Assembly (NCBI GenBank): GCA_965637545.1
Contig: OZ281501.1
Location: forward strand, 930,001 to 994,000
Source: Phallusia mammillata
Lineage: Eukaryota
DNA: 64,000 bases
Reading direction: 5' to 3'
In this document: piece by piece, positions 1 to 64,000 of the stretch
Layout of the letters: each line of letters opens with the position of its first letter
Numbering within the stretch: position 1 is the stretch's first letter
Notes under the pieces: generated by a model
What the model was told of the DNA's origin: nothing
Database searches by the model: none
What the model saw: the letters and a program-made list of their open reading frames with translations, nothing else
Made by a program: the position numbers and the translations under genes

Positions 1-146
1 CGGTAGAAGTACAAAGTTTTAGAATTTTTCTCTTAAATGTTTGCCTGTTGTTATCAAACATGAACAACTGCTGCACGGATTTCAATTAGCAATGCTAAAA
101 CTTCCTTAGTGACGTGGTAAGGTTAGATGTTATTTATGTAACATAC

Positions 147-3100
147 CCAGTCGTTTTCCTGCATGATGCTGCCAAGCGTTGTGTTGTGAACGTATCGAAG
201 CACCTTACTGTCCTTCCTGGTTTTGTCGCTTATCTCTTGCACACAAGGGCTGTAACCGTTCGAACTTTCAATGTTCTCCATCTATTAATACGCAAGTGTC
301 AAGTTATTGGATAAAAGTTATTTGGTTAACAATTGTTAGGCTGTGTCTGAAGCCTAATAAAGGCGAAAGGTATGTTAGTATTTTTGTCAAGCATTTGTTG
401 TGGTGCCTTATTTCTTGCCATTGGAACTTGTGAATATTGTACAAATTTAGATCAATACTATTTAACCTGATGAAGGCGACCTGTATAGGACGTCCAAACG
501 TCGGTACAAAAAAAATCACCAGAAGAGCTCTATAAATTTGATTGTAAGAAGACATGTTGTCAATGCAACGTACCACAGTCCAGCTCAGAGCGGATGTATA
601 GTCGATCTGAACTTGTGTATCGAAAGCGTTTTCTCCAGCGTTGCTCAGATTCACTCTCACGACAATTGGAGTAACCGAAGTTGCTCGGGTCACAACCAAC
701 TTGTTACCGTTGTTGCTCAGATCTTCACTTCGACCGGGTCTGTAAATTGGTTCGTGCATTGTATTACTGATTATACCGTTGTGAATATAATAATATTTCA
801 ACAGGTGCGATTGGAAAGAATTGTAAAAGGTGGTGTTCTACAAGGAACAACGTTTTCACTATTTTTAAAAACAAAAATAATTCTTTCAATATAAGTTTTG
901 GTCTTAATTTAACTACAATTTCTTGGTTACAAAATTTCATGCAGTTAAACAATACACTTTATCTTCTTTGCATTTCTTGACAAAGTGAATGTTGTTTTAA
1001 ATGATGTGACTTGTCACGCAGAGTAGTGCAGTGCTTGTTACTTGTAGCTAAGTTGCAGTTGTGGTTTGTGTGTCTAGCAGCTCGTACTTGGCATAATGGT
1101 ATAAGTTATGAAAGGTGTAAATCATAACGATTTCGAGAATCAATTTACTAAACCTCACGAATATAACTTTTTTCTTTGCATTTCAGAAATTGACGTGACT
1201 TATCACACTGCGTGATGTTGTTTACACTTGTTGGAGTTGTATTGTGTTTGCTTATAGCAACTCGTACTTACAGCATAATGTTGGATGGCAATGTTATTCC
1301 CACAGCAACTTGTAAATCGTAGCTACACACTTTATCAGGTCCACACTTCTTGGAGAACTCGGTCTGGTCGGAAGCCTTATTCGGAATGGATCTAAACAAA
1401 AACATTCAAGCATTTATCTTCAACATCCGTGGATGCAAACTTTAACTATTAAATGTATTACAATTTATGATTTTTATGGAAGCTAACTTTTGGTAAACAT
1501 TTTAAAATTGTCTGCTTGTTTATTGTTTCAGGGTACTTGCTTAGACTTTGTTTAAAACTGTAAACTTTACATGGAACTTATAGCCAATCAAGTAACTATA
1601 TTCAAAACAATAATACTTCGTTGATGCAAATACTATTGACGCAATGCATTTTCTGTTTACCTACATCATCTCTTACGATACATTACGCATGTCTAGGGTA
1701 TCTCATATTTGTGCTCATAAGGTTGTAACATAATATCTAAGTAAACAACTTACGGATCTCTGACTGATGAGAGAGGAAGGCTCTTGTGGGCTTCAGTCAA
1801 ATCGAAAGTCATGTTTACTGCTAAGGGAAATGTGTAGTCCTGAATGTTTTTCTAAAAACAAGAAACAAAATAGTTTATTTAAAGTCACAATAACTAGTCG
1901 CCTTAAAGTCTGCAATCCATTTTGTTATTGAAATATGAAAGTGTACAAATTGCAGTGCTGATCCAATACATAAAACAGAGTCGTGCCATTTAACTCGCAT
2001 ATGCCGTGGTTCATTAGTCCATTGTTATTGGTGTACCGTAAAATTCTTAATCAAAAATGATTTCTGAAGTATATTCATTTATTGTCTATACGGAAGTTCC
2101 ATTTTGTCATGTAACGTGGAAAGACTAAACCAACATTCACGCCTTATATTTTTTCTGTGGCCTACATTCTTCTAGATTTAGAACAGTGGTTCCCAACCAG
2201 GTAGGTTGAGGGGAGGAATTTATTTTTTATTCTTGCTAGAAAAAAATTGTCGCCTAAAATCCTCAGGTGCATTGGTTTGTTTTACATTCTGTATCAAGCG
2301 CACGATTTTTAGCCATACATTTATGTCTACGTGACCTTTGCAAGCTTTTGGAAGTGCGATTGATTGCATGCGCCTGTCGATGATTACAGCGATATGCGGG
2401 CTTCCTGCATTAGTTTGTTATACAGGCGCTTTACTATTTGAACACCAACAGCATGTGTTATACCTTGACGTAGATGAGCCGGCTCCAGCACTGTTCTATG
2501 TCCTTCACCAACGTCACATTTCCACTATGCACTGAGTCGCCGGTTGTAGCGTTCGATGCAGCTCGAAATTCGATCCTGTTCAACACTGAGTCGATTGTTG
2601 TGTTGTAAAGTATTTCTGCAAAGCACGAACTAAGTTAAAACCTACCGTAAAAGTGTGTTACGTCATTGTGGACATATAAAATTGTTTACAGTTTGGATAG
2701 CGTAGTTATTCTTGGTTCTACAGAACACTTGTCTAAGTCACTGGTTAACAAAATGTGGGCCATGGACCAGCAGTAAGCTGTGAAGGCACTTTAAGTTAGC
2801 CATAAAGCTGTTTTAACATGTGCTATTTTATGACATTATATGCTGTCATGTTTACGTAATGGTAAACAGGAGCTTTTGGCCGTACAGGGGTGAATGTTAT
2901 TGTAAAAGCACGTGGGTAAAATAAATATTTGACCCACTGGTTTAGCAAACAGGAGTTTTAATTGTAAAGTATTCTAGAATTTGGCTGGGAAAATTTATTG
3001 GTTTCGACAAAGTATAAATAACAGCACTATTGAATGCCATTGAAACTGCTAAGATCAGGAAGTTTCTCTTAACATACAACGTAGCAAAGACTTTATTACC

Positions 3101-6100
3101 GCAACTATTAACTTAAATAACTGTGTTTACGCGGAGAGTAGATACAATTTATGGTATACTTTCTATGCTGATATTGTAACAAGCCTCGAATGCATTGGAA
3201 GCTGCCAGAGCTCATAAAGTCGGACTCACCCAAATTCGGTTCTACGGATTTTCCTGTGTAAGAGATACACGATGTGATGTTGACGCACTGTCGGTTGGGG
3301 GTGTTGAAACAAGCCAGGATGTCGATGCTAGTTTTGCTGTACGTGACACTGCTGGTGAACTTCACAACCGGTCGTGTCCTGCAAATGCAAGTGTGCTAAT
3401 AATAGGAATGAATCGGTATCAATTTAAGAACGCTATTGTTGAAATTTAAGAGTGGATTGGACAAAGAGGCTAAAAATGGAGTTATATGAATGTAATAATG
3501 AAACTATATACCAGGACCTTTGCTTGACTTTTACATGTCCCTGAGGAATGAATACGGTTCTCACTTTCACTCTTTTAATTAAATAGTTATTTATGAGTTT
3601 TTTGGCAAGTTGCAACGAACCATAAGAAACAAGGACATTTGCATGAGTGATTATTAGTTACCTGAAAATAACAACAGTGTCGCTTTTAGGAGCTCCCACA
3701 GCCACATCCGGGTAATTGTTTCCATCCAAGTCAACTCCGCCTTGCAACGATTGTCCGAAGTATTGCAAGTTGTTGGTTTTTAGTGAGGACGCCAAAATGA
3801 CCTGCCAAACATGTATGCAATGTTAAAGAAAGGATAGAGTACAAAATAACTGCCACATGCAAATATACGCTTTTCCCGCGAATTATTTGCATGCAATTCA
3901 GGTGCTATCTTCCTTATTCTAACTATAGCATATTATGTTTGTTGTTTAAATACTTCTTAGATTAAAATGAGGCATGCACGTTGTGTTGTTGTTTTTTCAG
4001 GAGATTCACATTTTGTACAAAGGACTCTTAATTTTTATGTCGCTTGCGGATAGTGTGTCGTCTAACTTTATTATAGTTCCGTATTCCGTGAGTCGCAAAC
4101 ACTGAAAAAGAAACTCCCTCCTACATTAAAGACAAAGAAAAGGCTCAGTATAAGGAAGTAAAGTTGTGCAAAGACTCCAACCAGCTGAATGGTCGAAACT
4201 GAACTTTATTTATCAAGCAACTGTATAAATAACCCAGCAACTTTTCTATGACACACACACCTGTTTCAGAGCAGTATCGACTCCAGTTGAACTTCCGTGA
4301 TAAACGAAAATTGCTCCTCTGTCGCCTTCGGTCAGGGGGGCACCTATTATTACGTCATTGTAGCCATCGTCATTGAGATCGCCCGCCAGAGCAATGGATG
4401 TTCCGAATCTGCCTCCTGCTCTCTGCTCTCCTGTCAGTTCAATTGGCTGGTAATTCGCTGATGCCTAAAAAATGAGATGTTGAAATGTTATGGATATTCT
4501 GCATGGTTTTATATAAGCTATTACTGCCAGGCATAACGTATAAACCAGTATTACTCTTTCAATTAACCATTTATCCAACTTTATAAGAAATTTGTCTTGC
4601 AATTAGCCATTATCTTGATGAAGGTCTTGCATTGGACGACAAAACATCGATTATTTATAATAAAAACTGCAGGAAGAGCAATATTCGTTTATAATGTATG
4701 GTTTATGTTCCCCAAGATAATTGTAAATACCGACCAAAGTTAAAAGCACTGCAAAGTCAAACAAAAGTGTTAAACATTTTAAACCTAGATGTTGATTGCC
4801 CATTCTTGATGTAAGTATTTAAATTCACTAATCTGTGGATTAGACATCGACCAATTTTGCTCACTGCTCTTAAAGTAATTGTATTTCTGTGATTGCACGA
4901 GACGGAAACAGATCAAACGTTTATCTGTGGAATAAGACTTGCTTAAATTATTCTTTAAAAGTTTGAAACGATTTCGATTCTTCGGCGCTGTTTGATATCT
5001 TTAGATACTGATGATGTCTATACTTAGGTTAAATATATTTATCTACACCCCAAAAAACGTGGATGACTTCAGACTTGTCAAAGTTACCAGTTTGTTAAAA
5101 ATTTAAAACAACACTCCAAAGCTCACCCATCTAGCAACAGAGTTAGAAGGCTGAGAAACGTATACGAAGACGCGACCCTCGTCAAAGTTGTTGCCGATAT
5201 ACAGAGGCGCCCCAACAAGCAAATCATCCTTTGAATCGCCGTTCACGTCCGCACTGAGAATAGTTCCTCCAAAATAACTTCCAAGTTGCTTGTTTTTCAC
5301 CTGTTCGTTGTACTGCGGCCTGATCGTGTGAGAGTTGGTAAAGTTCTTGTTGTCGTCCAGAGTGTTAGGACGGTAAACCACAACCTTAACGACAAAAATG
5401 ATCACATATTCTACATAATCCTTGAGCCAGTACATTATTACAAATTTCTCTTTTGGCAATCGTATTTTTATACCGACGTTTCCTCATTAGAGTAATACAT
5501 AAACTAGAGACAGTGCACAATGTTTCAATCTATAGAAGTCTCATCAGTGCTGCTGGTGACACGACATTGGTCGTATGATCTAATGTAACCATCTTACGGC
5601 CCTCCAGTTTGTTGGGAGTAACAAACTAAAAAGTCACAAGGATAAATTTAGCTCATACGTACGATCTCACGTCACCAGTTGCACAGATGAGACCCTATAG
5701 GTCAAAACAGTGTGCACTGTATGCAGCTGATAACATATTGTTGTTGAATGCAATTGCAAGCCTTCACATAGGACTCAACATTTAATATGAGATTAAATTA
5801 GTTTTCATAACAAATCAGCTAGTTTAAACTTTTAAAACTGCTTTAAAATTTGACCTGAGTTAGTTTTTTTTAAATCAGTTTTGGCCACGTTAAGTTTGCA
5901 ACTACTAAAATGTGAAAACAATTTTGGATACTTAAACGGGTGGTTTGACGTCTGATGGCAAGAGCTCTAATGATCACAATATGAGATCACTTCTGATTAA
6001 TGAGACGTTTTATCGATCTCAATATAGAAACACTGCCGTGTCATTTTACCACGAAAAGCAGCCACAAGAGCATGCAAGGTTATTATGGTAGACATAAACA

Positions 6101-6927
6101 AAGCCAAAGTCACGTTCATGGTTACAATAGAATCTTCGCTTTTTATTTACGGCGATGGCAACAGATACGTGTCTTATTGCTGAAGAACAAAAGCATTGCA
6201 TGTGTCAGTGCAATATAGTACTGCACAACCACAACAGAATAGACACATATGGAGTGCTCCTAACCCTAAGTTATTTGTATTATTTTTGTAGTACAAATGA
6301 TTGTAACTTACAGCTCCTTCCAGAAGATATCGAGGTGCTCCACCTGCAATGTATTCTCCCACTCCTGCTCCATCATAGTAACCTGTTGTCACTGAGTAAC
6401 CTGCGAAAATATAATTTCATTAGCAAAAACAGTTACCCGGAAAATGTGCTTAAATAGCCATTGGTAAAAAGGAAAGAGCCTGATTTATAAATGTGGCGGC
6501 TTCATTTTTGCATGCTGCGACGATTTTATTGTTTTTTAATTGATTTTATTCTCTGCGCATGAAGAAAACGACGGGACGACGCCTGTATGCGTTAAGCCTA
6601 CTATGGATTGCTAGTCCCATTTCAAGTCCGTTGGTTTATTTTTCTTTGCATCAGTTCTTTGACTTTTGAAGTTAGTTTAACCAGTCAAATTCCTTAGTGT
6701 TAAAACAAGACATGTGACCCGAAACAAATGTGACCTGAAAGAGATGCTTGAAAATACTTGTTACATTCCGAATTACCTAAATAAGACTCCTTTGGACGCA
6801 GCGGCAGAACAGAGCGGACTTGATCGAAGTCAGGAATATCAGGGACTTGGTCAGTTGTGGAGCTGTACACTGTGAATGTTCCGGACCAGTCGTAAGCACC
6901 GACTGTTCCAAGAACAAGACGACCACT
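147..6927 (-). CDS. Integrin alpha constant/C-terminal region (beta-propeller blades 3-7, thigh, calf-1; continues beyond position 1)
   Basis: 11 in-frame GT-AG exons: 6777-6927 (SGRLVLGTVGAYDWSG), 6312-6400 (YSV..GGAPRY), 5127-5384 (GSYFGG..DVNGDSKDDLLVGAPLY), 4261-4464 (GRFGTSI..DLNDDGYNDVIIGAP), 3662-3801 (YFGQSL..DLDGNNYPDVAVGAP..FR), 3230-3378 (TRPVV, thigh start), 2464-2615, 1754-1851, 1272-1391 (KCGPDKVCSYDL), 574-739 (NLSNAGENAF), 147-281. Three FG-GAP Ca-binding DxD/NxDG motifs; exon phases chain correctly. TM and GFFKR tail not in window. Confidence 0.95.
5677..5728 (+). ncRNA. Type I hammerhead-ribozyme-like repeat (core-mutated copy; inverted partner at about 5505-5550)
   Basis: Stem I AGTTGCA/TGCAGCT, core CAGATGA (consensus CUGAUGA), stem II GACC-ctata-GGTC, AAAA (consensus GAAA), stem III CAGTG-tg-CACTG, then TA (GUA site). 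Confidence 0.55.
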
Positions 6928-8270
6928 CTATAGAAGCAACAACAAAATACATTTGTTTAGTTGAAAGTTGATACAAGAGTGAAATACTTTTATCAAAACG
7001 TTAACAACTACATAGACTTTATTCACTACACAATAAATCAAATAAAAATCATAAATACATACAATCTCTCAAACACACACACATACACACATATTCAATC
7101 AACACACACACACATTTCCGCCGCTTCGCGTTTCGAAAACCCTAAACAAAATTGACACAGACACCGATAGGATTTTATTTCGCGAAGAACAACGTCGCAA
7201 AATTGTAAAAGTCTTCTTCTTGGAGTCAACCTGCAACAAGCCGTTATTCATTTAAACGCATAAGGTTAATGGACGACCGACATTTGTGCGTCATAACATT
7301 GCGTATGTTACCGAGATGACCAAGTATAGCCACCAAGTATCGATTCACCCCATTATCTGTGACGTCACTTCCGTTGTTGCTCCACCGAAGAAACCTGCGA
7401 CAAGATAAAGAGCAAAATATCATGAATTTGTAATTCCTATAGGCCAGCTTGTACCAAAGTAAAAGGGTTAAAACGTAAAATATAATTGTTGTGTACGGTT
7501 TATCAAGTTAGACAACACAGCCTTGCTGAAAACGAAAACGATTTTTGAAATCAAACCTGATTTTATGTGTAGCCCATTTTCTTTATATTTATCTTGATTC
7601 TTTTTACTAGAACGCTAGAATTGTGTAATAATTTTAAACAAGAGCGCTTGTCTATCGGTTCAAACTTATTTCTTTATGAGAAAAAGTGCTACATTTTGTG
7701 ACCTAAAAACGAGGTTCATTCTTTTTTGATTTTTCTAAGCCACTTTTCAAACCACCATCGCACGTTTCGACAAAATGCGCCACAGGAAAACGGTCAAGAA
7801 TATTGCACTAACTCAAGGCGGTAAGCGGGCCAGACTGTTATGAATCGTTTGTGTTCAAAAACAGCAACGGCAACTATGTTACCATGAAGGGGTTTCCTCT
7901 CTAACCGACGCACGTCACGCAACATAACAACGAGAGGTCAAATAAAGGTCTATATATCGCAGGTTGGGGCTGAGCGGTAGAAAGGTTGCGGTAAAGCGAA
8001 CGGACTTCCAGGCAGCTGCAACAAACACGCAGGACAAATATGGCGTTACGGTCATAGCATCGTGACTGTTATGAATCGTGGTAAAACGGCAACAAATAAT
8101 TTTCTCACTACACGACGTTATTTATAAAACGGTTAAACCAACAATCCTTATTTGGAACCATTCATCGCTTTTTATACACTTGATTAATTATGAAGCATGT
8201 TTATGTAGGAGAATTTAGTTCACGGACTACATATACCGATGTTTGTACTTTAGTTTGCAGTTTGCCAACT

Positions 8271-8455
8271 TAGTAAACCGCGGTTAATTCAGACTCGTTT
8301 GGGCCAACAATTTGTCCAAATTATGCGAAATCCTAATTAACCGATGTCGATTAGGTTCAGCCTTACCACATTACAAATCATTTGCGCCTTAAGTTTTGTC
8401 TGAATTATACAAAGATCTGGATTAACCGAAGCCAATTTAACCGGGGTTTACTGTA
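8271..8455. mobile_element. pogo/Tigger-like MITE (inverted second copy at about 54067-54232)
   Basis: Imperfect TIR AGTAAACCGCGGTTAA / TTAACCGGGGTTTACTG followed by TA; internal CTTACCACATTACAAATCA occurs reverse-complemented at about 54141-54160. Confidence 0.65.
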
Positions 8456-8967
8456 CTTAGAATTTTACAACAATTAGACCTTAGTTAGTTACACAAAGTA
8501 CTTCAAGAAATCTACGCCTTGGTGTGTAAACCAGCATATATGCATTACAGCTTTTGTTTGGGTGAATGATTCAGAGCCGGAAATATACACAGGAGCGTAC
8601 GAAATGGCGCAACATAGCTTGTTGTCAAACAATTCATGCACAAACTATAAGCAACAGTGCCAAGATGCGATGAAGTTGATGGTTCAATCAAACCAACAAC
8701 TTCGACAACAATGTTTCTGGCTTTTCCGTTTAACAATAACTTAATGTCATAATACAACGTATTCAAAACAAGATATAAGTAGTAAATTTGATCAATAAAA
8801 CAGCGAAACATCACATAAAATTATTAAGCTTTTTGTATTATCATTATAACAGTTAAATGATTGTCTGACAAAGATTTTCAGCAGGCACTATACACTAGTT
8901 CGCACTGAATCAAACAACAAAGGCTTTCAAACTTTGAAAACATAAGGAAAAAAAGTTACAAACTTAC

Positions 8968-9210
8968 CTTTTTAGTCAGGAGAATTTCATATTGCCCTGT
9001 CAAGAACACTTCAGCGACTTGAACGCGACCCACAAACGTTGATTAGCTGAGCGGGTTGCGTGTTATAAATACACTACAGTAGTGCTGGTTCTACTGTAAC
9101 GCGACTGTCGTTCTGCCGAGCGTTTGTGTGCGCGCTCGCGTCTGCTTGCTTGAAACCGGAAATGACGTGTGGCAAGCTCACGCGCCATGCCTGCTGTTAC
9201 GTCACAATGC
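8968..9210 (-). promoter_or_regulatory. Candidate internal promoter and short non-coding exon inside the variable/constant junction intron
   Basis: CpG-richer patch with ETS/CRE composite CCGGAAATGACGTG (about 9157-9170), TATTTATAA (about 9064-9072) and a consensus donor AAAG|GTAAGT at 8968/8967 not used by any coding exon. Confidence 0.35.
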
Positions 9211-10155
9211 ATAAGCGCTGTCTTGTTCTGTCTGACGGTTGCGTCGGGGCTTAAATCATTGTTAGTGGCGCAAACGAATCATGAAGCAAGACTGATGATG
9301 ACGGTCAATAAAGCTATTAAACCCCGTCCAATACCAGGGCTTTGTTGATGTTGTTACAATTATGGTGACCCAGGCTATCAACCCATGACATATGATGCGT
9401 ATTCACGTGAGAAGTCATATTTGATATTGCAATACGTGGTTACTTTTAGGTCAAAACTAGGCATACAAACATTAAATCATTAGAAAGTTTGTCTCTTTTA
9501 TACTTCTCCTGAAGCAGAGGTTTTGAGGGGAGCAATTTGACATGCAAAATCGTGTTAGGTGTTGAAAATTGCGAGGTTAAAGAAACTTGGAATATTTTTT
9601 TACAATGGAAATCAGCAAAGGGGGACGTCAGAAAAAGGTTTCAAACCTATGTCCTTAATCGTATTGTACTTGATATTTTTCTCTAACAATCCACAGGGGA
9701 CACTAGAGGTGCTGTTTTACAAATTGCGTCGTTTGTAACAAGATTAACAACTTGTAACGAGCATTAAGCCATGTTCAGTAGCAGATTTAGTTGGCTTAAA
9801 TCCGTGTGCGTCAGAAGAAATCATTTCTCGGTAGCTGGTTTCATGTAAGGGCATCGTGCGTCCCATCACGAAGATGTTTCCCGTTAAATCAGTCACTGAT
9901 CGCATGGAGTTTGATAAATGACTTTACGATGTTGTCAAAGCGCCAACATTTCCATCAGTTTGTTGGATAAAACACAACAATATTGGAAAAGAAAAAGCGT
10001 TTTGTGGTAGCGTATGTTCATTCTACATGTTGGCGTCCGATAAACTTTGCAATGAGCAAAACCTCAGACAAAATTCTACAAGCCTATTTCACTTAAGCAT
10101 TGCAAAATACCGTGTTACTGGCGGAAGTCAAGAGAACCGGCTTAGTTGTTCTTAC

Positions 10156-13100
10156 CCTATCGACAGTTGACGAGATTCCCGCTTGACATTGCATCAGTTC
10201 ATTAGTCACTCCAGGTTCCGATGTCCCTCCTAAAACAGTTTCAGGCTTAATTTGTGACTTTTCTGACTTTAGGTTCACTGGTGCGATGTTAACAGTCACA
10301 AGTCACAAAAATAACCAGACAAGGACGTGTGAAGTAGCTTGGCCAAAAACAAAACCGCTAAAGTTCATTGGGTTAAGTTCGTTGGTGCAATCTTAGCAGT
10401 CACAGCGCCCAAATCACAAGAAAAGCAAGACACGGACGGACGTGAACTTAATCACAAAACTGCCAGAGAACGTGTGTGTACACACATCAGCGATTGTAAA
10501 CGGGTATTGCATTATATTCCACTATACACATGCTTTCACAGGCAGTTCTGTTTGTCGTATTAACCTGTTTATGCAAAAAAATACATCAAATTTAAAAAAT
10601 ACATCTAATTTAAGAAAATTCAGTGTGAAAAATCACCAAATCTGTTGCTATATTTTACTTGTAAGAAAAGAAGGTCAATAATAATAATAATAAAATCTTA
10701 TATCAATAATAAGAAAAGATTTACTACATCTAAGCGTTTTTCGTTTTTCGTTTTTAATGTGGAGGTAAAGGTCAATGTGAAGGTCATTCGAGTCACCTTC
10801 TAGCTGTTGAACTCCTCTTTGCACTTGAGACACGATTGTTGCCAAATCGTCAAAGTTGTCCACGGTGATCACTTTGTCCTTGTTGTTGCCAGCTATAAGG
10901 ACAAGTTGCTCAATCACATAATTTGCAACGCCCACTGCAAAAGTCTCAACTCCCTCTTGTTTAGCATAGCTCGTCGCGCCTGGGAGTTGTCTGTAAATGT
11001 AAACGAGTAAATTTAGGTAAAGAATCACAAATTTCCATTCTGTTGTGAATCTGAGTATTTGTGACAACTTTTCGTAACGTCAATATTTAAAAGCAAAGAC
11101 TTACTAGGACTATACACGGACTTAAAGAGTAATTTAATCATAAACATAACTGCCAAAGACGTCACTTTACACCCGCACTGATGATGACAACAGTGACTGT
11201 TGAAACGTATGCATGATGCATTCTATATACACCAGTACTTTGGCAGTTATGTTTGTGAATAAAGACTTACTACATACATCAAAGTAATCCTATGCTTTTT
11301 ATTTTGAAATACTCCGCTTAGAGCTCGTATAGTAAAGCGTCTAACGATCAATACATTCTCAAAAAGTTTCAGGAAATAGCAACATCTGCAAAAAATGAAT
11401 TCATCAAATACCAACTCTCTGACAGTTTTGTTTTTGACCAAGCTACTTTCAAGTCCCGTTTTAGCAATATGGCGGCTATGTAATGTGGATACGCACGTTG
11501 AATCGTCAGCATGTCCATCAGTGAGTAAAATCATCACTCTTCTTGCCGTGGGATATCGACTGGTCGGCCCTTTGAAGTCTTCCTTCACTGTTTTGTTTAT
11601 GGCGTGGGCCGTATAAGTTGAAAAACCGTGGTACTGTAGAAAAAGCATCAGATGCAGTTGTGCCATTGCTGTGCATAAAACTATCAAGGAAGTGAAAATC
11701 AATCTTATTAAGGATTTACCTCAATTTGATCAACCTTTTTGTCAAAGTCTTTCTTGTCGGCGAAATTTCCAAGTGGTATTTCCGTCTTTATGTATTTCTG
11801 AACAACCCTGTTTGGATACCAGTATGAATATTGAACCTGCAAAAGCAAAGTATACCAAAACATCATGTTTCTGGTGATTATAGGCAAGAGATCAAGAGAA
11901 ATGAAAATGAAAATTCTATCAAAAGACTAACCATTCATTTACTCAAACATTTTACAGTTACACATTGCCCAATCAACAACCTCAAAATGTCCCAACCATG
12001 TTAATGGACTAGCATTGTTTGAACAAGTATTGTATAATTACGGGTATAAGCACCAAATTGCAAAAAATATAACTACATAAAGCAAACGACAAATCCCTTT
12101 CCAACTTACCACTCCCACTTGAGTATCAGAGGCGATTTCGAATCCATCAGTGACATCCTTCACCCATTTCTTTACTTTTTCAAAACTCGCGTTTGTGACC
12201 GAATGTGATCCGTCCAACACAAACATGAGGTCAATAGGTTTTTCGAAACAACCTGAAACGTCATAAAGCATCATAATGTTGTCAATAACCTTACAATGAT
12301 GGGTAAAGTGACACAACAATGCCGAATTGTTGCGGCTTGTGGTGTACAGCTATGTTGGCTTACTTGCACGACAAGGAACTCTCTTCTGCCACTTAGTGAC
12401 CAGTCGTCCGTCACCGCGCCCCGGAACTTTTTCAGAAAAGTAACAAGCTCCCTCTGCTTTGTAGTTTGAACCACAATCGTGAAGTCTAAGGTGGGCGCAG
12501 GTCTAAAAAAACTTAAGTTTGTCGGCTGCACTGCTTGTTGTATGTCCGAAAGGTTAAAAGAAAAGGAATACCCATAATATTATTACTGATATTTAAACTT
12601 AAATTTTTTTGCCAACTTGACGCTGTAAGCCTGTCACATGGGTTAAACAAAATGTGATAAGTTCAGATATAAGTCAACAGTGTCATGTTCATCCTGCTCA
12701 CTTTTACGACAGCTGTTCAAGAGGCACAAGTTCTAACACAACCAATTTGACCTTTTAGACCAGGGGTGGGGAACCTGGGGCCCGCGGGCCGCATGCGGCC
12801 CGCTTGCCTTTTTAATGTGGCCCGCGTCACAATTTTGTTAAAGTACAGCATAAAACGTACCATAAAAAAAACAATAATAAAATGTTTATGTACAAATATT
12901 TACTTGAAAAGACTTCGACATTTCTACATTTGACGTCAAACTTATTAAAATTGCCACACATTCAACCGCTTGCTGTATTTGTGACGTAACAGTCACTCGA
13001 TTGTCTCTCCTTACAATAACAAATCATTTGCCATGTGGTGTTAGTTTTAAATGGAGCTAGGGTGTTCCAGAAAGAATGCACAGATTTTAGTCGAATTAAG

Positions 13101-15030
13101 TGATAAACCTGTATGCCTTGTTTGTTGCGAACAAGTAACAGCAAAGAAAAGATCAAATCTGGAGCGATGAAATATAAAATCACTTGTGCGCTTAGTTAGG
13201 GTATTATTACACCGAATTTGAAAATAATAAAAAATTTGGCCCGCCCGAAAATGTTGTGCAATTCATGCGGCCCGCAGTACTAAGTAGGTTCCCCACCCCT
13301 GTTTTAGACCCAGAGGCTCTCAACCTTTTATTTCCCTATTAACCAAGTGAAAAAGATAAAATTAAGTTTGTGCAATACACTATACCGTTTACTTCTTAAT
13401 TTCTTTACACTTATACCCACTAAGAACGTCCTATTTGCCCATTGGGTGTAAAATAACCTCCGGTTAACTCTAGGTGGTAAGCGTGATTGGAGTATAAGCC
13501 CGAAAACCGGTCCAATTCTGTTTTTTAAAACCAAGGACTGTATTAGTCCCAAAAGTTGGCGAAATTGTGGCGCAAATGAGGACGAGTGTAAAGCCAGGCC
13601 CGAACAAAGTTCGTTTAGTTTGAAATTAACCCCGAACCCGAACCTAAAAGCCCGGCCCGATTTACCACTTTGCGTTTGCTTTAAATCGCGCTTTCTTAAA
13701 GTTACCAAACAATGGCAATGTGTTGTCATGCCTACCAGAAGCTGTTCGTTGTCCGTTGCTCCACTGGCCGCGTTTAATCCGGACAAAGATATACCAAGTG
13801 CGTCTCTGTCGCTGATTTCAAATCCGTTCAAATCTCGGTCGACATCAGCTTTAGTGCTGCAGTTGTAAGTCTGCTCCCCGGTTGTGTTGCTCACAAAGTC
13901 GCTCGTGGTTTCTAAACATTACGAAATTTAGATCTAAGAAGTTGAGTAGCGGAAAAGCAAAAGGGTATAATTGCTAGAAGGAAAATTGTTTCTTAAAACA
14001 TATTAAACATAGGTAAACTGAATTCATTCATACTGGCATCAGCCCTGAAGTGTCCATGCTTGCTGTGATAAAACATAGGTATTGCATTATTCAAAACATT
14101 ATTATCACTTTTTAGGATTATCATAACAATTAAAATAATTATTGGAGAGCCAACACAGCTTTTGTTTCTCGTACCTCTTAAATTTTCAAGAAACAGCTTG
14201 AACTTATTGCCTACAACGACTGCTAGAGTTATTCGTCAGTGACATGCGATTTCGAGGTAATTACACATTTATACGCATTCAGTGGTATTTGGAATACGTT
14301 GTTCAATAAATATTATGAATCGTACTGTATTTTTGACTTTAGTTACTTACAAGTTGTCAATATTGATCAACAACATAAATTCTCACCGCACAAATAAAGT
14401 GAGCCCATTGCCGTTGTAGTTTTTACAGCAGCTCGTAACACCGGGTTCGGCTCTTTGCTTACTCCCTCGCCTTCCGTGGTTGTATCCCGTAACGCTGTCA
14501 CTCGCTGCGTTGGAGCACCGGCTGATATTCTGCATTTCATGTCGAAAATAAAAAAATGTGCACATAAATTTATAAATGCGCAAAATTTAGAAACATTGAC
14601 TCAGAAAACTGTCAAAGATAACTTTGTTAAAGGCTTCTTGCAAAATATACCTAGGTTTAGCTTTTCGACGTCATATGTCATATGTACTTGACAATCATGT
14701 TTTGAAAACAATTTTTTTGTCTCCAAAAGTATGATTGATTTCTTGTTTGCTAAAAATTTTACGAAAGTTACGTTTGCAAAATTGTAAAAGAATAAAGAAA
14801 TTTACGTACCTTATTTTCCCTCTTTTTTCGGGATTCTGGAGTATCTTCAATTGTAAATCATAACCGAAAAACGAACTTCCTTCAAAGGCGAGATCCCCGT
14901 ATGAGCTTGGTTCAATTGATCGAACAACATATTTCTCTGCTTTCTCCTTTTCGGCAAGGTTGAAAGCTAAACTTGCTCCCACGCAAACATAAAACACAAC
15001 TGGCACCCGTAACCAAACTGTGATTGACAT
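10156..15030 (-). CDS. Integrin alpha head cassette A (signal peptide + blades 1-2 + alphaI domain), nearest the constant region
   Basis: Exons 14810-15030 (MSITVWLRVPVVFYVCVGASLAFNL), 14387-14529 (ISAGAP..GSLYLC), 13736-13911, 12364-12502, 12110-12252 (DLMFVLDGSHS), 11720-11836, 11497-11633 (STYTAHAI..LLTDG), 10797-10990 (..QQLEG), 10156-10229 (ELMQCQAGISSTVDR, phase-0 donor AGG|GTAAGA). In frame with constant exon 6777-6927. Confidence 0.93.
12761..13301. mobile_element. hAT (Charlie-like) non-autonomous element/MITE in cassette A intron 3
   Basis: 16-bp TIR CAGGGGTGGGGAACCT...AGGTTCCCCACCCCTG; perfect 8-bp TSD TTTTAGAC on both sides; subterminal GGCCCGC motifs. Confidence 0.92.
13490..13665. 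repeat. Dispersed GCCCGA/CCCGAA-rich repeat family (also about 23855-24155, 25560-25735, 33780-33950)
   Basis: Clusters of GGCCCGA, AACCCGAACC and AAGCCCG motifs in otherwise AT-rich introns; likely subterminal regions of a DNA transposon, termini not resolved. Confidence 0.45.
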
Positions 15031-16413
15031 ATTTCTGCAGTACACCGGAAACAATAAACCCTTGTTTTATTCTGTAGCCTTTTTCTCGATCAAGTACTGT
15101 CAGCATGAAAAAATACCTAGAAATAAGTGCAGTGACTCTTAATGCAACATCTTTGAAAACGGTTTAGTGATAAAATAGTCAGAATTTTAAGTTAAACTCT
15201 TCAAAAGAATCAAGATGGTCTTTAAGAAAACAATACCTTTTCTGTCTCAAATCATTGACTTGTATTTTAAGTTAACTTTTCCTGATGTGATTAGCATTAA
15301 AGCTGTCTCTGCTCCTTACACTATCTCTTAATGTCAGAAGACCGTGCAGGGCAGCATCAATCGAAAGGAAGTTTCATTGATATCATAAATGCATTGACGT
15401 TTGGTTGGGATACGCGCTTCCTCTGCTTGTATAAATTGCTTTCAATGGTGAAATAGTCTTGTTTAAACTGTACACTGTATTAGGTACTTCTGTGACCGTC
15501 CTACATGTAACAAATCTCCCAGCTTCCAAGTTTCAAGTCGTGTAGTTTTTTTATGACTGCACAGAAGTCCAAGTTGGAAAAGTGGCAACATATCCCTGAA
15601 TGCTGGTTTAGGTTAAAACTATCTATCTACAAAGACTTCTTACTTCCTGAAAAACATCGGATCAAGAACTGCTCCCGACTCTCCGTGGCGTTCGCTTTGT
15701 ATGCTTTGGGTTTAAGAAATAACTGGACACTGAAAACTTTCTGGTTTTCCAAAATCAGATACAAATAGTTGACAATCAGATTCAGCCTACCGATGCAATG
15801 TATTTAAAAATTGCTTCAGTTGTCTACACAAAGCCAGATTACAAAAACATTTCACCGTTATCTTTTTTGCTACAGCTGTAAATTTGGTCTTGCAACACCT
15901 TGCAAATATTGCTCCTAACAAACTTTCATGTTTTTCGCAGCACAAAAACATCATATTGTCCTCCCACAACCTTACGAGTCAATCACCGACTGGGCGCGAA
16001 AAAGTCGAATTGATCTGTGGAATTACTTCCTATTGTCCCCTTAACACGAGTCAAACAGTCAATCTGACTTCACACAGCAAATCCAATCCGCAAAAATCAC
16101 CACAGTGCGTAGGAAAGGTGGTTTTGGTTAAACTGCAAGGAATTGGTAAAACCACCCAACTCACTGCCTTACAATAAGTTAACACCGCTCGCATAGCACA
16201 ACACAGTCAAATGCACAATACTTATTGCTCGAGAGATAGCATACTTATTACAAGACACTAGGATAACGTTAAAACGCTTGAAGTATCTTGATTCGGTATC
16301 ACACCTTAAAAAGGCCTGGTGTACTACGACTTGAAGTATCTGTTTCAAGATCCGAAAACTGATTTGCGAGATATTTGCAAACAACTCGATTTGAATATAT
16401 CATATCAACCCAC

Positions 16414-19400
16414 CTTCCCTGTACAGACCGAAACCCCAGCCTGACATTGCGTCAGACGATTGTGTAGAACGCTTCCTGGTTCACCTTAAATAAATGTCAG
16501 TGTTAATGTCATTGTGTCTTCAGCTGGTGTGTGTGGCTTTAAAGGCGGCCGAAATAAGGCAATTTCAGAAACAGTGAAGACAAATTAAAGTTTCTGAAGA
16601 ACTTCGTGGATGCAAATCTCATGCTTTAGCACTAAAGCCGCATCATATAGCCAAGCACGTCAGAAATTTGAACTATTCAAAGGTAGTAGAATTATAACTT
16701 TACTTTCCAATAAACCTTAAACCTGGTCAATTAAGACTTGCTTCTCGTTTACCGATATATATATTTATAACAATTGATAAAAGACTTCACGGGAAAGGTT
16801 TGAAAGCAATCACTTGACCTAAATAAGCCAATACCACAGCGCAAACATATCAAATATTGTGTTTAATCTTCAAATGGATAAACCAACATAACTATGTTTT
16901 TTGGCGAGTAAGGCAATAAACTGATGGAGTAATTAACAGTGAGTTCCTTACCTTCCAACACTTGTATGTCAAACTGCAGTTGTTGAACAATGCTGAAAAG
17001 ATCATCGAAGTCGGTCACAGTAAAAACCCTCTTCGTTGATCCAGCAATCAACTCTAGCTCTCCAAGAACATAACTGTTTCCGACACCAACTGCAAATGAT
17101 TCAACTCCAGCTTGTTTCGCGTATCGAGTTGCTGCTGGGAGATCTCTGCAATAGATTCGTTACAGTTGACAATCCTTTGTTCAACTGTTGTTTGTTGTCA
17201 GCTGACATTTTTGAGGTTGTATTGATATTTTTGTCAGATTGTTGACGAGTAACAAAAGAGACTTCTTACGCTGCAAGAGGCGTGAGTTCTCAGTTATCAA
17301 TGCGATGTACAACTTCAAGACCAAAACAAATTCGCTTGTTCCGCACCTTTAAACAATCTTTTACGTGACTCAAATGGATATAAACATGTGTAACTAATGT
17401 GGCCCTTTACTGATGTTGGCATGGGAATTTGCCGAAACATTTAAATAATAAGCATATCGCTTTTTACGTCTATCTTGGCCGAATTTTCGAATTTTACAAA
17501 ACTACTTAAGTTTAGACCAGCTTCGTTTCCATACTCAGTGTCTGTGGATTGACCATCAGTCAATAACACCATCACCCTTCTAACATCCGGATACCGGCTT
17601 GTTGGTCCATTGAAATCATCATCAACAGTTTTATAGATAGCGTGAGCTGTGAAAGTGCTGTAGCGCTGATACTGCAACAAGAAAATGCTCTCAATACACA
17701 GCACAAATACCGACAACACCATGTTGTTTAGAAACTCCTGTCTTGATTACTGTTGGTATACATTTTGTCCGTTGTTTCAAACTTTTTAACTGTCTTAAGC
17801 CTGTCTATATAGCTACAATGGTGTTTGTTAATTAATTTCAAGCCCTAATAGGATAAGAGAAAAAACACACATAGCAAGACAGCAACGTATATGAATAAAA
17901 AACGAGAGTAGTATGATACCCTTAAACCACTAGAGCCTATATTGCTTGCTTACATGTTTGGAAATGTTATATTTAAGCAATTAAACGGAAATCAAGAGAA
18001 GAATGCAAACTATACATAGAAGTCTCTGTTGTCGTACTTACCACAATTTTGTCAACAGCAGCATCGAACGCAGTTTTGTTTCGAAACTCCCCGAGACCTA
18101 CTTCGGTTTTCATTCTAGGTTGTTCAACTTGGTTGTGGTAGTACGTTGAATATTGAACCTAAACGCGGCGAAATACGTTTATTTTAACTTCAAAAATGCT
18201 CGATTAGCAGTGAACTACAAGAACTTCAAACACGCTCTAATCCAAAATAAAAAAGCCGCATCAAAGTTGAGTTTACGTTAATTGCTTTCATTTATATGAA
18301 TTAGTCTTCTGTATAATGCAGTGGTCCACAGACGGAGAGGAATTCCACGCAAAGGAGAATTTTAAAACTTGAAGAGAGGAATTTACTTTAATTTTTACGT
18401 GTGGTTTGCTAGTAGTTATTTTAACCTTGGGAGTATAACCTGTGAAGTTGATAAAAGACCCGATTTAAAAGATGTTTGTATCGATTTAGCATTTACTATA
18501 TGTAATCTATTAGGGTGGTATAAAGATGTTTTAAATTGTTAAGGAAGGAATTCGTTAATAAAGTTTGGAAACCACTGGTCTAACGCATTCTATTGAGCCA
18601 ATGTCATATCAACTTGAGTAAAGTATGTACAATATTTTAAACTCGTCACATTGTACTCACAACTCCAACTTGCACGGGATCAGAAATATCAAAGGCGCTT
18701 GTCACTTGCTTCACCCACTTCTTCACTTTCTCAAAATTGTCATATTTCACCGAAAACGATCCATCCAACACGAACATCAGGTCGATTGTGTTGTACTCGC
18801 AAGCTGTTGGGGGGAAGTTGTAAAGTTTGTGGAACTTCAAATTCAAGTACACAACTCGTGGGTTCAAATCCCACCGTAGTTTTAAAGGCTCATCGCACGA
18901 AAATGCTCACAAGACATGGCTTTATCTCGAAACAGCGCTTTTGTTAGTCTAACTCACTGCTAGTCTAATCTAGTCTAACTACTGATACAAAATCTGACAC
19001 TAGTTTTGTTGAAAAGTAAACTAACTTAGAATAGATAAGAAAGAAATCAGATGTATACTTTTGTTTACTATTTTTACTTTAGGCGGCCAAATGTTAAATG
19101 TTACATTTTTACTGTGGTTCTCTGGGCGTTTTTTTGTGTATCGTAACTTTGTAGGTTAAACTTGTTTGTAGCTTTATCAGTTTTAAATACTCTGGTTGAA
19201 ATAATCTATCTGAAATTTTGTAAACAAGATTCAAAATGTGGTTCCATTCACAACTCAACTTCCTTAGATGTTGTTTAAAAGCAAACATTACTTGAATCCA
19301 CTTACGTTTACGGCACGGTTCCCTTCTGGCCTTCAACGTTAAGTTTGTGCTGTGGTAAATCCCACAACCTCCCTCAGCTCTGAACACTGAGTGACATTTA

Positions 19401-20623
19401 CGCTGCAGGAGGGGCGAGCAGATCTACGGAGAACATATTTGAGTTGAGTTGAACATATGGGAGTTGACCACTACTGTTTCAAAAACAATAACCTGACACA
19501 GTAATGAGGAAAGTCACAAAATTAACAATATCTTTTGACACTGCCGATCAGCTAGTTAATACTAGTTTGTGTAAAGTTACTGTTACCTAGAATTTAGAAT
19601 CATGCTGCAGCATCTTATAAACAGCTCTCTAGCACCTAACGCGTTACATGTGGTCGATATTAAAAAAATATTGTAGGGGAGGGGGTAATTTGTTTGGGTT
19701 AAATTGCCTACTAGGACTCGAGTTTTGTTTATTTCACAATAATTGAACTCTCTCCTATCTTGAAACGGGTTTAAAACATTTCTTGCTTTCTCGCTGGTTC
19801 GATAGCTTGTATAGCGTACGTAAGTTACTTATTAAAAACAGATATTAACCTAGCTTGCAGAAATAATAGATTTCACATACCACTGTGTACTCTGGTTCCT
19901 CATGGTTTTGCGCCATTGTCATTCCGTAACTGGAACGGCCTTTCTTATCTGCGTTAGTTTCAAACGGTTGCAAGTTGTTATCACTGATGCAAGTCACGTC
20001 TGTTGATGAGTTGGTCGGAGCCAGTTGAAAGTCGAACGTGTCTAGTGAAAATGTGTGTAAGTTTAGATACAAATTTATAAACTTGCTACAATTTCAGTTG
20101 GCGATATTTTGAAAATACATTATTTATATAAATGTCCATAACAAAAGCAAAACTTTGTTAGATTATGCAATAAAGTTCGTTACTATAATTTTGCATGTGC
20201 CCTACTACATAGACATTTGTAAAACTATTATTAATACTGTGGTTTATAAAAAGAACCATGCTTGGGGGCCATCATATACTTGCAAAGTTAGAAATAATAT
20301 TTTCACACGTATCTATGTTTAGTAGACTTACCGCATGTTTGTACAGATCCTGTATCGTTGTGTGAACTACCTTGATAAGGTGCGCCAGCAAACAACCTAA
20401 AACTTTACCAAATAACTTTTTGCAAAAGATAAAAAGTCAATTCTACTTGCCTTGTAAAACTGTATCCATCTCTACTGAACCTGTTTATAAGAACTGACAT
20501 ACCATAGAACGATTCCTCTGATGGCACAGTGTGTAAATACGACGTATTAATTGCTAGGTTAAATGAATTTACGAGACTGACATCCAATGAGAGAACACAG
20601 ACCAGTATGAGCACCCGCAGCAT
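16414..20623 (-). CDS. Integrin alpha head cassette B (no own C-terminal region)
   Basis: Exons 20451-20623 (MLRVLILVCVLSLDVSLVNSFNL; GC donor), 20332-20396 (LFAGAP), 19881-20041, 19306-19423, 18661-18803 (DLMFVLDGSFS), 18042-18158, 17535-17671 (LLTDG), 16952-17145 (..QVLEG), 16414-16484 (RLTQCQAGVSVCTGK, AAG|GTGGGT phase 0). Next ATG (cassette A) is about 1.4 kb downstream. Confidence 0.9.
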
Positions 20624-21767
20624 GCTATTAATCTCACCCTACTTTACTTTACAAAATAAAATATTTGATAGGTAAAAAATTATCTGCTAAGGAAACGAAC
20701 TGTGTCAAACAAAAAACAAACAAACAAAATATCCTAATTAAAAAGCGTTGCTTACATTTGATATTATTTAGAGAACCCTGCCTTTAACTGCCAACTAGCC
20801 TTAACGCTTCCTTCTCAATGAAAGACAGTCCTGCATGTTCTGACAAAAACGCATCACAGATGCAAGGAGCACACTATCGACTGCTGCCGTCACAGTGGTC
20901 GTCTTCTTGCTTGCTTGATTGACAGCTCAATAGAGATTCGAGGCACACGTACAACACTTTAAGGCTCAGGAAACATAGAAAGCTGTAACTCGCTGTAACG
21001 CCATGTTACGTCAATTCGTCTGAATTTGCGTCAATTCTATCACAAACACGCCGACGTGCAAGTCTGTTAAACTTTTAGTCCCAACACGCAAAGCGAAACT
21101 GGCTTTTTCCATACAACGTGACCAAGGTCTACTAATTAAACCTATTTAGTGTACGGGTCTATGAGCTATTAACCTTTCGTGAAAGAGTTGTATTGTGGCG
21201 TTTTCATTTCTAACATTGTGTTATACTCAGAAACCCATTCTGAGCCATACCGGGCGCAATAACGTTTCCTGACAATTCAATTAAGTCCGCAAGCACAGTA
21301 ATTCCTAATCTGGCGCATTCTCGAGGAATGTTGACCGCCTTGACTTACATAACTCTGCGCTTGTTCAGTTGAATCGTTTGACTCTACTTGTGTTCATAAA
21401 TACAACTACTTTAAGAACTACAACACTTACCTTGCAGAAATAATGTTTGGGTCAAGTATTGAAAAGTATTAAAAATATGAGATGAAGTTGTGAACTGACG
21501 GGCACAGCTTTATATGAATTTCTTACGATTCTTTGTAATACACCGTGTTTACAAACCAAGAAGATTAAGATTGACTAAAACATCTTACCTTTCAGAAGAT
21601 TTTGAAGTACTCTACTGCTCTAATCTGTGTTTATGTTTGTTAACTGCCTCAACTGCTAACTTTCAACCAATGCACAATGCACAACGCACATAACACACAG
21701 CACTGCCAGTCAGCTTTTTCACTCACCACCACCACAACAACTATAGCCCACCAGCTTGTTTACAAAC

Positions 21768-24700
21768 CTTGCCAAATTCTGCAGAGAAACCTGCCTCGCA
21801 TTGTTGCAGCTCATTGGTGACGTTGACCGAAGGGGAACCTGCAACGATCAGAACTTGTTAAGTTGGATTGAATTGCCTGATTGTGCATTGCTGTGTCTTG
21901 TAGCATTGTTTATGAGTGGTTGTATCAGCCCGGCAGCGGCTTATTGCTCCGAATACAAAAGTAATTTTCGACTCCGGCTCTATTATTGGGTCACATGACT
22001 TTTGATTGGTTGAAAATATTATGTAACAATTGCTTTCAGAGTTACAAGTCTCTTTGTCTTATAGTCCGCTATTTAATCAATGGTTTTTAGTTGTCTGTGT
22101 GCAGTTGTAATAATATGTCAAAACAGGACATTCACATGACATAAAAATATCTTTTGTGTGCCAAATATCGAAACCGTTGGACTCAACTGAATTAGTTATC
22201 ACAACATATCTAATGGACGTCAACTTAAAATAGGCGTTTTGTCGAACAAGAGTCAATTCCGTTAAAGATACGATTCTCTTCAAAAAGTGAGCACACCATT
22301 TTATGACAACTTTTTCGTCTCCTACTTTCAAGCACTTGTATTTCCTGTTGAAGTTTTGCCACAATCTCATGAAGTGCGTCAAATCTGTGCACAGTGAAAA
22401 CGCGATCCTTTGATCCGGCAATCGTCAGCAGTTCGTCATAATTAATCGTTCCCACCCCAACTGCAAACGATGTGACGTCATTCTCGTTGGCATAGGCAAC
22501 CGCTCTGTCCAAATCGCTGTGAATATGATGACATATATTTCCATCATTGGTGGCAGTGTGTTATAGATTTTCAGGGCATTTGGGTTCACTAATGTGGTAA
22601 ATTAAGGACATGGTTATATACACCATTTACACTCACAGATTAAATTTCGATGGGAAAAGTGGTAAAAACGCCTTTAAATTATAACCTTTGGTCAAAATAA
22701 TAAAGTGAATATTCTTCTATAAAACAGTAATACCAATAGAAGAAGAAGTCCTTCGTAAAATAGAAACATTTTCTGTTAGGTAAAGGAACATATAAGATGC
22801 CATTAAGGCGAAGTATGTATTCCTTCATTCAAAACTGTCTGATTCTAAATTTGTCAAGGTTTTTGTCGTTCATTGGTTTTGTAGTTAAAAAAGATCGTCA
22901 GTTCAAGCCCCTCTGCGGATATTTTACATCGTGTGCTTAAAAATCTTTCAGCTTTCTAGCCTTTATGATGGAAACTTACTTTATAGAAGTGAAAAAAGAT
23001 AGAGTTTATATCAGAAGCTATTGTGTTTTTCAATGGCCAGTAGTTGCTTTATCATCACCTGTGGTCTGAAGCCGTCCCATCAGTGAGCAGGACCATCACA
23101 CGAGATGCGGACGGATATCGACTCGTGTTTCCCTTAAAGTCGTCGTTCACAGTTTTCAGTATAGCGTGTGCGGTGTATGTGCTCATCGACATGTACTGAA
23201 TGAAGGAATAATGTAAACTGTGTAAGCCACGTGGTATTGTAGCATATGCTTTGCAAGTTTGTTGCATTGTCACTTTGTCCATTATCGGTGTCGAACAGTG
23301 TTGTAAAAACAGCAAGGACACCGAAAAACCATTGGCTATCGAGAAAAACCCGTTGGTGCTCTGCAAGACTCTAGTTTTTCTGCATGACTTAAACCTATGA
23401 TACTTATGGTACTAATCGCTAATTGGATGTTTAAGCCGTATTGCAATACATTGTAACAAATTGTTTAATGCAGCAAGTCATAGTCACATTTAAATCTTCC
23501 TCAGAGCTGTCAATTTAAACGTAAAAAGATGCAGAATACTTTGAGTTTAGTTCACATGACCTCACACAATTTGTACTATAAACTCACTTCAATATTATCA
23601 ACAGCTTCGTCAAACAAGGTCTTGTTTTTGAATTGTCCCAACGAAATTTCTGTTCTGGTAAAAGGTTGCACTTCGCCAGGAGGCAAACGTTTGCTCCAAA
23701 AGGAATATTGAACCTGCAACAAGAATATCATGGGCTCTAATCCCAGTTCTACATGCAGTAGTCGGACGACACATCAACTTTTGATGAGGAAGTGTAAAAC
23801 AATAACAGTAACACAAGTGTAAAATAAAGTGTTTCAGGTTTACGAAGCAGAGTTGTAATCGGGCCCGAAGTTCGAGCCCAAACCCGAATCGTATTTGAGA
23901 AGTCTGTTAGAGCCCGGAAGTTTGACTGACATAATAAAGAAGACATACACAATGGACAATAATAGATAATGCATTAAACAGGTCGTTTTAGGGCTGTTGG
24001 ACATTAGATTAAGTCCAGTTACTTGCTATACCTAAGCTATGGTTGGTAAATTACATAAGTTGGTAATTACAGCCACAGGATGTGAAGTCAGGCCCGAATC
24101 AAGCCCGTTTGCTTAAAATTTCTGCGCCCGAACCCGGCCCAAAAAGCCCGACCTGAAGGTCTGTTCAATAACGACATTCAGCACACATTGTATTTACTAC
24201 AAAAACGTTAATTATATTGGTCAAAGAAAACTTGTTTCACCGGAAACATTCTTACCAATCCAATCTGATCGTCCCCGGCAAGGTCAAATCCAGCCGCAAC
24301 ATCCTTCGTCCAGTTCTTTAGTTTGTTAAAATTTTCCAGTTGAACCGAATTTGAGCCGTCAATCACAAACATCAGGTCGATCTTGCCACTATGGCATCCT
24401 AAAATTCAGACAAATTTAGTTTGCTAAAATATCGTGCACCAATAACACATATGCAGCAATAACACATATGCACCAATAACACATATGCACCAATAACACA
24501 TATGCACCAATAACACATATGCACCAATAACACATATGCACCAATAACACATATGCACCAATAACACATATGCAGCAATAACACACACCACATACAACCA
24601 ATAAGAGGAATCACTGTTTGGGAGCAGTTTTGAGTGAAACATGTTTTTATGTAACCTTTCAACCGGTATTTGCTGATAAAAAAATCTTTTTTTAAGTAAC

Positions 24701-26665
24701 TTTGCATTGACGTTTCGGTGTCACTAACACACGTTGTATAAAATCGTAATTCTTTTTTCCCTTCAGGTCGTTTTAGACTCTGCTTAAGATAAACATAATT
24801 TCATAACTGGGATCAGCCCTAAAGCGTTCATGCAGCGCCGTTGGATCGAATCCTACCGCAGGCTAGATTTTACTCGCTTACGACTTGCCATATGGGGAAT
24901 GCTTGGTGACCGGCTGATTCAGTATAACGCCTTCAAAGGCCCTACTATGATTGTAACAGTAAATATTTTTGTTAAAAGATTCTTACTATTTGGACAAGGG
25001 TCTCGTCGCACCCAGTCATTAAAAGATGATGACGAGTCACTGACGTAACAAACACCTTTGAAAGTTTTGCTTGATCCACAACTTTTCGTGTCAAAAGGAT
25101 CACAAACCTAAAAAGAACATGGATCAAGATTAACTTAGCATCAAGGTCAAAAATCATTTATGAAGGTCATGTTACTGCCGAACTGCACCCCACTGCGGTG
25201 AGGAAGTAAATATAGCTAAACAGGTAGTTAATGGGCTAAAACACCAAACAAAAACAAGCAATCAGTGTAAACTCAACTGCTTTCTGTTGCATTTCTCCCT
25301 TTTCCACATGAGAAGCACATGTAAAACCCAAAGCATCCATATTCGTGCTGTGATTGGTCAATACGTCGTCTCTATAGCAACGCGGTGCGTTGGCCACGCT
25401 GTGGTTGCTAGACGAGGTCATGTTTAGGTCTGCAAACGGTTTGAATAAAAATGATGACAAATTAGTGCTCTTGTTTTTTTTCTACGTTTTTTGGTGCCAG
25501 ATTATTTACAGTCAGAACGAAAAGGGATCGTATGTAGAGGAGTTGCAAACGGCCTTAAATGTGGGTCCGAAACTTGAAATTTTGGCAAAATAAAGCCCGA
25601 TTGAAGTTAAATTGGCCAAAATAAAATTGCAGATTAAATGTGGCATGTGTAAAGGCGGACGGAAAACAAGTCAATTTTATTTAATTTGACGACCTGACAT
25701 AAACTCAACCAGAAAAGTCCGACCCGACTCCGGTATAATTGAATTTTGTAAATAAATATCTAGTTTACTTGCCGCATTTGTACATCCCGTATGTTGAGTC
25801 TTCTCCCTCATTCCCGGTGTTGGTTGCATCTTGTTGGGTGTTGCCTGATGTTATGGTTACACTAAAACACACACATACATGGTTTACGTTTCATGCCATG
25901 TTTGTGCCTTGGTTTATTTAAAGATTGTCTGATTGAGCGGCCTGGCGTTTCCAGTGCGGCTTTATAGGGCGTCTGCCACATTTACTTGACAGACCAATCA
26001 ATTGGGACACTTGTCGGGCGTGGATAATGCCAAAAAGACAATTTTGGACTTTCCTACCCAGATGTGCTGAATGTTGTTCATTTGGGTTTTCGAATGTGAT
26101 AAATTGCTTTCTTGGATAAATTCAAGAATTTCTGACACTTCCTTTGTCCATCGGGAGTATTTTTTATTTAATCAAACTAATGTCGACATTTGTCCTGATG
26201 ACCCAGGTGTGAAATCCTAGCGTGCTTATAAGTCGTTGACGAAATATGAAGAGGTATGAAGTATGCCTTTTCAATGTCCATACACAAAAACATAGCACTT
26301 CAAATTGCTATATTACATGTTTTACTGTCAAACCCCGGTTAAACGTGAAAATGATGTAAAAGTTTTAACAATGGTAAGGAATATTTTTGTCTTGTAGTAA
26401 TAAACATTTTTGTAACTAAACATGTTTAATGTTCTTACCAACAAATAACAAACAAAGTTCACCTGAATGTCTCATTGACTCGTTCAATGTGAAGATCATG
26501 TCCGAAGTAAGAGACATCAGTGTTGTTGTGAACGCTTCCAGGTTCTGTTACTACAAGGGTTGTTCGATTGTCAAACGCTGCTATGTTAAAACTTGAAACA
26601 CCAATATCATGTTTCACATAAACTGTTGCCAGAAATATTAACAGCAACTGTCTAAAACATTTCAT
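21768..26665 (-). CDS. Integrin alpha head cassette C (no own C-terminal region)
   Basis: Exons 26463-26665 (MKCFRQLLLIFLATVYV), 25773-25861 (GC donor), about 25278-25429 (donor uncertain), 24987-25107, 24256-24398 (DLMFVIDGSNS), 23588-23713, 23059-23195 (LLTDG), 22326-22516 (..QVLES), 21768-21838 (ELQQCEAGFSAEFGK, AAG|GTTTGT phase 0). Next ATG is about 1.1 kb downstream. Confidence 0.85.
24435..24587. repeat. Minisatellite, 9 x 17 bp (TGCACCAATAACACATA)
   Basis: Nine head-to-tail units, two with the C>G variant (TGCAGC...), ending about 35 nt upstream of the cassette C exon-5 acceptor. Confidence 0.95.
24839..24960 (+). mobile_element. tRNA-derived SINE, 5'-truncated
   Basis: GGATCGAATCCTACCGCAGGCTAG...GGGAATGCTTGGTGACCGGCTGATTCAG matches the 49477 copy. 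Confidence 0.75.
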
Positions 26666-29439
26666 CTTGTGAGCTGTGTGAACACAAAAATCACCTTTTA
26701 ACTTTTGCCTTCTGGTAATTTTACCTGTGTAGAAAGAACAACGTCATTTTTTGATCGCTGTCATTAAAAGTGCTTTGAGTTCAGTTGAATTTAGTTACCG
26801 TGTCTAGAATGTTTTAATTACTTCGGAAGTTGTGTTAGATGTAAATACGCCTTTCCCTTGAAAGCAACCAAAAATTCTAAGAACAACCTAAAGCGTTTTA
26901 TTTTTATCTCTGTTGTTAATTGTGACTGCTGTCATTATAATAATAGTCCATTAGATTTAAATACTTAACCAATAATTTAATTCATCCGCACCAAATGTTT
27001 GTTGGCCTTAAATTCGTCTTTCTGTTTGTTACAACCAACCAATGATTTTTGAGATATTACTGTTACAGTTTTGCTAACCTTCCTATCAACTATAGCATGT
27101 TTATCTCTATCTATTGGTCAAATTAATAAAACGAGCATAACTTCTGTCTTTGGACTTCCCATCCAACAACTTTTATTCTACAAGCTGGTTAATAAACTCT
27201 ACATGTTACTATTACAGTCAGCAACTTCCACCTGTGCACGTTAAATTGAAAGTGCTAGAGTCATACAGGTTGACTGTGACGTTAAATATTAAATGGGACG
27301 AACATTCCACGGGAAGTAATGCTTTGAATTCACACTACGTCACCACGCATCAAGTCTGTCTGGAAGTGTTGAGAAAAGCACTGCGTTGATTTTATTGACC
27401 TCAATCTTTGTGACCTGGAAATTGCGATTTCAATCAACAGAAAACATTTTGAACGACTGTTTTTGGTACTTTTCAATACTACGTTAAGATAAACTGAATG
27501 CACATCCTTGAAAGTATCTTTTGAGTGTGAAAGTTTGCGAAAAGCTAGTTTTTATCATTCGGGGTTAATCAATGCATAACATATACTTGGGTTACCCACA
27601 TTTAATGGCAATAGTCGAGACAACGTTTAGAAGGGTATGACGTCATGATTTTTATGAGAACCGTTAGGGGGCGCCATGGCACATCTGTCGTCACTTCTTA
27701 TTGTCGTAATACAAAGCAACCAGCTTTCCAAACCTTCACTTCATGTTGTCGTCATCTCGTGAGTAACAAAGGAACAGTGTGTTGCGCACTTCAGCAAAAA
27801 TATAAGGACACCAAGAGCTTCGCTACAAAACACGACACACAGATAGAGGTTTAACTGGTTAAATAAACAATGAGGGTCATGTGCATTGGGGGGTCTTTAA
27901 TGATTCAACTTCTATTAGGAAAATCGGTTTATTTTGCAGCAACATAAACTAGCATGATGCAACATAACACTGATTGATTGGATTGATCGATTAACATGAA
28001 AACGAACAACGCAAATGTAAATGATAATAACCACAAAAGCAAAATATAACATAACGAAACTGGACACTCGGTAATAGCGTTTACCAACTATAGTTATTCC
28101 AAAGTAGAACTCTTTGAGCTGACAAGAAATTTACGATTTGCTTATTTGCATTTGCACAACCCTTAAATGGAATTCAGCATAATCAAATTCCTCCGAAATG
28201 GCTTCTTGTTTATTTATACTTTGCTTCACTGAAAAGCAGTAACGAAAGAAATTCATAGATCTACAAAATTCCATCAAATTTTGTATGACGTTTACAGCCT
28301 TCGTCATCCAACGACAGGGCTTATCTTTTTACATTTATTCATCAGTGAATCATTCAGCAAATTGTTCAGAATACGTAAATATACTTCCCACGAACATCAG
28401 GTCGACAAGAGGGTATATAAATCCAATGAGGTCACGACAAGCTTACGGAACCACCAGTAAAGTCACGACAAAGCATAAAACATGTTATGATGGTAAAAGG
28501 CAATTCTGCTTGTCCTAATAGTTGGAGTAATTTTAGCATCACTTGCCCACCATATGCTCCTTGGGCAATGTAGGGTAATCATAATGTACAGAAGGGGTCG
28601 GCAACCTTTTTTGCTTTGCGAATCGTTTCAAAACGAAATTTTATTGCGGACCGACCTTTAAAAAACAACGAATGTTTAGTAATAAAAAATTAATACAGCT
28701 CATGTACAGCACAAGTTGTATATTTGAATTCGGCTACACGGCAGTATGCAAGGACTGCTACAAAGATGTTTCCAAGCATTTAACCTGAAGACGTAAACGG
28801 TGTTTTCCCACCACTGATGTACAGAATCGTGGAAACAACGCATATTTGTTTCTTATTTATTTCATTTGGGATCTCTAATGTTGGATGCTGTCTTTTGAGG
28901 CGAGTAGCTACACGGTTAACAAAAGGCATAACACTTGTTATCAAAAACTTACATGAGTTGCAACAATTTACGCAGGAAAGCACAGAAAAGAAATGCTGCT
29001 GAAAAAAATTAAGGTTTCAAACGTTTAAGTTGATCTCACGTTCGAAGAAATTCCTGGTAGTGTAAAGTTGTGTGCCTTCTGCAAAAAAGTAACAATTCGC
29101 TAAACATAAAGTTGAGGTAACTAGTAAAACATCACTTCTTACCTTGGATTCACCCTACCACGTTTTATCTTTTCATGTTCCCCATCCATATTTCTTGTTT
29201 CCACTAAACCTTCGTTCCGTGACTAAATTACTCCCAATATACCTGCCACGATAATCACTTCCATCTCGTTTCTCAGTCAATCACGCACTCGACATACACA
29301 ACACACACCACGCACAGCAAATACCAGGCACTTATTATCACTAGTTCCTTGGAACTAATCAATGCACGAAAGGTCGACGACAACGTCAATCAACCCTTCA
29401 ACTATGTTTTGCATGTCTTCCGTGTATTAATGATCTTAC

Positions 29440-32400
29440 CCTTCCATAGTGAGTAGAGAAACCGTTTTCCCCTAACTCCTCGTTGTAGGCATAAGCATAC
29501 GTGTTGTCCACAGCTCCTAGCAAAACAAAACATAATTTCATAAACTAAAGAATTTCTAGAGCAAGGGTTGAGAATGCAATAGGCTGACACAACAAAGGCC
29601 CTTCATATTATTAGCTAGCTACATAACTGGGCGTGGAGGACCCAAGCCGTTACCGATACCGATATACTAAAAATATGACTAACAGATAACCTCTAACTGT
29701 TTAATTAAAATTTTTCTAAACTAAAATTACAACTATATGTCAAAGCTTCGGTTATACGATAAACAAAATCGTTTAAACCTTGTAAATATGCGAAGCTTCC
29801 CAACGCACAGTTTGACACGAGTTCGCCTAATTAACGTTAAAACCATGCCAAGTTTACCTTCCAGACTAACAGTGAGAATGGCCTTCCGCAGGTTTGCTAC
29901 AATACTCTCCAGGTCTGTAAAATCGGCAACAGTGTAGACTCGCTCAGTAGAAGCTGGGTCTCCTGTTGCTATGATCTGAAAACAAGCACAGGTTTTGATA
30001 TGCAAGCCCCTTCGAGTTGAACTAATAGTTGTTCACGGAATAATTGTGGGTCCAATTCTTAGAAGAGTCTATTGTCTAATTGCGTTTATTTCTCGTCAAG
30101 AACTAAGGTCGTTTAGAACAGTATATTTATTAAGAAATTTTAAGGCCAGTTAATCGCCAAAGTTAACACCACTTTTCGTTGCATTTGAACAAGTTTTCTT
30201 AAGTCCGAAGGTTAGTGGTTCTAACACCAACCGTCCCCTGAATGAACAACTGAACAGCAACAACCGTCGTTGGCGTTTCGGTAGTCTATTATTAAATGTA
30301 ATAATTCTTTTGGCATTTTATTCACACAATTGTACTTAATTGGTCAAGCAAGCATTTCTATTTCAGTGATCTTTATCTCACCCCCAGCTCTGATTGCACA
30401 ATATCAGATCCAACTCCTACTGCAAATGTGGTTATTCCCAAAGATCGAACGTACTTTGCAGCTTGTGGCAGTTCAGCCGGATCCGAGGATCTAAAAAAAG
30501 TAAATGATAATGTGCAGAAAAACACAAAGGGACAATTTTACCCAATAGTTTGGACATTAGTTTTTCTTTTTGCCTGAGGTTTTATGGTTTGCAGAACACG
30601 TTAAGATGTGAGAGTTGTTTTGCAAGGTCAAAAATAGTGAAAACGCAGACAATATATGCGTAGGTGCCAATTTACCAAACATGGCAAAATCATGATGTTT
30701 TTTCATGTGCGTGAGTGTGTGCATATAAAAATCATACAACTGTTTTTCCTTTACTTTTTTAATAAGAGCGTAGAACTCCGTATGCATTTAAACATTGACA
30801 TCTTAGAATCGTATTTACCTCCCGTCTGTTAAAAGGATGAGCACTTTTGAGTAGGAATTGTTGGAGAAACGACTCGACGATTTAAAATCCAGCACAGTCT
30901 TGTTGAGGGCATGAGATGTATAGGTTGTATAACCATGCAGGGAAATATTGCTTACCGATTTCTGCAACAACAAAAAAGGCGGGAAATTTAAAACAGACCA
31001 CATGTACACAAGTTGATTTATGTTGACTTTCTACTTACGTTGAAACACTGTATGTTCGTGCATGATCCTAAGCCAACTTCAGTTTTAATAAAGGGCTGAT
31101 TTTCCGGGCCAGGAGGTCTGCGAGCAAATATTAATACATTACTAACGTTATAGAGAAGTAAGCAAACAAATGTCAAAGCAACTTTTTCAAAATACTGAAA
31201 AAAGTTTGCAAACAGTCGTAATAGCTTAAATACGAAAACGAATGCGATTTTGGAACACTATATACGGATCTGTTCATAAGTTTAATGGTAAAAATAACGG
31301 CCCAAATAGACGTAAAAAGCGACATGCTTTTTGTTCAAACGTTTCGGCAAATGTTCATGCCATCATCAGTGATATGAAGGCCACATCAATTGCACCCATT
31401 TATATACACTTTAGTCGCATAAAAGAATGATAAAAAGGTGCGACACAAGCATCGCATAAAAACGATAGATAAAATGTGATTTTGAAATATTATTTTAAAT
31501 AAACGCTTTACTTTCGAGAGGGGCTGTTATTTACTTGGTGTCTAGTGCATGGATTGTATAGAGTTTGTATTCGTACCGCCTACCGCAGCAGCTTTTATCA
31601 TTGTAAACGACAAAAGTATTTGTTTTTGAAGAACATCAGTTTTGATCAATTCCGGCCCACTTCGATTTGTAGTTAGCAGTGGTGTGGACCGGGTCAATTT
31701 AAAACATTGTTTCAGTAAAACAACTACTGTTACCGTTTATGGGTTTTGCTTAGAATTTCAAACCAAAGGTGTGGCAAGTTTCTACTGCTTCATATATCTA
31801 TAAAATCTACCGCTATCCTCAAGTAAAAAACATCCAGCCTGCTTTCTTATAGAGTATAGGATGATCGTTGTAAATAGCTTCAGAACAGTAATGCGCCAAC
31901 CCTAATTAGTGCGATCTACCGAGTAATGTTGGCGGCCATATAGGCAGCTTTGGTAAAAGATTTTGCCATTGCACATGGTCAGAGTTATAGTATAAGAATA
32001 TCGTAATCAGTTTTGATTTTGTAAATCAGTTTTTAAGTTTTGTTTTGAATTCGCTCCTACCTTGATTGGTAGTAGTGTGAATACTGGATCACCCCAACTT
32101 GTGTTTTGGTTAAATCAAAGTAGGAGGTCAAGGTAGCGGTCCATGCTTTCACTTTATCAAAGCTTACGTTACCCACTGAACTTGATCCGTCCAATACAAA
32201 CATGATGTCCGAAGACACAGGTGGACATTCTACGAAAGGCAAAAGAGTCAAACTTAGTTTGGTTTCATAATTTTTCTGGCTTATATCTGGGAAAAATCGG
32301 TTGCTGTCATTTCAATATGCTCCCGAAGTTTGTTCAGAACTCAAAGAAAGCTTCCCAGCTTGAAGCAAAATTGTAACACCAGCTGGAGATTAATTACGAA

Positions 32401-35400
32401 GGGTCACAACGAGTCCAGAAAAAGCCACCAACATTTCAATGTTTATGTTGGCAAAGTTCCAAGTTTGCTTAAATCGTGTTGTTGTTTTGTAAAGGAATCC
32501 GAAACTGAAGTCTGTTTCCTCTTAATGCTTGGTAAATAACTGCGACAGAGAAAGACAACCCCACAACCCCTGATCTATGTTACATATTGTTATACATGGT
32601 GAGTTTATATTTTATATTGTTAGCATACACACAAGCTCTCTAACCACACTGAGGGCCACTGTGAGTAACATTAGACGTGCATATTGTGACCACACTCCAG
32701 TTTATGCGCTGCATAGATTTTTATGTGTCTTGGCATACACATAAGCTCCCTGTGTACAATGAGGACCACTGTGCGCAACACTGGATGTACACGTAGTGGT
32801 CATACACCAGTTGATGTGCAGCACACAATTTCATGTTCTTAATTAAGAAAGTGAATTAAGAAAGTGCTAGCAATTACGCAAGCGTGTAACTTACATAAAA
32901 GATGGAAAAACTTGGATCTTATTTTTTCACTTACTTATGTCATTTGTTTTGGGATCGGCCTGCCACGTTTGTCCTCCGTTTGAGCTTTTGTAGCAGAATC
33001 CAGGATTGTACACGACCGTTAAGCAATCCTGCTGTTTAGTTGGTGAACATGTCTGCAATAGAAATAGAAATTAACAAGGATTAAGAAAGGGGACGACAAA
33101 TGTAAACAATGAGCTATGCTGGATTACACACTTTAAGGTAAATGACCACAGACTGAGTGTAGCAATTTTTTTAAACAATATTGCTTTATGTGTTTGTTTT
33201 CTACGCCGCCACACTGGGAGATGTACTTGTCGCTGACGGCAAATATTTCCGATACTATCTCGCACGTTTGTTTCTTATTCCTTGCCATAAACGGAAGTAA
33301 TTCGTTACTGCGAAATTGGCAACAAATTCCAATTGCGGCTGAGTTTTTCACATTTCCTTAGGCGCACAACCTGCGGTTTGAACAACAAAAGTCAAGGCAA
33401 TCAGCGCAATGTTACGGAAGTTTTTGGTATTTTTTGAATATTTCCTTGACTGACTTTATTAGCTGATGCTGACGATTTGCCAAAGTTGCCCATTTTTGTT
33501 TTCGAAGTAACAAAACAGTTTCAGCGAACTGCAACACTAAAATAGCTTGGCTACAACTGCATGAGTTACGTAAACGAATTTGCAACAAGCCAATGGCGAT
33601 TCTATAATTGCCCAGCTCGGGGCAAACTTAACCTGCCTTTGATGGTAAATACAAGCAAGCCAAATTTTCAGATACACAGTTGGATATCTGTGTTAAAGAA
33701 TTCTAAATTTTGCTTTAAATTCTACCAAGAGGCAACAAGGTGAAACAAGGTTGAGACAGAGGTGTAGTTCGCACTATTCAGACCTGGGCCTAAGGGCTTA
33801 CGTTTCTATATAACGGACTTGATTTGGATCTGACACAAGGTCACAATTGTGTCGTAATATTGCTTTTGTAAGTTTAACTTTCGGGCTTAATTTGGGTTGT
33901 ATTCCAAAATAAGGAGCCGAAATTTCGGGTTAGCTGACAATTTAGGGTTGGCATCCTAAATCCAGCTTGAAAACGTTGCACAACCAATAACGTTAAACTA
34001 TAAAGAAATTTGAGCGTGCTGTAAGTCACAGCGTTATTAGATAGCGTCACGCAAATCGTCCCCTTGTAAAAGTGAGTTTACCCCGGTAAGTGACGTAATA
34101 ATGACATGGGGCAGCTGAAACGTTAAACTTCCGGGGTGACGTAATATCCTGGGTCGTGCTTCTAACTTTGATTGCTGTAAAAACTTTCCAACTTACATTT
34201 ATGTCTCCGGTAGGGGACGTGTCCACACTTTGACCGAACGCGTCGCCGGGTTGAGCGCCAGGAGGAACCACCGACGAACATTTCGTTTTTGTGGAGGTTT
34301 CGAACAAGTTTGCGGAAGAGCACGAAAGTATATCACCCGTGGCTGTAACGAACAAAATACATTCAGAACATAATTTATTACAAAAGTAACATAGAATACT
34401 CATGACTTATAACTTCAAGTGGCATTAGACCAGGGGTTCCCAACCTTTTTTCGATCTCGTACCACCTGGACGCTCTGTACTGCCACGCGTGCCACTTGCA
34501 GAACAACTAATTTGATCGAATCATTTTTATTCAGAAGATGAATATTGGCCCACAAAAATAACACTAAAGCACCACAATTGAATTAAATGATTTAATCATA
34601 AACATTACTGCCAAGGTAGTGGTGTATATAGAATACATCGTGTAGACGTTTCGACAATCTCTGTTGTCATCATCAGTACATGTTTTCAATCAAGCTGTAG
34701 AACACGGTATATAAAGCACCACTACCTTGGCAGTAATGTTTATGATTAAACTACTTTTCAAGTCCGTGCATAGTGTTCCTATGAATTAAATGAGATTTTT
34801 GTTTTTATTTACTGTAAAAAAAATGTAAAGTTGTGAATCCAGGTTTTTGCGAAAAGTTGTGAATCCAGGTTTTTGTGAAAAAAACGAAAGTTACTCGCGT
34901 ACCACCTGAAAAACCTTCGCGTACCACAGGTTGGGAACCCCTGCATTAGACGATATAACTTGCTGTTAGCATCAGTTTAAGAGAAACCACGAATCCAGAA
35001 ACTGAGTTTGATATCCAATCAAAAAAACACTCCATGGGATTTATTTTTTAGCCCAACCTAACTGTTTAGGTGCATAAACGATGTTAACGTATAGCTTGTT
35101 AAAACATAAGCGTGTTTCTCTTATCTCCATGTAAGGTCTCTTCGGTTTGCAGAATGTACATAAGACAATCACCTGACGTTGTAATTATTTCTAGCGCAGA
35201 GCCATTATTCATTTACATTTACACTGTGCAAAAAGTGCAAGCCACCTAACTAGGCTATTTCATACTTCCCTTTCGACTATTTGTTCTTCCTACACTTCCA
35301 GTTACTTTTGTTAGTAATTGTAATTTAAGTTTAGTTGAAGGTTTTCTAATGGATTTGCATCAACAAGGAAGGAATTTTAAAGTGCCATTCGACAATTTGT

Positions 35401-36107
35401 TGATCAACATTGTTGAAATACAAACCATGCTCTGTATTGTGCTCTATTTTAGGGAAGTATTGATCAATTCGTAATTTTTAATTCGTAATTTTTTCGAGTA
35501 ATTTTCGACTGTAGCGTACTCTACCTTCATTAGCTTCAGGAGACGAAGTTCGTGAGATGATTCCAGTTGTTTGACTTGAACTTGTTGTCTTTGGAGCCCC
35601 AATAGTGATACTAAGGATAAAATAATAATAATATTACCTTTGTTAGTTGCATTCGAATAAGGAATTGACAATGTACATGCCAACGTTGTTGTGTTTTCGC
35701 AATAGCAAGCTGAATTCGACCATGTTGTCAAGTATTAATGTTTACCCCTATATTGTTTACTCTACTTTGAAACATGAAAGTTATCGTTTCACATGGTTTA
35801 TATACTGGGACTTTTTTCGGGGGTAGTTTATTTTTTATTTATGGTGGATAAATGAATCAAGCCAAACCAACAGCTCAACTTGCCTATTTGCACCGATGGT
35901 GAAATCGTATCCGAAATAGGAAGGTTGAGTTGTGTCGCTGCCTCCAGTTGATGAATTCGTTTCCACACGAGGCGTTAAACCTGTGGGCAGCACTGTCGGT
36001 TGAATGAAAGCCATTGTTCCTGGGGCTGTAGCAATGTTAATGCAGTGGATAAAGTGAACGTTGATCGCAAGAAATAAACAAAGAATCCACGTTTCAAAAC
36101 TCTCCAT
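29440..36107 (-). CDS. Integrin alpha head cassette D (no own C-terminal region)
   Basis: Exons 35884-36107 (MESFETWILCLFLAINVHFIHC; GC donor), 35525-35610 (ITIGAP), 34197-34342 (GDAFGQSV), 32935-33052, 32061-32229 (DIMFVLDGSSS), 31039-31117, 30819-30961 (LLTDG), 30382-30490, 29858-29975 (..VSLEG), 29440-29516 (ELGENGFSTHYGR, AGG|GTAAGA phase 0). Confidence 0.9.
32620..32840. repeat. Diverged tandem duplication, 2 x about 110 bp
   Basis: TTAGCATACACACAAGCTC...GAGGGCCACTGTG at 32620 and TTGGCATACACATAAGCTC...GAGGACCACTGTG at 32730. Confidence 0.7.
34431..34943. mobile_element. hAT MITE in cassette D intron 2, containing a nested inverted-repeat element
   Basis: TIR CAGGGGTTCCCAACC...GGTTGGGAACCCCTG; 8-bp TSD CATTAGAC on both sides. 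Confidence 0.92.
34593..34748. mobile_element. Short inverted-repeat element nested in the hAT MITE (second copy at about 11135-11260)
   Basis: About 30-bp inverted termini TAATCATAAACATTACTGCCAAGGTAGTGGTG / CACCACTACCTTGGCAGTAATGTTTATGATTA; a diverged copy in opposite orientation lies in cassette A intron 7. Confidence 0.7.
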
Positions 36108-39100
36108 AACGCAATTCCTCTGTAGTTGATCAGCTCCTACAGTTTCTTGACATGTAGTGGATAAGAAAGGGCGGTTTTAGCAAAGGTAACAGTCAGCCTG
36201 GTTACAAAGAACACAATTATGATGCACCACAGCTGTGAAATGCTAACTTCTGAAATATTTGCATAGCAGTCAAATTACTTGGAAATTCCACCTGCAGCTA
36301 TCGTGAAATTTGCACACAGCTTTTGGCAACACATGTGCGGCACCTTTTTTTTCCTACTTTCTGCACAGTACAACACCATACTAACTTGAAAACCCAATCT
36401 GGAACCTAAACTCGTGTGTTTTGCTATCCGGCTTTGGCAACATTACACCCGCTTCTTAAGTCGTGCTTCAGATGAAACCATCTGGTAAATACAGGAAGCC
36501 AGCAAGCTGAGACTAACAGGTTTTGGCAACAACAATCGCAGCTCTGTTTTAAGCAAAGCACCAACTCGCATTACTTCTTTTGTTGTATGTGTGATTAGGG
36601 ACGTATTCCTGACTGACAAGCGGCAGTTTTATACTGTATTGTCTGCTTTGCACTTTTCAAACTCTTGCAACTGAGTGGGTGCACTTTGGCTAAAGGCCAT
36701 GCAATCTAACGTTCCTTAAACAATTTAACATCATTCAGCTAATGTAAAAAAATATTTCATCAAAAAATCTTTCGATTGTGTCCCAATCGCAATAACAAAA
36801 ACGGTCCGGACTGAATTGGATTGTGGACTTTGAAATACGAATATTCTTGCCTGCATATTTAAAATTGCTATAACCCTTTGCTTTTATAAGCACATGGTCG
36901 AAAGCAAACGCTATGTCTTGTCGTACTATAAGGATCTCCTAGTTGGCACACGAAGGAACTATAATAGCCTTGGTCGTTTTTTTAGCATTTTAGCCTAAGC
37001 GTCATCAGGACGTTGCAAATGAAAGGAAATGCGTTTTGAAAACACCAACTGATAGATTGAGCGAGCTGTTGATATTAATAAATAAAGTCATTGTTGTAAC
37101 ATTCTGTAAAGAGGTACGAAACCACCCAACCGATTTCAACAGACTTAGTTCAAACCAGACTTTATACGATGTCAATCGCTATTGGTATGTGCAAACAGCT
37201 TGTAGTTCTACACGTTTGTCTACCTTTTTTCAACGGCTTCGACAACTGACCCTAATGCTCACATAATATCGTGACGATTCTATCAATGTAAGCTAGCTAA
37301 ATCGAAACATTTAGTTGTTTTTTTGCCTTTTCCGTATTTTTAAAGTCTGGCACTCCCCTAAACTAAATAATCCTTACAAATAATAAGCGAAACAAACTTA
37401 TTCATCTCGGCAATGTCAGCAACCTAGCCTCATGTCCCTGATGTATTGTTCTGTAATGAGAAACGACCTGCTGCTACCGTTGTTTACATTCTCCTGCTTG
37501 CCTGTGCGGTAACCGCTAAATGAAGTGATGCCATTATTTGCGACTGAAAAACGACACTGTAAAAAGACAAATACGCCACGTGACTCAGGCCGGTCCCCAC
37601 AGTGGTGTATGTCCTTCCGATTGTGGCAATGACAAGCGCCTGTCCCCCGGTTTATACAGGGATCATAGTTCACCGCCTTATGTACATGGGATCAGTCGCA
37701 ATATAAACACATGCACCCACAGTGGTTTCAACTAAAACAGACTTGGCTCTCAGTAATGCAGCGAGTATTTGGCATCAAAACATTGCAATGGAACATATCT
37801 TTAAATCCTTACAACACAAACATTACTATAGCATTATCCAGTAAACGCAATTTGTTTGATTTAAACCTACTTAATATTATAGTTGACTGCTCTATTCTTT
37901 TCTGCATCTTCTCAACGTAACAATACTCCCTATTAAAAGGTTTGATGTGAATGTAATACAACCATGTGATAAACGTATAATAGAAACTTTAAGCAATGTC
38001 CATTTGTTTTGTTTAACCAGATACTATACCGCTTAGTTTTTTCTTGCGATCAATAAAGCACCTATGGCTTCAATGTTCGGCAGCTGGGTTTACACTAAGG
38101 TGAAAAATGAACGTAACTAAATATAATTCAGATTACCTAAGCGCTCACCTACTATTTAGGCATCGAGGTTACGTCAATGTAATGTTGGAAAGGTGTTGGA
38201 AAGCCAAATAAGATCTCCCCGAACCCAATAACACGCGTGTCACTTGAGAGCTGGTCACGTTTTTTACTGCATGCCTTCGCAAGTCTTCGTTTCAGGGAAA
38301 ATTTACTAATCATGACGAAAACTTGTGACGTCCACGAGATATGTTCTATTTCCTGCCAGTGTTGCAAAGCTTACACTTTCATTGATGTTTGGTACCGAGA
38401 TCAACTGGAGACAACGCTTCAAATCTGGCTTGTACTAATGAAAATTTTGTCGTTACGGAAAACTATGATGCACGAGTTTCAGCAACTGAAAACAGCTTGC
38501 ATAGGTTTCTTGTCGTCTTTAGGCACTGTACATGACTAACACTATACAGGGTGACTTGTCAAATTTAATGTTATTTGACGGAAAACGCCAAATTATTTAC
38601 CGAAAATACCGGAAAAAAGCTGATACAGCATAAGAGCTTATTTGACATCAGCATGTTATATTTTGTTTTCCACTCTGCATCTGGCTCTTATGTTCGAAAA
38701 AACGAGCTATAACTGACACGTTTTATTGCACGACGCCTGTCCATGAATCTTAAACCTATTTGTTAATGCTGTCATACCTTCGCCACATTTGTATTAATCA
38801 ACCGTAAATTAAATGTGAGCGCACATTGGGCTCTGTTACTTAGCATGAAGGTAAAATGTACATAACGCAACGGGCAATAATACTAGTTTTACTTATTCTG
38901 CAACCACTCAACAAACCTAGTACAAATTTGATAAGCTGTTGCTACCAGGCATAATGTATCACCAAATGTGCAGTTGTTATTATAACAAGCCGACGTTTCG
39001 ATGTCCCACAGGAGACACCTTCATCAGGGCAAACACTAAAAGTTATCATAAAGTTATTGCAAATTACAAGCTCCAGACAGTGCACACTGTTTTGAGACCT

Positions 39101-40447
39101 TAAAGCTAGAACAGTATGCACTGTCTGCAGCTTGTCATATATTTTACATTATTGCAAATTAGTTATTTTATTTCTTTTACATGTCAGGCCTGTTTTACGC
39201 TTTTGCATGAAAATACTTAGGGCTCTTATTCAGTATAGCTTCTTTGTTTAAATCCGATTGTAATTGTTGTAAAACGGAACAGAAACAGGAAGTATGGCAC
39301 GCGAACAAACAACAATGAAGGTCATGTGCCCTTCTGGGGGTCATTTTACAGGGCGGTAAATTCCACAAACTGAGGCACGTCACGTGACAACCGCTTCCTG
39401 ACTGCACAAGCTCTTATCACGTGATGATTAATTAGGGGGTTTCCCTGTTGCGACATCCGCTTAGGTGTCGGTCGATTTGTGATGCAAAATATGTTGCGCA
39501 AATAAGATTAATGTGCTGCTGACCATAGGATGTTCGCAATTAAGTCTTTCCGGCATCCGAGTGGCGTCAATACGTTCATGCAAAATAAGCTTATATACCA
39601 CCCTTCTGCATGCAAATACTTTTATCGGATCCTCGTTTCGACATTACCTAACTCTTATTCATTTGATATTACTTAAGTTTACACTTATTATTGTTGGTTT
39701 GTGGTAATAAGTTTTGTTTTCAAGCATGCTTCCTCTTTCAAGAAATTTGTCTTTTAAAGGAATGCCATTATCCTAATGAAGGCGTCTCCTATGGGACGTC
39801 GAAACGTCGATTATTTATAATAAGAACTGCCGGAAGAGCAATACTCGTTCATGTTTCATTCTGTTAATCTTTGGAAATAAAGATCGACCGGTAAAATCTT
39901 CTGATAGCTTTCACATAATATCAACAAAATTTCCCCATAATTTTGGATACGTCAAACGCTGTTAACGATTAAAACAATAAAAAGTATAACTTTTGCTTCA
40001 ATTCTGCCGTAGTTGGCTTATTGTGTACGTGTCGTTGACAACAGTTCAACGATAACAAAAAACATAGTGGCAAGGTGATATCATTTCATAAAGTTAGCGC
40101 ATTTTCACTGTCAAAACATTCACAGAAAGTTTGTAGTACGAATAAGCCGGTAATAAATGATCGCATTCGCTTCCATTCGTTCCAAATGATCCAACGTCTC
40201 TTAACTGAACCTAAAATTAATAAATAATGTTGCAAATGTCAAATTAAATCACCATGAAAAAATGAATCTTACCCCTTTTGGTGTGTTACAATCCTCTTTC
40301 TGCATCGCAACGACAAGGAGAACAGAAACTATGTATTTCCCATTAACACACTACAAGCGCACAACACACATACACAAACCCACACACATACGCACATAGG
40401 CGAAACATGTACACTGTACACATGAGCATCGCATTTTTTTGACGTAC

Positions 40448-43400
40448 CTTTTTGCTCTCGGATATAGAAAATCCAGTTTCTCCAAGTTTCAGATTATACA
40501 CAGACGTGCTTGATGTTGCTGAGCCACCTAAATATAAACAAAAACTTTAAAACCTCGCTGCAAAAGGGCATTTGATTTTGTAGACATGAAAACAGAATCA
40601 TTTTTATCGCATTTGTAAAGTTCCAACCTCTCTACCACAACTAGTGGATGCACTCTGCATCTGGGTTTTGCCGCTAGGTGATGCATACGAAATGATTTTT
40701 CGTGGTCGCTACCTGCATCACTGTGCAAAACTTGGCCGAATGGTCTGGCGCGCCTGACCCATATACAGACATAAAAAACCTGATCGGGATTCGTCCCCGG
40801 GAGTGTCCTGGGTTCGAACCCCGTGAAAAAACAATATTGTGCAAAATATCCCAGTAATTCACCAGTATCAAAAGCGCAGACCAAAACCACATTTAGTTTC
40901 TAGCGATTGTAACGTTATGTTACTAAACCGTACAATTTGAAGGAACTGATCATTCAACTGATCAACGACTGATCGGGACACTTCACCTGATAACCCATGT
41001 ATTTTCATTGTCCTTGTTGTTTACTCATTCAATAATGGAACTGTGATACTGAAGTGACTATGTCAATAACATTTGACTTGACTTGGCTTGATCATTTGAG
41101 ATCCAGACGAAGCTCATCTTTACTACTACCTATGCAACCCATACAAATTTACCAACATTGTTCAGCAGATTACGAAGACCGTTCACTGTACCTTGACCCT
41201 GCACTCGTATGCCCATGACGAAATAGTTTAATAAACAAGACATGCCCTGAGGGTTGCACCGACCAAGAACACCTGTGGCCTAATTACGATGCCACGAAAA
41301 GCGCCGTTACACCCGTGGCAGTTGGGCACGGTGTTTGTAGCAGCAAATGTCTCAGGAGTAACAAGTAACAGATTTCGAAAACAGTTACAGAATTAGCAAC
41401 ACAGTTTTCAGCACAGAAAAGGCCGTTACTGTTTGTGCGGTTTAGGCTTTTATATTCTGCTAATATATTCCATGTAAAATTATTTGACTGATTTTGTTTC
41501 GACTGACTTGGAAATTTTTTTATACTTAGTTATTTATTGTCATACACAGTGCTTGTTAATGACCATGCTGTCTGTTGGAGGGTCTGAAACTGATCAGTTT
41601 TATCACTCTTAAATTAATTAACAACAAGTTTAAAATCTTTTTACCTTCCAGTGCGACTTTAAAGATTTCCCCGCGAAGTTCGGTGACGATTGCCTGAAGT
41701 TGACCGAAATCAGAAACATTGTAAACTCTTGAAGTGCTGTTGCCTCCGTTTGCGATTACCTGAAGGTTTAAGAGGAGTTTAATTTGACAATAATTTGTTC
41801 ACTGATATAGGGTCAACTCAAGGTAAAGAGATTGTGTGTTTTGTTTACAACACAACTTTCGATAACTTGCTCTTTTCAGAATTTATATGAAAGACCGGAA
41901 GCAGGGTGACAATGAAATGTAGAAAATTAGCAACTCCCCACTAAGTCAATTACTGGAGTTGGAACATGCTACTTTTTACTTCCTGTTCTGTTTTGCATTA
42001 ATATGGAGTTGCAAACAGTGCCATTTCTCTAGCAGATTCTTCAATTGCTTGGTTCGAAGTCACAAACAACCATTAGTATTTACCATGTCCGCTTAAACTC
42101 GCCTTTTTACTGTTTCTATTGCTTTTTGGTTTTTATATTCATTTATTTAAGAATGAAACGAGTTGCTTTCGAAACGTCATGTTTCACACTAATGTACTGG
42201 CTTGTTTTATTTCTGGTTAGAATTTTCAAAACCGTGAGTTGTGTACCTAAATACTTTTGTAATTAAACTTGTAATTTAAGCCTTTTTAAGCAGTTGGGCA
42301 GTTAAACTACACCTTTAATTCATTTTGGTCAATATCTTGTCCAACACCAACAGCAAATGTAGTGATTCCCATTGAGCGGACATAATCAGCTGATGATTGA
42401 ATTAGGTGGTTGTCAGTTGATCTGAAACAAGACTCAAATATAAATTTCTTGATTGCGAAGATATTGTTTCGTGCAGTAGCGTGGAAAATGTATCGGACAA
42501 AGTTGTACTAATTCATGGCAATATATATTTACAACAAGCCCTTTCGATCTTTTACAAACTAAATTAAATACGATTCCCCGAATATACGATATTGATGCAA
42601 GGTTATTTTGAATATCTTTACAGTTATGACATTTACCTTGACATGTAATATCCCTTTACCAACATTTTCGTGCATGCATTGCAGTTTAGTTATTTATGTT
42701 GGATTAAAACGTTAATACTTTGTGGAATTTTCAGTAAAACCGTATGCGGAAGTAGCGGATATTCTTATTGCAGATGGTCCAGTGCTATACGTGGTGTGAT
42801 AATGAATGCGACTGGAGACGATATAAGATGAATAAGTGCCAATGACAGACCGTTTATTATTTGTACTTAATACAATAGGAGATAAACACATGACGGTTTG
42901 GGAACTGTTGGCTTACCTTCCGTCGGTGAGTAATATCATGATTTGGGATGTGCCCGATTTTCCGTATCTCCAAGAGCCTTTGAAATCTTCTACCGTCTTG
43001 TTTAAGGCGTGGGCGGTAAAGGTTTGGGATCCAAGTAGGTCGATTTGAGATACTTTGTTCTGCAACGCAATTTGTATGAAATATTTCGGTTCAGTCATTA
43101 TGTACTAGCTAACACTTTGACTTTTTTACTGAATATACAAATGTTACAAAACAAGCGGAAGATTTATGACTGATTGATAAAACAATTTTAAAATGTAAAC
43201 AAATTTGCAATAAGACTATTCACTTGTACGCCGTTAGAAGTTCCTGTGTTGCATGTTCACTATATGGGGGAAAGATATGTTGCAAAGATTCGCGTTTTTA
43301 TAAACTTAAGGCGTTACGCTACAATAAAGTTTTTCTCTCGTTTGTCTTCTGGTCGCTTTAGCAGATGTACGTTCATATATGATAAAACCCAGGCCATGTT

Positions 43401-46400
43401 AAATATTTACAAAAACCGTTACTGATAAACTGTGACAAATTCAACTTGCTACTTGTGGTAAGTTACTTCCGTGTATTCTATTTTCTGTATACTCCAAACC
43501 TTCTTACGTTATAAATGATTAAACATCCGGTTTCGGAGATTTATCACTTGTTCGATTATTGCCCTGAAACTGACTCGGTTTCGACTTATTCACACTTACA
43601 TTGAAACAAGCACGAGTTTTGCATTCACCAAGAACCACTTCAGTCGAAATTTGACTTTTCTTCTTGCTGTAAACCAAAAATAGCGATTGAAAACCCGATT
43701 TTCACTCATTGTTAATATTATGTGAAAGCAAAAACTCTTAAACAAAACACGCTCACCAACCAAACTATAACGCAAACTTTACATGAAGTGCATGTCGTGT
43801 TGAGATGGAGTATGTGATTCGTTTTTATTGGAGTGTAATGGTTAATGCAACATGTTTGAACCGTTTCAAACCATGACGATTAGTAAAAAGAAACCATTTA
43901 TATTTATAAAAAGAAAGCATTTATGTTTATGTTTACCAAAACAACTTTACAAATACCATGAGGGAGAAGAGAATAAAAACGAATTTCAATTCTAGTGATA
44001 CTTATTCACCCAACAAACAACTATCATAAATTTTTGATTTAATGTGTTTTGCCACTAATATGTTTTATAAACATCACAATATAAAAATTTAAACACCTGT
44101 GGTAGGAATATTGAACGACTCCGATTTGATCATAACCGCTTTCAATGTCGAAGAACGAAGCCATGTCCATGGTCCAGTTTTTAACCACCACGAAATCGTC
44201 ACCAATTGAACCCGACCCGTCCAGAACAAACATGATGTCCAAATTATTGGAACAACCTGTGAAAAAGTTTGTTATATTTTTATCATCGATAGGCGAACAA
44301 CCTTGAATGCGTTAAGGGTCCGCCTTTTGAGCTGCCTGTTTTATTGTTAGTCTGTTGGTTGGATTTTTTGTTTGATTTTTTGGGACTTCGGTGACTTTAG
44401 TTTAGTTTGAACAATTGGAACCACTGGGTTGGAGAAATGCTGTTTAAGTTTCCCGTTCAAGAAAACACAAGCGCCTGAAACAAGAAATAAAATCCACAAA
44501 CTCGCAAACCCAAGATAGTTGCGCTAATAACGCAAATAAATTTCCCACAATCTGTGACAAAAACCTTGTTTACGTAGTGGGGAAACTGGAAGTGATGGAT
44601 TGACGTCACCATCGTGACGAGTTTCTTTATTTTTGCTCTCGCTTGATTTCTCTTTTAGTGATAGATAGAAGGAAGTAAAAACCTTCCTACCTGTTAAGCT
44701 ACTTTGTGGGTCTGCTGTCCAACTTCTGCCACTGTCAGTGCTGCGATAACAAAATCCTTGATTGTGGTTTGCATTCTTGCATTCCTGTGTACGTGTTGCG
44801 GAGCACGCCTGCAAAGTCATCCATAACTTTCACTATTCATGAATAAAGTTTTTTCAAGATACAATCTGGGTTCACCTATATACGGGTCTGGAGTGGAGCC
44901 TTCGACATTTTTGGCCTACAAGTGGTTAATTCTTCAGCCTTTATTCTACATATTTGTCAACATTTTGTAAAGTCACTCGTTTGGAAATGAAAACCGTCAT
45001 TGTAAGTTAGTATTCCAAACTTTTGACACAAAACTTTAGGTATTTGTTGAATTAATCACAGTAAAAAGGTTTTTAGCAACTACTAGTTCAGAATCATAAG
45101 AATTTACAACTATTTTTATTTGTATTCAGAAGGCGAATTATACTTGTGGCCTGACTTCCTTAATTAATTGCTCTATTATTATAAATACGATTGCGACTAT
45201 CAAGCGATGGTAATTTAAATATTTAAACTTTTTTAATTATCCCAGCCAAGAATCTTGAGTGTGTTCGGTTTCCGTTCTAATGGAATAATTAAATTTGACC
45301 AAGAAGATTACGTTTTCTATAAATAAGCGTTAAGGGCTTCCAGATTTTACCAGAAAGTAGGTTTAATAATTGTAACTGTCGAAAGCAAAGCAAACACAAT
45401 TTGCCAACGCTTGATAACATTTGTCAAGTTGCGGTATTAGTAGGCTGTGTTTTAAAATTGACTGTATTTGTTTCACTGCAATGAAGTGGTCCATGGGTTT
45501 ATTTCATTGGAGCTAGTGGCCCATGGCTTAAAACGGGTTGGGAACCACTGCCTTAGGCGACCCCAGACAAATTGTCAGGCAACCCCAGTTGAGGTGGCGA
45601 CCTTCAGGTTGGGAACCGCTGGTATAGAACATGAAGCTTCAGCAGCGAAATGGATCATTCTCACATTCTTTGGAAAATGACACATTTCGCTGTCATAACG
45701 TCATGTCCTAAGTATATTGGGTTGTTTGTTTCTCGTGTGAAACATTTTCGTATAGTATTAGGCAAAATGCATTTCTTGCAAGATGCAGTGCAATTGCCTA
45801 TTTGAATACTATGGAACGGCCAGTGCATTCATCAATAATAATGAATATGGAATAGGAATACCTACACTATACAATAGGATTTAAATACTCACTGTCATAT
45901 ATTCGGAGTATGAGAGACTAAGACCAAACGAATCCCCAGGTTTGGCTTGTGGAGGAGTAACATCCGTACACGATGACTTGTTTGTGTTAAGCAAACTTGC
46001 ATAGTCGCATATAGAGATCCTCCCTGTATAAAACATACTTTTACTGCCCGAAACTTTGTTTCTAACGATTTCAACGTAATCATATGATGGCGTTGTAAAT
46101 ATGAATTGGAATGAAAATTTGGATAAAAACACTGGATTTTAAGGTTTTTTGTAAGTTATCATTCCATTTGAATAAAAAACTGAATATGCATTTTAGGTAA
46201 AATATATTCAACGTAAACAAAACGTTGACGGCTTAATATAGAAGTACAGTGCTCAGTCTGTGCATTGCATCAACTGATTTGTCCATCCCATACACTGAGT
46301 TTCTTTGGACCTGTGATTTTTGCATTATACTGCAAACGGTAAATCAATATATTTACTTGCTAAACTTTAAATTACATTGACAGGGTGTTTAACAGGGCAC

Positions 46401-47338
46401 AAATATTGCTATTTAGTTTCTACGATGAAAGACGAAGTTTTAAAATGTCCTTAAAAGTTAAACTTCCTGATTAACAATTCGAAAGCTGCACGGGTTTGGA
46501 CATGATGTCACATGTTATGCATCATTATAATATTGTTAAGAGCGCCTTGCGTGTCACCAAAGCCAGGATGTAATTGATTGCATTATGGGCTAGTAATACT
46601 ACGAAACAAGTAATAACTTCCGCATACCCGTCGCTCTTTGAACATCTCCGTCATCAGTAGAATTTCCATCACCTGACGCCTTTGGTTGTCCAATGACCAA
46701 TCTGTATATCGGCAAACCTTGTTTAATAGGCCGCATTCATATGGAATTGTGTTGATTGGTGTGATTCGTATCACTTTGTACTAAGAAGCTTGTGTTTGAA
46801 AGTCGTACATTGGGTAAATACAGTAAGGCCTTATCGGTTGACATGTTTTCATACAGTATTACAAAAGACTCTTGACTGTGGCGGTTTATGTTAAACTCTT
46901 CATTCGTCAATGCGTTGATGCCAGTCTTTTAATATCTGTTTCTGCTTCATAAGAGAGATTATGTTTTGCACAGTATGTTATTATTCTGATACAGGCCTCT
47001 CGTATGGGACGTCGAAACGCCGGTTAATTTGTACCAAAACTTTCGCGTTTATTTGTGAGTGTTCGGTTTGAAGTTTAATCACTGTACACGAAAACAGAAG
47101 AGTCGTTGATTCTTTACTTATGGAAGCAAACTAACAACAACTTTTGCCCACAGAAAACTTTAACTTACTTGTCAGTCCCAAATGAGATCTGCTGGCCATA
47201 AAACGTCGATGAAGAGTTCGGAGATACTTTGCTTGTAAGATACGTTAAGGCCCCGGGATCCAGAGCAAGAAATCCCCAACTAACTTGAACTGACAGCATT
47301 CCGATAATGCAGAACCCGAATAAACTTAACTTGTACAT
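40448..47338 (-). CDS. Integrin alpha head cassette E (no own C-terminal region)
   Basis: Exons 47169-47338 (MYKLSLFGFCIIGMLSVQVSWG; missed by the ORF track), 46628-46701 (LVIGQP), 45893-46023 (GDSFGLSL), 44691-44808, 44097-44256 (DIMFVLDGSGS), 43600-43666, 42917-43059 (LLTDG), 42313-42421, 41645-41759 (..VALEG), 40448-40527 (KLGETGFSISESKK, AAG|GTACGT phase 0). Confidence 0.9.
45515..45622. mobile_element. hAT MITE end fragments
   Basis: Two right-end-like termini GGTTGGGAACCACTG and GGTTGGGAACCGCTG about 70 bp apart; related left-end-like CAGTGGTTCCCAACC at about 2184 and GGGGTCGGCAACC at about 28596. Confidence 0.55.
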
Positions 47339-47739
47339 GTCTATCTCTCTGTGCGTGTGTGTCTTTTCTTTACTTTACGAATAAAACACCGCAAAATTAT
47401 CATGTGTTTAACAGAAACCAACTGTCAAGTTGTTATTATGCCTGGCAGCAATTTAACAGACACATATAAAACACTTAAGTCTAAAAATGTTAAAATTTTT
47501 CTACTTATTTAGTGGATGTAGTGATACCACGCATGTTTCTTCTATAAACTGCAGCAGCGAACTTCGTAAAAAGTTTCTAGAAATCTGACGTTCTGGCTCT
47601 TGAGCTTTGATCTTACGCTAAAAACCCAAAGTGCCTTTTTCATTACTTTCTCGCCTGATAGCGGAAGAGCTGGCTAATAAACACCAGCTGATTGGTTGCG
47701 CGCGAAACTGTACGTGCAAATTTCCGCGAATGACACACA

Positions 47740-48130
47740 TCAATGTCCAAAGCATTTTTGCAAGAACGAACATATTCACACACGCTTTTTTAACACAAAC
47801 ACACTTGTCTCACTGTTACACATTTGTAGACGTGAACACGGTTGTCAAACATACACACTTGTCCACATGGGCAAACATACACACTTGTCCACATTTGTAT
47901 GCGCGTACATTTCTCGTACCCACAAACACATTTGTACACGCTAACAAACTGTGCAAGTTGACATGGTGGTCAAACACACGATCTTGTACCCACAAACACA
48001 TTTGTACACATTTACAGGTTTGTACACGTAAACATACTGGTCATAATACACACTTATGCACATAAGCGTCTACGCAAACACATTTGTACACACGGAGTCT
48101 AAGTCATACATGCACATACAACGCATCAAA
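47740..48130. repeat. Degenerate CA-rich minisatellite (ACACAYTTGT-like units) between cassette F last exon and cassette E
   Basis: Repeated ACACACTTGT/ACACATTTGT/CACAAACACATTTG motifs over about 400 bp. Confidence 0.7.
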
Positions 48131-48178
48131 TACAGCCCTTTTTAGCAGACAGACGAAAACAAGCACACAAAAACTTAC

Positions 48179-51100
48179 TTTTGCTGAATTCGTCGCGAAT
48201 CCCATTTCACCCAGTTGCAAATCAAACGACGAAGTCTTAGTGTTGGCGCCACCTAATGCAATTCGTTGTGTGAAAACAAACAAATGTTTACTGAGACTTT
48301 ATACCTTACCTTCCAATGTGACCGTCAGAATGGCCGCCTTAAGTTGTCCAACAATCTTCGCAAGATCGGTGAATTCCGACACAGTGAAGACGTTTTTCTT
48401 TGAGTCTTGGTTCCCAGTAGCAATCGTCTGTTAAATAAAAAGTTAAGCGTTACATATAACTGATTCGATTTGTTCAATAGATATGTCTAGTTGTGTATCT
48501 TCTTTTCAGTATTTATGCAACCGGCTGCAACCGAGATAGTTGTTGGTTGCATTCCAACGGCAGAACACACCCAGTATACTTCAAGCATCACTCAAATAAG
48601 TAGAACACATGTCCTAAGGTGTTTTACGAAACCGGTTAACAAGGTACATTTTCTAAAGTGACAATGAAAATAGAACTTTAACTTCGCTTAAACTTGACTT
48701 AACACAGTGCATGGATTAATATGTTTTTGTTGGATTTAAACCCGGGACGTTCCGAAGAAGAAATTCGATCATGTTTGCTTGTGGCCTTAGAACATTTTTT
48801 CTACACATACAAAATACTCGAGAAGAACTTAACCAATTTTTAAAATAATGTACAAACAGTTAGCACTACTAATTAGCTTGGTTAATAACTTAAAGACAGC
48901 GTCATCTAGCGGTTATTCTTACCCTCAGCTCTGTTTCGTTGTAATTTCCAACTCCAATCGCAAATGTGGTAATTCCCCTTGATCTGACGTAATCAGCAGT
49001 TTGTGGCAGGAATTCACCGTCCGAAGAACTAACGATAGAGTTACGAACTTTTTAATTACAAATGGTAAAATAGAAAAATGTAACAGACGATAATTGAGAA
49101 ACCACTATTCTACTTTTGATCTTGAGTTGAAGTGGGTTTAATTCGCCGGGCAAAATCGTAGCAGCACAATTGCGCTAAAATATTCACCAAGCCGGAAATA
49201 GCTGCGCAACGTTCAGACGTTAAAAAGCGCGACAAATTTGAGTGTACAATCGGTGGAGGGATGGTAGGCGCGCTGCAGCAACACCGTCACTGCAAGCTTG
49301 TTGTTATACTTCCAGGAATATTAATCTAACAAGCAAAAGATTGGATAATTGTAGTGTTGGCTTAGTTACAAGTTTTACTGCAATATACAGTAAACTTGAG
49401 TTAAACTGACATGTGCAGCATGCGAGGCAGGCAACGGTGCTTGTGATTCGAATTGCGCTTGGCTCAGCACTGAATTTGTGTAACTCAGTTGGTAGAGCGC
49501 GAGTTCCGGGAAGGCTCGTGGGTTCGAATCCTACCGCAGGCAAAATGTTTTTCTAGCCTACTACGCCTTGCCGTAAGGGAATGCTTGGTGACTGGCTGAT
49601 TCGGTATGACTCCTTTAATTGGCCTGGTGAACTGTAATTTTTTGAACATGTTGCTAATTAATCCAAAACTTACCGTCCGTCGGTGAGTAGAATCATGACT
49701 TTGGTCGTGGTACTAAGTTTGAACCTGTTTGACGATTCGAAATCTATCACGGTCTTGTTTAGCGCATGCGCAGTGTATGTCGTGTAGTTAAACTGATTGA
49801 TCCCATCCACTTTGTTCTGCATACACAAATCACGTTTCAAATTCGGGAAATAACCAAATACTTCGCCCGAAAACACGTTCTGTTGTGTCTGAGACTTTCT
49901 TTAAACGCCAAGAAATCCTTATTCGGTAACGGATTGCCGCTGCACTGAACGGGTTATATTTTTGTTGTGTAGAAATTCATCTATAGTTCAAAAAGTTCGC
50001 TCGTAAAAAATGTACGTAATCCAAACGGTAAAATGTATGAAAAAGGGCGAAACATGTTTGAGCAATGTAAAGACTTTACCAGGCTAACCCACATGAGAAA
50101 CCATATGCTTTGGTTTTATGTTTACTTAATGTTTCGTCTCGCAACTTTTGCCATCTTAAAAAAAATGAAAGGAAGGAAGTTGTTGAAAAATCATGAGAGC
50201 ATGCATTTTAAAATATCGTTATGGGCTGATCTGATTATTACAAAATAAATGAAAAGAATGTAATGCGATTTTTTAAGAAGGGAAAATAATTTCAAATTCA
50301 TGGTTTGACGTATGAAATTGTTAATCCCTCGAATGAAAAACAATTTTCTTACATCAAAGCAAACTCGTGTCCGACAAGATCCAAGCACAACTTCAGTTTT
50401 GATGTATTTCTGTACTTGTCTAAAAAACAAAACAAACATATTATGTGAAAATTAAGGAAATGTTTGATACCATAGCTTGGAGGTGGATTTCAACCGGAAT
50501 AAAATTTATTCTCAAAGAATAAATTCCACATTTTAAAGTTTAGAGCTTCCTAGCTGGATAGATGTGTTCAAGAAGCTTGAGAACTATTTTTATTTGAATT
50601 TGCTAAAGAGTAAACTAACTAAGGACAAAAAAAACTAAAAAACAACTGCCCTAACTGTATTAACAATCTATGTACCTGTTTTCAAAGTAATGTGAATATT
50701 GAACCACTCCAATTCTTGCAAATCCAGATTCCGTACTGAAGTATGAAGCCATCGATTTCGTCCACCGCTTTACAAGGGTAAAGTTTGCTCGTGTAATCGA
50801 ACCCGAACCGTCTAACACGAACATGAGATCCAAATTCCGTTCGCAAATTGAATCTGTGGAAACGTTATTACTATATTTATTATTGGTTATGGTGTTGAAA
50901 TTAACGTCCTGTTTCTGCTACAAAGCATGTATGACTTTTTCGTAACTGTTTGGCATCCTGCTATGGATGGGCGTCTAACTTCATATTAAAACTTTTATTT
51001 AACGCATACATTAGTATACAATTTGGAAAATAAATTGCAAGAACATAAGTAAAACAGTTGCGAGTAAAACAGATGTACAGAACTAAAATGGGCCGAGAAT

Positions 51101-53045
51101 GACATTAAATTAGCAGCCCCAAAAGCACATTTAATTTATAGGCGTTCCCTAATGATTTAAAGGTGTTCTCTTCCCGACTTATATCGCAAGATTTAACACC
51201 TCGGGTATAACGTTGTGAAATAAATCACAGTACGCCAGGCCCATTGAAGGCGCTATACCGAATCAGCCGGTCACCAAGCATTCACCACCATATGGCAAGG
51301 CGTAGGCTAGAAAAATCTAGCCTGCGGTGGGATTCGAACCCACGACAGGAGTTGTGAAATAAGGTTTGTCTTCACTCCAATGTTATCAAATTTATTTTGG
51401 TGAAACACAATTCGTCACCTTTTATCGTAGTTCTTGGATCTGACTTCCAAGTTGATCCTCCAGTCGAGCTTCGGTAACAGAATCCAGGTCTGTACATTAA
51501 AACTCCGCAAGCCATTTCCTTGGTAGGGGAACATGCCTAAATTCACAACTTAAGGTACAACTTTGAAAGAGCTACTTTGATCGGAAACAAGTCGTACGTA
51601 TTTGTTCTTACAAAAATATAATAATACGCACAGTTTGTTGAAAAATCATGTCGTAATAATAATTAAAACAGTTCTTTATGCCGAACTATTCAAATTCTAA
51701 TGGTTGTGATGTGAAGTAAAACATGATTAAGTTTTCGTTATGGTTATGGGATCGAATCCCATCTAGGCTTTCCCGTACGATAGGTTTGAAAGACTGACGT
51801 TGAAACGTATGGCACTGAATGCGGTTTTTATTCACATAAACTTGTTAGAAATAATACCAGTGATGAAACCAGTTTGTGACTCAACACAATTTCACTTACG
51901 CCTAGTTTACCATCCGGTAATACGTCGACGCTTTGTCCGAATGAATCACCAGGTTCAGCGCTGGGTGGAGCTATAGAGCTACACTGAGTATTGTTGAGTA
52001 AGCTTGAAGCTTGACAGGAAACAATGTTTCCCTTCGCCAGGCACTTTTTCTCTAGATGAAAATAAGGATGTGTGTTCATTTAATAATCATCACTTACTAC
52101 CACTGTAATTCCTTTTTAGGTTTCGGGCTATTTTTGCCCCCGTATGACCATTCGTGGACTTGATGAAAGTTTAAACAATATGAAATGAAAAAAGACAATA
52201 TTTGAATTTCGGAAATAGGTTTTGTGTATTACAAATTGTTTGCGGGCTCTCAGTAGTCTTTAAACGACGTTTTTGAGTAACACTGCCGTACAACAACAGC
52301 ATGAGGGGTCCAATACCCTCAAACGTAATTTCTTGACCTATGTGTAGCTGGAAATGGACACAGTTTCTGGCAACTTCTTACCTGTTTCTACTTCCCTGTT
52401 TGTGCACTGGTCTTTCGGATTTTCAGGATTAGTTCGCTTCGGTGCCCCAATCAGAAGCCTAAACACATTATACGTGAATTGGTACAAGGAAAAGAGTTTG
52501 AGGTTTGGGGCTCAAAGCTCATGGCAACCTATTATCTTAACTACTAATTTTTTCTTACTTTTTTACGAAATCGTTTAACAATGACAAATCGGATAAAGAG
52601 AAAATGCAAATATATATAATGACTGATGTCAGAAATTATTTTGCAAACTTGGCTAAGTGTTAAAATGATTGAAATGTGTTAATAAATCTTGCCTCAAAAA
52701 CAGCTATAACTTATTAGCATAATTTCATGTATTCAAAACGGTGGCGTAAAAATTATTATTGTTTTCTACATTCCAACTACATTTTAACACATCATGAAAA
52801 AAATATACTCCAAATTACATCGCTAACCTTTGTTTGCTCATTACAATGTCGTATCCGAAGTAGGCCGGGGAGAGTTGGTTTGAAGAATTGTTATTTCCAC
52901 TTTGTACAGGAAAGTTCTGAGAACTCTGATAAGTTTGTGACCTGACTAGTGTGTAGGTTCCAGGCGTGATGGCCAAATTGGCGGCCAGTATAATGTCTGG
53001 CATCAAGACAGCAAAGAAACACGCTAAAGTGTATTTTAATATCAT
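48179..53045 (-). CDS. Integrin alpha head cassette F (most distal; no own C-terminal region)
   Basis: Exons 52828-53045 (MILKYTLACFFAVLMPDIILAANL), 52382-52458 (LLIGAP), 51900-52051 (GDSFGQSV), 51419-51536, 50676-50853 (DLMFVLDGSGS), 50353-50419, 49674-49816 (LLTDG), 48923-49028, 48310-48427 (..VTLEG), 48179-48252 (QLGEMGFATNSAK, AAA|GTAAGT phase 0). ATG of cassette E is only about 840 bp downstream. Confidence 0.92.
49477..49636 (+). mobile_element. tRNA-derived SINE (most complete copy)
   Basis: Pol III A-box TAACTCAGTTGG and B-box GGTTCGAATCC, followed by a non-tRNA body (GGGAATGCTTGGTGAC.GGCTGATTC) shared with copies at 24839-24960 and 51225-51345. Confidence 0.8.
51225..51345 (-). mobile_element. 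tRNA-derived SINE, 5'-truncated
   Basis: Reverse complement of the same family (GAATCAGCCGGTCACCAAGCATTC...CCTGCGGTGGGATTCGAACCCACG); a B-box-only fragment also lies at 18855-18879. Confidence 0.75.
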
Positions 53046-56000
53046 GACAAGTATTTATGTACGTGCTCAGGATGCTACTTCCGTTAGTTTCTGCGAATGT
53101 TGGGTTCAATAGAGTATCATGTCTTGTAAAGCCTTATAAGTGTATTATCAGATATAACTTGGTAAAAACTTTACGCATTTTGATACTTTCTTAAAGGGGA
53201 CAACTTAATTAAACCACTGATACAGTCCAAAGTCCTTTATATAATCCTTCTGTTATTCAACTTTCGTAATGTACAAACGCGATACGGCCATCACGGACCT
53301 TATTATTGTAAAGGCTACTGCATAAGGTACCTGCAGATATCTATGGCCTCCTTAAATATTTCCAACAATTAAAAAATAGTAAACAGAACGAAAAGGTCTC
53401 AAACTATGTAAACTAATGTATTATAGGCTACGAATCAATTTTTAAATTGAACCTTGTTCTCATACATCGAAAATATAAGCAGTGAACCTTAATACTTTCT
53501 GCATGGTACTTAATTTATCACAAATAACCGATGTCTCTCGTGATTATATAACGCTCGTGGTTCTATAATCCATTCAAAACAATTCGACCTGTCATTTCGC
53601 GGTGATAAATGCTGAATATTTTCGCCCGACCTTTACGTTTATTTATAGGTGTCTATGGTTCAAGCTTTTCAAGATCTTATATGCGCACATACATAATGAT
53701 GTAGTATTTAAAATGAGTTGTGTACGAAATTGTATGTTAATTCTACTAGTAGGTATAATCAGTGCCTTCCTGTAGAACACATGAGAAAAGCGTGGCACTA
53801 TAGTCTTATTTGCTAATAATATTATTTCGATTTAGTAAGTTTCACACTGAACGAATCTTGATTTACTTTAGAATTACTTCGTAGTCGCCGGTATAAGTTT
53901 TAGAAAATAAGTTTGCATTGTTTTTATGGTCGTTCTATACATTGTTTTACATTTAGTAATCAAATTTAGCAATAATCGCTAAATATGCTAAAAGCATGAA
54001 ATACATTCACAAAGTCGTTCACTACCTTGTAAGCTTGTGCAACACTATTATGCAATTTTACATTTATACGGCAAACCTCGCTTAAACCGCATTCGATTTA
54101 TCCAAGTCCTCGCCTAAATCGGACAAAACTTGAGATACAAATGATTTGTAATGTGGTAAGACTTTAACTAATCGACATTCGGTTAATCCGGATCTTCGTC
54201 TAATCTGGTCCAGATTAACTAAGGTTTGTTATATAAATTTTCCATTACATTTCCAAACTGCACTTCAGCTCTGTCTTTGTGAACTCTTAACGCGCTAGAC
54301 TCAAGTCATGCACAACTGAATCAGCCAAATGTTCTTATTTCACCCCGTTCATGATATTTTGGCAATCCACCTCTGGCAGTTGTTTTGATTCAAGTCACGA
54401 TTTGCCAAGAAACGTCGCTAATTACAAACTCGTTGAAAGGAAAGGAAACATTTTTTGCTTTCCAAACACGAAACAAAATTCGTTTCAAAAATTATACAAC
54501 AAGCCAGTCTGTATGCCCACACAAGCTATGATGCTCGTTATTTACGACATAAACCAACAGTATTTCAAACTAGCGTTTTTCCGACATTATAAAGTCGAAT
54601 TTTATTCTACCTGTCGGATTTTTTTAAAAGTATACCTGTACATTATTTAAATTCAACAACAACGTGCACCTAAATTAATAAAAGTTAGCCAGGAATATTT
54701 TTTCATTTTGACATTTACAGAAATATCCGCAGTAATCAAACACATTATACAATCGCGTTTGCCCTTCCTTTGTCTCTTCCTGTTTAAAGTCCGGCTCGTA
54801 TCGAATTTAGGGGACCGTTTTGCAGCATAAACGAAAAAATGTAAACAAAATGTAACAGCACTGTCTCTTGGCCAATAAAGACTTCATTTCTACTTATCAC
54901 TGGTGTTTTTTGAGGCTCAATAGTGTTTTTGTTTACTCTACTTTCTTGCTATAATACTTCTCAGCTATCTCTCATGCTTCCTGAAACTTCCAAGTACGAA
55001 ACCCCTAAGATCCATAAATCAAAAAAGCTCCAGTATTCATCCTTTGAAGTTTGCCTGTCTTCGGTTGAACAAAAAAACAAAAAAAAAACACCGCAAGCCT
55101 AAAGTCACTACGCGGAAAACTCCAAACACAGCTAATCTAGCGAATCTTGCAAATGATCTGTTCGATTGTGACAAATTATTTTATTCAGACGTTTCCGAAT
55201 CACGTTTCTGTTCGTCCTGTTACGTCACGCATTACGTCAAATCCTGGCACCGAATTTGGGCAAATAGTCCTTGAAGATGTAAATCGATTCTAAGTCATGA
55301 TTTCTTTACACGCTAATGATCAAAATGATGAATGTACATTTAGGCCACTGTACTACGACAAGGGTGCTATCTACGTCACTGGTCGCCAACTTAACGTTTA
55401 GTGGGCACCAAACAATAAAGGAAATGTGTTCATAATCTTAAAAAATCATATAGTGTTACCACTAATATGCCACAGACTTCGATTTTTAATATTCTGTAGA
55501 CAATGATTCACTCACAAATTTGCCTTATTTAACTTTAAATTTTGACAAATGCCCCTGGTCTTCCGAAAATGTATGCAATCAAAGGTGGATGCAAAATTAT
55601 TATAATAGGTCAAATGCAAATTAACTTATTGTGTCTTAAAACCGGTCAGGAGTGTTTATGCTGCTGGTTAAAAGAAAACTTAGCGACAAAATTGTATCTA
55701 AACTGTCACCAAAACCGAAAATCGCAGCAAAACGTAAAACGTGCCACAGCTATATCGTCATCGTAAACATTAGGATTTTACTTCATTGGTGTTTTGCTGC
55801 TGGGACGACAAAAGCACTATTTCGATCTTTGTTATAAAATCTTTTTTTTTCATTCATTTGTATACCCTGTTTGTGTTAATCTGAATATCTCACAGCTCTT
55901 GTGTGATTTTGTCTTTTATAAACGAATAAAAATCGAAACAAAAAAGCAAAAAGTCACAGTTGAAACAAATGGAAGCGAAAAAACAAAAACAAACAGAACG

Positions 56001-56335
56001 GACAAAGTCGTGTTGAACGAACACAACACAGGCACAGCGGATGAACCTTGCAATGACCGAGAATACAGAGAAACCATAAGCCAAGCTAATTCCAAGGAAG
56101 AGGCCACGACAAGTTAATGTCATTCGGGGGGAAAACATGGCAACAAGAATGTCTGGGTAAATATGTAAACTACCGTGGTTTTATGAGCTGAATTTGATTT
56201 GAAAACAAAAAGTAAAATTTTGTCACAATAGCACAATGCCTTTTATGATAGAAGGTGAAATACAGCACTCAACGGCGTATATGATTACACTGTCTGGTTC
56301 CGTCAGATGCGCGGTTGTCAACAAAACAGTTTCAA

Positions 56336-59300
56336 TCAGTGTGCAAGTAACATATCGATGTCGTTGATAATTTCCTGTGTTTCCCGCATACTCACTGCGC
56401 TATTGTCCACCTGAGGGGGATACCCTTGGTGTATGACGTCACTGACACGTGACGACGATGATGACGTACCAGAAATTTGCGATGATACACCGATTCCGCT
56501 GGATGGCGCCGGTGAGGGAGAAAGAGAATTTGAAAATCGCGCCGCGTCGCTCAGGCGCTGATTGTTATGACGCGATGTGATGTCATATTGGTACGCCGCC
56601 ATTTCCGGTGATTGTTCGTGACGTCGAGACTCTGACGCGATTCGACAAATGGAACGGCGCACGTGTTCACGCATGACGTCAGGTTCGTACTCGTATGGGA
56701 TACTCGCATCCGCGGGTGGTGATGACTCTTCGATTGTCTCTAGTACTCGATTGTACTCGTTTTGAAATTGGATCTGATTGGGTGCAGAACAGTTCAAAAA
56801 ATCTACAAACAACAAATGTTTGGTTTAAAGTTTGAGCATTTAATGTTTGTACTTTTATGTCCAGTTTATATATTTATTGGTGTTTTAACATTTAACAAGA
56901 GTTGGGGGTCTGGAGCATGAAAAACTACAATAGTTAAAAAAACGTGACAGGTAATTATTGACTACCTTGTGTAGGCGAGGGCATCCAGCAGATGTCGCTG
57001 TGGCCGAATTGCAAACATTCTTCTGTGCATCTACTACCGCTAGACGGCGCAGCGTAGTCGTATTTGTGAGTTTGAACTTCGGCGGAAGCGTAGGGAAGGA
57101 CTTCAAGTAATTTGGGAAATTCTAAAAACAAAACGGAATTCGATCAAGATTATGCCGAAAAACAGACTAAGGTGTAAAATCCACAAATAGATTGTCCTGA
57201 AGCAAACATGGCCGAAACGCAAATTAAGTTTTTTCTTTGCTTTGCATTGCCTCAAGTGCCCGGGAGACAGTCTTGATTCGGCGTAACGCATTTAAATAGG
57301 CCTAGAAGCGTCGACTAGTACACTTTTGCACACACACACATCCCGCTTAACTACGATTTTCAGACCTCATAGAGCAGTGGTTCTCAAACTTTTTTGAACG
57401 CGACCCAGAGTCTTATAAACACCTCACGACCCAAGCCTCAAACAACAAAAAATGTATTTTATTTCCTTGTACGAATAATTACTCATACTCTAACGCTAAC
57501 TGTCACATGGCCAAGTTCAGCTAACGCAAGATTAACTTATCCTATTATTTCCCGTGCTATGACGTTACAATCGCCGTGTGCGAAACAGTATAGTGGGAAG
57601 GCTATAATAGCCTTGTGTGCGCGACCCATTTTTTTACCCTGTGCGACCCATGTTTGGGTCGCGACCCATACTTTGAGAACCACTGTCATAGAGTCATATA
57701 CTTAACATGCATTGTACAAAAGCCTTAAACAACTGTGTCAACTTGTATTTGCTAACCCGAAGGTTATACCAACTTGCAAGTTAAACAACAATAAGGGACA
57801 GATCTTGTGTTTTACCTCTTTCATTTGTTCCACTGAAACTGCTACTGTCAGGATCACTGTCGCCTCTACCGCTGTCTCCGTCGTTCTGTGATAAAGCTGA
57901 TGCTGGTGGGATCAGACCGATGATCTTAGCATGGGCGATCTGAACATAAATATGGATGTTGAGTACTTGGACTAACTTACTAGTCACGTATCAGTTACTT
58001 CAGCTTTACTATTTCTAAGGCTGTGTATGTTATTGGATGAATTTTCATTAACTTTGATGAGTGTATAAATTTTAACCCAACAATTGACTTTTTAGGGCAG
58101 GGGTGTCAAACTCGCGGCCAGCGGGCCGCATGCGGCCCACAGAGCCCTCTAATGCGACCCTCAAACACTCAACAACAATTGTAGTATTTTGTAAGATAAT
58201 TATCTAAATTTCATAAATTTTTGTGAAGCTATTATTTAAAGCAGACATTTACAGAAATTGAATTTATAAATAAAAACTCATATGTTATGAATGGAAACGA
58301 TAGTAAAACCGTTCCTCTGACTAAAAATAAGCGTTAAGTTTGAGTGTATATAAATAGATTAAAAATCACATGCGACCCCTCGCATAATTTCCAAACTGCA
58401 ATGTGGCTCTCGAAGCCCCACGAGTTTGACACCCCTGTTTTAAGGTATTCAATGGGATATTGGAAATACAGTTCTTAGAGTCTGATACTGATACAATACT
58501 TGGCACCCGCAGATAGATATAATGAATATCCGATTGTTTTGATGAAAACACTTACTTTTCCTTCGCATGAAAACGTGCTGAGTGACGTAGGGGGTCTTTC
58601 CCCTGGTGACATTACTTGAAAGGCGGTGACGTAATCTTGACGTGACGTTGTGGTGAGGTCAGAAAATGATCCGCGTGTCGAGTCAGATGTTGTCCTAGGC
58701 AAGCGAAAACTGTTATATTTAGATTTGAGAGTTTGTTTGTTCGAAACTTAGGTTTACGTTTCTTGTTTGCATTGCATAATCATAATTAGGTGTAAGTTAT
58801 AATTATTCCAAAATCCCAAACAACCCTCAATAAGACAAAAAATGAATAAAACCGTTTGTTTACCTTGTACTCTTTGACTTGGTGGAGTTGACAGTTGGAT
58901 TTTCCTTCTGGGTTAGTGGTTCAGTTTCGTTAACATTAGACGCTGTGTCTTGGTTGGTGCTGGACGATTTGGTTTTTGATGATTTCGTTTCTTCGCTCTG
59001 TTTTCCTTCAGCACTTCTGGCCAACCATCCACGTTTGTGCTCTGCGTCCTGACAGTTGTAAGTTCGAACTTTCTGTAAACGAAACATCATCAAGTTAATA
59101 TCAATGCGAGTTCCATTGCAAAAAAACAATTATTAACACTAATGGTCAGTTTCTTGCCACTTAAACTTTACTGGTTCTTTGATTTGAACTTAATTTCGGA
59201 TCTACCAAATTAGTGTAACTATCACATGAGTTGCAAATACACTTAAAGGTTAAAGAATTTAATGCTTTTTTCAAGCAACAATAGTAACTACTCGCATGTG

Positions 59301-62300
59301 AACTCGATTTAGCTGGTAACTCGACTTGTGGTTGCATTAACTCGTATCACGTGAGTCCCTGTTTACCTTGTTATCCTTCTTGCACTTGACAACGACAACA
59401 GCAATTATGACGATAAGCAGAAGAGTAGCAGCTGCCAAAGATATCACGATGATCAGAAACTCGCTGGAAATCGTAATTTTGGCGGCTCCAGTCTTCGATC
59501 TGTGCCCGTGTGTGAGCTCCAACGGTAGAAGGGAGTCAGAAACTTGGACGAATAAGTTAATACGAGTTTTGCGTTTTGGTGTTCCCGCATCCATAGCCTG
59601 TGTAAAAACAAAAATGATATTTAAAGAAACAGCACTTAACTTATACAGTCGTGGTATTTGTAAAATAAATTTTACCTTGTTAGTAAAAACGTAGTAATAG
59701 ACAGGTTAATTGCTAATGGGTCAAGCAGAGCATAGAACCAAACAGATATAGTATCAAAAACCGTTTTCTTATTACAAATTATAACAATAAACCTTACCCG
59801 AAATACAATAAGATGTTCTCCTACAAGTTTTTCTGCATCTTCTCTGCTCAGATTCAGTCTCAGTTCTCCAGTTGCGTTGTCAAGTACAAAGAAACCATAA
59901 GGGATCTGTCCATCTTTTACTTGACTCTCAGTCATGCCGTCAACACTTTCCATGATCAACTCCACTTCACCATTAGCCTGGTCATCGTAGTCAGTCACCT
60001 GAAGGTAATGGATAAGTCAGTGAGTTGACACAACAAAGAATTTAACGAGGCTTGTGATTGGACATAAATGCACCAAACGCTGTATGATTTAGGTTGCACC
60101 ACACGTGTGGTCTTACGTTATGTAAACAGTTACATTAGTGTCAACTTGTGTGGGACAATGTTACGAATTACAACTCATATACTGGTAGTCCGTCCTAGAA
60201 AGGAAAATAACCAAATTTCCTGGTTTGAAAACTTCCCAAAAAACTGTTTAAGATGTTGTAATTATTGCTTCAAGCACTGGAATCAATTCCTACCTGTATT
60301 TTTGTAATCACGTCGTTGTTAAGTATCGTAGCATAGACAGTTGAGTTGTCGAGTGCAGGGTTAGTAAAGATTGGACTGTTGTCGTTTGTATCGTTCACAA
60401 TGATCTTCAAAATGCAACTGCTTCGCTTAGCTGGATGACCTCCATCTCTTGCCCAAATCGTAACCTAAATTTGTAGTCATAAGCACAACTATTTCAACAT
60501 GCAAATTTGGTTGTTAAAAAGGGGTTATTTAAACATTCTAATACTACTAGTTAAAACAATTATTAGCATGTATTTGTACCTTAATTTCGGCCATGCGTTC
60601 TCGGTCCAGAGGTCGGATCAGAGTGATCTTGCCTGACCTTGAGTCGACAGTGACGTAACGATCGTCTGAGTCAATGGAGTATATGACGTCACCATTATGG
60701 GATTTGACAATCTCTCCATCCTGAAAAAACAAAAATAATAAAATAATACGCTTCCATTATACATCTTTACCATGTTGTATTATTCTGTTTGAATAAGGAT
60801 TTGCTTGTCATTCTATTTGAATAATGAGTAAATACCTTGTTTTTCCTTAATACTGGTGCTTTAGTTGCGTCTGCGTCAGTAGCTGCGACAGTTATGATAT
60901 TAGTTCCAACCTCTGAAGCTTCTGATAAAGTGATTTCGTATAATGGCATCTCGAATTCAGGATCATTGTCGTTTTCATCTAAAACTTCGACGGTGACGTT
61001 TGAAAACGTGCATCTGCAAGATAACGTTAAATGTTACTGGCAATTAGTCATCAGAAGTTACAACGTTTCTTACTTTGATTCATTTTTCGTGTCGACAATT
61101 TCGCCATTTTAACATCAGTACATTTTAAATCTGCATTGTATTGTGTTTAGTTATATTTACCTTGGAGGTGTTCCTTTGTCGCAAGCTGATATCACAAGTT
61201 TATATTTATTCTCAGCCTCTCTGTCCAATTTCTTGCCAGTTCCGATCAAACCGTCGGCGGCCAGCACAAAGTGGCCACTATCGGCAGCAGAGTAACCTAA
61301 AATACAATTTCATTATTTGTCTTTCTTGTCAAAGCTTTAAATAATAACAAAAGTTTCTCTCAGAAGTTATTCACATTTTTAATTGTTTTAATTCTTGGCA
61401 ATATGTTTTTTCTGTTTTATTTATTGGTTATTCGGTGCAAAATGTGTTTTTTTAGAATGCTTGCTTACCAGTTTGTGAGTACTGTTGGGTCCATATCGTA
61501 ACTTTTGCTTCACCATTCTTTCCATTGTCCAAATCATTGGCGCTGACATACGCCAAATAAGTGCCGATATCACTTGATTCAGAGATGTAAGCTGCAAACA
61601 CATTGTACATACATGGTAAGTGGCAACATATGAACGAGTCTTATGAAACCGTTTGTTGCATTGCTTACCTGTGTTCTGGTTTGAGTCTACGATGTAGTTA
61701 ATGTTGATTACAGGTGCATTGTCGTTCATATCTTCCACGTGGAGTGTAAGGAAAGTTCTAGCAGTGCGTTGGTTCACTTCACTGCTATCGCTTGCCTCAA
61801 TTACAATCCTCATCCTGTTAATATATAACAAGTTGATGACACATTTTCCTTGTTTTAAAAGTAATCTGGTTTGCGAAGTTAGTGTCAACCCTGTCCGGTC
61901 TAAAGAGTCTGACTTTTTGGATAGTGTGACATTACCGTGAATAAAAACGCGCCGAAATGAGACGTCGAAACGTCTTATGAGTCAAACATAATTGCCAGTT
62001 AATCAAAAGGACAGCTTACTTCTGATCACATATTACATTTTGCCCTGTAGTTTATGATTTTTATCGGTGTTTAATTTACATCACAATTTTTCCTTTTTTG
62101 TGTCACAATTCTCACCCGTCGTGAGCTTCGCGGTCCAGTTTTTGTCGCAACGTGACCATTCCGGTATCCCTGTCTATTTTCACAAGCCTTGATGCGCTCG
62201 ACTCCTCATCGCCCAAGTAGTAAACCATTCTCCCATTGTCTCCACTGTCAGCATCTTCCGCTCGGACTTGGACAATTGGCGAACCCGGATCGAGGTTTTC

Positions 62301-64000
62301 CTGCAAAGCTATGACGTAATCTTGCTTCTCGAAAACCGGGTCGTTGTCATTTGAGTCGGTTACTCGGATTCTGATTGTCACGTGGTCGGAAAGAGGTGTT
62401 TCACCGAGGTCACTTGCGGTCAATGTCACGTGGTGGTAGTGACTGCGTTCGTAGTCTGAGAACAAAAAGTAAAGTTAAACCAACTTTTTAAACCAAAGAA
62501 TTTTAAGGTTAACTTGCAAATGCTTTGAAAGAACAAAAAACAAAAGCGAGGTAAAGCGACAAAAAATCATTGTAACACTAAACGCTTACCACAAAAACGG
62601 TTTTTTCTTTGATGTTTAGCTCCTGGTTTCAAATGTCCAAGTACAAAACTAACTGATACAGCTTTACGCAACTAACTTATACGCAACTCTATTAGTATCT
62701 AGTTATCTATGCTCAATTCCGTTTGATCGGTGCGGGACAGGTTACTTACCCAACTCTTTCAGAATCAGGAGATTGATGTGGGTTCGTCCTGTCTCGTCCT
62801 CGTCTTGCAAGATTTGAAAGTAGTTGTTGTTCGAAAGTGTGTATCTGATCATCGAGTTATTGCCTGCGAAAAGTCAAAGTTTTCAAACGTATGCCCAAAA
62901 CTGAGGAACATAATACCACAAGCAGTTTTTGTAGGTTTCATATGAACGTCAAGATTGCGTCATTCAAAGTTACAAGTTGTGTCAAAATGCACAAAGATGT
63001 TTTTGGTAAGAATATTGAAAATCCTGCTGTCCTCCCAACTATGTGCCATAAAGAAGCACTTAATATTGTTCAAGTAGACTCCTTGATTTCGTGGCGCAAG
63101 CATAGATTAGATGATGACAAGTACGACAAATTCAAACTGATAGTTAAACTCCCACAGTCTGTAGAAATTAACAACCCTTATGCGATACGAAGAAAACATC
63201 AGTCACCAAAAGGGAGGATATAAAATATCGATAGACTGTCGGGTAAATTTAATTCGAACCTGAATCTTGATCTCGAGCTTGGAACTGGTCCAGGTTGATG
63301 ACGTCACCTACTGCTATGCTTTCTGTGACGTTTATTTCGATGGGTCGGACCGGGAAGGCTGGAGCGTGGTCGTTTATGTCATTGATGACGACTTCGAGGT
63401 TGAGAAGAGAGAAATAAGCTTGAGGAAGCATCACCGCCTGATGTAAATATTTAATAAAGTTTTAGTGTTGTTGGGTACTCGGGTGAAAATTGTGTCAAAA
63501 TAAATTTTGGGTTACTTAAGCCACAAATGAAAGCGTACATTGTGTGGAACACAAAAAAGGTATTAAGCGTTATTCACATGACTTTTGTTGAACAACATAT
63601 TGACGTAATTGCACAGTTTATGATGACAAATCGACAATGTCTTTCTAAATAATTTATGACATTGTACATTTTCATCAAAAAATGAAACATTTTACCAAGT
63701 AAAACATTCTTTTGGTTATATGTTTTTACGTTTGTAGTTCTTAGCTAAACATTAAAAACCAAAGTTACAAACGCAACAAATAGTCTGTACTATTAGACTG
63801 GACATTATTAATTTAAGTTGAAAGGCAGAAAAAAAAACGAATTTGTCTCCATTACCTGAACTTTGATTACACATATCTTAGAGCCTCTACAATCCACATC
63901 TCGGTCAATCCTGTGTTTTAATGTGATTATCCCAGTTTTGTCGTCGAGTTGGACGAGATTTGTTCGAGGTGGGGAAGCAGAGAATGAAGATAGAACTAAT
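56336..64000 (-). CDS. delta-2 protocadherin (PCDH10/17/18/19-like), 5'-partial
   Basis: Exons 63856->64000, 63260-63437, 62750-62863, 62116-62455, 61669-61814, 61469-61591, 61161-61296, 60836-61013, 60580-60720, 60294-60464, 59798-59998, 59367-59597 (TM, ends CKKDNK), 58864-59072 (KVRTYNC), 58556-58709, 57816-57939 (CM1 DSGRGDSD), 56966-57121 (CM2 CTEECLQFGHSDICWMP), 56336-56802 (..EIINDIDMLLAH*). Six cadherin repeats with DxNDNxP, LDRE and AxDxD motifs; phases consistent. Confidence 0.92.
57375..57685. mobile_element. hAT MITE in protocadherin intron
   Basis: TIR CAGTGGTTCTCAAA...TTTGAGAACCACTG; 8-bp TSD TCATAGAG on both sides; GCGACCC subterminal repeats. Confidence 0.92.
58098..58437. 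mobile_element. hAT MITE in protocadherin intron
   Basis: TIR CAGGGGTGTCAAACTC...GAGTTTGACACCCCTG; near-perfect TSD TTTTAGGG/TTTTAAGG. Confidence 0.88.

What the first reader, a model, noticed from the sequence alone, without database searches (positions are those of the whole stretch)
147..53045. Protocadherin-style clustered integrin: six variable alphaI 'head' cassettes share one constant body
Seen in sequence: six tandem minus-strand units (F,E,D,C,B,A). Each has its own ATG and signal peptide and 9-10 frame-intact exons covering blades 1-2, the alphaI domain and the first strand of blade 3. All stop at the homologous point with a phase-0 GT donor (..SSTVDR|, ..VCTGK|, ..AEFGK|, ..THYGR|, ..SESKK|, ..TNSAK|). 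I find the next integrin exon (phase 0, SGRLVLGTVGAYDWSG, 6777-6927) and all later FG-GAP/thigh/calf exons only once, downstream of A. Gaps from a cassette's last exon to the next ATG are 0.84-4.3 kb, whereas the incomplete constant part already needs 6.8 kb. Established: the alphaI MIDAS is the ligand-binding site, and a 7-blade propeller is needed to pair with integrin beta, so a cassette alone cannot make a receptor. Variable-5'/constant-3' architecture is known for clustered protocadherins and UGT1, but there each variable unit is one exon. Inference: alternative promoters plus long-range (up to about 41 kb) splicing make six integrin alpha chains with different ligand heads on one leg and tail, possibly an adhesion or immune-recognition repertoire. 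I know of no such organisation described for integrins.
Basis: partly seen in the sequence, partly recalled or inferred. Interest (0 to 1): 0.95.

Follow-up and report, generated by a model that had tools for sequence, protein, structure and literature searches.

The report
Six alternative heads, one integrin body
One integrin alpha gene carries six different, tandemly arranged ligand-binding "heads", each made of 8-10 exons, and public RNA data show two of the far ones (22 and 41 kb away) spliced directly onto the single shared body, an arrangement I found described for protocadherins, UGT1 and spider/mite Dscam but not for integrins.

Summary
Six diverged minus-strand head cassettes (28-49 % amino-acid identity) each encode a start codon, a signal peptide, propeller blades 1-2, a complete alphaI/VWA domain with an intact MIDAS, and the first strand of blade 3. 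For each I could build a stop-free chain of 8-10 exons with canonical GT-AG sites. All six end at the homologous point with a phase-0 GT donor.

The rest of the integrin (blade 3 onward, three Ca-type FG-GAP repeats, thigh, calf) occurs once, at 6927 and below. No relic of it lies between cassettes.

Spliced contigs from public RNA-like runs join cassette D (donor 29440) and cassette F (donor 48179) exactly to constant exon 1 (acceptor 6927). All body contigs stop at 6927. Cassettes A, B, C and E have no RNA evidence yet, and A's last exon had no contig in the four runs laid.

A seventh, headless 5' end at about 9107 reads through the constant-exon acceptor, so the body may have its own promoter. 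Splicing in cis or in trans is not resolved.

The nearest precedent is chelicerate sDscam-beta, which has four-exon 5' cassettes. I rate this a new variant of a known kind, with high interest.

The parts
48179..53045 (-). Head cassette F (5'-most). It has 10 exons: 52828-53045, 52392-52458, 51900-52049, 51419-51536, 50676-50853, 50353-50419, 49674-49816, 48923-49028, 48310-48427, 48179-48252. It encodes 413 aa: ATG, signal peptide, blades 1-2, VWA/alphaI and the first strand of blade 3.
   Evidence: Model. Pfam VWA E=1e-10 on exon 5. RNA contig of X2 joins donor 48179 to 6927. The exon 2/3 boundary is uncertain.
40448..47338 (-). Head cassette E. It has 10 exons: 47169-47338, 46628-46701, 45893-46023, 44691-44808, 44097-44256, 43594-43666, 42917-43059, 42313-42421, 41645-41759, 40448-40527. 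It encodes 391 aa.
   Evidence: All junctions are AG/GT, the model is stop-free and the MIDAS is kept. No RNA evidence was obtained.
29440..36107 (-). Head cassette D. It has 10 exons: 35872-36107, 35525-35610, 34197-34342, 32935-33052, 32061-32229, 31039-31117, 30819-30961, 30382-30490, 29858-29975, 29440-29516. It encodes 427 aa.
   Evidence: Model. Pfam VWA on exon 7. RNA contig of X1 joins donor 29440 to 6927.
21768..26665 (-). Head cassette C. 8 exons were found: 26463-26665, 25308-25398, 24987-25107, 24256-24398, 23588-23713, 23059-23195, 22326-22516, 21768-21838. It encodes 361 aa. A short 'GAP' exon 2 may have been missed.
   Evidence: No RNA evidence was obtained.
16414..20623 (-). 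Head cassette B. It has 9 exons: 20481-20623, 20332-20396, 19881-19999, 19306-19402, 18661-18803, 18042-18158, 17535-17671, 16952-17145, 16414-16484. It encodes 362 aa.
   Evidence: No RNA evidence was obtained.
10156..15030 (-). Head cassette A (nearest the body). It has 9 exons: 14810-15030, 14392-14529, 13736-13856, 12364-12502, 12110-12252, 11720-11836, 11497-11633, 10797-10990, 10156-10229. It encodes 428 aa.
   Evidence: Pfam VWA on exon 8. No contig lay on 10101-10300 in the four runs laid.
6777..6927 (-). Constant exon 1. It starts in phase 0 and encodes the rest of blade 3. It is the shared acceptor for the head cassettes.
   Evidence: Acceptor context. The exon limits and the D and F junctions come from RNA contigs.
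147..6400 (-). Further constant exons. RNA-defined: 6312-6400, 5127-5384 and about 4261-4464. Approximate: 3661-3780, 3240-3380, 2480-2625, 1295-1400 and about 520-690. They encode blades 4-7, thigh and the start of calf. The gene runs off the window start.
   Evidence: Joints with CT..AC ends in four runs. Pfam FG-GAP three times, Integrin_A_Ig_1 and Integrin_A_Ig_2. Exon 4249-4464 matches integrin alpha-V residues 322-390 at E=2e-21. The body contig extends about 2.5 kb of mRNA beyond 4301.
8968..9107 (-). Headless 5' exon '0a'. Contigs of two runs begin at 9107 and one at 9091. The exon is spliced (GTAAGT..CAG) to 7394.
   Evidence: Joint 7392/8966 (cut +2) in X1, X2 and X5, with no loose letters at 9107. 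Sequence.
6928..7394 (-). Exon '0b'. This stretch is transcribed contiguously into constant exon 1, so the acceptor at 6927 is not used. It has no reading frame into the body, because an in-frame TAG sits at the acceptor.
   Evidence: X2 record 8 covers 6899-7392 without a break, and X1 records 2 and 3 also lie here. Word depth is about a quarter to a third of the body contig. Translation.

Best explanation
This is a single integrin alpha-subunit locus built like a clustered protocadherin, UGT1 or sDscam gene. Six paralogous 5' cassettes lie in tandem upstream of one copy of everything else. Each cassette has its own start codon and signal peptide. Each encodes propeller blades 1-2, a whole alphaI (VWA) domain with MIDAS and the internal-ligand LEG motif, and the first strand of blade 3.

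A transcript uses one cassette. Its last exon, which ends in phase 0, is joined to constant exon 1 at 6927, and all cassettes lying in between are left out. The result would be up to six alpha chains. Their ligand-binding head and first two blades differ, while blades 3-7 and the leg are the same; the membrane anchor and tail lie outside the window.

Shown here:
- the anatomy of the locus
- the intact reading frames of all six cassettes
- the uniqueness of the body in the window
- the D-to-constant and F-to-constant junctions in RNA contigs

Inferred:
- that A, B, C and E are used in the same way
- that each cassette has its own promoter
- that the joining is cis splicing of a long primary transcript
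- that the heads differ in ligand. By analogy with ascidian alphaI integrins, which are expressed on blood cells and proposed as complement receptors, the heads would most likely act in haemocyte adhesion or recognition.
For: - Six paralogous units were found.
- All six have homologous phase-0 GT donors, and constant exon 1 has a strong acceptor.
- All six heads give stop-free models with canonical splice sites. Exon lengths and phases are conserved within the two subfamilies (143/117/137/194 nt in A-C; 118/143/109/118 nt in D-F). MIDAS DxSxS..T..D and LEG are kept in all six despite only 28-49 % identity.
- Between cassettes, nucleotide similarity is limited to exon cores and dispersed repeats. 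The frames have therefore been kept by selection.
- Pfam finds VWA on the heads and FG-GAP, Integrin_A_Ig_1 and Integrin_A_Ig_2 on the body. PDB search matches integrin alpha-V at E=2e-21.
- The body has no second copy in the window.
- Spliced RNA contigs in four runs from two studies cover the body and all stop at 6927. Loose letters there equal the end of D (X1) and the end of F (X2).
- Cadherin exons lie upstream of F, so the array is complete at its 5' end.
Against: - RNA evidence exists for only two of the six cassettes, from two samples of one study, and as assembled contigs rather than reads. Nothing can be said on abundance or full-length structure.
- Cassette A, the nearest one, had no contig on its last exon in four runs.
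- Each downstream cassette has 7-9 internal exons with acceptors. A cis transcript from F must skip 41 such internal exons (46 exons counting the five first exons). I found no docking/selector complementarity and no shared promoter motif that would explain this.
- The run kind is a guess ('RNA?'), although the GT-AG joints show processed RNA.
- The copy number of the body in the genome was not checked by read depth.
Confidence: 0.85

Rival explanations
1. The product is the same but is made by trans-splicing. Each cassette is a short transcription unit of its own. The body is transcribed separately from a promoter near 9.1 kb. The cassette's last donor is then joined in trans to the acceptor at 6927, as shown for mite sDscam-beta and known for Drosophila mod(mdg4) and lola.
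For: - A headless transcript begins at 9107 and reads through the unused acceptor at 6927. It lies in X1, X2 and X5, at a quarter to a third of the body's word depth, while other introns are empty.
- Trans-splicing would remove the need to skip up to 41 internal exons.
- Trans-splicing of multi-exon 5' cassettes to constant exons is documented in sDscam (PMC9258826).
- From my own knowledge, tunicates have an active spliced-leader trans-splicing machinery.
Against: - No direct evidence was obtained.
- No complementary docking/selector elements were found.
- The headless transcript could equally be a sterile or regulatory RNA.
- Cis splicing over 20-40 kb is ordinary in animals.
Confidence: 0.25
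2. Only some cassettes (D, F and perhaps others) are functional alternative heads. A, B, C or E are silent relics or make head-only secreted fragments that end at their own poly(A) sites.
For: There was no contig on A's last exon in four runs. No RNA data were obtained for B, C or E. C lacks an identifiable exon 2, and C's last donor (GTTTGT) and B's (GTGGGT) are weaker.
Against: All six keep long stop-free frames, MIDAS, cysteines, signal peptides and the phase-0 donor at 28-49 % identity, while their introns have lost all similarity. A relic of that age would be full of stops. Contigs show presence, not absence.
Confidence: 0.15
3. This is an assembly artefact. Each head really has its own near-identical body, and the assembler collapsed the bodies into one, so these are six ordinary tandem integrin genes as in Ciona alpha5-8.
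For: Ciona has four complete tandem alphaA-domain integrin genes of 26-27 exons each (PMC1145181). Body copy number was not measured here.
Against: - The heads are only 28-49 % identical, so bodies of the same age could not be identical enough to collapse.
- The cassettes are contiguous in the assembly, with gaps of only 0.84-4.3 kb, no N runs and no body relics.
- The body contigs in four runs show no variant letters over the body exons (table 3).
Confidence: 0.04
4. The D and F junctions are chimeric contigs made by the assembler or by template switching, not real RNA.
For: Both are single contigs. The X1 overhang is only 29 letters.
Against: Both breakpoints fall exactly at the predicted GT donor and AG acceptor and keep the reading frame. 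The two exons share no 30-mer that could mislead a de Bruijn assembler. The X2 overhang is 255 letters. Two samples show two different cassettes.
Confidence: 0.03

Closest known systems
Chelicerate shortened Dscam (sDscam-beta): tandemly arrayed multi-exon 5' cassettes
   Same: It has a tandem array of paralogous variable 5' cassettes, each of several exons and generally preceded by its own promoter, spliced to shared constant 3' exons. The variable part is the recognition end of a cell-surface adhesion receptor (PMC9258826).
   Different: - The sDscam cassettes have about four exons encoding two Ig domains. Here each has 8-10 exons and 360-430 aa, encoding part of a beta-propeller plus an inserted VWA domain.
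- sDscam has docking-site/selector RNA pairing and proven trans-splicing. Neither was found or tested here.
- The protein family and the phylum are different.
Clustered protocadherins (alpha, gamma) and UGT1A
   Same: Variable 5' units in tandem, each with its own promoter, are joined to one set of constant exons. Intervening units are skipped.
   Different: There each variable unit is one exon without an acceptor, so skipping needs no special mechanism. Here every downstream cassette offers 7-9 internal acceptors.
Ciona intestinalis integrins Ci_alpha5-8 (ascidian alphaA-domain clade)
   Same: They are alphaI-domain integrin alpha chains multiplied by tandem duplication. They have similar exon sizes around the junction (87-90 and 256 nt in Ciona against 89 and 258 nt here) and are expressed in blood cells (PMC1145181).
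   Different: In Ciona the published models are complete genes of 26-27 exons each. Here only the first 8-10 exons are multiplied and the rest is shared.
Vertebrate leukocyte alphaI integrins (alphaM, alphaX, alphaL) and Halocynthia alphaHr1
   Same: The VWA/alphaI domain is inserted between propeller blades 2 and 3, with MIDAS and an internal-ligand glutamate. There are three Ca-binding FG-GAP blades and a thigh/calf leg. alphaHr1 is a haemocyte protein proposed as a complement receptor.
   Different: Those have one gene per chain. Their known integrin alternative splicing affects small extracellular exons or the tail (my own knowledge), not the whole head.

Membership tests
Integrin alpha subunit with inserted alphaI domain | N-terminal signal peptide followed by FG-GAP propeller repeats | tested here: met
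   Each of the six first exons has a hydrophobic leader and an FNL-like motif followed by an FG-type motif (FFGY, SFYG, YFGH, YFGY, FYGQ, YFGY). The second exon found in each cassette holds a GAP-type motif. The body has three FG-GAP hits.
Integrin alpha subunit with inserted alphaI domain | VWA domain inserted between blades 2 and 3, with MIDAS DxSxS...T...D | tested here: met
   Pfam VWA hits cover profile positions 1-48, 67-113 and 124-174 on head exons. DGSxS, the T of TYTAHA and the D of LLTDG are kept in all six heads. Blade 3 resumes in the last head exon and in constant exon 1.
Integrin alpha subunit with inserted alphaI domain | Internal-ligand glutamate (I/L-E-G-T) after the last helix of the alphaI domain | tested here: met
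   LEG is present in five heads and LES in C, at the exon 9/10 boundary. The motif is as described in PMC12422189.
Integrin alpha subunit with inserted alphaI domain | Thigh and calf Ig-like domains | tested here: met
   Integrin_A_Ig_1 scored E=1.5e-5 at 25.9 bits, just under the curated cut-off of 26. Integrin_A_Ig_2 scored E=0.0026, below its cut-off. Both hits are on single exons.
Integrin alpha subunit with inserted alphaI domain | Transmembrane helix and GFFKR-type tail; pairing with a beta subunit | not testable with these tools
   The 3' end of the gene lies outside the window. The body contig continues about 2.5 kb beyond 4301.
Clustered variable-5'/constant-3' genes (Pcdh, UGT1A, sDscam kind) | Tandem, same-strand array of paralogous variable units upstream of one constant region | tested here: met
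Clustered variable-5'/constant-3' genes (Pcdh, UGT1A, sDscam kind) | Every variable unit ends with a donor in the same phase, matching the constant acceptor | tested here: met
   There are six phase-0 GT donors, and the acceptor at 6927 is phase 0.
Clustered variable-5'/constant-3' genes (Pcdh, UGT1A, sDscam kind) | RNA in which a distal unit is joined directly to constant exon 1, skipping the units between | tested here: met
   This was seen for D (22.5 kb) and F (41.3 kb). It was not obtained for A, B, C or E.
Clustered variable-5'/constant-3' genes (Pcdh, UGT1A, sDscam kind) | A promoter in front of each variable unit | not testable with these tools
   There were no 5'-end data for the cassettes, and no shared upstream motif was found. 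The only 5' end seen is the headless one at 9107.
Clustered variable-5'/constant-3' genes (Pcdh, UGT1A, sDscam kind) | Docking-site/selector intronic RNA pairing (sDscam and Dscam type only) | tested here: inconclusive
   No complementarity above shuffled controls was found between the intron before 6927 and the introns after the six donors. Weak or structured pairings and comparative evidence were out of reach.
Clustered variable-5'/constant-3' genes (Pcdh, UGT1A, sDscam kind) | Cell-specific or stochastic choice of unit | not tested
   The only hint is that different samples of one study showed different cassettes at the junction, D in X1 and F in X2. Contigs cannot measure usage.

The most novel reading that the evidence does not exclude
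Blood cells of this animal each choose one or a few of the six heads, giving a cell-by-cell repertoire of integrin recognition specificities on one common leg. The joining is done by genic trans-splicing: separately transcribed head units are joined to a body pre-mRNA that starts at its own promoter near 9.1 kb. That would be a protocadherin/sDscam-like diversification system working on an innate immune or adhesion receptor in a likely close invertebrate relative of vertebrates.
Probability: 0.15. Interest if true: 0.95.

Novelty: new variant of a known kind. Interest (0 to 1): 0.85.

Why it matters
As far as I know, integrin diversity is always described as one gene per chain plus small splice variants. 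Here the whole ligand-binding head (alphaI domain plus two propeller blades) is exchanged on a fixed body.

- It gives a natural domain-swap series of integrins, useful for asking which parts of the propeller must co-vary with the alphaI domain and which contact the beta chain.
- It adds a fourth, unrelated receptor family to the short list of variable-5'/constant-3' clusters, and has the largest cassettes of those I compared. This makes the question of how dozens of competent internal exons are skipped directly testable.
- Ascidian alphaI integrins are blood-cell proteins proposed as complement receptors (PMC1145181). A six-head locus is therefore a candidate innate recognition repertoire.
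- It warns that automatic annotation of such loci will yield truncated "head-only" integrin models or one arbitrary isoform.

Tried and rejected
1. The search of protein representatives with the FG-GAP exon 5139-5384. The 150 best hits were long multi-repeat proteins with 11-32 matched stretches, not integrins.
2. The search for homologous proteins with the constant-exon-1 stretch and with A exon 7. No candidate fell within the 0.55-1.75 length window, so this says nothing about longer relatives.
3. My first two automatic exon chainings gave spurious micro-exons, SINE-derived 'exons' and cassette limits that were too narrow. I had placed A's start near 12.9 kb; the real first exons are at 13.7-15.0 kb. 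I replaced these with homology-anchored curation.
4. The YYGYSF-like stretch at 12570, preceded by stops, is not part of cassette A.
5. Docking/selector search: blastn-short, RNAduplex (timed out; one search gave z-scores from -2.4 to +0.8 but the duplexes ran over the whole sequences and were uninformative) and a G:U-tolerant k-mer scan against shuffles. No common docking site was found.
6. Shared promoter motif upstream of the six ATGs: nothing above shuffles.
7. UG-rich tracts as a common feature after the donors: only one clear tract, at 7072-7119.
8. Earlier findings of the scan near this place: none.
9. Literature searches for a clustered integrin: none found in the library searched.


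Full report
**Observation**

The window has no N runs and an even GC content of about 38 %. An all-against-all comparison of stop-free stretches shows six sets of paralogous minus-strand exons between 10 and 53 kb. None of the exons below 6.9 kb has a partner elsewhere.

All six last head exons end at the homologous residue in phase 0, directly followed by GT, at 10156, 16414, 21768, 29440, 40448 and 48179. The constant exon has a long pyrimidine tract and TAG|AGT at 6927.

**Exon models**

My first automatic chainings were poor. The limits I had set for A-C were too narrow. A's real first exons lie at 13.7-15.0 kb: a signal peptide with an FNL motif at 15030, a GAP exon near 14.4-14.5 kb and a blade-2 exon near 13.8 kb. 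E's first exon starts at 47338.

After homology-anchored curation, every cassette gives a stop-free chain with AG/GT at every junction and ends in phase 0:

| Cassette | Exons | Length |
|---|---|---|
| A | 9 | 428 aa |
| B | 9 | 362 aa |
| C | 8 | 361 aa |
| D | 10 | 427 aa |
| E | 10 | 391 aa |
| F | 10 | 413 aa |

Within the subfamilies A-C and D-F, exon lengths and phases repeat:
- A-C: 143, 117/126, 137, 194/191 and 74/71 nt.
- D-F: 118, then 143, 109/106, 118/115 and 77/80/74 nt.

The two subfamilies differ in two intron positions. Pairwise identity is 43-49 % within a subfamily and 28-35 % between them.

All six heads keep the MIDAS residues, the conserved cysteines and the LEG/LES internal-ligand motif, which sits exactly at the phase-1 intron before the last head exon. 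That motif is described in PMC12422189.

Between cassettes, DNA similarity is confined to exon cores and dispersed repeats. The reading frames have therefore been held by selection in all six. The boundaries of exons 1-3, especially in C and F, are the least certain.

**Identity of the protein**

- Head exons hit Pfam VWA at the start, middle and end of the profile.
- Body exons hit FG-GAP three times, Integrin_A_Ig_1 (just under its cut-off) and Integrin_A_Ig_2 (below its cut-off).
- Exon 4249-4464 matches integrin alpha-V residues 322-390 at E=2e-21.
- The first VWA exon is closest to collagen VI and integrin alpha-M A domains.

So this is an integrin alpha chain with an inserted alphaI domain. 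By the literature that type is confined to tunicates and vertebrates (PMC4237329). The exon sizes next to the junction resemble those of Ciona alpha5-8. The organism is coded in the tools and I did not determine it.

**The body is single**

tblastn of nine body-exon peptides against the rest of the window at E<=10 gives only noise. The gaps between cassettes are 840 to 4340 nt. The part of the body inside the window already needs 6.8 kb, and the body mRNA is more than 3.1 kb long. Upstream of F lie exons of a cadherin-domain gene, so F is the first cassette.

**RNA evidence**

The look-up of sequencing runs returned eight RNA-like runs of the same organism, from two studies. They hold 10-16 % of the words of 301-10300, which is about the exonic share. 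I laid X1 and X2 (study P1) and X5 and X6 (study P2) on 4301-10300.

In all four runs, contigs of 2.8-3.3 kb are spliced with CT..AC ends across 4464|5127-5384|6312-6400|6777-6927. These are therefore processed RNA of the minus strand. All four body contigs stop at 6927.

- In X1 the contig carries 29 more letters that match window 29441-29469 exactly. This is the end of cassette D.
- In X2 a contig carries 255 more letters, the first 30 of which match 48179-48208 exactly. This is the end of cassette F.

Both junctions are donor|acceptor exact and in frame. They span 22,512 and 41,251 nt, and they skip 26 and 46 annotated exons respectively. No contig lies on A's last exon in these runs. Contigs show presence, not absence, and B, C and E could not be examined because only one call of 6 kb was allowed.

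**An unexpected seventh 5' end**

In X1, X2 and X5 a minus-strand exon 8968-9107 is spliced (GTAAGT..CAG) to 7394. From there the RNA runs unbroken through the acceptor into constant exon 1.

- Contigs of two runs begin exactly at 9107 without loose letters, and the two bases before it are not AG.
- Word depth is a quarter to a third of the body contig, while the other introns are empty.
- The stretch has no frame into the body, because an in-frame TAG sits at the acceptor, and the first 166 body residues hold no Met.

The body therefore seems to have its own promoter, which makes a headless, probably non-coding RNA. That RNA is either a regulatory or sterile transcript or the acceptor substrate of trans-splicing.

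**Mechanism**

The best-supported reading is alternative use of six head cassettes on one body. How the choice is enforced is open.

In protocadherins and UGT1 the skipped units have no acceptor. Here they have 7-9 internal exons each. A mis-join from a last head exon (phase 0) to an exon 2 (which starts in phase 2) would shift the frame, so such products would be non-productive.

In mite sDscam-beta, the nearest precedent, cassettes of generally four exons are chosen through docking-site/selector RNA pairing and are also trans-spliced (PMC9258826). I looked for such pairing and for shared promoter motifs and found nothing above shuffled controls. Without sequences from related species this is weak negative evidence.

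**Comparison and novelty**

Ciona has eight alphaA-domain integrins, four of them complete tandem genes. They are expressed in blood cells, and Halocynthia alphaHr1 is a proposed complement receptor (PMC1145181).

No paper in the library describes shared-body integrin heads. I therefore class this as a new variant of a known kind: a new receptor family, much larger cassettes, and a swapped unit that includes part of a propeller.

**Limits**

- The junction evidence comes from assembled contigs of runs whose RNA label is a guess.
- Body copy number was not measured.

Noticed in passing
window 6928-9107, minus strand: A headless transcript has a TSS-like start at 9107. Exon 8968-9107 is spliced to 7394, and the RNA then reads through the constant-exon acceptor. 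There is no ORF into the body. CRE-like TGACGTAA and TGACGTCA sites lie nearby. Word depth is about a quarter to a third of the body contig in three runs.
   Followed up: partly
window 60770-62465, minus strand: Exons encode cadherin repeats (Pfam PF00028, E=4e-17 and 0.003). This is the gene upstream of cassette F, on the same strand.
   Followed up: partly
window 24839-24943, 49517-49618, 51237-51344: Copies of a tRNA-like SINE lie in introns of cassettes C and F. Their translation misled the first exon chaining.
   Followed up: partly
window 11109-11263 vs 34591-34774; 17334-17481 vs 31298-31450: These are other dispersed repeats shared between introns of A and D and of B and D, some inverted (78-96 % identity).
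   Followed up: no
window 24435-24585: A 17-nt tandem repeat of 8.9 copies (97 % matches) lies in an intron of cassette C. It gives long spurious open frames in three phases.
   Followed up: no
window 7072-7119: This is the only clear (UG)n-like tract on the minus RNA, about 150 nt upstream of the constant-exon acceptor. The reads tool also skipped 7064-7098 as a repeat.
   Followed up: partly
window 12720-12899 and 58075-58203: A GC-rich element is shared between the two places; at 12790-12830 it holds a palindromic GCGGGCCGCATGCGGCCCGC core. It lies in an intron of cassette A and again upstream of F.
   Followed up: no
window 5696-5728: Many short contigs of 31-38 nt in all four runs pile up here inside a body intron, some with loose ends that match nothing in the window. 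This is probably a fragment of a repeat expressed elsewhere.
   Followed up: no
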